Shown piece after piece: positions 1 to 64,000 of a stretch of DNA of 64,000 nt. How positions within the stretch are numbered: position 1 is the stretch's first letter; every line of letters begins with the position of its first letter. Both the position numbers and the translations under genes were made by a program. The notes beneath the pieces were generated by a model. That model was not told the origin of the DNA, did not search any database, and saw only the letters and a list, made by a program, of their open reading frames with translations. This stretch comes from Somniosus microcephalus (lineage: Eukaryota), in contig CM126205.1 in the NCBI GenBank assembly GCA_052327205.1, positions 258,478,001-258,542,000 on the forward strand, written 5' to 3'.

Positions 1-263
1 AGAAGACTGATTGGGGTTAACGGCAAATGCGTCAGGTATCGGTCATAGAAGGATCTGTACAGTATGGTAACCTGAGAACCCGTGTCGAGGATAGCTTTAG
101 TATAAATGCCTTCAATCTGTATTGATACAGCAGAACTCGGCCCTACTAAACCTTCAGGTATGATGTCTTTCATATCCCCTCGTCTATTATTGCACTTAGC
201 GGAACGTGTCTTAACTACAGGGACAGCAGGCCGTTCCGTTACTGTGCCCCTTTGTAGTTTCCC
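1..263 (-). CDS. pol: Pol N-terminus (retropepsin), -1 frame relative to gag, cut by the window edge
   Basis: Manual translation, no stops: GKLQRGTVTERPAVPVVKTRSAKCNNRRGDMKDIIPEGLVGPSSAVSIQIEGIYTKAILDTGSQVTILYRSFYDRYLTHLPLTPISL; the DTG active-site motif is present. Confidence 0.9.
211..263 (-). promoter_or_regulatory. -1 ribosomal frameshift signal: G_GGA_AAC (263-257) plus downstream stem-loop
   Basis: gag ends TCG GGA AAC TAC AAA GGG GCA CAG TAA. Downstream CTACA-AA-GGGGCACAG can pair with CTG-C-TGTCCC-TGTAG. Confidence 0.85.
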
Positions 264-1642
264 GACTTCTTGGTAAGTTTTATGAGACGGTCATTTACTT
301 TTTTTAGATTTTCCTCACCTCTACATTCTCGCTTGAAATGTCCATCCTTTCCACAGTTATAACAAAAGATTCCAGGTCTATCTCCTTCATGGGGATATCC
401 TTTAGAGGAATCATTCATTTTGCTGTTAGACTTCACAGGGTGTTCAACCTTTTGCACCCGTGCGTCATCCCTTTCTGTGTTGGGCTTAGACCGAAAATAT
501 GCCATCTCGGCTCTCGTGACATTTATTTCCTTCTTCAGCTGTTTCATCTCAGGGTTGACATCACCCTTAGGAGTAGGAACTGTAACAGGAGTCACAAGCT
601 TGGACATCACAGCACTCTTTGCTACATTCCGGGCCTGAAGCATATCCTCCTCCTCTCTGACTTCCCTTAGCAGCTCAGTGAAGGTAGGTGGATCTCGCAA
701 CTTATGGGTCATGCGTATGCGAAGAGCAGTCACGTCTTCGAGCAATGCACCTCGCACAACCTGTTCAATGCGGAACCGATTCATTTCGGGCAACTCGATC
801 CCTCTTTTCCGTAACATACAATGCAGCAGTTTGTCTATTCTCAGCAGATAACTGGACAGCTTCTCTCCCTCACACTGGAATGTGCTTCTGAATCTGACCA
901 TCAAATCTGAAATGGTTTCAGTAGTTCCAAAGGCAGTTTCTAGAGCCTGCATGTAGTCAAAGGAAGTAGCAGAGGTGTTCTGCGCCTTTAAGAATCTTAC
1001 AATGTCAGCAGCAGGACCCTTAAGGCTTTCTACTATTCTCTGCCTCTTCACATTGTCACTGCACTGCCATTCCTCTAGCAGAGGCAGGGTCTGCTCAGCC
1101 CAGGCGTCGTACTCCTCTTCCCCACTGGGAGTTGGTCTCACTCCTGAGAACATACAGAGCTTACGGTATCCCTGAGCCTCGAAGGGCAGATTGGTGCATT
1201 TATCCACCAGAGAACTAATGGCACTGACCAACTGAGTGTTCATATCCAGGGCCGAAGGACCTATCAGACCTTTGACATCAGCAACAGTCTTTCCTTCTTG
1301 TCTCAAGAATGACAACAACTTGGTCTGAAACCCTTCTTCTTCCTTAGTAGTAATAGGGACAAACTGAACTGGCCAGGGACCAGCCTCTTCAGAAAGCCCA
1401 ACTGCCTCAGGTAAACCATGACCTCTCAGGTTCTCTGATGTCTGGATCAACACAAACTGCTTCTTGGTAGCTGTATCCAAGCAGCGCTCAACTATCCTAA
1501 CCTTTCCAAAGGCTTTGACACAATTCAGAGCCCTTAGCAAGACATCATCAGGGTCATCGTTAGCAACACCATTCAGCACAATGGCATGGGTAGTAGCTAT
1601 CTGCTTCCGTTTGCACCAAGCTTCAACCTCAATAACATCCAT
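239..1642 (-). CDS. gag: Gag, PNMA-like capsid protein with C-terminal zinc knuckle (467 aa, intact)
   Basis: PNMA-type motifs YRKLCMFSG..P..GEEEYDAW, W..SD..KRQRIVESLKGPA, Q..GEKLS.YL.R, PPTF.EL.REVREEE; knuckle CYNCGKDGHFKREC. Confidence 0.93.
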   Translation of the reverse strand: MDVIEVEAWCKRKQIATTHAIVLNGVANDDPDDVLLRALNCVKAFGKVRIVERCLDTATKKQFVLIQTSENLRGHGLPEAVGLSEEAGPWPVQFVPITTKEEEGFQTKLLSFLRQEGKTVADVKGLIGPSALDMNTQLVSAISSLVDKCTNLPFEAQGYRKLCMFSGVRPTPSGEEEYDAWAEQTLPLLEEWQCSDNVKRQRIVESLKGPAADIVRFLKAQNTSATSFDYMQALETAFGTTETISDLMVRFRSTFQCEGEKLSSYLLRIDKLLHCMLRKRGIELPEMNRFRIEQVVRGALLEDVTALRIRMTHKLRDPPTFTELLREVREEEDMLQARNVAKSAVMSKLVTPVTVPTPKGDVNPEMKQLKKEINVTRAEMAYFRSKPNTERDDARVQKVEHPVKSNSKMNDSSKGYPHEGDRPGIFCYNCGKDGHFKRECRGEENLKKVNDRLIKLTKKSGNYKGAQ

Positions 1643-1733
1643 CTTTTATGCTCAGACAGCCCAGTAGAAACCACAAACCACTCTTAGCAATGAGCATTCA
1701 ATACTGTTAGTTTACTGACATAAATAGACCACA

Positions 1734-1751
1734 ATCCCCGACGAGCCCCCA
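1734..1751 (-). promoter_or_regulatory. Primer-binding site, tRNA-Pro
   Basis: TGGGGGCTCGTCGGGGAT is 17/18 identical to the canonical tRNA-Pro PBS TGGGGGCTCGTCCGGGAT and lies 3 nt after the LTR end. Confidence 0.92.
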
Positions 1752-1754
1752 AAA

Positions 1755-2712
1755 TGTAACCCCTTTTCTCGGTTCTCTAGATATATGTGAGATGTGGTCT
1801 CTGTTGTAGACAGTATTCTATAGTCCAGTAAGGAGATCACTACTACAATGGCTTAATTCTAATGATCTTACTTTATAGTTTTAACATCAGACAGTATAAG
1901 AAGATTACAGGTCAATGAACTAAATTAGACATTTGCATGCATTAGAATGAATCTAGACATAATAAACATACATTCTCCATTTACATGGATTCAAAGGAGA
2001 ATCTGTCCCTGTGTCCAAATTCGAGTGCACTCTTTTGTTGGCGTGCTTAAGTTGGAGCTCATGGTATGTATAATGTCTGCAAGACTTACGACTCCGAACC
2101 CCTTCGTTGAATTCTCTTCTCGATCACTGAATCCCACTTTGAATTCTGGATGCAGAGCACACAGCAGCAGCTGGAGTTGGTGACTCGCTCTCTCTCTCTG
2201 CAGCTTTTCCAAGTAGATCCCCATCAGCACGAGGCAAGCAGCTCTCCCCAGACTTCTGCCTTGCAGATCTGGGTTCAGACGACGATCCCCCGGTACTGGT
2301 GACTTGCAGCCAGTTCAGGATGCAGTGCTACTAATACGAAGGGCGGCGGCCGATTTTGGAAGCCCGGGACGGGATGCGGCAGCCATTTGCCTCCTGAGCC
2401 CTTTTTTTCAGAGCTCCTGCCCTCTTCTCTTCCAGTCGCTCTCTGCAGCTTTTCCCGCTCGAAAAACCCGACTCCACCCCTTCCTCCTGGGGTTTCTGCC
2501 TGGAGACTGCGCAGCCTCACTGTCTGCAACAGTTGATACTGGTGCAGAATTATGGAAAGTATGCTCTTAGTCACATTGTGTCCTTAAAAGTTCTTGCCGT
2601 ACCTTCACATGGGCAACTTTAACCCAGGGATTTATAACAATGATAATACAGTGTCTAAGTTAAAGATTGATAACCATACTTAGCGTACATAACATTTCCA
2701 GTGGGTATTACA
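1755..2712 (-). repeat. 5' LTR of the Gypsy element (~958 bp)
   Basis: Inverted termini TGTAATACCC / GGGGTTACA next to the PBS. The partner LTR is outside the window, so the outer boundary is inferred. Confidence 0.75.
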
Positions 2713-2767
2713 CATGTCTCATTGTGTTTCTATAAAGATAATTTCCAGGCTAAACTCTGCAATGCTC

Positions 2768-2845
2768 CATAGAATCATAGAAATTTAAACCACAGAAGGA
2801 GGCTATTCAGCTCATTGTGTCTGTGCCGGTCGAAAAAGAGCTACT
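2768..2845 (-). mobile_element. Short CR1-type 3' tail fragment
   Basis: (CATAGAAT)n microsatellite tail followed by GGAGGCTATTCAGCTCATTG, similar to the other CR1 3' ends in the window. Confidence 0.55.
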
Positions 2846-4094
2846 TACACAAAATCCCTCATACCCTCTTGCTTCTAAGCCACCATCAGAAGTTTTATTA
2901 CATTGAAGGTGCTGAATAAGTGCAGAAAATTGCTGACTTTTTTTGTGTTTGTTATAAATGGTAGGTTTATTGCACAATGCATTCTCCTGGAGTGTAATTA
3001 CACTGCATTCTTGAAATTAATGCTTGGGTCAATTAGAGGTATGATTCCTGGGTCAACGGTGGGTATTTTCTGTTGCTAGGGACATTTCTGTCTATATTAC
3101 AAATGATTCGCTCTCTTAAGTATTGCGTACATCTAAAGATAAATTTTGTAACATTATCAGTGTCTGATGCCTGAAGTGTGATGACCGAATGCATACTTCG
3201 TGTACACTTTACGTCAGTAGTTGACCATGTGAGAGAAAATTGCTGCTCCAAGACATTTGGGAAATAAATATTTAATTGATTTGTTTGGCAGTTGCTGGTT
3301 TCTGATTGGTAGTTTTGAAAGCATGAGTGATTTGGTTGATTTTTTTGAGTAGGTTGGTGATTTGTTATCAGTGGCTTTTCCTATTTGCATATATTTTACT
3401 GAATCCATTTGGCCAAATTATTAGCAGTTATTATTTGAACAGATCGGGAAGTGTGATGGACACTTTGTGTGGGCGATGCTTGGAAGTATGCACTCTTTTG
3501 CACACACTACTGATGTTCAATGTGTGACTCTTAATTATATAGATAATAATGGTTCTGCTATAATTACATTTTATATTTTTTCATTGAGATACCAAGGTGA
3601 ACAGCCAATCCCCATAATGCAGGACACCACCAACTCTAAAATGAGTAAAGAAAAAAGCAAGGTGAAATGAAAAGTAGTGATTTATGTGACACCAAGCTTG
3701 TGCTTTTTTTTTTTTAAACAAAGAAAGCTTAAAATTGCAGAAAAAAAGAAAAACTGACAAGTAGTTCCACAATTTAAATAGAGGTGTGGAAGGTACTAAT
3801 AGAGAGAGAAATGTTAGTCTAGAGGTGAAAGGAGAAACAATTTCTTATTTTCTGTCTGGGGTGTGAGAGGCATTTAAGAGGATTTTTAAAAATCCACAAT
3901 TTATGCAATGCTGAGGTTTTGTTTGTAGTTGCTTTTACCAGAAAGCAAGGAAAGAAATACAGAAGCCAATTTATTTTGCTACAGTTTTAGTTAGAAATAC
4001 ATGTGCAGCTTTAAAATTAGAAGTGTAGAATTAAAGTGTACCCTGTTGTAACTTGGGCATACTCTGAGCTCCACTTCCACAGGCAAGCCTATTC

Positions 4095-4690
4095 TCATTA
4101 TCAGCTGAAATGTGACCTTAAAAGTGATTATAGATTCTGCTTCCAGCATTGTTTGTGGTAGGGAGGTCTACAGCCTAGCAGCCCTCTGCATTTGTTAAAA
4201 AAAAAAAAAATATTCCTAACCTCTTCGTTTGTTATTTTGGTGATCTTAAATTTAGCCCTTTAATTACCACTTATCGACCAGTGGAAATAGTTTTGCCTGA
4301 TTTAACTTATTAAAAGCTCTCAATGTTAAACACCTCAATCAGATCTCCTCTTAAACTTTTATTTTCCAATGAAAAGCTTCTCAGTCCTGGTGGTATTTTA
4401 ATATCTCTTCTGCATCCTCTCCATTGTCTTGATATCCTTCCTAAAGTAGAGTGCCAAAATTGGACACACTATTCCAATTGGCCTAACCAATGATTTGTAA
4501 AGGTTTAAAATGGCCTCTTTGCTTTAGTACCTTATGAGCCCACATTTTGTTAAGTTATATCAACTTGTCCTCCCACTTCTTAAGATTTGTGCATCTGGCT
4601 CCGAGTGTCTATTTTTAACGTTTAATCACTTGGTGTATATGCCCGCTCCTTATTCTTCCTCCTAAAATGTTCATCACTTTTATCCCATTT
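4095..4690 (-). mobile_element. Old decayed CR1 LINE 3' fragment
   Basis: Diverged match to the ORF2 C-terminal region of the intact CR1 copies (e.g. GCCAAAATTGGACACACTATTCCA = EYCVQFW antisense). Confidence 0.65.
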
Positions 4691-5049
4691 GTTATGCATT
4701 ATTTCAAATCCAATTAATTTTGCTCATGGTTTCTATTGTAGCAAAAGTCTGCAATGTGTGAAAAATAATTTGCAACACCCCCCCCACCCCGAGCTGTTAA
4801 TATATTCTGAAGATCACGCTGTGTAATTATAGTCTGATAATGGGAAATTAGTAGAGCAGACTACAGGATAAATAAGTGCAAGGTCGTCAGATCATTGGGA
4901 CATACTGCGACTGACAAAAGTAATACTGTTTTCCTTTAACAAAAATATAGTGCTGTTAAAGCTTGGGGGAGGATTAAAGAGTGTCACCTGTACATGGATT
5001 AAACTGCTTTTAAACGGACCTTGCACTTGTCTGCTACCCACTTCTATTA

Positions 5050-5130
5050 ACAGCAACAATTTGTATTTATGTAGCGTTTAAACATAGTAAAACGGCTCAA
5101 GTCGCTTCATAGGAGCATTATAAAACAATA
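5050..5130 (-). mobile_element. L2-like 3' tail fragment
   Basis: AACAACAATTTGTATTTATGTAGCG...CATAGTAAAACG..CAAG.CGCTTCA; a similar fragment lies at ~14995-15040. Confidence 0.45.
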
Positions 5131-5374
5131 CTTGACACAATATCGGATAAAGAACTCTTACAGTTCAGTGGTAACATTTTTGAGTGCTTGTCATTCCCAA
5201 TTTATTATGTTTATAAATTAGTCTTTAAGATGTGATGAAATTTCTGTGTACTTGGTGAAATGTTAATTAGGGATATTTACGCATTCCTAAATGATAGGTG
5301 ATCCTTTACCAACCTTACAGAATATATTGAAGAGAAACAGTGGGTGGATAAAGGCAATGTAGTGGATGTGTTTT

Positions 5375-6120
5375 TAAAAAAAAATTCATTCCTGGGATGT
5401 GGGCGTTTCTGGCAAGGCCAGCATTTATTGCCCTTGAGGAGGTGATGGTGAGCTGCCGCCTTGAACCGCTGCAGTCCGTGTGGTGAAGGTACTCCCACAG
5501 TGCTGTTAGGGAGGGAGTTCCAAGATTTTGACCCAGCGGCGATGAAGGAACAGTGATATATTTCCAAGTCAGGGTGGTGTGTGACTTGGAGGGGAACTTG
5601 AAGATGGTGGTGTTCCCATGCACCTTCTAGGTGGTAGAGGTTGCTGATTTGGCAGGTGCTGTCGAAGAAGCCTTGGTGAGTTGCTGCAGTGCATCTTGTA
5701 GATGGTACACACTGCAGCCATGGTATGCTGGTGGTGGAGGGAGTGAATGTTTAAGGTGGTGGATGGGGTGCCAATTAAGCGGGCTGCTTTGTCCTGGATG
5801 GTGTTGAGCTTCTTGAGTGTTGTTGGAGCTGCATTCATCCAGGCAAGTGGAGAGTATTCCATCACACACCTGACCTGTGCCTTTATAGATGGTGCAAAGG
5901 CCTGAGGTGAATCACTTGCCGTGGAATACCCAGCCTGTGACCTGCTCTTGTAGCCACAGTATTTATGTGGCTGGTCAATGGTGACCCCCAGGATGTTGAA
6001 AGTGGGGAATTCAGCGATGGTAATCCTGTTGAATGTCATGGGGAGGTGGCTAGACTGTCTCTTTTTGGAGGTTGCCCGGCACTTGTGTGGCGTGAATGTT
6101 ACTTGCCACTTATCAGCCCC
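5375..6120 (-). mobile_element. LINE 3' fragment (CR1/L2-group, RT C-terminus plus tail), decayed
   Basis: ORF remnants ILGVTID, KAQVRCVMEYSPLAW..AAPTTLKKLNTIQDKAARLI, WNSLPNS; tail GCTGGCCTTGCCAG...CCCACATCCC then an AT run. Confidence 0.85.
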
Positions 6121-6329
6121 ATATAGATTTTTTAAATTTTTTTTAAAGCAATTGCGTTATGGTGAAGATAATGACACATGGGATCAAGTTCCTTAGATGA
6201 GGGCAGAAGCAAAGGGTAGCAGTAGCCAGATGTTTCTTGGACTAGAATGATTTGGTAAGAGCTGCTCAGGTTATATACTTCTGAATTACCATGTATCTAG
6301 ATAAAGAGAAAATAGAAGTCGCCGGCATG

Positions 6330-7745
6330 GATTTCAAAAGGGACGATCGTGCTTGACATAACATTTTTTGAGGAGGTAACTGATATGGCAATTGGGGGAA
6401 GTGTAGTAGATGTAGTCTACATGGACTTTAAGGAAGCTTTCAACAAGGTACCACGTTGGAGATTATTAGAGAAGAATAAGGTGTATGAAATTGTAGGAGC
6501 ATAGTAAACTAGATTAAAAATTGGTTAGAAAACAGAGAATAGGAGTTAAGGGCAGTTTTTCCACAATAGTTGGAAGTGGTGTCCCGTAGAGTTTAGTTCT
6601 CGGGCCACTTCTATTCACTGTGTATATATCAATGATTTAGATAGAGGCCTAGAGGGAGTGATGTTGAAATTTGCAGATGATGCCAAAATAGAAGCTTTAG
6701 TTAGTTCCTTAGAAGACAAAGGAAACCGCAATGGGACATTGTTAAGCTGGGGGAATGGGCTTAGAAAGTGACGGATGTCAGTGTGAGGTGATGCATTTGA
6801 TTAAAAAAAACACAAATTATACTCTGACTGGAAATAAACTCGGTACTGTGAAAGAGTACATGTTCACAGGACAATAAAGAAAGTACCTTGGATTAAAAAG
6901 GCTTTAAAACAGCTATTGGCATAGCATATAAAAGCCAAAAAGTAATGATGAGCCTATATTAAACTTTAAAACCTCAGTTAGAGCACTACTGTATTTAAAG
7001 TCATGAAAGAATGGAACAAGTTAGGTAGAACTTGACTGTTTCCAAGAAAGAAGGACCATCTATACAAAATTTAATGCAAGAGATTTAGAACAAAGTGGAA
7101 AAGAAAGACTTGCATTTATATAGCGCCTTTCATGACCACCGGACGTCCCAAAGCACTTTACAGCCAATGAAGTACTTTTGAAGTGTAGTCACTGTTGTAA
7201 TGTAGGAAGCCAATTTGCACACAGCAAGCTCCCACGAACAGCAATGTGATAATGACCAGAAAATCTGTTTTTGTTATGTTGATTGAGGGATAAATATTGG
7301 CCAGGACACCGGGGATAATTCCCCTGCTCTTCTGCAAAATAGTGCCATGGGATTTTTTCCATCCACCTGAGAGAGCAGACAGGGCTTCGGTTTAATGTCT
7401 TACCTGAAAGACGGCGCCTCTGACAGTGCAGCACTCCCTCAGCACTGCACTGGAGTGTCAGCTTAGATTTTTGTGCTCAAGTCCCTGGAGCGGGACTTGA
7501 ACCCACAACCTTCTGACTCAGAGGTGAGAGTGCTACCAACTGAGCCACAGCTGACAAACAGTAACTTCTTCAGACAGACATTTGTTGAGGTGGAAAATAT
7601 CAACATTTAAGATTAGATTGGGTAGGCAGATGAAGGAAATGGGGTTGAAGGGATATCGGAACATGCCGGGTAAATGTGATTAGAACTATTTGCTTGTGTA
7701 GAGGTTAAATGCTGACATGAACTGGCTGGGCTGAATGGTCGAAGG
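6330..7745 (+). mobile_element. Old decayed CR1 LINE, interrupted by a SINE
   Basis: Degenerate RT motifs DVVYMDFKEAFNKVP, SGVP, KFADDAK; CR1-type 3' end at ~7560-7745. Confidence 0.8.
7101..7552 (-). mobile_element. tRNA-derived DeuSINE (SacSINE1-like), full length
   Basis: Head GCTGTGGCTCAGTTGGTAGCAC..GGGTTCAAGTCCC (A/B boxes), Deu-like core GCACTGTCAGAGG..GTCTTTC..GATCCCATGGCACTATTT, tail GGCGCTATATAAATGCAAGTCTTT. Confidence 0.88.
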
Positions 7746-7793
7746 TATTTTATGTATTTCTATAAGGATAGAATCTCCCATCAGTTGCTGGTA

Positions 7794-8511
7794 CAGTCCC
7801 TATCACTTACACCCTCCCCACTTATCCCAGACAGCTGCCTATATCTGGCAAATGGTGCTAACTGTTTGCCATTGCCATAGGTCAATTACAAAGGCAGTTC
7901 AGTAGCTGTTAAAATCTCATGACTACCTATCTTTAAAAGTCCTAATCCCCTGCGCACCCTGCCCTCCACTGGTGCCCTCTAGAACACCTGCCACTGCTGT
8001 GAGCCCTTCTGTTTTAAACGACAGCCATAATCCATTTTAAAATTAACATGTCAAGTAAGGTGAGCGAGCAGACGCGGCCGTATAATGCACCCGCTGACAC
8101 ATACTTCCCTGCGGCACACACTGAACCTACCACTGGCCACGTTCAAATGTTCAAATCCTCCTCCAGGTTGAAGCGATGCTCCTTCCGAGGGCAGGCTCCC
8201 TTTGCCAGAACCACAATCTGCCCACTGGGATACTCCTTTTAACCGGTTCGGAATTGCATCCTCCACCAGGGCACGAGCCGGGAGCGAGGATTTGTGGTCA
8301 AATTCCAGTCTGTCGAGAAACTCTGGGCCTCGGTGAATCCGGCCTCTGGATCTTGATTCTTGGCATTCCAGGGTGGGTTCAGGTGCCCGACTCACGCGCC
8401 CAGGTTCGTGTCCATGGTTTTAAATAAATTGAATTTGGTTACACCGACCACCGCATATAGCGGGCAAATTGCATTGATACCAACGCCCCCCGCTATAAGC
8501 GGTGGGGACTG
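7794..8511. mobile_element. Non-autonomous pogo/Tigger-like DNA transposon
   Basis: Imperfect TIRs TA|CAGTCCCTATCACTTAC ... ATAAGCGGTGGGGACTG; CpG-rich interior with no credible ORF. Confidence 0.55.
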
Positions 8512-8907
8512 TTAACTGCATCTTGAGGATTTTGGACTGAAGCATAGATTCTGATTTAATTTGTCGTGCTGCTGCTATGTTGTAAGATGATCCTTACATG
8601 GGGTAAAAAGAAAAAAAACTAAACTAAAATAAAAACAAAATCCTAGAAATAAAAGCAGATCCATCAGTATTTGTCAAAAGAAATTATGGATTTAAAAAGT
8701 GGGTGCACACCCTTTGTCAGAATTGAGATGTAATGATGCAAAACGTGAATCCGTCTTTTTCTTTACAGGATACTGGCTTCCTGTACACTCAATCTTGCAA
8801 ATTCACTCGTTGAATCATTCTGTATGTTTGCCATAATTACTCTATAGAATAGCTTCTAAATTGCAAAAAAATCTCAATTATTGCAGTCATCATTGATCTT
8901 TCTCTGC

Positions 8908-11179
8908 TAGGGTTGCAAAGGGGTGGAAAGTTTCCGGGAAATTTCCGGAAATTTTCCACGGGAAGTTTAGCTTGGGAATTTGGGGAATTTTGCCCAAAAA
9001 AGCACATGCTAGCATAATATTGTTTTTTTTGTATTTCTTTCTTTTTTTTCCCCCCACAGGTCCTCTCTTTAAAATTACTAACAGAGATGGAATCTTAATT
9101 ATTAAGGAATTCTTAATCAATATATGTTTATCTTCTTACTTGGCTTGTTTTAATAATTACAAGTTTTGTGTGTGACTGAACAAATGTGTCCTGATTGGTT
9201 GGATAAGTGGATGAGCGATTAGCTCCCTCTATTTGTAATATTTGCATATCGAATTGTGATTGGCCTGCAGGTATCTAAGACTGCTATAGTTTTTTTAAGA
9301 TCCAGGTTAGGGGTCCTGAGGGAAGTCATTTTGTTTTCTGCTGATGTTGTGATGATGCAGTAAGTAAATCAGACTTTATACCAAATAAACCAGTTACTTG
9401 TTGAACTCTGTTGTCCTTCAATTTAAAACATACAAAATAATACACTATTGGTGATGTAGCGTTGTGTGTGTACAGGTCATGCTTCCATCACATGGAGCAT
9501 CAGCAAAAATGTACTCACCCTGTTGCAATCGTGCTGATCGACCGCAGTTCGACACAGAGATGAATGCCCTTTATTTCTCTGCATAGAACAATGCCACGTT
9601 TACCGTCAGATGTGTGGAAGCATTTTACCCCAGGCATTAAAGATGGAAAGACTGTGTACATATGCAGACACTGTAGAAAGCCATATGTAAAGAATGCCAC
9701 AAAGATGCAGCAGCATTTATCCAACGATCTTGGATCACAAAAGGTCTTTGCAGTAGTTACTGACAATGCTGTGAATATGAAGTCTGCTTGGGCTCAAGTG
9801 GAGGAGGCCTACCCTCATATTACGTCTATTGGGTGCGCAGCTCATGGGCTTAACCTGCTCCTCAAGGACATCATGGGTTTGAGAACCATGGAAGCACTGT
9901 TCAAGAGAGCCAAGCAAGTTGTTAAGTATGTCAGGGGAAAACAGATAGTTGCAGCAACCTACAACTCCAAGCAAATGACGAAGAACAAGAACACCACACT
10001 GAAGCTGCCCAACAACACTAGATGGGGTGGTGTTGTCATAATGTACAACAGCCTTCTGGAGGGTAAGGAGTCGTTGCAAGAAATGGCAATATCCCAGTCT
10101 GGGGATATGGAAACCACCATCAAGAAAATACTGCTGGATGATGTGTTTTGGGAGAGAGTGGTTAGCAGCCTTAAACAACTATCACCAGTAGCATCTGCAA
10201 TTGCTCAGATTGAAGGAGATGACGCTGTCTTGTCAGATGTTCTCAGGCTTTTTACTGATTTAAAAGAACAAATCAGCATTGCCCTACCCACATCCCTGCT
10301 GCTCAAAGCAGAGGAGAAGGCAATTGTTCAATTCATACAGACGCGTCAAGAATTTTGTGTCAAGCCGATTCATGCTGCAGCATACATGCTGGACCCAAAG
10401 CATGTTGGGAGACCAATACTTTCTGGAGAACAGATCAACAGCGCTTACAGTGTGATTTCTACCCTCTCACACCATCTCAATCTGGATGTGGGCAAAGTTC
10501 TGGGAAGTCTGGCAAAGTTCTCTACCAAGCAAGGTCTATTGAATGGGCACGGGATATGGGAATCATGCAAGCATATCAGTGCACATACCTGGTGGAAGGG
10601 ACTTTGTGCACCTGAGGCCCTGTCACCTATTGCATCGGTGATACTCCAAATCCCACCTTCATCAGCGGCCTCTGAACGAAACTGGTCACTTTTTGGGAAT
10701 ACGCATACAAAGGTGCGCAACAGGCTGACTAACGAGAGAGTGGAGAAACTGGTGGCTATCCAGGCGAACCTACAATTTATTGAGCCAGATACAGAAGTGT
10801 CCACCACACAGCTAGACACTGACACAGAGGAGGAAATGGACACATCAGAGCCAGAGTCAGAGAATCAGGAGGAGCAATGAGGAGTAGAAGACTCAAAGGG
10901 ACAAAATAAGGACAAATTACAGGCTAAATAAGCTGACGCTCTTTTTATTTTATTGTAGATGGGTCTTTTTTGTGGGGGTTCAAAAAAGCTCAAAATTATA
11001 ACCTAAATAAAGTTTTGAAAGCCTGTTTTTATTTGTATGGAACAGTATGTCTATTTTGACGACAAAGATAATATAAGGGTCAGAGACAAAAACCATCAGT
11101 GTGCAAAAAAACTCAAAATTCCCGAAAATTCCCATGGAAAGTTTCCTCTTTTAAAAATTCCCAGAATTTTGCAACCCTA
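8908..11179 (+). mobile_element. hAT DNA transposon, internally deleted, both ends intact
   Basis: TIRs TAGGGTTGCAAA / TTTGCAACCCTA; perfect 8-bp TSD TTCTCTGC (8900-8907, 11180-11187); subterminal GGAAA/TTTCC arrays. Confidence 0.97.
9591..10880 (+). CDS. hAT transposase with in-frame internal deletion (partial BED finger + C-terminal catalytic part + hATC dimerisation domain)
   Basis: VWKHF..CRHC..MQQHL is fused directly to VVTDNAVNM; CAAHGLNL, TRW, AAYMLDP, WW and SSAASERNWS motifs follow. The ATG at 9591 follows a splice acceptor (TTTCTCTGCATAG, 9586); donor GTAAGT at 9360. Confidence 0.88.
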   Translation: MPRLPSDVWKHFTPGIKDGKTVYICRHCRKPYVKNATKMQQHLSNDLGSQKVFAVVTDNAVNMKSAWAQVEEAYPHITSIGCAAHGLNLLLKDIMGLRTMEALFKRAKQVVKYVRGKQIVAATYNSKQMTKNKNTTLKLPNNTRWGGVVIMYNSLLEGKESLQEMAISQSGDMETTIKKILLDDVFWERVVSSLKQLSPVASAIAQIEGDDAVLSDVLRLFTDLKEQISIALPTSLLLKAEEKAIVQFIQTRQEFCVKPIHAAAYMLDPKHVGRPILSGEQINSAYSVISTLSHHLNLDVGKVLGSLAKFSTKQGLLNGHGIWESCKHISAHTWWKGLCAPEALSPIASVILQIPPSSAASERNWSLFGNTHTKVRNRLTNERVEKLVAIQANLQFIEPDTEVSTTQLDTDTEEEMDTSEPESENQEEQ

Positions 11180-11899
11180 TTCTCTGCTGATTTGAACCCT
11201 TTGACGTATATGTCTAAGCATTCAAACCAAAAATAGAACTAGTTTACAGTTTTCATGTATTTTCAGAAAAATATTAGAATAAATGATTGCTTTGTGGTCA
11301 ATAGACTTGTCCAATTTATTATAAAATAGAACTTTCAAAATTCTGATCGGTTTATTGGTTTTGACATAATAGATGAAGATGCAAAGTTACATTGCCTCAG
11401 TCGCTGTTTTGGAATCAAGGCTCATTGCAATAATCTGACACTAGCATAGGTAAAATAATCTTAGTTTGATTTTAAGGTAGTTTACAAAGTGCTGCATTTA
11501 AATTAACAGTTTTCAATTACAAAATTAAGTATCCATCTCATTTATTTCTGAATAACCTAGGATATTGGAAATGTAACCTTTTTATATTAAAGCTAAGTGG
11601 AATTTTTGTAATTGAATGCACATGGCATCCTAGTACATGTCAGCTTTCTTTAACATTAACTTTCACTCTTGCCATTGGCTGTCTCATCAGAGTGCACAAT
11701 ATGTTCTGACTGCATGAATGCTATGACGATGTTATCAGGCAATTTATTGGTAAAGTGTTAAAATGGGAGCTGAGATTTCACAGCATTTTTTTTTTTTACT
11801 TGTCCATTAGACATTTTATTAGGTTGCCTGAATCAATATTGTATGTCAGAACACATTTTTAAATGTCAAAATCTTTACAGTTAAATGCTATTGGCACAA

Positions 11900-12398
11900 T
11901 GGCCCTGAATTTCCCGAATCACACTTGTGTAGAAATTTATGCCGGTTTCAGCACCAATCTGGCCAACAGGAACTTGTGCCCAAATTTTCTGCAGAGCTCA
12001 TTTACCTACGTTTAGAATGTAAAATAAGCGCAAATATAGTGCCACCAGTAGGGGTAATAGTGGAAGGGCATGATGTCTCACTCTCTGAGCCGCTTCCATT
12101 ATTATGCTTGATAGAGGTGATATACCGGTTGTGACCGGTAACAGTGGTTTACCACAAGAGGTATGCCCATTAGAAGGCCATTCCAGCTGCTTGGTGCTTC
12201 TGAACATATTTTGGGGTGGTTGGGGGGTGCGGGTGGTGGAGGTCTGATAAATTTTGAAAAGTTCAAAAAGAAAATCGCCAATAAATTCCAGCAATCTCAG
12301 TTACACCACTACCAGATGATTTTGGATATGTGCTGCATCTTTATTTTGGGGCATAGAATCTGCTCTGACACCGAAAAGTTCCAAGAAATTCCGAGCCC
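11900..12398. mobile_element. Probable Harbinger-type MITE
   Basis: Imperfect TIRs TGGCCCTGAATTTC / GAAATTCCGAGCCC, resembling the other GGGC-ended elements; TSD unclear. Confidence 0.45.
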
Positions 12399-13855
12399 AT
12401 GTATCTTTTAAAGATTAAAGTGTAAGTAGTCTTTTTAAAATATTTCTGCTAGTAAATTTTATCTAAATAGTGAGTGTGAACATTTTATAGTATTGTTTTG
12501 CAGATAGGTAGGAAGTAGGTTAAATTATTGGGAGTATTTGGTTTATGTTAGGAGGATCCTAGGATGTCGCAGTACTGGGAAGGGAACATGGATACTGGCA
12601 AAAGCAGAGGGATTATTGAGGTCTAGGAGCATGGGCAAAAGGGGGATTTTTGGGGTCTGGGAGTAGTGGGGCTGGTGTGGCAGTCGTAGGTTCAAGTTTG
12701 GGGTTTGTGGCAGTGCTGGGATGGGCTGGTGGCATTTAGGGGTTACAAGGGCCAGGGAACATATGATCAGTGTGAGGAGCAGTCTTGCTGTTTGGGTTAA
12801 CTGAGAAGGGGTTACATCTAGTAGGAATAGAGATTATCTGGTTCCCATCAATACCACCCCCCCCCCCCCCCCCCAAACACACACAAGCAAACAGTGTGGT
12901 TCTGGGGTATTGGCGGCCCTGGGATGTATGAGTGGTTTGGGAGAGTCTTTGAGGAGTGAGCAGGATGGGAAAGGTGTTGAGTTGGAGTAGGGATGGCTTG
13001 AGATGCAGAAGTGTTGTAGTAGGCCAAGGGAAGTTGGCATGGGAGAGGGTTGAGTGGAAAATGACCCAACTTTCTTTTGGGGCTCTCTGGTGTCCCTTCC
13101 TCCTCCCCAGTAGCATTCCTCAAATCATCTCGCCTCCTTTTACAGCCATAACAATTTCCAGAATGCCATTGGTCATCAGCCAGGTCTTCTACTTTAAAGT
13201 ACAAAATTCACAATTATAATTTCTGTGCCTTAAAGTCACCAAAGTAGAAGGACCGACTGATGTCTAGCCACAGTATTATGACATTCCTGACTGGTGAGTG
13301 GGAGAGGGAATGAGGCAGCAATTGGTGGAAGGAGGAAAGCATTGGCCTCTCTAGGAAGGACAGTGGTCTGAAAGTGACTGAGGCAGACTGGGGGAGCAGC
13401 AGAGGACAAAGTGGAAGAGTTTCATTCAGAGACAGTCAGGAGGGAAGCAGTAGAAGAAACTAGAGGCAGCTGCAGTAAAGGAGGAATGGCCAGATTCAGA
13501 CCTTTCCAACCCCCAGGTGGATAGTGCAAGCTGGCTTGGAACACTCAGTAGTATAGGTAAGTCTGTGGTGTTGTAGGAAGATGTGAAGAAAATAATGTGA
13601 TGAAAGTATGTTTGTCACTGGAAGTGCACGCTATACACAAGACTTTTAATATATTTCTAGCAGATTTTCCATGGTGTTGCTAACTGAGTGAGTTGGAGAT
13701 GGTGCTGTTTCATGATATGTAAGGCAGAATATATTATCAAGCCTGCTAATGTACCATGATTGAATTAGTCAAAATTAATTTTTAAGAGTATGGCAGGAAT
13801 ATGAGTGATTTTTTAAAATTTAAGTTCTGATGTTACATGTATATTTGGGAGGAAC

Positions 13856-14205
13856 TTTATTTGTTCTATGGATGTGGACGATACTGTCAAGGCTGTGTTA
13901 GTTATCCATCTCTCGTTGCCTTGAGAAGTGGTGGTGGGATGATTGTTTGTGGATTGCTAGGTCATTTCACAGAAAATTAAGTGACAATCATGCAATGATG
14001 GACTGGAGTCTTGTGCAGTCCACACAGGGTAAGGCTGAAAGGGTTTCCTTCCAGAAGAGCATTAGTGAACCAGCTGGGTTTTTATGACAATGTGGCAGCT
14101 TTCATGATCATTTTTGTTCCTGGTGCTTACCAGAATTGTCACGATGTGATTTGAATTAATGACCTCTGGGTTGCCAGTCCTGTATCACAAACACTATTCT
14201 ACCAT
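13856..14205 (-). mobile_element. Decayed tRNA-headed SINE sharing its head/body with the LINE 5' end at 60.6-61.2 kb and its tail with the LINE at 5.4 kb
   Basis: Minus strand: GGTAGAATAGTG..GGACTGGCAACCCAGAGG..TTCAAATC; CTGGTTCACTAATG..GGAAGGAAA..CCTTACC; CACCACCACTTCTCAAGGCAA..GCCTTGACAG..CCACATCC. Confidence 0.7.
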
Positions 14206-14388
14206 ACTCACAAATCAGTGGCCTTCAGTAATATTAAAAGCTTGTGTAACTATTGGTATGTAGTTAATTTTATCGCTCACCTTTTTTGAAGTCCAGGGAT
14301 GTTGCAGGTAGATAGGGAGTTGTGGTAATCTAGGGGAGGGATTGCAGGGTTCTGTTGATTTTTGTGAGGTGGTACCATATTGAGTGGT

Positions 14389-14468
14389 GGGAGAAGGAGA
14401 AATGTATAGGTGCTAAGGGTAGGAGGGGTGGAGTGGAGGGAGAAGGAGAAATGTATAGGTGCTAAGGG
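14389..14468 (+). repeat. Perfect 31-bp direct repeat, two copies
   Basis: GGGAGAAGGAGAAATGTATAGGTGCTAAGGG at 14389-14419 and 14438-14468. Confidence 0.9.
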
Positions 14469-15401
14469 AACGAGGGATGGGGTAGCAGCAACTGGATGGG
14501 AGATTTCTTAAAAGGGATTCCTTGGTGTGATCTGTGGAGAACCGTGTATTACTTAAAATAAACACAACTGAGTATTTTGTTGTAAAAGCGTTAAAAATGT
14601 ACAGAGACCATCAGGGGCAACGGACTGCGTTGCGTCAGAGTTCCGGTCACAATGATAGGAACAGAGAGGAACAACAGCTACAGGGGAACAGTTAGCATCA
14701 GGTTACAGGTATGAATTTAGCATTTTCAAGATGGATGGTGGTGAGAACAGTGCCACCTATCGCTGAGATGCAAGTGTCACACTTGTCACTCAAGTTTTTT
14801 ATATAGGTCTTATAAGTAATCCACAGTGCCACATACCTTGGAATCTAAACTTGGGGGACTCAAATCAAAGGTAAATAAAATTAATTGGTAAATTTAATTG
14901 TGACAAAAGCATGATAGAAGGGGAAATAAGTTTTTTATAGGGTAGATGTGACACTTGCATTAAGTGCACACACTAACAGAATTATTAATATACTACAGCA
15001 ACAACTTACATCTATAGTGCTGTTAACATAGTAAAACCAATAATTTGCCTACTTTATTTAAAGACACTAATTGGCTCAAGAAAACCATATGAATTTATTT
15101 TGGGGCAAGGATTTGCCATTACTAACACTCAAGACTATACAAAGGATCCTCTTTAAGGAAAATAGAAAAAAAATCCACTTAAGAATATATCAGACACTTG
15201 CTTTTTGTGAACAAATGCTGATCTACAAAGTTAGACATCAAGAGCTTTTAGCCAATAGGCATGACATTTTTTAAAACTAGTTTTAAGTTAATGTACAAAT
15301 TTTAATAAATTACCTGGAAAACAAAATTGATCCTACAAGTGTGACTAAAACCCTGTACACAAATTGACTTTGTTGCTCTAACTTTTCCCCCATCCCAACT
15401 A

Positions 15402-15736
15402 CAGGAAACTTTCTGGTATCCGGCACTGACAGGACCGAGCTGGTGCCGTCCCATCAAAACTGCCGTACAAACCAGCGCTAATGTTAAAACATACGGAGCT
15501 TTTGAGCTCCGTATGAATCAACAAACCCTGTTGCTTAGCAACAGCTTCAAAACAGTCGGCCGCAGCTTAAAAGCGTCTCTGTAGCTAAGCAACAGCTTCA
15601 GCTAGACCTTGCAGAGCCTGACGGGGAAAAAAAAAGCAACAAGAAGTAAAAAAAACTTATCGGAAACGGCTCCTGAATTTTGCCGGTAGATAGAGCTTTC
15701 CGGACATTTAACCTCCGGTTAAACGAAAGTTTCCTG
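15402..15736. mobile_element. TA-targeting MITE (Tc1/mariner/pogo superfamily), copy 1
   Basis: TA|CAGGAAACTTTC ... GAAAGTTTCCTG|TA; internal palindromes at 15530 and 15581. Confidence 0.92.
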
Positions 15737-16759
15737 TATGTTGCCTTGCTTGGAAATCTTACCAACCCGTGTCTGAATTTCCTATTTCTCTCTCTCTCCA
15801 CCAACCCCCCTCAATTTGCCACTCAACTTGATAACTTTATTTATATTGCTGGTTAGGCAATCTACTGAGCAGTAGCCTGTGATTATTGTATAATTATTAA
15901 ACTTTTGTTTTGTAATCAAACTGTGTATTGGCTAGTTTAGTGGCCATAATTGCATTAATTCTGGGTTTGTGTGTATCCAGCCATTTCTGGTGGTTTGGCT
16001 TTCATGTCTGGATACCATGCGGTTAGAACTGTACCAGATGGACACAGAAGTATGACGAGACTTCAAAGCAAGTAATTTTAAAATATTATTCATAATTTGT
16101 ACTGCGTTAGACAATCAGTTGCCACAGAGTAGTTTGGGATTTTGTTTTTCCAGTCACTACAGCTACAATTTGCTGGCAAGTCTGAGAGACCACTTTATTA
16201 ATGGAAATAAAACTGTCATAATATCAATAATACCAATTGCAATCCTGCATTTTGCCTCATTAGGAGTTATTTCCAGTGGAATCACTGTGTACATAGAATC
16301 ATGCTACTTGAAATAATGTAGTAGCAATCTGTCAAAACTCAAATCTGTTTAAAAATGCCATTCCATATATGTCGACTAAAATTTTAAAGCTCTATCTGTT
16401 TGACAACGCACTCTATAAATTAGTATGTTTTAGATAAAAATGCAGTAGATCCATTTAGCAAAATGATCTGTTGATGAGCTCAACAGCACAATAAATGAGG
16501 AAATTATTAACTGCTTTTCAACATATCAAGCACACAGCCAGAGAGCTAATAGTGCTCAGTGCCCGAGATACTTGGAGGTAGTACAATAATTTGTTTTTAA
16601 TTTTCAGTGGAAAAAATAATGCTTTGTTATATGTGCTTGCATATTAAATTTATTGAACAGCAAATGTAGTTTATTGTAAAGGAACTTTTAGTAAATTCGA
16701 GACTTCCAGGGGACATTTATGTCACCCATCTAGAAGAAAGGCAATCAAAGTTACTGACA

Positions 16760-17610
16760 CACAAACAGAAAATTCTGGCAACACTCAGCACGTCAGGCAG
16801 TACCTGTGGAGAGAGGAACAGAGTTAACGGCCCGGGAATTTGCAGTCGGCGGCGAAGCAAAGGCTTTCACCGGTGGCCCCGAAGTAAACTTCACACAAAG
16901 ATCTTGTGAGCTCTGTCGAATTTTAGGTGTTCCAGTGCATAATTCAAATCAACGTAGTTTAGTGGGAATCCCATAGTGTGAGCTGCTGTGACGTCAACAA
17001 GCTGTCCAAACAGCCAATCAAAACGCAGAATTCTCACACTGCGAACCAGGAACTCTTAAAATTTTTACTTTTTAAAAATGTTAGAGAGCAAAACAAAGAT
17101 TGGGGCTCTCACATCAGTGGGAAAGGCAAACCCGAAATAAAGATGAGCAAACTTTAAAAAAAAAAGTTTCTTAAATTTTAATTTTAAAAATTGATAAATT
17201 TGACACTGCACAAAATTTAAATTCGTTTTTCGCGGCCTAACCTTCCTTTAGCAGTCAATGCGCTGTTAAAACCCCAGTTACACCTAACCCAAAAGAGTCT
17301 TCACTTTTAATGGGGTATTTAATAGCGTAATTACTGAGAAAGAGCCGACATTTTCGTCAGTTTCCATGATTTGAGAAATTTCACTGATTACCGGCTCTGG
17401 GGTGGCTGGGGGACACAGTGCAGCCTATGGAGGAGTAGTGAATGACAGACCACAACTTCTAGATTACCACATTAGGCTGCGCATGCGCTAAATGCTGAAG
17501 TTGTGGTTAGTTTCAAAGGCAAAATGATGGCGAATGCTGCCCGTTCACTGTAATCAGGACTGCACATTCCGGGCCAACGTTTCAGGCCTGTGACCTTTTC
17601 CTCATAACTT
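16760..17610 (-). mobile_element. Penelope pLTR-type short fragment split by a MITE insertion
   Basis: 16760-16828 joined to 17579-17610 gives the reverse complement of the 43405-43500 pLTR (GAGTTAAC|GTTTCAGG). Confidence 0.75.
16829..17575. mobile_element. Non-autonomous PIF/Harbinger-type element
   Basis: TIRs GGCCCGGGAATTTGCAGTC / GACTGCACATTCCGGGCC; 3-bp TSD AAC, confirmed by reconstructing the interrupted host repeat. Confidence 0.85.
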
Positions 17611-17640
17611 GAAACGCGATGTGCAATAGCCAGCTCCATA

Positions 17641-17655
17641 CCAGCAGGTGGCACT
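17641..17655 (+). promoter_or_regulatory. Candidate CTCF site
   Basis: CCAGCAGGTGGCACT matches the consensus CCASYAGRKGGCRSY exactly; motif match only. Confidence 0.45.
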
Positions 17656-17753
17656 TTCTCACTGCACTGCATCAGAAATTTATTGATCTTCAACTTCTGA
17701 CTAGTTGCCAAGCCAGACTAATCCCTTCAGAATGTATCTCTGTAGTCTATATT

Positions 17754-18340
17754 GGGCCGTATTTTGCGACCCCTCAGGTGCGTAGGGGCCGTGCAAGTTC
17801 CGGGTTTAGATCCTCTGCATCCCCAGGAGATGGGCCTCTGCGGGTGGAGAGTTGCGCTATTTGCACAACTTCTGCCCGCTGAATGCCTGTCAGTTTAAAA
17901 AAAAAAGACAAAGAAAATTTTATCACCCATTTTATAAATTTAAAAAACTCTTCAATAAGGTAAGTTTATTTTTAGCCCAGTAAAAAAACATTTTTCAAAA
18001 ATTAATTTAAAACATTTAAAATCATTTTAAATATGTAATTTAAAAAATACATATTTCATGTGTTGTATTTTTTTAAATGATCCCCATTCATACTTATTGG
18101 AGTTCCGTACATACAGAACTCCAAAAGTATGAATGGGGATTCCGTTCATTTATTGGTTGGGCTGGCCCACGTGATCCCAGGGGGCACCTACAAACCGCCT
18201 GCATCCCTGGGATACAGGGATTTCTGCCCGCGCAAACCCGGAGAGGCCCAGGATCGCAAGCCTCCATACCTCCCGGGCCACCAGGTACATTCGTAGAATT
18301 TTTGCAGGTCGGTGGAAGCCTCCGATGCAAATGTTGGCCC
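17754..18340. mobile_element. Probable Harbinger-type MITE
   Basis: TIRs GGGCCGTATTTTGC / GCAAATGTTGGCCC; GC-rich ends and AT-rich middle like 16829-17575. Confidence 0.6.
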
Positions 18341-19743
18341 TGTATTTGACTACCGCTGCACTTGTTACAGGGACTCCCAAAGAGATTGCTTTCAAATTCA
18401 AACTTTTCAGGAACCTTTCATGAATTAAATTTTATAAGAGATTAATACTTTGTCTTTGCAAGTTGTTTATTGGTAGCTGTTTGCTGGATCTTTATTGGTA
18501 GTTTTCTTAACTCCCTGTTACGTGTTCGTAGGTAACGTTCCTAACTGCTTTCCTGTCTTTTGAGTAATGTTTCAGACAATTCGGAACATTCAGTTAATGT
18601 TTGCAGTAACTTCTTGCTTATTTGTGAATTTTGGCAGACCTCTAGTGTTGCCCACAATGAGTTAGAGGGTATGCTATTTTGTGCTATATTACAGACACAA
18701 AACTAAATGTTACAGTTAACTCTATCAGGTCAAGGGAATTCAAGGTTTACTGAACTAGCCATTTCTTAAAAACTTCAGCTCACACAATTTGATGGTAAGA
18801 ACATTGCAATAATAAAGTTGTTCTGTCTGACATAGTTTCATTACTGTAATTCCAAACCTGTATAACAAACATTTTAGCAAAAATAATTTTTCCGTTTAAC
18901 CTAAACTATTCCTGTATGCTATATTTCCTCTTTTTTATTCTCTCCAGTGTTCTCTGTTCCATTTTTAAGAACATTATTTGAAAGTTTTAACTAACTGCCC
19001 TATTTGCACCATTCTGTGCCTTTTTTTCCTATTGATTTTGTTTTTAAGTGCTTTCCTCTGCCTGTTGAATCCTCCCTCCTGGCCCAAGTTCATTTTGAAA
19101 GTACGATTCACGATGTGGGGGAAAATTGGCCTTTGGCTAAAAATCCATGTAAAAGCCACTTTATTTTAGCAAGTCAAGTGCCAGAAAGTGATCTGATCAA
19201 CTTTGATGCCTTTTAAATTGTCAAATGGAAAATAGTTCCACTGCAGCAGTTACCTTGTCCACAGTTCCAGCAACTTGATTGTATCCAGCAGCCCAGACAA
19301 CTTGCCTATGGTGCTCTAAGACGTTAAAAAAATTATATCTGGAGTAGTAATATAGTAATCCATCCCTTGAGTTGATATGCCCAATGTTATAACTGCAAGA
19401 GCACAGTGGGGTTAGCTTATAATGGAAGTAAAACTGCTTCTATGACTGCTATGTAATCACATCCAGTTATCAGGTTTTTTTTCTATACATCAGTTGCTCG
19501 GGTATTTGTGCCTCTAACTCCCTAATTTCCCAATTTTGACATGCAAGGGTTGCCATAGTATATTTCTGTGTTGACTGTCAATCTTTTAAAAGCCCACACT
19601 TTACATATAGTTTTTTTTAAACTGTCATAACAATTACATTTATATGTAATTAGTTATCCAGACTGAGTACATATTGTATTCAATGAAAAGAAAAATGTGG
19701 ATGTGGAATTGCTGGTCCTGCATTCAACTGATGATTGATTATG

Positions 19744-20094
19744 GGCAGCACGGTGGCATAGTGGTTAGCACTGTTGCCTCTCAGCACCAGGGACCCGGGT
19801 TCGAATCCGGCCTCGGGCGACTGTCTGTGGAGTTTGCACATTCTCCCCGTGTTTGCGTGGGTTTTCTCCGGGTGCTCCGGTTTCCTCCCACAGTCCAAAG
19901 ATGTGCGGGTTAGGTTGATTGGCTATGATAAATTGACCCTTAGTGTTAGGGGGATTAAATACGTGGGGTTACGGGGATAGGGTGGGATATGTGTTGGTGT
20001 AGGGGTTACGGGGATCGGGTGGGATATGTGTCGGTGCAGGCTCGATGGGCCGAAATGGCCTCTATCTGCACTGTGGGGTTTCTGGGATTTCTGG
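19744..20094 (+). mobile_element. HE1-like V-SINE, full length
   Basis: tRNA head (TGGCATAGTGG; GGTTCGAATCC), V domain GGAGTTTGCACATTCTCCCCGTG..TCCGGTTTCCTCCCACAGTCCAAAGA, CR1-derived tail CTCGATGGGCCGAAATGGCC; flanked by GATTATGG. Confidence 0.93.
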
Positions 20095-21329
20095 GATTAT
20101 GGTAGCTGTTATTTATCCCTCTTAGTACCAGCAGAGTGTCGGTTCCAAGAAACATTCTGTGCATTGTGCAGCTTTTTGAAACATTTACTCTTCTGAGAAC
20201 TGGAAGGCACAAAGTATTTGCTCTTAAGTGCTAGTTTTATAATCTAGTCCTGGCAGAGGGAATTAAATTGTCTGCATGTTTAGCATCACGAGTACATTTT
20301 GTTGAAGTGTTAATCCACCTTTTCATACAGTTAATCCTCTTGAAAGAAATGTTTATCGTAATTTAACGCATTTAGGTGGGTTTTATACTGTACCAGCTAA
20401 TTAATACAGCATTCTTCCATTCATACTTTAATACCATGGATAAATTAAGATAAGCACTCTGGAAAATAAGTTTAAATGTAGAAGTCTGCAAAAGTATTTT
20501 TAAGATATGAGGTTTCCAACCTATCCTATATCTCCAAGACCTGAACAAATCCCTAACGAGGGAAGATTTCAAGAGGATTGCTGTACCACGTCATCCACCT
20601 TTCTCTCCCTTAAAACAGACATGGGTTACAGACTGGAGCTGGTTCTCATCAACATCGGTGTATGTCATGGTTAATTAACAGTTATTGCCAAGTTGGGTGA
20701 AGTGTAAGGGAGTAAACCTTTTGCATACTAACATCAAATTTAGAGATCTTGGCTTTTCCTTTCCTATTTGCACTCCACACACTTTGGAGCTATAACAGTA
20801 CTGTAATACTGAAGTTATTTTTTCTTACATTTATTCAGTTTTGATCTTGCATGTGTGGGGAAAAATACAGCTAAATGTAATTAATACACTGTTAATGATA
20901 TTATCATCTACAATGCAGACCTGCAATGTATTACAGAACTAAACTATTCTATCTACACAAACTGATCACTTAAATTTTGAGCTCCTTACTAATTGTTACA
21001 TTTTTGAGTCTTTCTGAATTTCTTACCCGAGATTATTTTGGCTCTTGGATTCTTCTCCTTGCTGAATCCCAAAACTGTCTTTCTAAACTTTGAAATCTAT
21101 GTAAGATTTTTGTAATGTGCATGAATAAGCAAAAAGTGAGCACTGTCTGGTAACTGCTTTTGGTACTGGACTGTCTTGTGCCTCTAAGATCCCACTTTCA
21201 GTCTTTAAAGATGAAAGATGCTCACAGCAGACATTGTATTTTGAGTTTAAAGTATTAACTGAACATATTATTAAACAATTGTAAGAAGTCACACAACACC
21301 AGGTTATAGTCCAACAGTTTTATTTGAAA

Positions 21330-21366
21330 TCACAAGCTTTCGGAGCGCTGCTCCTTCGTCAGGTAA
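21330..21366 (-). ncRNA. Minimal hammerhead-ribozyme-like motif in pLTR
   Basis: UUAC-CUGACGA-A-GGAGC-AGC-GCUCC-GAAAGCUU-GUGA: conserved core, stem II and palindromic AAGCUU stem III. Confidence 0.65.
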
Positions 21367-21742
21367 AGTGGAGAGATGCATAAAGACACAGCTTATATAG
21401 TCAGAGAATAATGCCAGATGGTTACAGGTAATCTTTCTAACTGCCATTTATCACACCTTGGCAGAGAGATAATCACAGCAATCAAAGGTGTGAATGGTGT
21501 CCAAACAGGTCAGTCAAGAAAACATTACATCAAAGAACAATGAGGTGGGGTCACAAGGGGTCATCAAACTCACCATGGACTACTCCTCAGAATCGGTTTC
21601 ATTCTTGAACACACGAATCTCTATCAAAGACTGACACCTCAGCACTTCACTCTACCGCAAGCCCACGGACAACCTCAGGATGCTCCACTTCTCCAGCTTC
21701 CACCCTAACCACGTTAAAGAAGCCAGCCCCGATGGATAAACC

Positions 21743-22558
21743 ATGCGAATACACAGGATCTGCTCAAACGAGGAGGAATGCGATGGACACCTACAGACGC
21801 TGAAAGACGCCCTTGTAAGAACGAGATATGACGCTCGACTCATCGATCGACAGTTCCGACGGGCCACAGCAAAAAATCGCATAGACCTCCTCAGAAGACA
21901 AACACGGGACACAACCAACAGAGTACCCTTCGTCGTCCAGTACTTCCCCGGAGCGGAGAAATTACGCCATGTTCTTCGCAGCCTTCAACATGTCATCGAT
22001 GATGACGAACACCTCGCTAAGGCCATCCCCACGCCTCCACTACTCGCCTTCAAACAGCCGCCTAACCTCAAACAGACCATCGTTCGCAGCAAATTACCCA
22101 GCTTTCAGGAGAACAGCGACCACGACACCACACAACCCTGCCGCGGCAACCTCTGCAAGACATGCCAGATCATCAACACAGATACCATCATCACACGTGA
22201 GGACACCACCCACCAGGTACATGGTACATACTCATGTAACTCGGCCAATGTTGTCTACCTCATACGTTGCAGGAAAGGATGCCCCGGAGCATGGTACATC
22301 GGCGAGACCATGCAGACACTGCGACAACGGATGAATGGACACCGCGCAACAATCGCCAGGCAGGAGTGTACCCTCCCAGTCGGGAAACACTTCAGCAGTC
22401 AAGGACATTCAGCCTCCGATCTTCGGGTAAGCATTCTCCAAGGCGGCCTTCAAGACAGACGACAACGCAAAATCGTAGAGCAGAAACTGATAGCCAAGTC
22501 CGGCACTCATGAGGACGGCCTCGACCGGGATCTTGGGTTCATGTCACGCTACATGTAA
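21743..22558 (+). CDS. PLE RT C-terminus + GIY-YIG endonuclease (fragment)
   Basis: RIHRICS, RVPFVVQY, PCRGNLCKTC, NVVYLIRCRKGC..WYIGET..LRQRMNGH, E..LI..GL. Confidence 0.85.
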   Translation: MRIHRICSNEEECDGHLQTLKDALVRTRYDARLIDRQFRRATAKNRIDLLRRQTRDTTNRVPFVVQYFPGAEKLRHVLRSLQHVIDDDEHLAKAIPTPPLLAFKQPPNLKQTIVRSKLPSFQENSDHDTTQPCRGNLCKTCQIINTDTIITREDTTHQVHGTYSCNSANVVYLIRCRKGCPGAWYIGETMQTLRQRMNGHRATIARQECTLPVGKHFSSQGHSASDLRVSILQGGLQDRRQRKIVEQKLIAKSGTHEDGLDRDLGFMSRYM

Positions 22559-23280
22559 CCCCACCTGACGTTGGGTCATCCAGACTCGAGTCGTCGTTGG
22601 CTTGTTCTCTCTACACAGATGCGGCCGGAACTGCTGTGATTTCCAGCAAAAGAAATGTTTTTTTGTCTTTTTTGTTTTTCATACAGACCCCAGCATCTGC
22701 AACATTTGACCCCTTGTGACCCCACCTCCTTGTTCTTTGATGTAACGTTTTCCTGACTGACCTGTTTGGACACCATTCACACCTTTGATTGCTGTGATTA
22801 TCTCTCTGCCGAGGTGTGATAAATGGCAGTTAGAAAGATTACCTGTAACCATCTGGCATTATTCTCTGACTATATAAGCTGTGTTGTGCATTGAGTGCTG
22901 CTAGAGTTTGGTAAGAGGGAGAAAAGTCATTTAAGTGTATTTTGTGAATTTTAGTGTGTTAAAAAGTTAATTATTTGAAGTGTGTTTAATTTTTAAGTGT
23001 ATATTAAACTGTTGGGGAGTTTGAACTGGAAGTAGAATCAGGGTATAAAAGGGGCGGGACTAGTGCGTGTGCATGGAGTGCTGTGCATTGAGTGCTGCTA
23101 GAGTTTGGTAAGGGAGAGTTCGGGCAAGTGGGAGGTGAGGGTGTGTTTTTGCTCTGTTTTGTTCCCCACTCCCAGGCTTAGACAGCACTGCGGAAGCGGA
23201 GCAGCGAGACGAGTCAACCAAACAGGCCCCACAGACAGTATTCAAGGAGGAGGTTGGTGATCAGCTGGTTGGTTGGTTTT

Positions 23281-26200
23281 ATACATAGATACATAGAAGA
23301 TAGGAGCAGGAGTAGGCCATTCGGCCCTTCGTGCCTGCTCCGCCATTCGATGAGATCATGGCTGATCCTTTAATTCAGTATCCCGTCCCCGCCTTCTCTC
23401 CGTAACCCTTAACCCCTTTTGCCCGTAGAAATATATCTAATTCCCTCTTAAATATATTTAATGAGCTGGCGTACACTGCCCTCTGTGGCAATGAGTTCCA
23501 CAGGTTCACCACTCTCTGAGTGAAGAAATTCCCCCTCATCTCTGTCCTAAATGGTTTAGCCCTTATCCTTAAATTATGTCCTCTAGTTCTGTTCTCACCC
23601 GCCAAGGGAAACATTCCTTCTGCATCCAGTCTGTCTAGACCTGTCAGAATTTTATACACTTCTATGAGGTCCCCTCTCAATCTTCTAAACTCCAGTGTGT
23701 ACATCCCTAAACTACATAGTCTCTCCTCATAGGTCATTCCCGCCATTCCTGGTATCAGCCTGGTGAATCGCCGCTGCACCCCCTCCATGGCAAGAACATC
23801 CTTCCTCAGATGAGGCGACCAAAACTGTACACAGTACTCGAGGTGTGGTCTCACCAGTGCCCTGTACAGCTGCAGCAAGGTATCCCTGTTCCTGTATTCT
23901 AACCCTTTTGCTATGAAGGCCAGCATACCGTTTGCCTTCTTGACCGCCTGTTGCACCTGCATGCTCGCCTTCAGTGACTGGTGTACAAGAACACCCAGGT
24001 CTCTCTGTACTTCCCCCTCTCCCAATCTATTGCCATTTAAATAATAATTTGCCCTCCCGTTCCTGCACCCAAGGTGGATAACTTCGCACTTGTCCACATT
24101 ATAGTGCATCTGCCATTTATCCGCCCAATCGCCCAGTCTGTCCAAATCGCTCTGGAGCTTCCTGGTCTCTTCCTCTGAGCCCACCCCCCCTCCTAGTTTA
24201 GTGTCGTCTGCAAATTTGGAAATGCTGCATCCGACTCCCTGATCCAGGTCATTAATGTAAATTGTGAACAGCTGGGGGCCCAGGACAGATCCCTGTGGTA
24301 CCCCACTTGTTACTGCCTGCCATTCAGAAAATGAGCCGTTTATTCCAACTCTCTGTTTTCTATCTGACAGCCAGTTCCCTATCCACGCCAAAACTTTCCC
24401 CTTTATCCCATGAGCCTCAATTTTCCATGCTAATCTTTTATGTGGGACCTTATCGAAGGCCTTTTGGAAGTCCAGGTACACCACATCTACTGGCTCTCCC
24501 CCATCTATTCTACCAGTTACTCCCTCAAAAAATTCCAATAGATTAGTCAAGCACGATTTACCCTTTGTAAATCCATGTTGACTCTGTCCTATCCTGTCCC
24601 CATTTGCTAAGTGCTCCGCTATTTCATCCTTAATGATGGACTCCAGCATTTTGCCCACAACTGATGTAAGGCTTACAGGTCTGTAATTACCTGCTTTTTC
24701 CCTACCCCCCTTTTTGAATAGTGGGGTAACGTTAGCTACCCTCCAATCCATCGGCACTGTTCCCGAGTCTAATGAATTCTGAAAAATCATCCTTAGTGCA
24801 TCCGCTATCTCTAGGGCCACCTCCTTCAGTACCCTAGGATGCATGTTATCAGGCCCTGGGGATTTGTCCACCTTCAATCCCTTTAGCTTCCTTAACACCA
24901 TATCCTTAGAGATATTGATTTGCGTCAGTTCCTCCTTTGCCAATGTCCCTATTTTTCCCGATATCCCAGGGAGGTTTTTTGTGTCTTCCTTCGTAAAGAC
25001 TGACCCAAAGTATGCATTTAGTTGATCTGCCATTTCCTTATTTCCCATTATATATTCCCCCGTATCTGACTGCAATGGACCAACTTTGGTTTTCACCAGT
25101 CTTTTCCTTTTGATATATTTATAAAAGCTTTTGGAGTTAGTTTTTATATTTTCCGCCAGCTTGTTTTCGTAAGCTATTTTGCCCCTCTTGATCATGCCCT
25201 TTGCCCTCCTTTGCTCTATCTTAAACTGTTCCCAATCTTCCGCTCTGGCGCTTTTTTTGGCTATTTTATACGCCCTATCTTTGGATTTTATGCTGTCTCT
25301 AATTTCCCCTGTTATCCACGGTTGAGTCACCTTTCTAGATTTCCTTTTATGCCAGATTGGTATAAACAATTTTTGCAATTTTGTCATTCTATCTTTAAAT
25401 GTTTGCCATTGTTTATCTACCTCCAGTCCTCCCAGGAACGTTGTCCAATCAGACCTACTCAGTTCCCGTCTCATGGCATCATAATTCCCCTTGTTTAAAT
25501 TCAGGACCTTAGTCTCTGAGTCAATTTCTTCGCTCTCCATTTCGAGTGAGAAATCGATCATGTTATGATCGCTCTGACCCAAGGGTCCCCGTACAACAAG
25601 ATTACTGATTAGTCCCTTCTCATTGCACAGTACCCAGTCCAATATAGCCTGTTCCCGAGTTGGTTCCTCGACATATTGATCCAGATAACCATCCCTTAAA
25701 CACTCAAGGAATTCCTCCTCCTCATTATTTTTACTGATTAGGCTAGTCCAATCTATATGTAAGTTAAAGTCACCTATGATGACAGCTGTGCTCTTATTGC
25801 ACGCTTCTCTAATTTCCCTCGTGATGCCCTCCCTAACCTCTATTTTACTATTTGGAGGCCTATATACCACTCCTATTAATGTTTTTCGCCCCTCGCTATT
25901 TCTTAGCTCCACCCATATAGATTCTGTATTAACTGAGTTAATATCCTTCTTTTCAATTGCATTTATCCCCTCTTTTACTAGCAATGCTACCCCTCCTCCC
26001 TTTCTTTTTTGTCGATCCTTCCTAAATACTGAATACCCCTGTATGTTAAGCTCCCAGCCCTGCTCACCCTGCAACCATGTTTCCGTAATCCCAATTAGAT
26101 CATAATTATTAACCTCTATTTCCACAGCTAATTCATCTACCTTGTTCCTGATGCTTCTCGCATTAAGGTATAAAACCCTCAGGCTTTTTTTATGCTCACA

Positions 26201-26326
26201 TTTTTTATGAATTAGTTTGGCCCTTTGTTTTTTGTTCCTCACCCTTTTACCATTTATTTCTGTCTGCCTTTCACTTTCCTCTATTTCACTACATAGGTTT
26301 CTAGCCCCCTGCCATACTAGTTTAAA
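23281..26326 (-). mobile_element. CR1 LINE (copy B), 5'-truncated at the ORF1/ORF2 junction, young
   Basis: Uninterrupted ORF2, CR1 3' stem and (TATGTATC)n tail; host copy A resumes at 26327. Confidence 0.95.
23375..26326 (-). CDS. CR1 ORF2, AP endonuclease + reverse transcriptase, intact
   Basis: YLNARSIRNK, ITETWL, GDFN, SDH; NYRPVSLTS, LDFQKAFDKV, GVPQGSVLGP, FADD. The listed 955-aa ORF starts at a GTG (26242), but the frame stays open 28 codons further to TTT AAA at 26326. Confidence 0.95.
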   Translation of the reverse strand, partial: FKLVWQGARNLCSEIEESERQTEINGKRVRNKKQRAKLIHKKCEHKKSLRVLYLNARSIRNKVDELAVEIEVNNYDLIGITETWLQGEQGWELNIQGYSVFRKDRQKRKGGGVALLVKEGINAIEKKDINSVNTESIWVELRNSEGRKTLIGVVYRPPNSKIEVREGITREIREACNKSTAVIIGDFNLHIDWTSLISKNNEEEEFLECLRDGYLDQYVEEPTREQAILDWVLCNEKGLISNLVVRGPLGQSDHNMIDFSLEMESEEIDSETKVLNLNKGNYDAMRRELSRSDWTTFLGGLEVDKQWQTFKDRMTKLQKLFIPIWHKRKSRKVTQPWITGEIRDSIKSKDRAYKIAKKSARAEDWEQFKIEQRRAKGMIKRGKIAYENKLAENIKTNSKSFYKYIKRKRLVKTKVGPLQSDTGEYIMGNKEMADQLNAYFGSVFTKEDTKNLPGISGKIGTLAKEELTQINISKDMVLRKLKGLKVDKSPGPDNMHPRVLKEVALEIADALRMIFQNSLDSGTVPMDWRVANVTPLFKKGGREKAGNYRPVSLTSVVGKMLESIIKDEIAEHLANGDRIGQSQHGFTKGKSCLTNLLEFFEGVTGRIDGGEPVDVVYLDFQKAFDKVPHKRLAWKIEAHGIKGKVLAWIGNWLSDRKQRVGINGSFSEWQAVTSGVPQGSVLGPQLFTIYINDLDQGVGCSISKFADDTKLGGGVGSEEETRKLQSDLDRLGDWADKWQMHYNVDKCEVIHLGCRNGRANYYLNGNRLGEGEVQRDLGVLVHQSLKASMQVQQAVKKANGMLAFIAKGLEYRNRDTLLQLYRALVRPHLEYCVQFWSPHLRKDVLAMEGVQRRFTRLIPGMAGMTYEERLCSLGMYTLEFRRLRGDLIEVYKILTGLDRLDAEGMFPLAGENRTRGHNLRIRAKPFRTEMRGNFFTQRVVNLWNSLPQRAVYASSLNIFKRELDIFLRAKGVKGYGEKAGTGY

Positions 26327-26447
26327 TGCTTCTCTTTTATTCCTTTAAGTTGGTAAGTCCTATTGAATAGTGGTGTAATAGTATCATCTATATCGGGGCA
26401 AAGGGTCTTCATAACTAATAATAATAAATTTAATTAATTACATAGAT

Positions 26448-27395
26448 ATGGGTGAACAGGTGATGTGTCACTGTTGCGAAATGTGGGAGCTGGTGGACCC
26501 CATTGAGGCTCACAGTGATTACATTTGCGATAAGTGTTTGCTGCTAGAGGAACTCAACCTCCATGTTAAAGAGCTTGAGACCGAGCTTCAGACACTGCGA
26601 CACATCAGGGAGGGGGAGAAGTTCCTGGACTCTATGTTGCAGGAGGTGGTCACACCTATGAAATTAATTACTGTAGATGTAGTCCGTGGTCAGGGACAGG
26701 ACGGTGTGACTACAAGTGAGGAAAGGGATCCAGGATGTAGTGTTGAAGGAGACGCAGCCCTTGCTCTTGTCAAGCAGGATCGAGGTTCTTACTCCCTGTG
26801 AGGGTGGGAGCGGGGACTGCAGGGAGGATGAGCAACCTGGCCACAGCACCGTGGAACAGGGGGCCATTCAAGTGGAGGGAGTAAAAAGAAATGTTGTAGT
26901 GGTAGGGGATAGTATCATTAGGGGGATAGATAGGGTTCTCTGCAGTTGAGAGCGGGAGTCCCGAAGGCTGTGTTGCCTGCCCGGTGCCAGGGTTAAGGAC
27001 ATCTCTTCTGTGCTGGAAAGAAACTTGGAGTGGGAGGGGGAGGATCCAGTTGTCGTGGTCCATGTTGGTACAAACGACGTAGATAGGACAAGGAAGATGG
27101 TTCTGTTAAAGGAGTATGAGCAGCTAGGGGTCAAATTAAAAAACAGAACCTCAAGGGTAATAATCTCTGGGTTATTACCTGAGCCACGAGCAAATTTGGC
27201 TAGGATAAATAAAAAGAGTTAAATGCGTGGCTCAAAGACTGGTGTGGGAGAAATGGGTTTTGCTTCTTGGGACACTGGCACCAGTACTGGGACAGGAGGG
27301 AGCTGTTCCGTTGGGACGGACTCCACTTGGCCAGTGCTGGGACTAGAGTCCTGGCGAATCATATAACTAGGGCTGTAGAGAGGGCTTTAAACTAA
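26448..27395 (+). pseudogene. CR1 ORF1 (zinc finger, coiled coil, SGNH esterase), disrupted
   Basis: CHCCEMWE..YICDKC, leucine-zipper heptads, VVVGDSIIRG, VHVGTND, DGLHL; ends RALN*; contains frameshifts and a stop. Confidence 0.88.
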
Positions 27396-30388
27396 TTAGT
27401 GGGGGGAAGGTTTCTCGAGAGCAAATAATAGAAATGACAACGGAGAAGGTCATAGACTTGGGTAGCAGTGGGGGAATTAAAAAACAGAACGTGTCAGGAA
27501 GGGACAGAAGGTATGGAGTAAAAAGTAAAGCACTAAAAGGGGAAAAAACAGGAACTAAGTGTTACAAAACATATTTGAAAGTTCTTTATCTGAATGCACG
27601 TAGCATTCGTAACAAAATGAATGAGTTAACGGCACAAATAACGACATATGGGTATGATCTTGTGGCCATTACAGAAACATGGCTGCAGGGTGACCATGAC
27701 TGTTAAATAACCTGGTATGTTTAAGTCCCAATCAGGAAGGACAGGCAGGAAGGGAGGGGAGGTGGGGTGGCTATGTTAATAAAGGAAGGAATCACTATAA
27801 TACAGAGAAATGATATTGGGTCAAAGGAGCAGGATAGTGAAACAGTTTGGGTGGAGATAAGGAATAATAAGGGGGAAAAAAACACTAGTGGGTGAAGTCT
27901 ATAGGCCTCCGAACAGTTGCAACTCTGTTGGACGGAGTATTAATCAGGAAATAGTTGAGGCTTGTAATAAGGGAACAGCTATAATTATGGGGGATTTTAA
28001 TTATCATATTAACTGGACAAATCAAATTGGGCAGAGCAGCCTTGAGGATGAGTTCATTGAGTGTATTAGGGATGGGTTTCTTGAGCAGTATGTAACTGAA
28101 CCAACCGGGGGCAAGCAACCTTAGATTTGGTCCTGTGTAATGAGACAGGATTAATTAAAAATGTCCTAGTAAAGGATCCCCTTGGAATGAGTGACCATAA
28201 CATGGTTGAATTCCATATTCAATTAGAGGGTGAGAAGGTTGGATCTCAAACAAGCGTGCTGAGCTTGAATAAAGGAGACTATGAAGGTATGAGAGCGGAA
28301 TTGAGTAGAGTGGACTGGGAAAATAGATTAAAGGGTAAGACGGTACATGATCAGTGGTGTACATTTAAGGAGTTATTTTACAACTTCCAAAAAATATATA
28401 TTCCACTGAGGGGAAAAAAGGGTGTAAAAGAAAAGATAGCCATCCGTGGCTAAGTAAAGTAATTAAGGATAGTATCCGACTAAAAACAAGGGCATATAAG
28501 GTAGCCAAATCTAGTGGGAGGATAGAAGATTGGGAAGTCTTTAAAAGACAGCAAAAAATAACTAAAAGATTGATTAAGAAAGGGAAGATAGATTATGAAA
28601 GTAAATTAGCAAAAAATATAAAAACAGACAGCAAAAGTTTCTATAGTTATATAAAAAGTAGAAGGGTGGCTAAAGTAAATGTTGGTCCCTTAGAGGATGA
28701 GACCGGGAAATTAATGGTGGGAAACATGGAGATGGCAAAAACGCTGAACAATTATTTTGTATCAGTCTTTACGGTAGAGGACACTAAGAATATCCCAACA
28801 CTGGACAAACAGGGGGCCCTAGGGGGGGAGGAGCTAAATACGATTAAAATCACTAAGGATGTGGTACTTGGTAAAATAATGGGACTCAAGGCGGATAAAT
28901 CCCCTGGACCTGATGGCTTGCATCCTAGGGTCTTGAGGGAAGTGGCGGTAGGGATTGTGGATGCATTGGTAATAATTTTCCAAAACTCCCTGGACTCAGC
29001 AAAGGTCCCGGCAGATTGGAAAACTGCTAATGTAACACCCTTATTTAAAAAGGGTAGTAGGCAGAAGGCTGGAAACTATAGACCTGTTAGCCTAACATCT
29101 GTGGTTGGTAAAATGTTAGAGTCCATTATTAAGGAGACAGTAACGGGACATTTGGATAAACATAATTTAATAGGACAAACTCAGCATGGTTTCATGAAGG
29201 GGAAGTCATGTTTGACAAATTTGCTTGAGTTCTTTGAGGAAGTAACATACAGGGTGGATAAAGGGGAACCAGTGGACGTAGTGTATTTAGACTTCCAAAA
29301 GGCATTTGACAAGGTGCCACACAAAAGATTATTGCTCAAGATAAAAAAAAATCACGGGATTGGGGGTAATATTCTGGCGTGGGTGGAGGATTGGCTCTCT
29401 AACAGAAAGCAGAGAGTTGGGATAAATGGTTCGTTCTCAGACTGGCAACCAGTAACTAGTGGTGTTCCGCAGGGGTCAGTGCTGGGTCCCCAACTCTTTA
29501 CAATCTATATTAACGATTTGGAGGAGGGAACCGAGTGTAGCATATCAAAGTTTGCAGATGATACAAAGATGGGACGGAAAGTAGTGAGTGAGGAGGACAT
29601 AAAAAACCTGCAAAGGGACATAGACAGGCTAAATAAGTGGGCAGAGATTTGGCAGATGGAATACAATACTGGAAAGTGTGAGGTTATGCACTTTGGCAGG
29701 AAAAATCATCGAGCAAGTTATTATCTTGATGGCAAGAAACTGGAAAGTACTGTAGTACAAAGGGATCTGGGGGTCCTGGTGCACGAAACTCAAAAAGTTA
29801 GTATGCAGGTGCAGCAAGTGATCAAGAAGGCCAATGGAATGTTGGCTTTTATTGCTAGGGGGATAGAATATAAAAACAGGGAGGTATTGCTGCAGTTGTA
29901 CAAGGTATTGGTGAGACTGCACCTGGAATACTGCATACAGTTTTGGTGTCCATACTTAAGAAAAGACATACTTGCTCTCGAGTCAGTACAAAGAAGGTTC
30001 ACTCGGTTAATCCCGGGGGTGATGGGGTGGTCATATGAGGAGAGGTTGAGTAGATTGGGCCTCTACTCATTGGAGTTCAGAAGAATGAGAGGCGATCTTA
30101 TTGAAACATATAAGATTGTGAAGGGGCTTGATCGGGTGGATGCGGTGAGGATGTTCCTAATGATGGGTGAAACTAGAACTAGGGGGCATAATCTTAGAAT
30201 AAGGGGCTGCTCTTTCAAAACTGAGATGAGGAGAAACTTCTTCACTCAGGGTGGTAGGTTTGTGGAATTTGCTGCCCCAGAAAGCTGTGGAAGCTACATC
30301 ATTAAATAAATTTAAAACAGAAATAGATAGTTTCCTAGAAGTAAAGGGAATTAAGGGTTACGGGGAGCGGGCAGGAAATTGGACATGA
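27386..30388 (+). pseudogene. CR1 ORF2 (EN-RT), disrupted
   Basis: ORF pieces 27434-27706, 27888-28453 and 28570-30309 carry all EN/RT motifs, with several frameshifts. Confidence 0.92.
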
Positions 30389-30574
30389 GTCTAGGTTCGG
30401 CATGGTCATGGCCCTGTGGGTAGTGGAGTGGGCCCAGGGGCCGTGTAGCCTGGTTCTGCTCCTACTGTGTTCTAATTCTGTGTTAGATTTCAGGAGATGG
30501 TTTTATTCCTGTTCCTGGCTGGGGTGGAGATCGCCTTTACAGAAGGTAAGTACTGTAGAAAATATAGGGACAGC

Positions 30575-30694
30575 GTGATCTCCTGGACGAGTTTCGATCG
30601 CCTAGATGGGTCGGAGAGGAATTTCCCAGATTTTTTTCTCCCAAATTGGCCATTGGGTCTTTTATCTGGTTTTTCGCCTCTCCCGGGAGATCAC
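30575..30694 (+). other. Predicted multi-helix RNA structure in CR1 3' UTR
   Basis: GTGATCTCCTGG/CCGGGAGATCAC closing helix enclosing TTCGATC/GGTCGGA, GAGG/CCTC, CCAGAT/ATCTGG and CCCAA/TTGGG. Confidence 0.6.
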
Positions 30695-32070
30695 ATGGGC
30701 TCGGGTGGATGGGGAGTGATAGAAGATTTGAGGTTAGGATCAGATCAGCCATGATCTTATTGAATGGTGGAGCAGGCTCGAGGGGCCGATTGGCCTACTC
30801 CTGCTCCTATTTCTTATGTTCTTATGAATAATCAAACTGTTACATATTTACAGTAGTGAAGTAGTTCTATAATTTTAGTTATAAGTCTAACTCCCCAACA
30901 AGACTAAATAATAAAAATATATTTTGATTCTAAATGGGTCATTAGAAGATCCAAGAGAGAAACTGTGGTTGTCTCCTTTCTTCATTTTAATTCTAAGGGA
31001 ATCCCTGTGAATCTGAGATCACTGCTTATCCCTGTGTCATTTCCTGAAAGTCTGTCCTTTGTCGAATATCAAATATAGAGCAAACCATCATTTGATGAAC
31101 CAATCTTGCTGGAACATGCATTAGGTCATAGAAAATGTGTTTGTTATTTGCCTGTTCACATTTCTAGGTCATTGTGCGCCCTCAGCAATAACCAGGGTCA
31201 ATTTTGTCTGGCATCGGTGCTTCTTGTGCGTCTCCTGTGACAAGCTGCAGATTTCTGCTTTTTTAAGTGAATATTCCAGGAGAAGCCACCACATTGACCA
31301 TAATCAGAAATATTTGCAAAAATATACCACAATGCATCTAATTTACACAGTAGAAAGTTTTGTTAGTTTCTAATTCTTACCAAGCAGTAGGAGTTCTCTT
31401 CAGGAAGTCAGCATTCTTCACACCATTTCTGAAGTTTGGTGCTGAAATGTAGCATTTCATCAATCACCCTCTGCTTCCAGCATCACCTGCTGCTTCACTA
31501 AAAACACAAAATAGCCTGGGCATCTGGGGCCTTGCTGAATAGTTAAATGATGCTCTTCTTCATTCAGACCTCCCTCATAAACTGTGAACTGTTCCAGTCT
31601 TGTTTGGTTCATGGAAATAGCTTTCTATTTGTCCTGATATCTTTGGGATAGCTCCCTCATGTGACCCTTCCCAATATACTCAGGACTTCTGCAGTATCTA
31701 GTTCTTCACCCTCTTCTCCCCCACCCCAAAATTTGAGATGGTTATCCACACTTCCAGCATCACTTTAATTAAACTTTGAGACAAGCTCTGCAGTTCTTAC
31801 GGGTTCTCAGAGGTAGAAGCACAGTGTTTAGTCCTTGTGCTTGGTTATACTTTCATCTGTCTTTTTGGTTTTTCTCTTCAAATTGGCCAGACAAACTCCT
31901 GCGATTGCAGACTTTCTGCTGAAGTTAAATTAGTTTTATATCAAGGGACACCAAATTCAGAATGCAGATACTGATTGTAATATTCTATGCTCAATTTAAT
32001 GGCTCTTGGGGTGCCACAATCAATTTTTTTTTTAAGAGCTGGATACATTTGTCATGTAATGTTAAATTCA

Positions 32071-32086
32071 CAGCGCCACCTACAGG
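32071..32086 (-). promoter_or_regulatory. Candidate CTCF site
   Basis: Minus strand CCTGTAGGTGGCGCTG, one mismatch to consensus; motif match only. Confidence 0.4.
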
Positions 32087-33163
32087 AGCAGTACCTTTTG
32101 GAATCCCAAGATCACTCACTGTGGGTAATTGTACAGAGTGTTTATTGACACCGCTGTGTCAGCCAGTGAGTTGGAAACCGTGCTGGAGTTATGGCAGGAC
32201 TTGCAGCAAACAGTGTATTTTACAGCAAATAGTCTATTTAAAAAGAGTCTTTATGAACTACAGCCAAAACTCATGATCGAAACTGCAACAACTTTTCTCG
32301 ATAAAAGCAGGGCAATTTCGTCAGCAAAATGCAGGGAGGAGAGTTACATAATACAAATTATGTGTGCAAAATCAATCCCAGTCACTTACAGCAGTGCGGA
32401 CTTCAGGTGTGATTGACGGGGGAATTACCCAATCATCTCCATTCTGGCTGGAATAGTGGTGTCATTATATGCAGCCATAATTGTAACACAGGAACATAGG
32501 CATAGGCTGTTCAACCCTTCATGCCTGTTCCGCTGTTCCATTTTAAACAAAACAAAATGCTGGCTTTATTTTCCACATTCTCTCAGTTGGGATTGCATCA
32601 TTCTGACCTGAGTGTTTTCAGCATTGTCTGTTTTCATGTCCATCATGTGCAGTTTTTTGCTTTTTGTTTACTTCTATTTTATCTAGTCTCCAAAAAAACC
32701 TAGGAACATTCAGAACCCATCCTGGACCAAATGCACTTTAACAGGCTTCTACGGAAAGAGACACTCCAATTGACAAAATTGCTTTTGATTGCGGTGGAAT
32801 GACTCATTTAGTTTGTACCCTGAGTACTGTATGCTGTTTGGTTTGCAACTCCATGCATTTTATCTCACAAATTGTAAATACCTTGCACTCATAATGGGCT
32901 CCTTGGATGATGAGGGAGATAGAGAAGATGATGAAACAAAAAAAGAGGGTGTATGATGAATGTCTGGTGAATTCTTCGAGAGAACTAGACCAAATACAAT
33001 AAGTTGAGAGGGGAACTGAAGATGAAATAAGATTGGCAAAGAGAATATGAGAGTAGAATGGATGTTAACGTAAAAGGGAACCCAAAAATCTTCTACCGGC
33101 ATGTAAATAGTAAGCGGGTAGTAAGAGGCTGGGTGGGGCCTATTGGGGACAAAGAAGGTGATA

Positions 33164-33496
33164 CAGGAAACTCTCTTTTAACCGGCACCTAAATAACTGG
33201 AAATCTCTGTTAACCGGCAACATTCAGGAGTAGGTTCAGGTAAGTTTTACTTCATATTAGTGGCAGTTCCTGGATCTGTGGCTGTGTAACTGGGGTTCGT
33301 GCACTTGTTGCTAAGCAACAGGGACGCTTGGCCGGTGGCCGGAGTTCATGCGCATGTTGCTAAGCAACAGGGAAGCCTGGATTTGTTGCTGTGTACGGAG
33401 CTCTTGCACCTTTTAATTATATCTCTTTGTAATCCGGACTTTTTGATAAACCGGCACCACGCTGGTCCCGTTGGCGCCGGATAATAGAGTTTCCTG
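33164..33496. mobile_element. TA-targeting MITE, copy 2
   Basis: TA|CAGGAAACTCT...AGAGTTTCCTG|TA; GTTGCTAAGCAAC at 33307 and 33356. Confidence 0.93.
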
Positions 33497-33644
33497 TATA
33501 TGCTTAGAAGCGCAGGGCAAGGCTGGAATACTCGATGAGTACTTTGTATTGGTGTTTACTAAGGAGGTGGATGCTGACAAAATATCAGTAGAAGTGGAAA
33601 AGGTAGAAGCAATGGAAGGGGTGAAAATTGATAGACAGGAGGTA

Positions 33645-33980
33645 CAGGAAACTTTGGTTTATCCGGAGGTTGTATGTCCGGAAACCTCGATCTAACGGCA
33701 GAAATCAGCAGCCGTTTTGGTTAGGTTTTTTTTCTTCTAGCATTTTTTTTTTTTAACAGTCAGGCTCTGGAAAGCGTCTCTGTAGCTTAGCAACAGCTTC
33801 AGAGATGCTTCCAAGGTACGGGCCGAGTGTTTACAAGCTGTTGCTAAGCAACAGTGTTTGTTGTCAGATACGGAGATGAAAACCTCCGTATCCTTCAACA
33901 TTAGCGCTGGTCTATCCGGAAGTTTTGATAGATCGGCAGCAGCTCGGTCCCATCAGTGCCGGATATCGCGAAGTTTCCTG
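33645..33980. mobile_element. TA-targeting MITE, copy 3
   Basis: TA|CAGGAAACTT...AAGTTTCCTG|TA; palindromes at 33782 and 33840. Confidence 0.93.
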
Positions 33981-35577
33981 TACTAGAAAGGCTGGGCATG
34001 CTTAGCGTGGATAAGTTGCCTGGTCCAGATGGCTTGCATCCCAGGTTGCTAAGGGAATTGGGGGAGGAGATAGTGGAAGGGTTTGCCATAATTTTTCAAT
34101 CTTCCCTAAATGCGGGGGAGGTGCCTGAGGATTGGAAAGTAGCAAATGTGACACCATTGTTCAAGAAAGGGTGTAAGGACAATCCTAGTAACTACAGGCT
34201 GGTCAGTTTAACATCAGTGGTGGGTAAAGTTTTAGAAACAAGTTTTTCCTTGATTTTTAACGGGCACTTGGAGAGGTTTAAGCAAATTAAGGAGAGCCAA
34301 CATGGATTTGTAAAAGGTAGATCGTGTTTGACTAATCTAATTGAATTTTTTGATGAAGTAACAGGGAGGATTGATGAAGGGAATGCAATGGATGTTGTCT
34401 ACATGGATTTTTGGAAGGCATGTGACAAAGTACCACCTAGAAGGCTGCTTAACAAAATTGAGGCTCATGGAATAGGTGGGTCAGTGGCAGCTTGGATAAG
34501 GAATTGGCTTAAGGACAGAAAACAGCGAGTTGTGGTAAATGGCTGTTTTTCAGACTAGAGGATGGTAGACAATGGGTTTCCCCAAGGGTCACTGCTTTTT
34601 TTGTTAAACCTGGATATTCGAATACAGAGTAGAATTTCTAAATTTGCCGATGACACCAAACTTGGCGGTGTGGCAAACGGTGAGGATGATGCCAATCGAC
34701 TGAAACAGGACATAGAAAGACTAGTAGAATGGGCAGACAAGTGACAGATGGAATTTAATACAGAGAAGTGTGAGGTGATGCATTTTGGCAGAAGGAACAG
34801 GGAGAGGCAATATACAGTTAATGGCACAGTTTTAAAGAGTGTGCAGGGACAGATGGACCTGGGAGTTAATGTGCATAGGTCCCTGAAGGTGGCTGGACAT
34901 ACTGAGAGAGTGGTTAGCAAAGCATATGGGATCTTGGGCTTCATAAATAGAGGTATTGAGTACAAAAGTAGAGAAGTTATGCTGAACCTTTATAAAGCGC
35001 TGTTTACGCAACAACTGAAGTATTGCATCCAGTTCTGGTCACCACACTTTAGGAAGGATGTGAAGGCACTTGAGAGGGAATAGAGGAGATTTACCAGAAT
35101 GGTTCCGGGGATGGGGATCTTAGCTACAAGGACAGGTTGGAGAAGCTGGATTTGCTTTCATTAGAGCAAAGGAGGTTGCAGGGTGATTTGATAGAGATGT
35201 ACAAGATTATGACAGATTTGGATAGACATGGGGAAAGTCTGTTCCCACTAGTTGACGGTACAAGGACTAGGGGACACAGATTTAAGGTTTTGGGCAAGAG
35301 ATACAGGGGGTATGTGAGGAAAACTTTTTTACGCAGCGAGTGGTGAGGACCTGGAACTCGCTGCGGACGGACGTGGTGGAAGCGGACACACTCAATGTTT
35401 TCAAGGGGAGACTGGATAGACACTTGGAAATAAACTTGCAGGGCTACGGAGATAGAACGGGGGAATGGGACTGACTGAATTGTTATACAGAGAGCCAGCA
35501 CGGACTCGATGGGCCAAATGACGACGACCTGTGCCGTTATGACTGTATATGAAGAGACAATGAAAAAGTTCTGTTTT

Positions 35578-35672
35578 GCAACAGTGACTCCACTTCAAAA
35601 GTACTCCATTGGCTGTAAAGCGCTTTGAGACGTCGGGTGGTAGTGAAAGGTGCTATATAAATGCAAGTCTTC
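35578..35672 (+). mobile_element. 3' tail fragment of SacSINE1-like SINE
   Basis: Matches the reverse complement of 7101-7200 (ACAGTGACT..CTTCAAAAGTACT..ATTGGCTGTAAAGCGCTTT..GCTATATAAATGCAAGTCTT). Confidence 0.8.
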
Positions 35673-37632
35673 CTTCTTCCTTTACTTCAGGAAACCATCA
35701 TTAAACAGGACTGCTGTGAGTAAATAGATTAGTTAAGTGATGGTAGCCACGTTTATTGTAAAAGAAAACCAAGCAAATTAGTCAGCCTGTGGTTATTTTT
35801 CAAGTTTAAAAGGTTCCATTTTTTTTTTAGTGCTCACTATTGCACTGCAGGTGATTGGACCTGAGCTTTTCTTCATGCATGGTTCAAGGATGTATGGCTT
35901 GAATTACAGAATTCTCGAGAATTGTGATTGTTACATGAAGGTGGAAACTCTGGTGAAATGCTGGCAGCTCTCATCACATATTTTTGGTCACAACTTTAAT
36001 TTTACTATGAGGTGCTGTTGGAAAAACTCAGCGAACAGCAAAGTGATGTGACCCAGACTGTCAGCCATTTTGTCGTGGTGAAGGCATTCCTTCCTAGGCA
36101 AGGAACAGTAAGTTAACCAACTCCCAGAGTCATTGTTGGGTCATAATTTGTGGAGAAACTGCATTTGGAGTAACCAAGGTAGCTGCATTCCCTCCTGAGC
36201 AGTGCTTTTGGTAGAAGGTTTGTGGTGCTGTATCTAATTTGTTCAGAATCTGCCAAGGAAGGGAGAAATCAAATAAAGTGAAAATATGTTTCTGAAGCTG
36301 ATGAAATTATGCTGATCAGGGCAAATCTTGCCTCAGTAAATGCGTGTTTTGTTTTTTCTTAAAATATGCCATGATTTTATCTTTGAACTTCAAGAGTGGA
36401 GTTTCCTCTAAATGCATTAACCAGCTTGGCCGTCCATATGGTGTGACAAGTGAAATTAGATTGAATTGACTGTGGCAAGTGTGGTAGCTGCCCAGCTGCC
36501 TGAACTTGGCAGTGCTCAAGGCTTTAGTACTGTAGGTATCTAAAGCCCATCTGTCATTTACTTAAATGCATTTTCAATTTGGGATTTCTGTAATTTCTTG
36601 TATAACCTTATTTTACTGGGTTTCTTTCTCTCATTTTTCTTTGAGAATATCCAGCTTTCACTGGTTGCTTTACACAGTTAAGTTTGTTGGAGCATCGAAA
36701 GATAGATCGTGCATAGGCACATTTGTAGGTGTTGAAATTTCTGCTCTGTTGATGTACTAGTCGATAACCTAATGGAATCAAAGTGTTCAGGTTCGAAGAT
36801 GGAATATGCAAGTGTGTATATTTGTGACTTCAGTATGTAACCAATCATTTTCTGTGAGTTGTGGTGTTTTCACTTCTTTAAAAAGTATTGTAAGTCTCAT
36901 CTGGTGGAACACTGACTTTTGTAACTATGCTCCATTTGCTTGAAGCATTACTCCCAGCTCTTGATTAAAGTCCTGTATGTATTTATTTATTTATTTATTT
37001 ATTTAATAATCTATAAGCCATATGTCCCAACTGAACTTTTCTCTGCGCTAACTAGAATTGTGGGTGAATGTGCTGTCAGCAGGTTGCAAACCCCAATCAG
37101 AATATTGTGCTGTGACACTTGTACAATGCTCCACTTTCCGTTATGTGCATTTCTATGTATTTGCCTTGATGTTTTATGGTCTTTAAAGTTTCTACAGTAC
37201 ATAATTCTGAAAAAAAAATTGTGAATTGGAGATTGTCTTAATGACTATTTTATGTTTGCACCCTGGCTAAATGACATTTTCACAGCAGTACTGGAACTTG
37301 ATAGGAAACCCAGAAACGCACACTTTTGTGGAATACTGGTTTTGTCATTTTTCTGCCCATAGGTGTGTTTGGACTTGACTTTGCCCATTAACTTTGTGAG
37401 TGTGATGTTTTTAATGATGTGGGGATTGGGCATTTCAGGATTGAAACCAACCAGAATTCCTATATATAAACTGGGGGCATGAGATGTTGTAAGAAATGTT
37501 GCCACAGTGTAAGGATTCATTTTAAATTGGCTACATATGCAAAGCACTGCCATGATTTGAATATTTGTTGGCTTTTAGGCCTCAAACGTATCTAGTTCAT
37601 AAATAACATAATTTTCAATTTTCTGTTTTCAG

Positions 37633-37726
37633 GAAATTAACAGGTCATTCGTTTCACATGGGCTACAACATGGCAATCCTGAATGGCATCACCACAGCTT
37701 TGGCTGTAATTTGGTGGTTCACCTGA
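37633..37726 (+). CDS. ARL6IP6: Last coding exon of ADP-ribosylation factor-like 6 interacting protein 6
   Basis: Strong acceptor TTTTCTGTTTTCAG|G then [30 protein letters not shown], matching the vertebrate C-terminus as I recall it ([30 protein letters not shown]). Earlier exons were not found in the window. Confidence 0.9.
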
Positions 37727-37960
37727 AATCAACTTTGCCAATAACATTGACTTCTCTGTCAATAATGACTACTGCTGACCTCTATCCAGGCAAGCAAGCT
37801 TTCTTCTGGAAATAATGACACTCCTAAGAGGACAGTGAGAAATGAAGATACCTGATTTTTCTTTTAATGATCTAACTCCAAGATGAACTTTGTATATTTC
37901 TCTCTCCACGGATGCTGCCTGGCCTGCTGAGTGTTTCCAGCATTTCCTGTTAATTGTGTA

Positions 37961-38316
37961 CAGGAAACTTTGTTTATATCTGGCACCGACGGGACCGAGC
38001 TGTTGCCGATCTATCAAAACTGCCGGACATACCAGCGTTAATGTTGAAGCATACGGAGATTTGCAGCTCCGTATCTGGCAACAAACGCTGTTGCTTAGCA
38101 ACAGCTTCTAAACAGTCTGCTGTACCTTGGAAGCGTCTCTGAAGCTGTTGCTAAGCTACAGAGAGACTTTGCAGAGCCTGATTGTTGGGGAAAAAAAGCC
38201 ACGAGAAGGAAAAAAAAAAGCCACGAGAAGAAAAAAAACCTAAAAACGGCTCCTGATTTCTGCCGGTAGATCGAGGTTTCCGGACATACAACCTCTGGAT
38301 AAACCAAAGTCTCCTG
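37961..38316. mobile_element. TA-targeting MITE, copy 4 (in the probable ARL6IP6 3' UTR)
   Basis: TA|CAGGAAACTTTG...CAAAGTCTCCTG|TA; palindromes at 38090 and 38147. Confidence 0.92.
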
Positions 38317-39864
38317 TATATACTATTGGATATTAATCTATTGACACTGGATTTAGCATTAATGCTGTTCTTTCTCATTCTGTTCAGTTGTGTTTTTTAA
38401 GTTGCAGTTTGAAACCTTTTATTAGTTTGTGAATAAAACCAGTTTTTTTTTGGTCGGTAGAGAAATTGTCAAGATTGTTTTGGCAAGAGTTCTTAATCTT
38501 ACGATGACAAAATCCACTTGTGACTTTAATCTTTCACTATAGACAATGAAATGGAGGATTGTAACTGTATGCTTGGTCTTTTTATCACATGTTTGAATTG
38601 CATTTGTGTAAGTTTCATGTTAGTGACTTCCTGAGTATCCAAAACAATTACAGCTGCAGGCTGTACTTTTTATTGCTGACCTCAAATCTATGCAAATAGT
38701 GCAACTTGACCTGCAGATGTGTGTGGTATTTTAACCTTTTTCTTTATCCTTCCCAGTACTCTACGCTGCTCTTCTGGTCACTGAACACTAACCTGTTAGC
38801 TCAGTAACTTAAACTAGTTGAGTCCGATCTATCTGATCTTCAATGTCCTTAATCTCACATCGTCATAAGTGTGTGCTAACATGACTGGGGGAACTATCTT
38901 GTCTTTTTTAAAATAAACTTGAGGCATCTTAATAAAACTGATATTGAAAATGGCATGCTCATCCATAAACATGGTTGTTTTACCTCCATTCTTAAAACCA
39001 CTCCATAATATTCTCACTTTATTTGATTGCTTAGTCCTGCCGTCAAACCAAGTCTTTCAGTACCTTATCAAAACTGATATGTTGAAAACTACAGTTTGCT
39101 TTTAAATATTCAGTCGTCACCCCAAAATCCTTCTCAGATTTTTATATAACTTAAGTATTGCTGTCAATACTCTGGTTATTGTACAAATCAGGTGAGATTT
39201 TTATACAATTTTTCTAGTGACACTTCACCAATACAATGAGTCCATTTCTACACAAGGACTGGGGTTCACAATTGATTTGCCTAATTACTCATGCCACAGA
39301 ATATTTATTGGTTTTTGTACTTTTTTTTCCCCCCACAAATTTATCTCTTGTGGCATTGCTCAAGGGCAAAAAATCCTCTTCCTGCTACTTTTCTATCTGT
39401 TATTTTGCTCTCTCTTTTCCCTCTTCCCCACTCCCACTCTCACTTTTGTACTGTATCCAGAGCCACAATTGTGTCCAATATTGGCACATCAGAACTACTG
39501 CGGCATATGCCTGTTAGAGGATATCTGAAGGCCAAGTTTGGGAGGGAGCAGCTAGAATGGACGGGGATAAAATGCAACATAGGTGGGTTGGGGAGCATGT
39601 CTCTCATCTGATTTTTGTTTCCTAATATGCAGTCACGTGGGTATTCTGGACCATTGAGATGGCTACAATTTTTATAATGTGGGTACTAGTTTCCATTCAA
39701 ATTAGTTTTATAAAATATAATGATGAGCTCTATTTGTCAGCACTTTTATCATGGGGATCAAGGGAGAGGGAAGCTCACTTTTCTAATTAACAAAGGTAGA
39801 ACCTCTGAACTTTAATACAGCCTCATTGAGGTCATTGATATTTTTTGAATAGATTCTAAATCTA

Positions 39865-40197
39865 CAGGAAACTTTCGATTTACCGGCACCTAAATAACCA
39901 GAAATCTCGGTTAACCGGCAAAATTCAGGAGTAGGTTCAGGTAAGTTTTACTTCATATTCTACTTGCCTTCCTCGATCTGTTGCTGTGCAAGGGTGTGGC
40001 TGCAGCTGTTGCTAAGCTACAGAGACGCTTGGAACTTATGGCCATTGTTCTGAACCTGTTGCTAAGCAACAGGGTTTGTTGCTTTATACGGAGCTCTCGG
40101 CTCTCGTATCTTTTACTATAGCTTTCGGTTATCCGGAATTTTTGATGAACCGGCACCACGTCGGTCCCGTTGGTGCCGGATAAAAAAAAGTTTCCTG
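39865..40197. mobile_element. TA-targeting MITE, copy 5
   Basis: TA|CAGGAAACTTT...AAAGTTTCCTG|TA; palindromes at 40008 and 40058. Confidence 0.92.
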
Positions 40198-40549
40198 TAG
40201 CAAGATTAAACTTGATTGGTAGGAAATATTAAGTTGTGATCTCCTCAGTTGTGACCTGATAGACACTATCCTACTGCTACAGTGACCTTTTTTAAAAAAA
40301 AAAAATTTTTAAATAGAAAGATGTTTACTTTTTTAGTACAAATGTTATTAAATGTTTGCTGACTTCATGCCAATTTAAATAAAGAATTTTGGTGGCATGT
40401 TCATATTTTGAGATGCCTATAGATGTTGTAATAAGTATGGCCTCGTGCTATTCAGTCAAATCACTGATTCTAAGAACTACTGTAAGTGGGAAATCATTTG
40501 TCAATTCAGTAAGGTTAAAGAATTGTAAACCGGTTTACATTTATATTCA

Positions 40550-43533
40550 TCTTCATTGTTTTTCATTGCTTTCTGCCTCCCTTCTCGTGTTTGTTCAGGT
40601 ATCTACCAAAACTTGCTTTCACAGCCACATATCTTTCCTCAGCAACTGTCTTTGGCTCCGACTTATTCCACGTGGATTCCAACTGAAATTCCAGCCTACG
40701 TGTTTTGGATCCACACACGACTACAGATATCTCCAAGATATTCAGCGTTCCTCGAACCACTGCTCTCGCCGTATCCTGAGATCTACGCTGAATGCCATGC
40801 GCCGCCACTTGAACACTCTCGACCTCTCCAGCAGCACTGACTCACTCTATCTCAAAGCTGTCCTGGTCAGCAGTTCCATTTCATCCTTCGCTTCATCCGG
40901 CGCTTTTAACAAAACTTTTTTTCTTCCTTTCAAGTGTCAAGGATCGCAAGCTTCAACAACTCTTGGACACCAACACCCCTCCAGAACCACCTTCCTCTGA
41001 TCCCATCCCTTCTTCCGATCTCACCCCCTGCCGTGTTTTCACTATCCCCTCTGACCCCGAGCTTCATCCTCTTACACCCCCATCTCAATGAATTTCGAGC
41101 TCTTTTTCCGCCACCTTCGTCTCCGTGCTCACTTCTTTGGCCAGGAGTCACCCCACCCCCAACCTCCCGCACAGCTGACCCTTTCTCCCGTTTTCAGAAT
41201 TCTCGTTCTACCTGGTCCCCTCCCTCTGGTCTCTAACAGCTGCAGAGCTTTTCATTGCAAACTGCAGGCGTGACATCAGCCGTCTCAATTTCTGTGCTCC
41301 CCTCACTCACTCCAACCTACCTCCCTCTGAACTTGCAGTACTCCATTCTCTTAGATCCAACCCCAACATTGTCATTAAACCTGCTGACAAGGGTGGTGGT
41401 GCTGTTGTTTGGCGAACCGACCTCTACCTCGCGGAGGCTGAACGCCAACTCTCCGACACCTCCGCCTGGACCATGATGCCACTACCGAACATCGAGCCAT
41501 TGTTTCCAAGACCGTCACTGACCTCATCTCCTCTGGAGGTTTTCCCTCCACGGTCGCCAACCTCCTAGTTCCCCAACCCCGCACAGCCCGCTTCTACCTC
41601 CTTCCCAAGATCCACAAACAGGACTGCCCTGGTAGACCCATCGTTCCAGCATGTTCTTGCCCCACGGAACTTATCTCTTCCTATCTCGACTTTTTTCTCC
41701 CCTTGTCCAGTCTCTTCCCACCTACATCCGCGACTCATCCAACGCCCTCCGCCACTTTAAACAGTTTCCTGATCCCAACCGTCTCCTTTTCACTATGGTC
41801 GTCCAATCCCTATACACCTCCATCCCCCACCAGGATGGCCTGAGGGCACTCCGCTTCTTCCTTGAACAGAGGCCCAACCAGTCCCCATTCACCACCACCC
41901 TCCTCCGTCTGGCTGAACTTGTTCTCACATTGAACAACTTTTCCTTTGACTCCACTCACTTCCTCCAAATTAAAGGTGTTACTATGGGAACCCGCATGGG
42001 TCCTAGCTATGCCTGCCTTTTCATGGGATATGTGGAACATTCTTTGTTCCAGTCCTACTCAGGCCTCCTCCTTCACCTCTTTTTCCGGTACATTGATGAC
42101 TGTATCGGTGCTGTTTCCTGCTCTCGCCCTGAACTAGAAAATTTAATTGACTTTGCTTCCAATTTCCAGCCTTCCCTCGCCTTCACGTGGTTCATCTCGA
42201 CTCTTCCCTTCCTCGACTTCTCTGTCTCCATCTCTGGGGATAGGCTATTGACAAACATTCACTACAAGACCACTGACTCCCACAGCTACCTGGACTACAC
42301 TTCCTCCCGCCCCGCTTCCTGTAAGTACTCTCTTCCATTCTCCCACTTTCTCTGCCTTCACAGCATCTGCTCTGACGATGCCACCTTCCATACTAGTGCT
42401 TCCGACATGTCTTCCTTTTTCCTCAACCGAGGTTTCGCCTCTGCTGTGGTTGACACGGCCCTTGACTGTGTCCGTTCTATTTCCTGCACTTCTGCTCTCA
42501 CCCCTTCCCCTCCCTCCCGGAACCACGATAGGGTTCCCCTTGTCCTCACCTTTCACCCCACCAGCCTCCATATTCAACGGATCATTCCCCCGCCATTTCA
42601 GCCACCTCCAGCGTGATCCCACCACCAAACACATCTTCCCCTCACCTCCCCTTTCAGCATTACGAAAGGATCGCTCCCTCTGCGACACCCTGGTCCACTC
42701 CTCATCACCCTAAACAACCCTTCCCCTTCGCTCAGCACCTTCCCGTGCAAGCGCAGGAGATGCAACACATGCCCTTTTACCTCCTTCCCACTGTCCAGGG
42801 CCCCAAACACTCCTTCCAGGTGAAACAGCGATTTACTTGTACTCCTTGCAATTTAGTATACTGTATTCATTGCTCACGATGCGGTCTCTACATTGGGGAG
42901 ACCAAACGCAGATTGGGTGACTGCTTTGCGGAACATCTCCGTTCAGTCAGTAAGGGTGACCCCGAGCTTCCAATCACCTGTTACTTTAATTCCCCGCGCC
43001 ACTCCCACTCAGACCTCACCGTCCTCGGCCTCTTGCACTGTTCCAATGAAGCTCAACGTAAGCTCAAGGAACAGCACCTTATCTTTCGATTGGGCACTTT
43101 ACAGCCTTCTGGACTCAACATCGACTTCAACAATTTCAGACCATAACCTCTGCCCCAATCTTTTTTTCCATTTTTTTTCTCTCACATGGCAGCTGCCTTT
43201 CATGCTGCCAGTGCCATTTACACTTCAGCTACAGCCATCTTTTGTTTCTTAACTTGTCCCATTACCATCTCCTTTTGCCTTGCACCATCATCCCTTTTGT
43301 CTCTTAATCTCTCCTGCCTTCCATCCGATCACAGACCTTCCCCTTTGTTCTTTCTTTCCCTGCCCCTGCACTTGCTTAAAAACCTGTTCCATCTCCAGCT
43401 TTTTCCAGTTCTGATGAAGGGTCATCGACCTGAAACGTTAACTCTTGTTTCTTTCTCCACAGATGCTGAGTTTTTCCAGCATTTTCTGTTTTTATTTCAG
43501 ATTTCCAGCATCTGCAGTATTTTGCTTTTGTGT
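40550..43533 (+). mobile_element. Near full-length Penelope-like element, frameshifted
   Basis: IKPADKG, FY.LPKIHK, V.SLYTSIP, GVTMGTRMGPSYA, FRYIDD, LPFLD; GIY-YIG NLVYCIHC..YIGET; ends GLNIDFNNF; followed by pLTR. Confidence 0.92.
43407..43443 (+). ncRNA. Minimal hammerhead-ribozyme-like motif in pLTR
   Basis: AGUU-CUGAUGA-AGGGUC-AUC-GACCU-GAAACGUU-AACU: stem I AGUU/AACU and palindromic AACGUU stem III. Confidence 0.65.
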
Positions 43534-44639
43534 TACATTTATATTTAATGTTTTAGGTGGGGTAAAATTGCTTTTTAAACCATAAAATCTTATTTTATTT
43601 TGACTGTAGAAGATGGCATCTTTGCAAATGGCTACGAAACAACCCTTCCATTAGTCAAATATTGAAGTAGCCTACATTTTGAAATCTGCATGCATTGTCA
43701 CTCATCACCATTTATGGAATAGAGTTGATTCAAGGCTTGAGACTGGTATATCAGGGATTTTAAACTTGCTTCATTACAGAACTGAATTTTTTTTTGTACT
43801 AAAATAGCCAGGAGAGAATTGAAAGTGATAATTTCAAACTTCACTCATGATTTGTGATGCCTTCAGAGCTCAGATGTGCGATGTTGTACTTTTCTATACC
43901 TAATGCAACATTTTTAAGTAAGTTATAACAACAATTTTGAATGTAACAGCATTCTTAAACACTTTGAAAGATATTGGTAGAAGTGTAAAAAATGAAATGT
44001 TTTATTAACTTTGGAAAGGGCATTTTTGTTACTGTATTACGGATTACTGTTACTGATTGAAGCTAATTTGTAGTGAATGTACAGAATTGCTGTAATCTCT
44101 CAATGTGTGTTTCAGCTACTGTTAAATAAAGGCAATTTACTGTTAAACTGTTTCCATATAATTCACATAGCTATTGCTATACTGTTGGGGTAGGGTAAAG
44201 AAGCTGGCTGTGTGGGCTCACCTTTGATTCCCCTGAAAAGCTGAGTACCTGTTCTCTGTGCTCTCCAACAGCAATACAGTGCTTCCCTATAGGGAATGAA
44301 AAATGGAAAGAGATTAATCTTGCCATACTCCTCTAGACCTCTGAGCAGCTTCAAGTATGGGTAGAAACTGAGCCTATCTGGAGAAAACTTGCATTCCTTG
44401 CTATTCCATTGTGGCGACATTTGACTATTGTAGCAGAAATTGGTTCCAGTTTTAATTGAATATACTTGCACTGAATTGACAAAGCTCGAGCATACAAATG
44501 TTACTATATTACTCCAGAATGTAGAGTTGAGGTATAGTTTTTTATTAATGACAATAACGAGGAATGCAACAGTATTCTCTAGATAGGCTCAGTTTGTACC
44601 TATACATGAAGCTGCTCAGAGGTCCAGAGGAATATGGCA

Positions 44640-45400
44640 AGATTTACCTTCTGCTAGAACTGCTGTAATCCTTGTGGGGATGGTGCTCCCACAATAGCTC
44701 CCTCCTATGTAGGGAATTACAGGATACTGACTGATTGAGGGAATGAATATGCATATCCAAGTCAAGATGGTGTGTGACTTAAGAAGGAACTTCGAAGTTA
44801 TAGTGTTCCCACAACATTGCTGCTCTTGTCTTTCTTGGTGGTAGATGTTCTCGGGGAGGGAGGTGCTGTCAAAGTAACCTTTTGAGTTGCTGCTGTGCAT
44901 CCTATAGTTCATGCATACTGCAGCCACTGTGCACCAGTGGTGGCGGGGACAGCAGAGATGCCAATCAAGCAAACTGCTTTGTTCTGGATGTTGTTGAGCT
45001 TATTGTGGTGTTGGGCCGACTCCCATTCGAGTGAGTGATGAGTATTCCATCACACTCTTCACTTGAGCCTTGTAGTTGGCGGAGGGCTGTGAAGAGTCGG
45101 GAACAATGTTCCCTATAAGGTGCATGGCTGCGCACCTCTCTGCCGGGACCAGTTTTATCAATGCGAAGTTTTGCGTATGTGCGGAACTGTGAATGGGCTG
45201 TGCAGTCCCTTTAAAGGGGCCGCGCACCCCCAAAAAATTAAGAGGGAACATTGGTGAACAACTTGTCGCGGGGTAACCAGTTTCTGCCCTGCTCTTGTAG
45301 CTGCAGTGTTGACATGGCTGGTCCAATTAAACTTCTGTTCAATCGTTACCCCCATTACGGTGATGGTGGGGGAAAAAAGTTTTATTGGATAATTTGAAAT
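44640..45400 (-). mobile_element. Decayed LINE fragment, same family as 5375-6120
   Basis: MGVTIEQKFNWTSHVN, YKAQVKSVMEYSSL remnants. Confidence 0.8.
45104..45253. mobile_element. 150-bp MITE, hAT-like ends, inserted in the LINE
   Basis: TIRs CAATGTTCCCTATAA / TTAAGAGGGAACATTG; no clear TSD. Confidence 0.7.
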
Positions 45401-48174
45401 GGCTAAAGATGATGATGGCATTTTTCGCTGTAGTTTATACGCAACATCCTATTGTGGTTCAATAAAAAATTTTCAACAAAAATAACCTGAATTTTTGTTC
45501 TGTATTTCTGTTGAAATTTGATCAAAGCTGTACCGTATGTATGTATTGCGTGCTCAATAATGAACTTACTTTACAGTCAAATAATGACCAACAAAGCTTT
45601 TCAATGCAACTGGTCATTGACGATGTCAACTAAATGTTTATTATGTGAGCATTCATAATATTTGAAAACAAATTGGCACTTTTTTTTTTAAGTGCCAGAG
45701 GAGTAATGGGTGATTTAGTCTCAAACCTGGGCAGGTAATGGGAATGTATTGTGCTTGCCAATTTAAATGAAATAATGAAATGGCAATGTATATTTCAGCT
45801 CTTCCCTTGAATCAGGCCATTCTGCCAGCATGTTGTAGATGTAGGTGTATTATGTTGGACATCTACTTTAAAAGATTTGTCAATGAATTTCTTTCCCTTA
45901 ATTTGGTTGTAGGGCTGCCTGTCAGTAACCTATACAAGTCCCTACTTGAGGCAGTCTTCTATAAGTACAGCTGTTAGCAATGTTTTAGGGTTACATGTCT
46001 TCATACCATTCATGTAACACAAATTATTCTTTCACCAATCTTAGATATTTTATAGAAAATGATTCCATGCTGTCTTTGTAATTATTGAAGCAAGAGGAAA
46101 ACACTTTCAGTTCATACTGGCTTCTGTTGGGGCAGGGATGGAAGAGGCTCTTTAAAACAAAGGACCTAATAATTAGTTGGAATATGTCGAATTAATTTTC
46201 CGACAATCTAATACAGACCACTTACATTTTCAAAGCTCAATTTCAAACAAAATGTCAAGTATCATTTCTATTCAAACTTCTTTCAATTCTACATATTCAT
46301 TGTATTTTAAAGTTACTGAGTGTGTCACAAAATTCCATTTCAGAATGCATTGAGAAGTTCTATGCCATTCCACCTCGATGGGAAAGCCTATTAGAAAAGT
46401 GTCAATATTTACCTGTTGAACCTGGTAGGTGGTGCTTTGATTGCCATTTCTAATGGTAAAAGCTCTGTCACACAGTTAATGCAAACCCCAGCACAGTAAC
46501 TATTCTTGCTCTTAAAAGTCAGCATGTGTGTGAGTATGCAGCTCTAACAAATTCGCAACTTAAAAAAAAAAAGTGCCCCAATGACTTAATAATCTGGCCT
46601 CTTCATACCCCCCATGCTCTAAGGTTCCCCATGTCCATGTGGCTGATGGTGTTGGTGGCACTAAAGCCCCAAATTGGTCCCTCTGATTAATTAATTAAAA
46701 TAAAATAGGTGGGCTGCTATCTCTACTCATGCTGTTCATTGATAGCTTGCCTAATTTTTTTGGGGGGGGTGCCTCAATATCACAGGTTGATGCCATTTAA
46801 AGGCAGCCTGCACCTCTTAAAGATGCAATACACTTTGGCTGCAGGCACCCATAACTGAAGATTGTGGGCAATGTCAGGCACAGGAGAATCTGCAAGGGCT
46901 CTCTGGTTTTTCTGACGCTGTGTTGGAGGTATTGGTGAAGGAAGTCGGCAGGAGGAGGGACAACTTCCACCCACCAGGAAGATATCAAGGCAAGTGCCCA
47001 ACACAAGTGGGAAGAGAGGGTCGGTGCCAGAAGTATCGCTCCCAGGATATGGTTGCAGTGCAGGAAAAAGTGGAATGACCTGACAAGGTTAGCTAAGGTA
47101 AGCCTCCTAACTCGTATCTCTCATTACTCTGGTTAACCTTAACTAGCTGTTGCCGTGGCACTCGCAACCCTTCTCACACGGTTACCAACCCTTTCCTCCA
47201 ATGATTGCAGCACACTTAACTTCACCTCCTTCAGATGATCCTGCAGCACTCTGCACCTGCTGCTCTCCTCAATATTATTTCATCACCTCCTCACACCTCT
47301 GCCACCTTTAACACGAGCAACGCTATTCTACCCTGACATACACGTCCTGAAAACTTACTACTACAACAATGACACACTCCCTTATTTCTTGCAGCGCACA
47401 CTTGCACGCAGTAACTGGAAGTAGGCCACCATTCATCCATGTGCTGCCCCACTTGAACAGGTTATGGGCATTGTGGGCATGTCAGGAGCATAGCATCTGG
47501 TGAGGCTGCAGGAAAAGCCCTGTAGTGTTGTATACCATCTACCCCTCATTCCCTTCTCACTTAAATCTCAGCCTTGCATATTTTACATGACATTGCTGCT
47601 GTTTTCAGAAGCCACTCGTCTGTCTCTGCTTACCCATGCTATTGAATGCTAACCCTTGGCCCTATCTTCCATTACATATCCAGAAGCTCCACACAGCTCT
47701 CAGGGAGCAGAAGTGGTGCTGCAGCCACTGGGGAACCACCTCGGAGCATTAGAATACATAACTGCGCACACAAGACAGGCAGGCACTAGGCATTTGCACA
47801 GGAGTGCTTTGTAGATAGGCATCAGTCATGTAACCATTTGTCAAGATGTGTTTTTTGGAGTAGTGAAGGAAAATGATTTGTTTTGGTACTGCTGTTGATA
47901 TTCAGCCTTAGTGATGTAACAGGAACAAACATGAAGTTGTATATTTTGAGGGCATTGATCTGACGAGTGTTAGGGTTTGGTCTGATGGAAGGAGGGAGTG
48001 TTGGTGCTCTAGGGAGGGGATGGGTGGTTTAGGAGAATCTTTCCAGACTAATTTGCTGCCTTACTGCTCTGACAGCTTTTGCAATACTACTGTGTCATGT
48101 TCTTCCTCTGAATTCTCCGGTTCTTCATCTTCTAGCTCCACGTTTTCCTTTGCAGGAAGCGCCAAGACCACTCC

Positions 48175-51100
48175 CTCAGAGCGGCAGCGGTGGCGGACCT
48201 GTGAGGGGCGAGGCTCGGGTAGGCCTCCGAGCAGCGGCGGTGATAAAAACAGCGGCGAGGCTCAGGTAAGCCTCAGAGCGGCGGCGGACCTGTGAGGAGC
48301 GAGGCGGTGGCGGTGATAAAAGCAGCGGCGAGGCTCAGGTAGGCTTACCAATCTCCGAGCTCAGAGGGAGGGAGAGAAGTAAAAAGTAATCGAAGTGTGA
48401 CGTCACCAGAAAGCAGGTAAGTGATTGGTTGGTCAGTACTTCTCTCTTTTTTAAACTTAAACTCTGTGGTTTATAGTTTCTAAGCTCTCTGTGGTGTAGC
48501 GGGGACTGTTGGTAAACCAGGGCCCTTAAGTATATCATTTAACTGTAGTGTAATTGCTGGGATTGATTTGATTTGATTTAATTTAATTTAATTTGAATTA
48601 ATTAAAGGGTAAGTCATGGCAGAAGAGCTCGGCCCCGTGGTATGCTCCTCCTGCACTATGTGGGAAATCAGGGACACTTCCTGTGTCCCTGACGACCATG
48701 TGTGCAAGAAGTGTATCCAGCTGCAGCTACTGGCAGACCGCATTGTGGCTGGATACATACTGGACCATTCGCAATGCTGAGGACGTCGTGGATATCACGT
48801 TTAATCAGTTGGTCACACCGCAGGTAAAGGTTGCACAGGCAGAAAGGGAATGGGTGACCAACAGGCAGAGTAGTAGGCGCAGGCAGGTAGTGCAGGAGTC
48901 CCCTGTGGGCATCCTCCTCTCAAACAGATATACCACTTTGAATACTGTTGAGGGGGATGGCTTATCAGGGAAAAGCAGCAGCAGCCAACTTCCTGGCACC
49001 AGGGGTGGTTCTGCAGCACAGGACGGGAGGAAAAAGAGAGGCAGAGCTATAGTAATAGGGGATTCTATTGTAAGGGGAATAGATAGGCGTTTCTGCGGCC
49101 ACAAATGAGACTCCAGGATGGTGTGTTGCCTCCCTGGTGCAAGGGTCAAGGATGTCTCCGAGCGGCTGCAGAACATTTTGGAAGGGGAGGGTGAACAGCC
49201 AGTTGTCATGGTGCATATAGGTACCAACGATAGAGGTAAAAAATGGGATGCGGTCCTAAAAGCAGCACGGTGGCATAGTGGTTAGCACTGTTGCCTCACA
49301 GCGCCAGGGACCCGGGTTCGAATCCGGCCTCGGGTGACTGTCTGTGTGGAGTTTGCACATTCTCCCCGTGTTTGCGTGGGTTTCCTCTGGGTGCTCTGGT
49401 TTCCTCCCACAGTCCAAAGATGTGCGGGTTAGGTTGATTGGCTATGATAAATTGACCCTTAGCGTTAGGGGGATTAAATACGTGGGGTTACGGGGATCGG
49501 GTGGGATATGTGTCGGTGCAGGCTCGATGGGCTGAAATGGCCTCTATCTGCACTGTGGGGTTTCTGTGTTTCTGTGAATATAGGGAGTTAGGAGGTAAAT
49601 TTTAAAAAATAGGACCTCAAAGGTAGTAATCTCAAGATTGCTACCAGTGCCACGTGCTAGTCAGAGTAGAAATAGAAGGATATTTCAGATGAATACATGG
49701 CTAGAGGAATGGTGCAAGGGGGAGGGATTCAAATTCCTGGGACGGTTTGCACCTGGGCAGGGCCGGGACCGATGTCCTAGGGGGAGTGTTTGCTAGTGCT
49801 CTGGGGGAGGGTTTAAACTAAAATGGCAGGGGGTTAGGAACCTGAGCAGGGAGACAGAGGAAAGGGAAACAAGGATAAAAGCAAAAGATAGGAAGGAGAA
49901 AAACAAAAGTGGCAGTCAGAGAAATCAACGGTTTAAATCAAACATGGCCACAGTAAATAATAATTCAAAAAGGTCTAAGAGCATTAAAAAAAACAAGCCT
50001 GAAGGCTTTGTGTCTTAATGCGAGGAGCATTCGTAATAAGGTAGATGAATTAGCTGCACAAATAGAGGTAAACGAATATGGTTTGATTGGGATTATGCAA
50101 ACCTGGCTCCAGGGTGGCCAAGGCTGGGAACTCAACATGATTCAGGAAAGATGGGCAAAAAGGAAAGGGAGGTGGGGTAGCATTGCTGGTTAAAGAGGGG
50201 ATTAACACAATTGTAAGGAAGGATATTAGCTCTGATGATGTGGAATCTGTATGGGTAGAACTGAGAAATACCAAGGGGCAGAAAACGTTAGTGGGAGTGG
50301 TATATAGACCCCCAAACAGTAATGCGGAGGTTGGGGATGGCATTAAAAGGGAAATTAGAGAAGCGTGCAATAAGGGCACAGCAGTTATCATGGGTGACTT
50401 TAATCTACATATAGATTGGGCTAACCAAATTAGTAACAATACTGTGGAGGAGGAATTCCTGGAGTGTTTACGGGATGGTTTCCTGGACCAATATGTCGAG
50501 GAACCAACTAGAGATCAGGCCATCTTAGACTGGGTATTATGTAATGAGAAAGGATTAATTAGCAATCTTGTTGTACGAGGCCCCTTGGATCAGAACGATC
50601 ATAATATGATAGAATTCTTCATTAAGATGGAGAGTGAAGTAGTTGACTCAGAGACTAGGGTCCTGAATTTAAGTAAAGGAAACTACGATGGTATGAAGCG
50701 TGAGTTAGGTAGGATTGATTGGGGAATGTCACTCAAAGGGTTGACGGTGGATAGGCAATGGCAAACATTCAAAGACTGCATGGATGAACTACAGAATTTG
50801 CTCATCCCAGTTTGGCATAAAAATAAAACAAAAAAGGTGACTCAACCATGACTAACAAGGGAAATTAGGGATAGCATAAGATCCAAGGAGAGGACATATA
50901 AATTATCCAGAAAAAGCAGTAAACCTGAGGATTGGAAGCAGTTTAGGATTCCACAAAGGAGGACAAAGGGATTAATTAAGAAGGGGAAAATAGAGTATGA
51001 GAGTAAGCTTTCAGGGAACATAAAAACTGACTGTAAAAGCTTTTATAGATATGTGAAGAGAAAAAGATTGGTGAAGTCAAGCGTAGGTCCCTTGCAGTCA

Positions 51101-52870
51101 GAATCAGGGGAATTTATAATGGGGAACAAAGAAATGGCAGACCAATTAAATACATATTTTGGTTCTGTCTTCACAAAGGAGGACACAAATAACCTCCCAG
51201 AGATGTCGGGGAACATAGCGTCTGATGAAAGGGAGGAACTGAAAGAAATCAATATTTGTAGGAAAATGGTGTTAGGGAAATTGACGGGATTGAAGGCCGA
51301 TAAATCCCCAGGGCCTGATAATCTATATCCTAGGGTACTTAAGGAAGTGGCCCTAGAAATAGTAGATGCATTGCTGATCATCTTCCAACATTCGGTGGAA
51401 TCTGGAACAGTACCCATGGATTGGAGGGTAGCTAATGTTACCCCACTATTCAAAAAAGGTGGTAGAGAGAAAACAGGGAATTAGACCGGTAAGCCTGACA
51501 TCGGTACTGGGTAAAATGCTAGAGTCCATTATAAAGGATGTAATAGCAGAGCACTTGGAAAGCAGTGACAGGATCGGACAAAGTCAACATGGATTTACAA
51601 AAGGTAAATCGTGCTTGACTAACCTACTGGAATTTTTTGTGGATGTAACTGGTAAAATAGATAAGGGAGAACCAGTGGATGTGGTGTATTTGGACTTTCA
51701 GAAGACTTTCGATAAGGTCACTCATACGAGATTAGCATGTAAAGTTAAGGCACATGGGATTGGGGGCAAGGTATTGACTTGGATAGAGAACTGGTTGGCA
51801 GACAGAAAGCAAAGAATTGGAATAAACGGGTCTTTTTCCGAGTGGCAGGCAGTGACTAGTGGGGTACCGCAGGGATCGGTCCTTGGACCCCAGCTATTCA
51901 CAATATATATTAATGATCTAGACGAGGGAACTAGATGTAATATCTCCAAGTTTGCAGACGACACAAAGCTGGGTGGGCGTGTGTGCTGTGAGGAGGATGC
52001 CGAGAAACTCCAGTATGATTTGGACAGGTTGGGTGATTGGGCAGAAGCATGGCAGATGCAATATAACGTGGATAAATGCGAGGTTATCCACTTTGGTGTC
52101 AAAAACAGGAAGGCAGATTATTATCTGAATGGCAATAGATTGGGAAAAGGGGAAGTGCAATGAGATCTGGGTGTCCTTGTGCACCATCGCTGAAGGTAAG
52201 CATGCAGGTGCAGCAGACGGTTAAGAAGGCAAATGGCATGTTGGCCTTTGTAGCGAGAGGGTTTGAGTACAGGAACAAGGATGTCTTGCTGCAGTTGTAC
52301 AGGGCCTTGGTGAGACCACACCTTGAGTATTGTGTGCAGTTTTGGTCGCCTTTTCTGAGGAAGGATGTTCTTGCCATGGAGGGAGTGCAACAAAGATTCA
52401 CCAGGCTGATACCTGGGATGGCAGGAATGACGTATGAGGAGAGATTGGGGCGATTGGGCTTATACTCGCTGGAGTTTAGAAGAATGAGAGGGGATCTCAT
52501 TGAAACTTATAAAATTCTGACAGGACTGGACAGACTAGATGCAAGAAGGATGTTCCCGATGGTCGGGGAGTCCAGAACCAGGGGTCACAGTCTAAGGATA
52601 AGGGATAAGCCATTTAGGACAGAAATTAGGAGGAATTTCTTCACCCAGAGAGTGGTGAACCTGTGGAATTCTCTACCACAGAAGGCAGTAGAGGCTAGCT
52701 CATTAAATATATTCAAGAAGGAGTTGGATATATTTCTTAAGGCTAAAGGGATCAAGGGATATGGGGAGAAAGCAGGGACGGGGTACTGAATTTGGATGAT
52801 CAGCCATGATCTCATTGAATGGCAGAGCAGGCTCGAGGGGCCGAATGGCCTACTCCTGCTCCTATCTTCT
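48175..52870 (+). mobile_element. Full-length CR1 LINE (copy C), disrupted, closely related to copy B
   Basis: GC-rich repeated 5' UTR, ORF1 remnants from 48616 (CSSC..WE..HVCKKC, IGDSIVRG, HIGTND), ORF2 pieces 50008-52789, CR1 tail. Confidence 0.93.
49262..49576 (+). mobile_element. HE1-like V-SINE inserted in CR1 ORF1
   Basis: Nearly identical to 19744-20094; the host ORF1 resumes at GAATATAGGGAG. Confidence 0.93.
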
Positions 52871-54379
52871 ATGTTTCTATTGAAAGATTTCACCAAGCAA
52901 TTATGAATCTTGACACTCACTCTGGCCTGTACTCAAGAACTCCTCCTGAGCTTTCCAGACAGCAGAACTATTGTTACAGGACACCAATTGTTTGCTCAAT
53001 CTGAACTCTTGTTGCATGGCTCTGATTATATCGGTGCTCTGTGTCCGTGACTGGGGAGCTAATGAACTGTTGCCTCGCAAACAGCGCACCAGTCACTTGC
53101 TGAATGGCCATGTGCATAGCAATTTGACTGATGTTGCTGATGTCTCCAAAAGTAGTTTGGAAGAAGGCATTGTCATAAAAGTTTATAGCCATCGTAACCA
53201 TCATTGCCACAGGCCCGAGTGTTGGCCTCCAATTCTCGCCGCAACAGGTGGCACAGGTAAGTGACTGTCTCCCTGTTGAAACAGAGATGCCTCACACACC
53301 TAAGATTCAAGTATGATGTTCTGTTTCTGAATATCCATATGCTGTAATGCCTCCTGGTGCCCTTGTCTCCTTCACCTTTTTCTTGCAGCCTGTGCAGGTC
53401 TTGGCTGCCTTTCTTGCTGCTGCACCTCGTCTTGATTTGGAAGTCTCGAGGGTGAGCCCAGCAGCTTGAGAACAAGCAACTTCTGTGAAACAGTTCTTGC
53501 CCTCCACAAACACACTCTGCAAAAGTATCTCTCAAACATTTGCCAAAACGGCCAAAAACGTAGCCTAAAACAACTAACCAGAGACTTGCCTCAATGGAGA
53601 TGAGGATCCCTTTAAATATCACTTGTGAAAGCTGCTTGCTGACAGTTCCTGCCATAATTTGCTGGGTGGGTTAAGGAAGTGACATTTCAGGTGTGCACAG
53701 ACACCAATTTCTTGTTTCAAGCCTTTACTAACATATTTAAATGATGCCTGCATTTGTTTCAGCCAGCAGCCAGGGGCACCTATTGAGCACCCCACCCAAT
53801 ATGGCGTCGGCGTAGAATGTCGCACTGCAGAATTCAACTTTGTGGACCCAGAAAACACACACCAATTTCTACCCCACAGTCTTTCTAAAGCATTCCCGAT
53901 TCCAAACTGGTCTAAATTTCAATGATATTTGACTAATCGATAAATCTTTGGAATATTTTGTGCCGTTTTTGGCCACCCTAAGTTCAGACATGATTGATAT
54001 ATTTGAGAGAGTTCACAAAAGAGTAACACAAGTGAGTCTAGGATTTATTTTGTAAACAACATAATATTTGGATTTCTTTATGATTTGGGATTACTATTTT
54101 TGTAGAAATCCAGATTAGTCCAATATCAGATTAACAATGTCAGCTTTTGTCCTTATTAAATTATGAACTCAGTAATCCTTTGAACAGCCTTTTCTGGGGT
54201 TTTTTGTACAACATTTTTGATTATCTGGACAAAGAAAGCAAGACTTTATCCCATCACAGGACCTCTGACTTTAAGTCTAGACTCCCTCCTATTGTCTCCT
54301 CTCTATTTCCCTTTTACTACCAGGACACATGTATCCTAATCTTGCTACATAACCAGGCCTATTTAACTTGAGTTTACCT

Positions 54380-57300
54380 GGGCTTGATTTTCCAATTGGA
54401 GATGGTTTGGTATTGGGAATGGTAGTCGGCGCGTCCCACTCCCGGCTCCAGCCGGCCTGCTGACAAAATTTTCTGTTAATTGGGCACGTTAATCCCGCCA
54501 TGCGTGTTACCTGCCCTGATCCCAAGGTGCATGTCTGCTGAGCTGCTCTGCTGACGTGTTTGCAGCCGGTGTATTTAAGGGGGCCATTTCACAATTAGAT
54601 CTCACGTCGTTTCTGATGCTCCTGAGTGCTGCTGCTCTCCACGGTGTCTGCAGAGAGACCAAAGGCTGCTCCCCACTTCAACAAGGATCCCTCCATGTTC
54701 TTGTGGAGGGAGTCAGAGGACGTCGGGAGGTCCTATACCCAGGTGATGGAAGAAGGAAACCTCCTCCGCAGACAAATGCAGCCCTCACACCCACCCTCAA
54801 GGTTATGCAATGACAACTAACAACTCAAAAGGAGGGTACTTGGTAATGGGAACCCACTCCATCAGTCTCCCTCTAAACATCTATCCTATCCATTCTTTAC
54901 ACTCATTCCATCACTCTCACTGAAACTCCATTCTTTCTCTCATTGCAGGAAAAGAGAGCCCACAATGAGAGGGAGAGAACAGGAGGAGGACCACGATCGT
55001 ACCCAACTCACCCATGCTGAGGAGGCTGATCTCAACATTGCGGGATGAGTGGAATAGCTCGAAGTGGGGGACGGAGAGAGGGGCTCAGTAGAACAACCTG
55101 GTGACAGAATGCTTCTCCATTCATCTTATTTGGCTTTCATGAGTGACATATGGGATCTGATGTCAATAGAAATTGAATGCTCATCATATGCACAGTGGGA
55201 TGAGTCTGCAATCTACATATCACATGTCTAACTCATGTCTTTACTCTCCCATAGGACCATCAAGAACCTCCCTCCCTACTGTCCAGGAGGAAGAGCAGGA
55301 GGACTCCTCAGAGGATGCTTCATCCTCTGAGGGAGCAGCGTCAGCAGAAATGAACGCACCCAGCACCAGCGCAGAGATGCACACCTCGGTGGGTCATTTG
55401 CACGATAGAGTAGTGTTGTCACCTGGGTGTATTACAACTCCTGAGTGAGTAAGAGCAGATGGTGGAGACAGGGACAGCAGTGGAGTCTTCATCGGAGGCC
55501 GCAGGACGCTCCTAGCTCTGCTCGGCTGCATGTAGAAACATAGAAACATAGAAAAATAGGAGCAGGAGTAGGCCATTCGGCCCTTTGAGCCTGCTCTGCC
55601 ATTCAATATGGCTGATCCTCTATCTCAATACCATATTCCTGCTCTCTTCCCCATACCCCTTGATGCCTTTTGTGTCTAGAAATCTATCTATCTCTCCTCA
55701 TACGCCAGTCCTGCCATCCCAGGAATCAGTCTGGTGAACTTTCGCTGCACTCCCTCTATGGCAAGTATATCCTTTATTAGGTAAGGAGACCAAAACTGCG
55801 CACACTACTCCGGGTGTGGTCTCACCAAGGAACTGTGAAACTGTAGTAAGACATCCTTGCTCCTGTACTCAAATCCTCTTGCAATGAAGGCCAACATACC
55901 ATTTGCCTTCCTAACTGCTTGCTGCACCTGCATGTTTGCTTTCAGTGACTGGTGTACAAGGACACCCTAGTCCCTCTTTACATCAACATTTCCCAATCTA
56001 GCACCATTTAAATAATACTCTGCCTCTTCACATTTATCCACGTTATACTGCATCTGCCATGTATTTGCCCACTCACTCAACTTGTCTAAATCACCTTGAA
56101 GCCTCTTTGCATCCTCCTCACAATTCACAATCCCACCTAGTTTTGTGTCATCAGCAAACTTGGAAATATTACATATGGTTCCCTCAACCAAATCATTGAT
56201 ATATATTGTGAATAGCTGGGGCCCAAGCACTGATCCCTGCGGTACCCCACTAGTCACCACCTGCCACCCCGAAAAAGATCCATTTATTCCTACTCTGTTT
56301 CCTGTCTGTTAACTAATTTTCAATCCATGCCAGTATATTGCCCCCAATCCCATGTGCTTTCATTTTGCGCACTAACCTCTTATGTGGGACTTTATCAAAG
56401 GCCTTCTGAAAATCCAAATACACCACATCCACTGGTTCTCCCTTATCTATTCTACCAGTTACATCCTCAAAAAGCTCCAGTAGGTTTGTCAAACATGATT
56501 TCCCTTTCATAAATCCATGTTGACTTTGTCTAATCCCGTTCATATTTTGTAAGTGTCCTGTTATCACATCCTTTATAATAGACTCTAGCATTTTCCCTAC
56601 TACTGATGTTAGGCTAACCGGTCTGTAGTTCCCTGTTTTCTCTTGTCCTCCTTTTTTAAATAGTGGGGTTATATTTGCCACCCTCCAATCTGCAGGAATT
56701 GTTCCATAATCTATAGAATTTTGGAAGCTGACAACCAATACATCCACTATTTCCATGGCTACCTCTTTTAGTACTCTGGGATACAGATTATCAGTCCATG
56801 GGGATTTATTGGCTTTCAGTCCCATTAATTTCTCCAGCACTATTTTTTTACTAATACTAATTTCCTTTAATTCCTCCTTCTCATTCGACCCTTGGTTCCC
56901 TAGCATTTCTGGGAAGTTATTTGTGTCCTTTTCTGTGAAGACAGAACCGAAGTATTTGTTCCTTGTTCCCCATTATAAATTCTCCCATTTGGCTGTAAGG
57001 GACCTACATTTGTCTTCACTAATCTTTTTCTTTTTACATACTTGTAGAAGCTTTTACAGTCCACTGAGCCTCGGGGACCATCCAGAAAGAGAGTGGTGCT
57101 GGAGCCTCAGGAACAAGTGCAGGGGGCTCTGACTGGGTTTGCAACCACGGTGACTGCGAGTGTGCAGAGAATGGAGGAGTCCATCTCAAACATGAGCAAG
57201 GCCATGGCGCACGCAATGGCAAATGTAGGTACGGTCAGAGCCCCAGATGACTCCCTGAGCAGTGATGGCCGAGTCTGCCCCTGTGCAACCGCAGGAGGAG

Positions 57301-58090
57301 CAGACTTTGGCGGGGCCTTCACAGGCTCCAAAACCCAGAGGACGACCACCAAAGGCATATAAGCAGGTGCAGCAGGGAAGTGAGCAGGCTGCCTCTACAT
57401 CTGCTGAAGCCACGGGGGTGGCACCACGTAGAAGCACGCATAAGAGAAAGCTGACGCATAAATAATCACAAGGGTACTCACTTAGTTGTTCTGCTAGAAA
57501 TCAATGTTAAGTTTCTGTTCTTTTATTTTGTTGGAATAAATTAATGTTGTGTGAATATTTGACATCGTTGCCATATGTGTGCTCACAATTTGAGGTGGCA
57601 CAGTAAAGGGTGAGGGCACCTTTTATGTCCAACAATGGAGGTGACAGTGGATATAAAGTTAACACCACACACTTACAGCCTCAAGACAGAATGTATCTCC
57701 CAAATCATGAAATCAGCAACCTCTGACTTTTGAAAGTGAACAGATGTGAGAGTGCAGCTTTTAGACTGCAATTGCAGCTGTGAACTATCCAGCTCGTTGG
57801 CCCTCCCGACATACTTACCTGGCGTGATCTCCAAACGTCATGAAACCCATAGAAAATGTGGGACAATAGGAAAAGGCTGTCAAAATAGCAGTTAACAAGG
57901 AGTTAAGTGCCTTAAAATCCCTCACTCGCCGCTTGGTGTCGCGTCTATTGTGAAATCGCAGACCCGTCACTTTTGAAACTCACACGGAGGCGGGATCGCA
58001 GTGGGTTTCCAACCCATCATCAATCATTGCTATTTTAACAGCTGACCTGCCTCCGAACCTGCTCTCTGAATGCTGGCAAAATCGCGGCCC
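54380..58090 (+). mobile_element. Harbinger-type element encoding only a spliced Myb/SANT-like protein, decayed, split by a CR1
   Basis: TIRs GGGCTTGATTTTCCA / TGGCAAAATCGCGGCCC; AERPKAAPHF..SLHVLVEGVRGRREVLYP; acceptors at 54948 (EKRAHNERERTGGGP) and 55254; C-terminus PRGRPPK..RRSTHKRK; AATAAA at 57535. Confidence 0.65.
55531..57062 (-). mobile_element. 5'-truncated CR1 LINE with internal deletions
   Basis: RT ORFs 56313-56906 and 55967-56260; (CATAGAAA)n tail; deletions near 55695 and 56025. Confidence 0.92.
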
Positions 58091-58479
58091 TTGTGTCCAT
58101 TTGCATGCATGTTTTGAGTGCCACTCCAGACCCAAGCCCATCACTTCTACTTCCACTTCTTTCTCCCCATTTTCTCTTTTTTCTTTTTACCCCATCTCTC
58201 CTGTTGTCATACCTCCTTTCATTTCTCCCCTCTCTGGCAATCTGCCCTCCCAAATCCCTACCCCAAACCTTCAGCACTCCTCAACCTTTCTACTCTCCTG
58301 CCACTGTCCCAGGCTTGACTACCTCTTAGATAAGTCTACTGCTTACCTCTATGCGCCTCTTGACATCCTCCGAATGGCCCATCGAGACACTCGTCGCTGC
58401 CTCCTTACTGCCGCATCCTACACTCCCACCTACCCTCCTGCCCAACACGCCTGCTGGGGGCTAATCTTTCCTGCCTCCT

Positions 58480-59490
58480 TCCCATCCCACTATCCCTCCC
58501 AATGCTGACCCTGTGGACTCTGCCACTGGATCAGCTCTCACCACCCCACTCTGCAGCTCCCTCCAGAATGTCCATTCACTTGTGAAAAAGGGCCTTGCCA
58601 TCCATGAGCTTATTGTGGATGATTGTATCGATATTATGTCCTTGATGGAAACTTGACTGAGGGATGATGATGCCTCCCCGCCTGGCTATACCTTCCCCCA
58701 CTTGCCCTGCCTAAACTGTGGTGGTGGTGTGGCTCTTATCACCAAATCACACCTTGATCTGTTCATCCACTCCTCTGGCACCTTCTCCTCCTTTGAGCAT
58801 CTCACCTTATTCCATCCCTCTCGCATCTCATTTAAAATCCTCACTCTCTACCACCCACCCAAGTAACATGCCAAATTTCTCACCAAGGTACCTTCACTCT
58901 GTTCCTCCCTCAGCCTCTGCACCGAGCGACTTCTCATCCTCGGTGATTTTAACCTCCATCTCAACTCATCATGCTGGCTCTCCTCTGAGTTCACTGCCCT
59001 CCTATCCTCCCTTAATCTCTCCCTCCATAGAAACTCCCCTGCCCATATTCACAGCCGACCCCTTGACCTTGCCATCACACATGGCCTCGCTAATCCCACT
59101 GTGTCAATCAAAGATAAGGCCATCTCTGATAACTTCCTTGTATCGCTCTCCACCCATATCCCCCTTACCCCTCCCAAACCCACTACCTTCCATATCCACT
59201 GCTAGAAAAAACTCTCCCCCAACTCACTTACAACTGCACTTTCAAATTTCCAAATGTGTAGCCTTTGGCCCTCCATTCACCACGACATTTCTGCAGCTAC
59301 CAAGCTCCTCAATCACACCCTTACCTCTACCTTTGATGCCCTAGTCCCCATTAAAGCCATTACACTCGCTCTCTCTCTCTCACCATAGGCAGTCCCCTGG
59401 TACAGTCCTCACCTCCATACCCTTAAGCCCAAGTTACGCAGACTTGAAATTTTATGCTGGACATCTGGTTTAGCCATTTATCGCCATTTC
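58480..59490 (+). mobile_element. L2 LINE fragment (AP endonuclease region), decayed
   Basis: LQNVHSLVKK..I..ET*L..PPGYTF..GGGVAL, YHPPK, ILGDFNLH, LDL, ISD motifs across frames; C-rich strand typical of L2. Confidence 0.8.
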
Positions 59491-59499
59491 TTTTGAAGG

Positions 59500-60290
59500 G
59501 ATAATTACTAGTCCTAGCCCCTTAAGGGCTACCCCGGATCAAACGTATTTCTCAGATGTTCACTTTCAACTAAAGTTTGAGGTAGCCGAATCCTAAAGAC
59601 GCTTAATTGGGTCTAAAGGTCCGGACTATCTCTCCCTAAAGGAAAGGAACAACCTGAAAATGTTACTGTCCTCCAAATAGCATTTTTAATAAGTTTAGCT
59701 AGACTGTAACATTCCGGATATTATGAGGGTCCGGAAAACTCCCCCAGAATTCTGAAACTCCTCACCAAAGAGTGTACAGAAATTGAGTTCGCGAGTTTTT
59801 GATACAGAAGTCTTATGTGAGACAATTATAAAAATATATAGATTTATTAAAGAACCAACATGTAACTTATAGTTGGTGAGTCAATTGCAACATTAACAGT
59901 TCCAAAAAGAGAAAGCTTACAATCTTATTATCAGAGAACCTTACTTTCAAATCTTAACTTCACTACAGCTTTACAGTTCTTAGTGTTCTACAGGATGTCC
60001 ACCAAAATCAAATACCTTTGATCCCTGAGGTACAAAGGGTTGGAGACTTAGAGTCGCCTCTGAAGCCAAGAATCACTTTGCCCGATTAAAGCGAGTCTGT
60101 TATCCCGTTTGAGAGTTCAATATTTATACCCTTTTCCAGTGGTATTTCCTTTAAGGTTTTCTGCTGATGCAAGCTAATTATCTCTAGTAATTTTTCTGCT
60201 GACCTCTGCAATTCTTACTGCCAGCTCAGCCAGACTCGTGTCTCATCTCTAGGTGTTCTAAGTTTGCCATATAAAAAATGGTGTGACGGC
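59500..60290 (-). mobile_element. Probable LTR plus leader fragment of an LTR retroelement
   Basis: Minus strand: TATAAATA (~60128), AATAAA (~59848), ..GTACA end (~59773), then TGGTGAG (PBS-like). No partner LTR or ORF. Confidence 0.45.
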
Positions 60291-60319
60291 AGGTGTTCCT
60301 TACTTTGTGCTTCTTTACG

Positions 60320-61228
60320 AAGTGGTGGGTCTGTCCTGCCGGTGGGACAGGACATACCCAGGGATGGTGATGGAGGAGTCTGGGACATTGGCTGAAAGGT
60401 ATGATTCTGTGAGTATGACTACATCAGGCTGTTGCTTGACTAGTCTGTGGGACAGCTCTCCCAATTTTGGCACAAGTCCCCCGATGTTAGTGAGGAGGAC
60501 TTTGCAGGGTCAACTGGGCTGGGTGTGCCATTGTCGTGTCCGAAGCTGGTGCCGAGGTCGATGCTGGGTGGTCCAGTTTTATTCTTATTATTGCTTTTCG
60601 TAGCGGTTTGTTACAACTGAGTGGCTTGCTAGGCCATTTCAGAGGGCAGTTAAGAGTCAACCACTTTGCTGTGGGTCTGGTGTCACATATAGGCCAGACC
60701 AGGTAAGGACAGCAGATTTCCTTCCTTGAAGGACATTAGTGAACCAGATGAGTTTTTACAACAATCTGATAGTTTCATGGTCACTGATACTAGCTTTTTA
60801 TTCTAGATTTATTTAATTAACAGAATTTAAATAAACCAGCTACAGGAAACTTTGTGTTATCCGGAGGCGAACCGTCCGGCAAGCTCGAGCCACCGGCAAA
60901 AATCAGGAGCCGTTTTTTATTCTTTTCGTTTCTTTGCTTTTTATGAACAGTCAAGCTCTGCAACGTCTGTAGCTAAGCAACAGCTTCAGCTAAAGACGCT
61001 ACAAAGACGCTTGCCGACTGTTTAGAGGCTGTTGCTAAGCAACAGGGTTTGTGTTTCAGCATTAGCTCTGGAGTGTACGGCAGTTTTGAGGGAACGGCAG
61101 CAGCTCGGTCCCATCAGTGCCGGATAGCACAAAGTTTCCTGTACCATGGTGGGATTTGAACTCGCGTCTCTGGATCATTAGTCCAGGCCTTTGGATTACT
61201 AGTCCAGTAACATAACCACTATGCTACC
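60320..61228 (-). mobile_element. 5' end of a tRNA-headed LINE running into an AP endonuclease, split by MITE copy 6
   Basis: Head GGTAGCATAGTGGTTATG..GAGTTCAAATCCC; then LTNIGGLVPKLGELSHRLVKQQPDVVILTESYLSANVPDSSITIPGYVLSHRQDRP. Confidence 0.8.
60843..61141. mobile_element. TA-targeting MITE, copy 6
   Basis: TA|CAGGAAACTTTGTG...CACAAAGTTTCCTG|TA; palindromes at 60969 and 61031. Confidence 0.93.
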
Positions 61229-61351
61229 GTTCATGCAGTGAAAAGCTGTCATTGCTCATTTTTCTTGCGTTAAGACGGATTGCTTTGTTTCCATTTGATA
61301 CTTCATCTAGTGGCTGTGCTCAACACTAACAAACCCAGCTAAATCAGAGAG

Positions 61352-61487
61352 GTTCTGACGAAAGGTCATTGCCCTTAAACATTAACTCCGTTTCTCTCTC
61401 CACAGATGCTGCCTGTCCTGCTGAGTATTTCCAGCATTTTCTGTTTTTATTTCAGATTTCCAGCATCTGCAGTATTTTGCTTTTGTT
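61352..61487 (+). mobile_element. Solo Penelope pLTR fragment with mutated hammerhead core
   Basis: Matches 43408-43533; CTGACGA is intact but GAAACGTT has become TAAACATT. Similar fragments at ~32600 and ~37895. Confidence 0.75.
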
Positions 61488-61628
61488 TAAGTCTGAGTGA
61501 CAGGGAATCTTGGCCCTCAGTTCCTTCAGAACCTGATTGGAAGGCAAGTACAAGTACTACAAGACTGTGGACATACATGTTTCAGGAAGTGAGATGTACA
61601 TGAGATTAAGAATTCCCATTTCCCACAG

Positions 61629-61924
61629 TGATTGAAAGTACCAAGGGCCTCGATTGCACTCAAACGGTCATGGAGGCTGGGCGGGGAGAGTACCACTTGC
61701 GCCTGTTGGGTGAAAATAAATTCACATCTAATCTGTGGTAAAGTAAAAGGTGCAGTTTATTGAAAACAGAGCTCTGGGAGAAGCGTCTCGGACCCTGCGG
61801 TCTGTGCGAGCACCTTCTCCCCGATCAACAAAATTCACAAGCTTATATACAGTACAAGACTGGAGCACATCGATAGCCTTGATTACATTACTTATTCCTT
61901 GGCCAGTCTGGCTTCGTGGCAACA
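61629..61924 (-). repeat. 3' LTR of the ERV (~296 bp)
   Basis: Starts TGTTG right after the PPT; TATATAA at ~61849, AATAAA at ~61760; ends ..TTTCAATCA (end uncertain by ~4 bp). Confidence 0.75.
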
Positions 61925-62382
61925 GCCGCCCCCCTCCCCAATTATATTCCTTCAAAAACAACCTAATTATAACTTTACATCGTTAGCTAAGCTCCTTCTT
62001 TTAGTTCTGTCTTTTATCTAAGTTTGTCCAGTTATCTGGACAGCACAGCCGATCAGTGACTCGTGATTGGACATGGCTAACCTTGTTATTGCAGCTTCTC
62101 ATATCTCCACATGCTTAATCACTTTTGTAGTTCAGTCCATTGTGTTTTTAAATTAGTCTCGACTGAAACTAGGTTGTCCTGCTGTGTCGCTCGACTGCAA
62201 CATTCAACTGGTTCAAATCCCAATCCTTCAATCCCTCCTATTGGTCCCGGTACAAATTTAGATTTTGCCCCGGGATACCAACTTCCAATGCCGTTTCTTG
62301 CCATCCACTGGGTAGTCACCCTGTATTGAGGGTTGGGCTCAATTGTCCTGAGATCGTCCTTCGTTGCTCATCATGTGACTCT

Positions 62383-63399
62383 TTACATATGAGACTCGTC
62401 GTCCTCGTCGTCTTCTCCTGTTGCTTGCAGTTCGTCTGTCGTTGATAGCCAGGGTTTTATCGCATCTCCAGATGCTACTGGAATGCCAGCGAGGGCCAAT
62501 TTACAACATACTTTCAAAATCGTTGTCATAACACAACATATTGTCATCACTACAACAACAATTATAAATCCATGTATCAAATACAATCCCCATGATCCTC
62601 CGAAGAGCCAGTCCAACCAACCTTCCCCTGAGGTTTGGTGTAATTTCTTTACCTCCTTTTGTATATGCTCGGCCAAATTGGTTATATTCTCTGAGCTATC
62701 TGGTATGTAGGTGCAGCACTCAGCGCCTATCATTGTGCATGTGCCACCTTCTTTAGCTAGGAGATAATCAAGGGCCATCCTATTCTGGAGAGCTATTGTT
62801 CTCATAGCCACCATTTCTGCACTTATTTCAGACAGGGCTTCAGCTGTGTCATTAGCTACTTTCTCTAATACCGATTGCTACGAGTCGAATTTCCTTTATT
62901 GCCCTAGCCGTCCCATACCCGGGGAATAAAATAGCGAAGAACCGCTCTGTTTCTGTAATTGCCCTTTTGGAGCGATAATGGTGATGATCTGCTAGGGAGG
63001 GCAAGTGATGGATGTATGGCACCACATATCCCAAATAGCAAGACCCAGTCCAATTTCGTGGAAGCCATGGGTATGCCTTATGTCCGCAAATAAAATAGGT
63101 CCCGTTTTCTGCTCTGGGTGTCCTTACCATTAGTACTACTGCTCGTATTGTTTCTACTAACTAACCACTCAGCCATTTGAATTACATTCAATGGTATTGG
63201 TCTAAGAGGGATTCCCCCTCTGGAGTGGATTGGGATATGGCTACATACCCAACATGCACTTTCTCCCTTGTCCCTTGCATACACAACTCATATACAAAAA
63301 GGTATTAACATGTAATTCTCGCTTTTCCCATACCGGGTGGCATGTCACTTTGGTCAATGCCACACATATTCCACAAAACAATACTATAGTCAAATACAT
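62383..63399 (-). pseudogene. env: Gamma-type env with three frameshifts and a very short SU
   Basis: Signal peptide MYLTIVLFCGICVALTKVTC, CWVC, W.GSCYLG, furin site RSKR, fusion peptide FFAILFPGYG, ISD LQNRMALDYLLAKEGGTC, CX6CC, TM helix. Confidence 0.92.
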
Positions 63400-63480
63400 T
63401 TTAAAGACGTATTAACAATTTTCCAAAGGGTTATTGAGATTGATTGCAGGTATCACCTGTTAGATATACAAATATGTATT

Positions 63481-64000
63481 TTAGTCCTTGTAGACCTTCA
63501 GTTGAGTCCAGTGTTTCCACCGCCCCATCCCCTTTATATCTATATACATGCGCACGTATCCCCACTAATAAGGACTTGATGCGGTCCTGACCATTTTGGG
63601 GCAATGCCTGGTTTTTCTGGTAAAATTTTAACCATTACCTTAGTTCCCGCTGGAGGGATATGTGGAAGTGCAGTCAATTCCAAATCTTTATCTCTTTCTT
63701 CCTGTCTATCCCTAGTTTGCTGTCTCATTTCCTTTAACTGGTTACTTAGTTCCAAGACGTACCTACGGACTCTACCTCTCAGAGGGCCTATATCCTCTCC
63801 TCCTGTTATTATTCCATGGGGGAGTTGCATCGCTCTCCCCGTCATTAATTCGTAAGGGGACAAACCCGTCGTTCGGTTTGGGCTCGCCCTTAACTTCATT
63901 AACACGGTTGGTAATACATTTACCCATTGCTGTTGCTTTTCCCCTAACGCCTTGGCTAAGGCTGTTTTCAAGGTCTGGTTCATTCGTTCCACCATTCCCG
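63481..64000 (-). pseudogene. pol: Integrase C-terminal half
   Basis: GMVERMNQTLK, GLSPYELMTGR, PKWSGPHQV; a TA-slippage frameshift at ~63542 hides the end WKHWTQLKVYKD*. Confidence 0.9.

Follow-up and report, generated by a model that had tools for sequence, protein, structure and literature searches.

Element Copies and Affiliation

Six copies of a short element lie in the window (the whole 64-kb stretch of DNA that was analysed), each 299–356 bp long and bordered by TA on both sides (6/6). Four are on the plus strand, namely c2 (33164..33496; 333 bp), c3 (33645..33980; 336 bp), c5 (39865..40197; 333 bp), and c6 (60843..61141; 299 bp), and two are reversed, namely c1 (15402..15736, minus strand; 335 bp) and c4 (37961..38316, minus strand; 356 bp). 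CAGGAAACT stands at the first position of each of these ranges, with TA directly before it, and TA directly follows each end; the end of c4, at 38316, is the variant AGTCTCCTG. Imperfect TIRs of ~22 bp were found in all six copies, so that the six copies with shared TIRs and TA TSDs reported in a first-pass annotation were recovered in full. Reads across empty sites bear out the TA duplication for the two copies that were compared in this way (2/6), c2 and c3, both of which are hosted by a degraded CR1 LINE ORF2 fragment (32960..35114, plus strand, approximate boundaries): for c2 the joint runs from 33161 to 33497, skipping TA and the element, in 4/4 runs, and for c3 the joints run from ~33640 to 33981. 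These empty sites come from paralogous CR1 copies.

Once c1 and c4 are oriented, the six copies align over their full length at 69–90% identity and fall into two main subtypes (bootstrap 100): c2 and c5 (subtype B) versus the other four (subtype A), among which c3 and c4 are sisters (90%). Strongly diverged interiors with at least three subtypes, as first described, are therefore not borne out by the alignment. The copies are short and without coding capacity, and ORFs overlapping them gave no Pfam match; Rfam likewise returned none. Across the window, 238 ORF scans (at least 62 aa, apart from 89 frames that lie within known retroelements or in ORFs scanned before) detected neither a pogo transposase, marked by CENP-B-type HTH and DDE_1 domains, nor a host exon. 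Contigs stack very deep over the element at 80% likeness, a depth that does not represent copy number; the density in the window is 6 copies per 64 kb. A TIR scan of viral and prokaryote sequences gave one viral and five prokaryote matches, which we regard as chance because their likeness to a copy never extends beyond ~24 bases.

At their ends the copies match Tigger (pogo) transposons published as "Tig1-like1" and are on this basis Tigger-type MITEs; they very probably constitute a non-autonomous Tigger (pogo superfamily) MITE family in a cartilaginous fish. By eye, the ends of c5 are nearest to the published ones: its left end agrees with a Malaclemys element at 37/56 positions without gaps (by eye and without an E-value; Gao, 2020, Table S1), and its right end agrees at 18/24 and then at 25/30 positions with a Chelonia element (by eye). 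The first 22 bases of c6 agree with rows of the same table at 18/22 positions (by eye). Tiggers are defined by a TA target and a short TIR of 8–33 bp (PMC9219625), and the target and TIR length of the copies fall within this definition; in the tree figure of the same study, a skate Tigger adjoins turtle, crocodilian, and Tigger10 entries. With the Tig1-like1 Tiggers of turtles and crocodilians (PMC7386202, Table S1; PMC9219625, supplement) the copies share the TA target, a TIR of ~22–25 bp beginning CAG and, by eye, the motif TTATCCGGCA in matching register. The 5′ end of both has three subterminal motifs in direct orientation, and the 3′ end has a GGTGCCGG block that is inverted (by eye). Unlike those elements, the copies have no ORF, are only 299–356 bp long, and carry G rather than T as the fourth base; their interior also differs from the compared part (the first ~400 letters) of those elements.

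Paired Palindromes and the RFX X-box

The pattern GTWGCTWAGCWAC occurs 12 times in the 64 kb, against 0.004 expected, and every match lies inside a copy, two per copy. The start-to-start spacings, in the order c1 to c6, are 51, 49, 58, 57, 50, and 62 bp, in agreement with the pairs 49–62 bp apart that had been annotated (12/12 positions). Site 2 is a perfect palindrome in every copy: 15530..15542 (c1), 33356..33368 (c2), 33840..33852 (c3), 38090..38102 (c4), 40058..40070 (c5), and 61031..61043 (c6). Site 1 is of the GTAGC type at 15581..15593 (c1) and 40008..40020 (c5), where it is unflipped, and lies inside a micro-inverted segment at 33782–33794 (c3), 38147–38159 (c4), and 60969–60981 (c6); at 33307..33319 (c2), also unflipped, it is perfect. 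One perfect and one GTAGC-type site thus occur in 5/6 copies, and c2 has two perfect sites, consistent with the earlier wording that this pairing is usual.

All 12 sites fit the RFX consensus GTNRC(C/N)N0-3RGYAAC, compared with 0.11 expected in the 1,992 bp of the copies; the whole window holds 15 such sites, including these 12. Both this consensus for the 13-bp X-box form and the PyEP RFX1 probe are printed in PMC2859551, and the perfect palindrome differs from that probe by one base. The resemblance to the RFX X-box that was originally pointed out is therefore upheld for every site, and by consensus match the palindromes are predicted RFX sites. The boxes lie 98–158 bp from the nearer element end. 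Presumably, the palindrome suits broadly expressed RFX1-type proteins and the ciliary and testis proteins RFX2/3 alike. Helical phasing of the two boxes was considered and set aside, as their spacing ranges from 49 to 62 bp.

In the literature searched, which consisted mostly of papers outside subscription, we found neither the exact 13-mer palindrome nor a report of RFX sites in a Tigger or a vertebrate MITE. A scan for the double palindrome gave no match in viral contigs; its single match in metagenome contigs falls in a coding tandem repeat of 36 bp that is unrelated.

A separate hairpin, TACGGAG...CTCCGTA, accounts for the TACGGAG sequence: this left arm is present in 5/6 copies, and the hairpin is complete in 3/6, as at 15492..15513 in c1. 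It was lost from c6 by a 30-bp deletion that removed TACGGAG, and the TACGGCAG of c6 is a subterminal end motif; c1 has both that end motif and TACGGAG. The conserved "TACGGAG/TACGGCAG" of the first-pass annotation thus merges two different features, the former of which is absent from one copy.

Duplication and Micro-inversion of the Sites

The two sites of each copy arose through a duplication of ~50 bp. In c2 they lie within a 49-bp tandem duplication (34/40 matches). Site 1 was then micro-inverted twice, independently, with the X-box match kept and the spacing shifted from 49 to as much as 62 bp. The inverted segment of c3 (33780..33802) sits inside an inverted repeat with an opposite-strand joint at 33772/33821, and c4 carries the same inversion (38139..38161); the segment of c6 (60966..60994) has different endpoints, which marks it as an independent event. 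Part of the pattern therefore needs no selection, since internal duplication can account for the presence of two sites and template-switch inversions for their local symmetry.

Conservation and Decay of the Copies

Among non-CpG columns, 24/26 are invariant across the six copies in the palindrome cores, compared with 50/106 in the rest of the interior and 56/94 in the ends; the longest invariant run of the element is 16 bp, at site 2, and the run in the TIR is 9 bp. The cores of site 1 and site 2 agree with each other at 12–13 of 13 positions, while in c1 and c5 their flanks do so at 13/30. The permutation p-value for core conservation in non-CpG columns is 0.00036. Allowing for post hoc choice of the motif, unclustered nulls give p ~0.0004–0.006 for these six copies; simulated p is 0.005–0.006 when two windows are considered, 0.056 when rates vary more strongly, and 0.11–0.31 with block-correlated rates, with clustered-rate nulls spanning 0.03–0.31 overall. 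With no more than six copies, the outcome hinges on which null is chosen. The comparison of palindromes with spacers, proposed earlier as a genome-wide check, places the cores above the flanks within these six copies, with p ranging from 0.0004 to 0.31 according to the null. Both variable core columns are positions left free by the RFX consensus; this is weak evidence, since 17/39 single base changes still satisfy the consensus. Among the 40 of 200 differences listed, 0/25 of those in the MITEs fall in a core, against ~1.9 expected (not significant). The main reservations about the dataset are its size (n = 6) and the post hoc choice of motif.

Between the sister copies c3 and c4, CpG has been lost at 7/20 CpG dinucleotides, 5.7 times the non-CpG transition rate (small counts; control repeat pairs range from 1.8 to 87). 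Such decay resembles that of methylated DNA, which suggests that inserted copies are methylated, and it speaks against lasting hypomethylation or protection of inserted copies, albeit on small counts. No pile-up of RNA read starts was seen at the copies in one raw RNA run of unknown tissue, in which 139/5,491 reads were at least 99% alike, so that the reads derive mostly from other copies; among indexed sequencing runs, no RNA run is listed as carrying the sequence.

Possible Selection for RFX Sites During Amplification

We favor the interpretation that selection during the activity of the element kept its RFX sites, to which we assign a probability of about 0.45. As in any Tigger-type MITE, which the family very probably is, a Tigger transposase made elsewhere would bind the TIRs along with the ATCCGGCA-type motifs repeated next to them, excise the element, and reinsert it at TA. 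On the favored interpretation, the interior would carry two X-boxes from the old ~50-bp duplication, and purifying selection would preserve them while subfamilies amplify: a copy occupied by an RFX dimer of the host might be a better substrate, with ends that are open and less methylated, and would found the next subfamily. Base changes outside the consensus-free positions would not be tolerated; inversions and changes in spacing would be, because the X-box is symmetric. Inserted copies would then decay neutrally. In a review, mutation of RFX motifs is described as leading to more methylation at the Gtf2a1l promoter (PMC8286816). We infer RFX binding, a benefit to transposition, and any link to the germline, and the sequence hints that the element may borrow a host regulator to spread. 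Element-level selection that retains host-factor sites, as suggested at the outset, is consistent with the X-box fit and with conservation above the flanks in the six copies; CpG loss argues against lasting protection of copies after insertion.

The boxes could instead belong to a promoter through which RFX drives an autonomous Tigger specific to sharks. They would be conserved in that element and carried along passively by MITE subfamilies derived from it or converted to its sequence. They lie ~130–230 bp from the end corresponding to the Tigger 5′ end, the place of the promoter and start codon in published relatives (orientation taken from visible ORF starts). However, the exact X-box forms that were sought are absent from the first ~400 letters of each pogo representative in PMC7386202, turtle and gharial relatives included, so that the paired X-boxes set the copies apart from the compared part of Tig1-like1 elements; the spacer between the boxes has also diverged freely between subtypes, which passive copying from one parent fails to explain, and we consider this origin unlikely. 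We also think it unlikely that duplication, template switching, and CpG-free sequence have kept the palindromes alike by mechanics and chance, with no protein binding. The two independent inversions of site 1 and the rebuilt inverted repeat in c3 fit the template-switch model (PMC5453318), the 49-bp duplication in c2 is recent, and the p-values under clustered-rate nulls favor such an account. Yet template switching restores symmetry rather than a particular sequence, the neighboring hairpin is incomplete in half of the copies, the conservation excess remains after removal of CpG columns, and the exact match to the RFX consensus would have to be coincidental.

Conservation as such shows no more than that something reads the sequence, and the reader might be the cognate transposase, some domesticated protein derived from a Tigger, or a non-RFX host factor; motif pairs in Caenorhabditis elegans MITEs are read by the transposase-related HIM-17 (PMC9757741). 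Against such readers, which are distinctly improbable as a class, stand the variable spacing (49–62 bp) and orientation of the sites and their perfect fit to the RFX consensus. The cognate transposase in particular is an unlikely binder: the ATCCGGCA-type motif that the copies have in common with Tigger ends bears no likeness to the palindrome. Retention of copies as host RFX enhancers after insertion is highly improbable. Of 156 core bases one shows a singleton change, compared with 22 of the 564 non-CpG bases in the ends, as such retention would predict, but c2 and c6 contribute most of the singletons, which could be changes of whole subfamilies; c3 and c4 differ at no core position, with 1.8 differences expected (not significant); and two copies sit within a dead LINE in a window with no detected host exon.

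Selection during amplification, if true, would matter for how MITEs spread. Drift is the expectation for the interior of a MITE, which codes for no product; if a motif there is preserved better than the ends to which transposase binds, an element without genes would have come under selection for recruitment of a host transcription factor. This would bear on the puzzling success of MITEs over their autonomous partners, and the family would supply shark genomes with RFX sites in large number. If a full alignment showed no such conservation, this would be an ordinary Tigger MITE with neat template-switch inversions. It is conceivable, though doubtful, that a vertebrate non-autonomous transposon evolved an RFX site pair, kept it through duplication and inversions, and thereby raised its own mobilization (for example, by opening CpG-containing transposase sites in germ cells), seeding several shark genomes with many strong RFX sites, of which a subset would now be enhancers in ciliated or germ cells.

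Comparison With Known Systems

The spreading of transcription-factor sites by MITEs is already known in plants and nematodes. According to PMC5950925, plant MITE families likewise amplified motifs, in that case for E2F, bZIP60, PIF3, and TCP; the hosts and factors differ, and the process is cast there as rewiring of the host rather than as a benefit to the element. The C. elegans MITEs CERP2 and CELE2 (PMC9757741) also carry paired factor motifs (m1m2), which they have seeded by the thousands, and a germline link is proposed for them as it is here. Their motifs lie in inverted repeats, are read by a THAP protein, and have a demonstrated promoter function, whereas those of the shark MITE, predicted from sequence, lie in its interior and fit a host factor family of ancient origin. 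The new detail is the origin of the sites through a ~50-bp duplication, together with the two independent micro-inversions of site 1.

Six copies of a putative Tigger-type MITE

Six elements, each opening with CAGGAAACT and bounded by TA on both sides, occupy positions 15402..15736 (c1), 33164..33496 (c2), 33645..33980 (c3), 37961..38316 (c4), 39865..40197 (c5), and 60843..61141 (c6); the starts and TA flanks reported in the first-pass annotation are confirmed, and the ends are now located. With c1 and c4 turned from reverse orientation, the copies align end to end (69–90% identity) and group as two subtypes, A (c1, c3, c4, and c6) and B (c2 and c5), rather than the three or more with strongly diverged interiors described earlier. 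Four of the six, among the copies in 15402-40197, are 333–336 bp long, and the second palindrome (site 2) lies 127–129 bp from the 3′ end in five, despite compensating indels in c2; element length is possibly under constraint.

CCGG-type motifs are repeated at each end (left at positions 19, 34, and 51; right as the inverted set). In by-eye alignments to approximately the first 400 letters of each sequence in rows of PMC7386202 (Table S1) and PMC9219625, the left end of c5 has 37/56 gapless matches to the Malaclemys ‘Tig1-like1’ Tigger, and the right end matches a Chelonia element at 18/24 and then 25/30 positions (both PMC7386202). As worded for the tree figure of PMC9219625, a skate element adjoins Tigger10 and the reptile Tig1-like1 elements, and Tiggers are defined there by TA targets and TIRs of 8–33 bp. 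By these sequence features, the six copies very probably represent a Tigger-type MITE. A partner transposase was found in 0/238 ORF scans of the window.

Copies c2 and c3 are 146 bp apart within one CR1 fragment. When four sequencing runs were aligned at 80% likeness to this region, the joint 33161 -> 33497, which skips TA and c2, was present in all four, and empty-site joints for c3 lay around 33640 -> 33981. The TA is therefore a true duplication in both copies tested (2/6). Runs from five or more coded organisms contain the stretch 33140-34000. In run X11 (organism D), c2 is deeply covered and 33680-33895 (subtype A) has no contig, which, as contigs prove presence and not absence, suggests that subtype A is missing or more diverged there; a lineage-specific burst is possible. 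In the RNA run X23, first-mate-plus reads are 2.5–6 times commoner over subtype B (33284-33499), the reverse of the CR1 flanks, probably reflecting a few expressed host transcripts containing a copy.

Paired palindromes and conservation of their cores

The window contains 12 GTWGCTWAGCWAC palindromes (0.004 expected), all inside the six copies. The proposed resemblance to the RFX X-box holds: all 12 fit the consensus GTNRC(C/N)N0-3RGYAAC printed in PMC2859551, and the perfect palindrome differs by a single base from the PyEP RFX1 probe printed there. Of the 15 consensus sites in the window, 12 fall within the copies, against 0.11 expected for their combined 1,992 bp. The conserved TACGGAG-type block described beside the palindromes fared less well: TACGGAG is present in five of six copies, as one arm of a distinct hairpin complete in three, and TACGGCAG in c6 is an end motif instead.

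In the six-copy alignment with inversions undone, 24/26 columns of the 13-bp cores are invariant, against 50/106 non-CpG interior and 56/94 non-CpG terminal columns, so that the palindromes are better conserved than their flanks, with significance depending on the null. The longest invariant run of the whole element (16 columns) is at site 2 (permutation p 0.00036). In simulations allowing for post-hoc choice, p was 0.0009–0.001 for the run and 0.005–0.006 for two windows; the corresponding values rose to 0.007 and 0.056 when rates varied more strongly, and to 0.03–0.10 and 0.11–0.31 when rates were correlated in blocks. Both variable core columns are positions free in the consensus, although 17/39 single changes would also leave the consensus intact. 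Local depth peaks at the cores of c2 (X1, X5, and X11) and at c3 site 2 (X1 and X5) are a crude sign that cores are widely shared, and none of the 25 MITE rows among 40 of 200 difference rows lies within a core, against ~1.9 expected. Taken together, these results indicate that the excess is real in the six-copy sample, but modest.

Origin and function of the two sites

The best self-match lag is 49–51 in c1, c2, and c5 (34/40 in c2; 26/40 in c1 and c5), and sites 1 and 2 are thus products of an internal duplication. The site 1 region of c6 is that of c1 reversed (27/27 bases); that of c3 is c1-type reversed (31/32), a flip shared by c4. Because the endpoints of these reversed segments differ, site 1 has flipped at least twice. 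Runs X1 and X23 both show an opposite-strand joint (33772/33821) consistent with the c3 inversion. Being short and flanked by inverted repeats, the inversions fit the template-switch model outlined in PMC5453318; that mutational mechanics also explain the boxes themselves seems unlikely.

As the likeliest reading, we tentatively propose (probability about 0.45) that RFX binding eased mobilization of the copies while the family was active, and that copies with boxes founded new subfamilies, by which the boxes would have been retained. The sequence gives no pointer to germline RFX2/3 over broadly expressed RFX proteins. RFX at the boxes might keep the transposase motifs at the ends unmethylated; this route to open ends is plausible, since CpG occurs in those motifs and a CpG island is kept free of methylation with the help of RFX motifs (review PMC8286816). 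RFX1/5 are also counted among methyl-CpG binders (review PMC6923324). A promoter inherited from an autonomous shark partner is an improbable source of the boxes. Less probable still is a binder other than RFX: the inversions shift site spacing from 49–51 to 57–62 bp, so fixed geometry is unnecessary, as would fit a dimeric factor reading a symmetric site rather than a transposase complex of rigid architecture. Host exaptation is very improbable. Between c3 and c4, 7/20 CpGs are lost (5.7 times the non-CpG transition rate), and no common RNA start at copies was seen in one RNA run; a lasting RFX effect is therefore disfavored.

Other elements of the window

The surroundings are a repeat-rich animal region, and no host exon was detected in ORF scans of the window. 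A CR1-type LINE ORF2 (23375-26344, minus strand; 989 aa, open) encodes endonuclease and RT, and four further CR1-type copies are degraded. An open hAT transposase frame (9564-10880, plus strand; 438 aa) has zf-BED, DUF659, and hAT dimerization domains; it was ruled out as transposase partner because the MITE is TA-flanked. The open PNMA and zinc-knuckle gag-like frame at 239-1645 (minus strand; 468 aa) is either an LTR retrotransposon or a domesticated gag, and retroviral env-like fragments (TLV_coat) lie in two frames at 62383-63160 (minus strand). Inverted repeats of 178 bp (98%) at 21386-22884 flank a 272-aa frame with no Pfam match, presumably a Penelope GIY-YIG region, and we take the tRNA-headed SINE at 19745-20100 to be akin to elasmobranch V-SINE HE1, a resemblance that makes a shark the probable host. 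The element at 44311-44649, with inverted arms of 79–92 bp (88–89%) around ~180 bp and no X-boxes, is possibly a second MITE family. An isolated near-perfect palindrome of 61 bp lies at 18080-18140. The sole match in a double-palindrome scan of metagenome contigs (L001:1-180) is a chance occurrence of the same palindrome inside a 36-bp coding tandem repeat, not a MITE relative.

Comparison with known elements

Searches of literature listings, with Repbase and Dfam outside their scope, turned up no paper describing paired RFX sites in a Tigger MITE. Among the autonomous relatives, none of the exact X-box forms searched occurs in approximately the first 400 letters per element, and full sequences might alter that result. 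The element belongs to a known class, and its unusual interior constraint has moderate support. Promoters with paired X-boxes are known (PMC3245922), as is the spread of factor-binding motifs by plant MITE families (PMC5950925) and by CERP2/CELE2 in C. elegans (PMC9757741); as described in those papers, these families resemble the one in the window in being MITEs with transcription-factor motifs.

Follow-up and report, generated by a model that had tools for sequence, protein, structure and literature searches.

A truncated CR1 copy in Somniosus microcephalus and the probable programmed -1 frameshift junction between ORF1 and ORF2 of its relatives

The CR1 group of LINE retrotransposons makes up 22-34% of shark and ray genomes (PMC13343379). 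Within this group, the closest described counterpart of the locus considered here is canonical CR1 with a zinc-finger/esterase ORF1 (CR1 subgroup 7, ORF1 type IVB; PMC4120745), which is characterized by an ORF2 combining an APE endonuclease with a reverse transcriptase (RT), a 3' tail of short repeats, and 5' truncation. A term search of the available text of PMC4120745 and PMC13343379 gave 0 matches for "frameshift" and nothing on ORF2 translation. Among APE-type non-LTR elements, TRE5-A and TRE3-A of Dictyostelium are stated in a figure legend to require a -1 frameshift for ORF2 (PMC5911963). These elements target tRNA genes and belong to another lineage, that of amoebae, and the likeness drawn here lies in the need for a -1 shift.

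Further parallels are found in viruses. The U_UUA_AAC heptamer of the coronavirus IBV and the retroviral gag-pol junction combine a slippery heptamer in a defined phase with read-through of a minority of ribosomes into the polymerase. In some retroviruses the layout is similar to that described below, with a stop codon directly after the heptamer. Two other routes to ORF2 are known from LINEs: UAAUG coupling in SART1 and reinitiation in L1, which likewise concern a bicistronic LINE RNA and, in UAAUG, a -1 geometry, and the 2A/StopGo route, another form of recoding.

The window analyzed is the whole stretch of 64,000 nucleotides of Somniosus microcephalus contig CM126205.1 (assembly GCA_052327205.1, positions 258,478,001 to 258,542,000), and all coordinates refer to positions within it. 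The CR1 copies that bear on the ORF1-ORF2 junction are designated elements A, B and C, and their features are as follows.

23281..26326, minus strand: element A, a 5'-truncated CR1 LINE of 3046 nt, consisting of ORF2 and a 3' UTR.
23375..26326, minus strand: intact ORF2 of element A, 983 codons, with APE endonuclease (PF03372/PF14529) and RT (PF00078).
26320..26326, minus strand: slippery heptamer U_UUA_AAC, the first bases of element A; its phase, taken from B and C, fits a -1 shift into ORF2.
26317..26319, minus strand: TAG directly 3' of the heptamer, the putative ORF1 stop; ORF1 of B, C and 11 outside loci ends homologously in Leu-Asn-stop.
26186..26316, minus strand: linker of element A, open in the ORF2 frame, purine-rich and poorly conserved, with no in-frame ATG.
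23281..23374, minus strand: 3' UTR of element A, ending in short tandem 8-nt repeats without poly(A).
23040..23280, plus strand: element B, the host CR1, 5' UTR to the left of the insertion (start approximate).
26327..30831, plus strand: element B continued, with the remaining 5' UTR, a broken putative zinc-finger/esterase ORF1 and a broken ORF2; 67% identical to A.
27386..27395, plus strand: junction of element B, TTTAAAC followed by TAA, with ORF1 ending in Ala-Leu-Asn-stop.
49812..49821, plus strand: junction of element C (~48170-52880, 80% identical to A), TTTAAAC followed by TAA, with ORF1 ending in Gly-Leu-Asn-stop.

As a locus, element A is an ordinary truncated CR1 copy. It contains neither ORF1 nor a promoter and, consequently, cannot use the heptamer signal itself. 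Its coding capacity corresponds to that of the CR1 clade, with an N-terminal APE endonuclease and an RT in ORF2 and a tandem-repeat 3' end. A 3' end in short tandem repeats without poly(A) is a feature of this clade, and the 3' terminus of element A is common to B, C and D. The nearest named proteins come from rays and sharks (Leucoraja, Hypanus, Pristiophorus, Cetorhinus, Scyliorhinus). The best explanation of element A is a young insertion that keeps the ORF2 of its source element. Other 5'-truncated CR1 fragments are present at 55538-57064 (minus), 33962-35462 (plus) and 6326-6850 (plus), none of which extends to the ORF1-ORF2 junction.

The initial annotation held that the ORF2 frame is open back to TTTAAAC (26326-26320), that TAG (26319-26317) follows the heptamer, and that no in-frame Met precedes the YLNARS and ITETW motifs of the endonuclease, the first being located in SDHNM. 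These statements, together with the peptide quoted for the linker, proved correct. The minus-strand frame 23375-26344 comprises 989 codons without a stop, or 983 codons plus a stop when counted from the heptamer, and its first ATG lies at 25561, codon 256, within SDHNM. A profile of the endonuclease N-terminus matched L1 endonuclease structures with an E-value of 5e-10, while a single-sequence search of the PDB gave no match. In the profile alignment, the N of YLNARS, the E of ITETW and the D of GDFN correspond to residues 14, 43 and 145 of the solved L1 endonuclease chains, which are presumably the catalytic ones. Since these Asn, Glu and Asp motifs are all N-terminal of the first in-frame Met, a protein begun at codon 256 would miss them.

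The part of the junction missing from element A can be read from its neighbors. Element A is inserted antisense into the 5' UTR of element B, a degenerate full-length CR1 (~23040-30831). ORF1 of both B and C has a Cys-pair N-terminus and seems GDS-esterase-like; a fragment of B ORF1 matched OSK (SGNH-like) with an E-value of 8e-4, under the cut-off, and GDSL matches were obtained in related loci. In both elements ORF2 reads Phe-Lys-Leu one base back from the Leu-Asn-stop of ORF1 (T TTA AAC TAA), and a stop closes the ORF2 frame five codons 5' of the heptamer, 3' of which it is open. In B this frame is open from five codons 5' of the heptamer through YLNARS, and in C a single 1-nt break interrupts it within an A-run immediately ahead of the endonuclease. 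The junction phase in B and C is that of a tandem -1 slip on U_UUA_AAC, and an in-phase heptamer is present in 3/3 window copies that extend to the junction, the phase of A being deduced from B and C. The earlier identification of TAG as the ORF1 stop is probable by homology with the ORF1 ends at 27386 and 49812, as element A has no ORF1 of its own. An ATG lies in frame in the linker of B (27434) and in that of C (49944), which argues against taking element A alone as proof. ORF1 of element C also carries a SINE-like insertion (49262-49581, plus), 85% identical to 19745-20100.

A cross-lineage comparison blind to the heptamer was based on loci fetched by the endonuclease N-terminus only: the best 80 of at least 287 confirmed metagenome stretches and 10/10 from genome contigs. 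These 90 loci are 28-54% identical, and their ORF1 types include GDSL esterase and PHD as well as unassigned ones. An ORF2 open for at least 100 codons and an upstream ORF of at least 200 codons were required, so that 43/90 loci passed and 47/90 failed; clustering at 70% identity reduced the 43 loci to 30 clusters. ORF2 lies in the -1 frame relative to ORF1 in 39/43 loci and 27/30 clusters, and 26 of the 27 overlap. The four clusters outside the overlap test include two same-frame, one +1, and one non-overlapping 2A type. An overlapping -1 ORF2 is thus found in 26/30 clusters, fully in B, up to the 1-nt break in C, and by deduction in A.

The position of the heptamer within the overlap is phase-specific. 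A strict XXXYYYZ heptamer in the correct phase was found in 19/26 clusters, compared with 3 and 2 in the other phases, the lineages in this and the codon tests sharing ancestry. ORF-body rates predict 1.7-3.5 (a count of 19 arose in 0/200,000 simulations), and codon shuffling under the condition that neither frame closes predicts 5.6. When GGA, GGT or GTT was admitted as the first triplet, the correct phase gave 23/26 against 4 and 7 in the other phases, with 3.6-8.7 expected. A stop in the ORF2 frame lies 1-26 codons (median 5) 5' of the heptamer, and 20-117 codons are open 3' of it. The frame between the ORF1 stop and either the first Met or the endonuclease is open in 13/14 (expected 2.8). 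The first motif Asn is preceded by a Met in 9/26 clusters, compared with 19.6 expected from base composition, and 17/26 lineages reach the endonuclease motif without a Met.

Sites identified through protein motifs of ORF1 carried slippery codons in 12/13, 6/6, 6/7 and 7/10 clusters, with 0.3-0.9 expected for each; the motifs were selected after the data had been seen, and L063, one of the 12 hits, falls outside the overlap and is a chance match. The conservation of the putative shift site lies in its nucleotides: the amino acid in front of Leu-Asn can be S, V, A, N, H, Y, F or G, yet the third base of its codon is constantly T. Moreover, five different heptamers alternate among lineages, three of which are among the shiftiest for mammalian ribosomes (PMC5009743). 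In an endonuclease tree of 79/90 loci and shark and ray proteins, U_UUA_AAC and U_UUU_UUA alternate in one clade and G_GAA_AAC and A_AAA_AAC in another, with the heptamers of the two clades at two different ORF1 positions. The overlap of ORF1 and ORF2 reaches 60-270 nt in many lineages; in those with A_AAA_AAC and G_GAA_AAC, the heptamer lies 63-201 nt before the ORF1 stop, and ORF2 is open from the heptamer on.

Three of the 26 clusters (L020, L033, L044) have a -1 overlap with a non-canonical G-run site only. The PHD-ORF1 clade (L020, L033, L039, L043, L044, L048, L053, L054, L056, L063), often without Met, has ORF2 overlapping ORF1 in the -1 frame by 76-115 nt. At the place of its conserved G_GGG_GA(C/A), L063 carries G_GGA_AAC. 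The G-run position is homologous to G_GAA_AAC, and the motif is a candidate non-canonical shift site. Six other loci (L071, L072, L074, L076, L079, L085) carry NPGP just before the endonuclease, as in 2A/StopGo LINEs, and make up a branch of their own with no heptamer inside an overlap, whereas D-x-E-x-NPGP is absent from the translations of A, B and C. Viral contigs contained 0 relatives among 105 stretches and 0 pattern matches. Two contigs of cartilaginous-fish-like CR1 (L081, L082) occur in a bacterial type-strain assembly (G001), evidently as contamination, and the contaminated genome of L081 contained no further junction.

Elements A, B and C differ from the viral cassettes in that no hairpin or pseudoknot stimulator was detected and in that the stop lies directly 3' of the heptamer. 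A stimulator would be expected 5-9 nt downstream. Folded without pseudoknots, the downstream RNA of A, B and C did no better than shuffled sequences (z -0.28, 0.25 and -1.19; 0.48, -1.61 and -0.78 in a second run). The linker of element A (26220-26316) likewise gave no stable fold (z 0.48). Over 43 sites, the downstream z was -0.60, compared with 0.04 in a control window (Wilcoxon p 0.06; 10 against 6 sites below -1.5), which amounts to a weak excess of hairpins. Clear hairpins 6-11 nt downstream are present in some lineages, for example L010, L014, L017, L018 and L083, or at ~10/43 sites; no pairs were obtained when 10 hairpin loci picked by hand were folded to a consensus. Among 10 sequences examined for G-quadruplexes, L005 and L006 each have one predicted 3' of the heptamer and L045 one at a greater distance, and none was predicted in A, B and C. 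Long-range pairing between a G-run and the 3' UTR was dropped as a candidate, as another duplex was better in both A and C.

Taken as a whole, the phase, the open linker, the lack of an AUG in A, the nucleotide-level conservation and the heptamer turnover in relatives suggest that the junction kept by element A is probably a programmed -1 frameshift site. In a full-length source element, ribosomes would translate ORF1 up to U_UUA_AAC, where the Leu and Asn tRNAs would slip back by one base. The majority of ribosomes would terminate at the adjacent stop, while a minority would go on in the -1 frame via the linker and produce an ORF1-ORF2 fusion resembling Gag-Pol, and consequently no AUG would be required for ORF2. 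The adjacent stop may substitute for a structural stimulator. The shifting itself, its rate and the fusion protein are inferred. The initial annotation had regarded the missing AUG as support for frameshifting or non-AUG expression; the former gains its support from the cross-lineage comparison rather than from element A, and non-AUG scanning, including to the GTG in the ORF2 frame at 26242, is weak because three out-of-frame ATGs (26315, 26294, 26253) come first. In a predicted Hypanus protein (P0004), a single frame covers the ORF1 esterase, Phe-Lys-Leu and the endonuclease; the protein represents a mutated copy or a gene-model correction.

The alternative that survives best, although it is considered improbable, is termination-reinitiation, in which ribosomes stop at the end of ORF1 and restart nearby in the -1 frame, using an overlapping AUG where present and elsewhere independently of AUG. 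Reinitiation is the accepted route to LINE ORF2 (PMC2881922), and the UAAUG junction is established for SART1 (PMC2699510). The Hypanus lineage of P0104 and P0105, known here from protein alone, reads Phe-Lys-Leu-Met, which implies a stop-start overlap of the SART1 kind at the end of ORF1. Since Ile, Asp, Val or Lys stands at this place in other near relatives, the Met of this ray lineage may be incidental or may reflect a second route. The ATT at the stop-overlap position of element B and the lack of a stimulator fold in A, B and C also suit reinitiation. In contrast, the UAAUG overlap of the SART1 type is absent from the A, B and C junctions: the codon at the stop-overlap position is GTA in A and AAA in C, and GAT or GGT in most outside loci. 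In CHV1, mutation of the AUG of UAAUG lowered expression to 7-8% (PMC2699510). Furthermore, reinitiation does not need an ORF2 that is open from heptamers far upstream of the ORF1 stop, and it predicts neither phase-specific heptamers nor their turnover. An out-of-frame mini-ORF of four codons, Met-Ala-Gly-Gly-stop, follows the ORF1 stop in A (26315-26301, minus) and C (49823-49837, plus). It is probably a by-product of linker codons and would divert reinitiating ribosomes.

A much less likely alternative is that ORF2 has its own start, either an AUG lost in element A or the GTG at 26242, and that the heptamer is a by-product of the residues at the end of ORF1. The linker ATGs of B and C, the latter in good context, are in line with this reading, and none of the 40 listed of 674 read differences covers the linker of A. 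However, 983 unbroken codons imply a young copy, in which the loss of one specific codon is unlikely, and the region around the ATG of C shows a poor alignment to A. The out-of-frame ATGs 5' of the GTG and the many lineages without Met before the endonuclease motif also stand against an own start, as does the constant third base beneath a variable residue against a by-product. The initial "Met" of several database proteins was rejected as evidence of a start, the M of P0007 being Val in P0149. Finally, a spliced transcript linking an upstream AUG to ORF2 is hardly credible, since, despite donor-like GGTAAG motifs in the 5' UTRs of B and C, GT..AG ends occur in 0/15 joints listed (29 further joints), RNA reads among those listed fall only on empty-site joints, and splicing leaves the open linker from an in-phase heptamer unexplained.

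A separate question is why element A ends at the heptamer. That it does so was correctly noted before, within a margin of 0-2 nt that arises because host copies vary at that place, and the sequence past 26326 is the plus-strand 5' UTR of element B. The accompanying proposal of microhomology with a TTT(T)AAA target found no support in other copies of the host family. Their joints, seen in contigs and RNA reads, connect 23278-23280 to 26329-26332 with 6-9 letters in between, without element A; these letters are pyrimidines with at most one TG, none of them is an A, and no TTTAAA occurs. The main joint (23280 to 26329) has a depth of 81.9 and is spanned by 18 and 41 reads, where the RNA reads, matched at 88%, stand for the host family and not for this locus. 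Unless this locus departed from its family, TTT(T)AAA was therefore missing from the target, and the heptamer came in with element A. No target duplication is visible on the host-family joints, on which a 4-nt TTTA duplication was rejected. A twin-priming 5' inversion, with A head to head with a plus-strand ORF1, was also rejected, as that sequence runs on into its own ORF2, 67% identical, and as host copies join across the insertion.

The end of element A at the heptamer is probably a coincidence. A causal end, through target microhomology or through RNA cleavage at paused ribosomes that leaves an ORF2-only template, is unlikely. An end within 0-2 nt of the heptamer start would be expected at ~0.15% per copy for a 7-nt window and a uniform end over ~4.7 kb, and microhomology at 5' junctions is known for mammalian elements (PMC2881922). 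Nevertheless, this is a single case noticed post hoc, and the host copies show no TTTAAA at the insertion site. B, C and all 11 outside loci with an in-phase TTTAAAC-stop retain ORF1-like sequence upstream, in contigs biased to long forms, and among 18 of 30 matches listed there is no pile-up of beginnings or ends near 26326. The additional step by which ribosome pausing at the heptamer would lead to RNA cleavage and a pile-up of 5' truncations is very doubtful.

The window also contains an intact Gag-like ORF of 468 codons with PNMA and a CCHC zinc knuckle (239-1645, minus), whose downstream part lies beyond the window, and a hAT transposase ORF of 438 codons with a BED finger, DUF659 and a dimerisation domain (9564-10880, plus), which seems shorter than a full transposase.

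With regard to CR1 elements in general, the balance tips slightly toward -1 frameshifting as the ancestral and usual route to ORF2 of CR1-clade LINEs across animals. The working RT would then be an ORF1-ORF2 fusion like Gag-Pol, the signal would have changed between at least five heptamers and taken up different places in ORF1, and the CR1s of vertebrates would shift without a conventional stimulator by using the adjacent stop. The difference from published canonical CR1 is that the -1 signal is general in the present sample. The present analysis contributes controls for phase, for codons and across lineages, and it sets the microhomology idea aside. The earliest accounts of CR1 from chicken and turtle, dating from the 1990s, may already propose a frameshift. 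No report of frameshifting in CR1 was found in the available text of PMC5009743, PMC5911963, PMC1925062, PMC2699510, PMC4837594, PMC4255032, PMC13343379, PMC4120745 and PMC2881922, older subscription work such as these first descriptions being beyond the reach of the search.

CR1 predominates among the retrotransposons of most vertebrates, and reviews present the translation of LINE ORF2 as reinitiation (PMC2881922). If the frameshift reading is true, the definition of an intact CR1 would change, and annotation from the first Met would be seen to remove the endonuclease. Frameshifting would set the ratio of ORF1 to ORF2 and account for the tie of ORF1 to the polymerase, and many natural eukaryotic shift signals would be gained.

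Follow-up and report, generated by a model that had tools for sequence, protein, structure and literature searches.

A slippery heptamer conserved at the ORF1-ORF2 junction of shark CR1 retrotransposons is a probable programmed -1 frameshift site

The window (the whole 64,000-nucleotide stretch analysed, from the 6.4-Gb genome of the shark Somniosus microcephalus) carries three retrotransposon copies, here called A, B and C. By the homology of ORF1 and by comparison with named consensuses, they are LINEs of the CR1 type with an esterase ORF1. The closest relatives of this ORF1 are found in rays and sharks, and homologues were found in rays, sharks, coelacanth, frogs and turtles. The esterase, of the SGNH/GDSL type, was recognised as a PF13472 match in L019, an intact relative of copy A; domain matches in L019 and in copy B place an APE endonuclease (EN) ahead of the reverse transcriptase (RT) in ORF2.

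Copy A (22885-30820, plus strand) is a full-length element interrupted by copy B. The first part of its 5' UTR (22885..23280) is 95% identical to L019, a full-length locus of family A, and the match picks up again at 26329, beyond the insertion. ORF1 (26448..27395), with a Cys-pair N-terminus followed by the esterase, is broken by two small deletions and one premature stop. Its end reads GCT TTA AAC TAA, as the preliminary description had it: the heptamer T_TTA_AAC occupies 27386..27392 in the X_XXY_YYZ phase and adjoins the stop (TAA, 27393..27395). The same description took the -1 frame to be the open frame of ORF2, and indeed this frame runs from the heptamer as FKLISGG...LKVLYLNARSIRNK, free of stops for 106 codons into an endonuclease motif. 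Upstream, a TAG at 27368..27370 closes it five codons before the heptamer, and the interval contains no ATG. In the linker (27396..27574) only the -1 frame is open, and a G run at 27401..27406 covers positions +11 to +15 past the heptamer, its last G being changed to A in this copy. ORF2 follows at 27575..30309, its EN being disrupted from 27704 onward and its RT open over 28369-30309. A short inverted lesion at 27700-27731 terminates the -1 frame in the EN region.

Copy B (23281-26330, minus strand) is a young copy nested head-to-head within the 5' UTR of copy A. Its -1 frame is intact for 983 codons from the heptamer (23375..26326, minus strand) and comprises linker, EN and RT, with Exo_endo_phos at codons 55-254 and RVT_1 at codons 541-751. 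The heptamer with its TAG lies at 26317..26326 and a G5 run, 11-15 nt past the heptamer, at 26305..26309 (both minus strand). Copy C has its heptamer, together with TAA and a G5 run, at 49812..49833 (plus strand); a 44-nt deletion affects the ORF1 end above, and within an A run ahead of EN the -1 frame is shifted. Both copy A and copy C are dead, the former despite its full length (ORF1 is broken and ORF2 is stopped at 27704). It had been claimed that copies B and C repeat the junction of copy A. The heptamer followed by a stop is indeed present in both (26326-26320 on the minus strand, with TAG, and 49812-49818, with TAA), but the 5' truncation of copy B ends a few bases before the heptamer and leaves it no ORF1 inside the window, so that the phase of its heptamer can be read only from full-length relatives, where it holds. 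The further claim that the linkers share no start ATG stands as worded, with the qualification that copy A itself has an in-frame ATG at 27434-27436.

The heptamer is a regular feature of ORF1 ends across this genome. Among own-genome loci collected up to L308 and anchored on the esterase motif, it is exact at 154 of 162 ORF1 ends; 135 of these are in phase and 19 are displaced by indels, and the other eight ends differ by single bases. By family, exact heptamers were found in 29/30 loci of family A, where the query included the site, and in 24/25, 27/30 and 13/15 loci of families B, C and E, where the query did not contain it. One DNA search on family B gave no match. Five lineages carry the heptamer, and their linkers are only about 37-57% alike in global alignment; since the lineages share ancestry, these counts lack independence. 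Forty arbitrary 10-kb stretches of the genome contained four ORF1 ends, three of them exact and one decayed. Within the window the heptamer is mildly enriched (24 occurrences versus 15.6 after shuffling). The evidence is its fixed position and phase over lineages, the raw count being unremarkable. We also considered a hotspot of 5' truncation at the heptamer, hinted at by 3 of 25 loci, and rejected it, as the genome-wide exact counts drop just from 1609 to 1568 to 1540.

We then compared 20 lineage representatives, chosen with the heptamer present (the unbiased figure being the 154/162 above). All 20 end ORF1 with TTA AAC, whereas Gly and Leu residues that are conserved further upstream are each encoded by three to five different codons. 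The codon before TTA AAC always ends in T and encodes six different amino acids (Ala, Gly, His, Ser, Cys, Thr). The stop after the heptamer is TAA, TAG or TGA, and is read as part of a Leu codon in the -1 frame every time. From the codon usage of the elements themselves, the heptamer would be expected in about 1-6% of cases at most. In reads and contigs of four runs, 33 variants at a frequency of at least 4% fall within 27320-27460 and none within 27381-27395. Synonymous variation in the Leu-Asn codons, which the preliminary description had named as evidence against its reading, was looked for and not seen in the 20 representatives. By these comparisons, conservation of the nucleotides at the heptamer exceeds what the protein would need. 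Leu-Asn is also invariant at the protein level, in a set drawn mostly from proteins with that ending. The residues Lys, Glu, Gln, Met or Trp precede Leu-Asn in 1/37 cases, a weak test given that position -7 also yields 1/37.

The same junction recurs in other animals. Leu-Asn ends 102 of 120 ORF1 homologues, a set with much redundancy. Of 47 host-derived metagenome loci, 28 were inspected and 18 extend to the end of ORF1; the heptamer is present in 17 of these 18, and next to it comes TAG in 11, TGA in two, TAA in one and a sense codon in three. Most of these loci are, we assume, of the bird type. In two bird-type loci (L119 and L147), AAG takes the place of the stop, possibly marking a subfamily without an adjacent stop. 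Vertebrate canonical CR1 elements as published have an esterase ORF1 and an APE-RT ORF2 (PMC13343379), and their consensuses share the junction: 17 of 23 motif matches in the supplement lie at the end of ORF1 as judged by eye, in 11 species (halosaur, bowfin, bullfrog, coelacanth, alligator, crocodile, elephant shark, two sharks and two rays), a count of matches only, from excerpts of 400 letters, which says nothing on misses or frames. Two dogfish consensuses of that supplement (SquAca_CR1-18 and CR1-3) also have a motif resembling heptamer plus stop in their 5' part; it was not seen in the seven family-A-type loci checked. A stingray annotation (P0121) has the same junction and was excluded from the counts. 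The searched supplement files of PMC4316615 and PMC7140322 did not contain the junction sequence.

More distant ORF1 proteins suggest that the heptamer can be exchanged. The best 150 profile matches gave 97 with the motif and a short tail, 66 of them non-redundant. Of these tails, 39 end in Asn: 26 in Leu-Asn (L-N), eight in Gly-Asn (G-N), one in Lys-Asn (K-N) and four in other pairs. L-N, K-N and G-N are the peptides of U_UUA_AAC, A_AAA_AAC and G_GGA_AAC, respectively, which are three of the four most shift-prone heptamers according to an excerpt of PMC5009743. Gln, which has no codon ending in T, precedes L-N in 0/30 cases and G-N in 7/8, so that seven of the eight G-N tails read Q-G-N. Overall, the preceding residue violates the heptamer rule in one of 41 tails. 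Among tails not ending in L-N, 10/37 fit A_AAA_AAC or G_GGA_AAC, versus 1.8 in shuffles (maximum 6 in 2000 shuffles); 21 of the 66 match none of five heptamer patterns. Thus, from the proteins alone, distant relatives apparently swap among the classic slippery heptamers, and the group ending in Q-G-N or G-N may be one clade. DNA for the Q-G-N, K-N and invertebrate-like groups was not found in viral contigs or plasmids, and genome contigs yielded one unrelated locus only for the distant groups. Five of the distant proteins (P0202, P0227, P0256, P0289 and P0300) have Gly-Phe or Phe-Phe near the tail end, which would fit further slippery heptamers.

The frame downstream of the heptamer was followed in 25 representatives, of which 21 could be parsed; an EN motif could be located in 17. 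Stops between heptamer and EN, another feature proposed as a test, are absent from the -1 frame in 15 of the 17, over 35-95 codons, and the two failures are old copies. The other frames are closed, with stops in the +1 frame in 17/17 and in the 0 frame in 16/17. Linkers differ between lineages in length and sequence; among related linkers, net indels are multiples of three and substitutions are spread evenly over codon positions, as for a translated spacer of free sequence. In 51/57 rows of shark-type copies, the -1 frame meets a stop five codons upstream of the heptamer, so that in most of these copies an upstream AUG cannot serve. This upstream stop is common to the shark-type lineages despite the changing ORF1 residue and is less regular in bird-type loci.

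A conserved AUG for ORF2 was likewise searched for, and none is shared. In copy B the first Met is codon 256, after the entire EN domain, and its junction occurs in 1568 exact genome copies; the first Met of family B is codon 256 in 26/30 loci, the other four being broken before any Met. Intact copies of family D1 have EN from codon 47 and their first Met at codon 179. Families B and D1 hence have no AUG before EN, and none that could be used. The first AUG downstream is out of frame in families B, C and D. Linker Met codons are absent from 8 of the 17 representatives and differ in position among the rest; ATG stands at codon 5 in four of the 21 representatives, none of them from families B, C and D. 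ORF2 is open from the heptamer and, in families B and D1, has no start of its own. Several bird-type families keep an in-frame linker AUG, and so does family A, with an ATG at codon 17 in 30/30 loci, of which 13 are still in frame to EN. Single-frame copies of 1286-1300 codons also occur; they are scattered over star-like trees and differ in the length of a G run only, which points to recurrent slips or assembly errors; they are evidence neither for a lineage with fused ORF1 and ORF2 nor for frameshifting. In family D (L209-L218 and L220-L227), a G8 run before the heptamer often varies in length, and single ORFs as long as 1300 codons result.

The sequence past the heptamer is conserved in another way. 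G occupies positions +11, +12, +13, +14 and +15 in 20, 20, 20, 19 and 18 of 21 representatives, respectively, and is kept despite varying amino acids. A conserved 3' fold was not detected by pseudoknot-free prediction, with z near 0 in most of 21 representatives, and no conserved long-range pairing partner for the G5 element was found. With neither, the usual stimulator of frameshifting is missing. A G-quadruplex, judged by eye, was discarded, families A and B being without four clear tracts. RNA reads derive from many copies in a related organism and are uninformative on translation; no run among those listed holds the junction, none of the splice joints listed crosses it, and the AG past the heptamer is not conserved.

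Given an ORF2 in the -1 frame and several young families without an AUG before the enzyme part, the second protein is likely to arise by slippage. We therefore suggest that the heptamer is, very probably, a programmed -1 frameshift site, by which EN and RT of CR1 would be made as an ORF1p-ORF2p fusion. Most ribosomes would stop at the end of ORF1 and release ORF1p; a minority, shifted back by one base at the heptamer, would continue into ORF2, yielding an ORF1p-linker-EN-RT product of about 1290 residues. As the cause of the pause we propose the adjacent stop together with the G5 element, which lies 11 nt past the heptamer and may bind a protein or pair at a distance, in place of a local hairpin or pseudoknot. 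Judged from sequence, the CR1 junction is a real and deeply conserved recoding-type signal, of known mechanism, in a host for which we found no earlier description and with an atypical stimulator. We are more hesitant, and somewhat short of even confidence, about a wider proposition: that the esterase-ORF1 CR1s of jawed vertebrates and their distant relatives obtain RT only through such a Gag-Pol-like fusion, with a structure-free stimulator made of stop and G5 that a host or element protein may bind.

The proposed arrangement resembles known systems in part. The sites of IBV coronavirus and of the retroviral gag-pol type, as treated in part of PMC5009743, share with CR1 the U_UUA_AAC heptamer and its phase, as well as a short upstream ORF made in excess and a polymerase in the -1 frame; CR1 differs in being a non-LTR element, in having no predicted 3' hairpin or pseudoknot and in the stop adjoining the heptamer. 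No protease domain was seen in CR1, so that the fusion may stay uncut. Among APE-type non-LTR elements, TRE5-A and TRE3-A of Dictyostelium, which belong to a different clade and have a different ORF1, require a -1 frameshift for ORF2 (excerpt of PMC5911963). Both parts of the presumptive stimulator have partial counterparts in the same excerpted review (PMC5009743): pea enation mosaic virus (PEMV) needs a stop 3 nt past the shift site, whereas in CR1 it is directly adjacent, and PRRSV uses a short protein-bound motif 11 nt past the shift site, which is C-rich where that of CR1 is G-rich.

Mammalian L1 and silkworm SART1 have, like CR1, a bicistronic LINE RNA with low ORF2 output, and they reinitiate to make a free ORF2p (excerpts of PMC5009743, PMC3708506 and PMC2699510). 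Reinitiation as in L1, for whose ORF2 a novel initiation without AUG is presumed (PMC5009743), would mean for CR1 a restart on a non-AUG codon just past the ORF1 stop, where heptamer and G5 would act as signals for termination or tethering. Such a restart accommodates the families without AUG, the open linker, the well-conserved adjacent stop and the missing stimulator fold. From such a restart one would not predict a heptamer that matches X_XXY_YYZ exactly and lies in slip phase, nor a -1 offset held constant across linkers of 35-95 codons, nor what looks like an exchange for other slippery heptamers, and the codon that would serve as start varies (AGT, TGG, CGG, AGG, TCG, GAA, ATG); we consider it unlikely. 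Coupling of stop and start at an AUG, for which SART1 is the precedent, or reinitiation at a linker AUG, draws its support from family A, where the constant ATG at codon 17 shows no variant above 4% in four runs, and from five bird-type loci (L102, L105, L106, L109 and L135) with an in-frame AUG two bases past the stop. A conserved AUG at or overlapping the stop, as in SART1, was not found among 21 representatives, and the absence of Met before EN in families B and D1, the eight representatives lacking a linker Met, the inconsistent Met positions in the others and the out-of-frame AUGs of families B, C and D argue that such coupling is not general. In family A and some bird-type elements, at least, coupling of this kind could operate as an additional route; as the explanation of the junction we regard it as very improbable.

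The junction might instead be kept for reasons of protein or of other processes than translation, such as a C-terminal Leu-Asn, a binding motif, a splice signal or polymerase slippage. The invariance of Leu-Asn in a set mostly of such proteins, the changeable G8 run of family D and the similar motif in the 5' part of the two dogfish consensuses could all be read in this sense. Constraint on the protein would leave the codons free, and usage alone would then rarely give the heptamer; neither the unconserved AG nor the RNA joints listed suggest splicing across the junction; families A and B and the bird-type loci have no G8 run; and an ORF2 without AUG would be left unexplained. We hold this possibility to be slight. 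Frameshifting thus remains our preferred reading of the junction.

The mode of translation of LINE ORF2 is described as an open question in an excerpt of PMC3708506, and CR1-group elements are the dominant retrotransposon in most vertebrates according to an excerpt of PMC13343379. The main text of PMC13343379 contains no occurrence of frameshift, overlap, translation or start codon, and we found no proposal of CR1 frameshifting among the papers searched; an earlier mention in the CR1 work of 1997 or in Repbase notes is possible. If true, frameshifting would provide a testable answer on ORF2 translation within a cassette of about 40 nt and explain the layout required of an active CR1 construct. 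It would also move the true start of ORF2 in CR1 annotations, tie EN and RT physically to the esterase ORF1p and set the ratio of ORF1 to ORF2. Should the structure-free reading also be true, CR1 would add to the natural -1 frameshifts one that is very widespread and whose stimulator is of a kind not yet described; a stimulator that is conserved but has no fold would be of interest to the recoding field.

Three unrelated features were noted elsewhere in the window. A 468-codon ORF at 239-1645 (minus strand) has PNMA and zinc-knuckle domains, as in a Gag-like gene. An ORF for a hAT-type transposase with a BED finger lies at 9564-10880 (plus strand), and an Env-like fragment (PF00429), probably a retroviral remnant, at 62383-62877 (minus strand).
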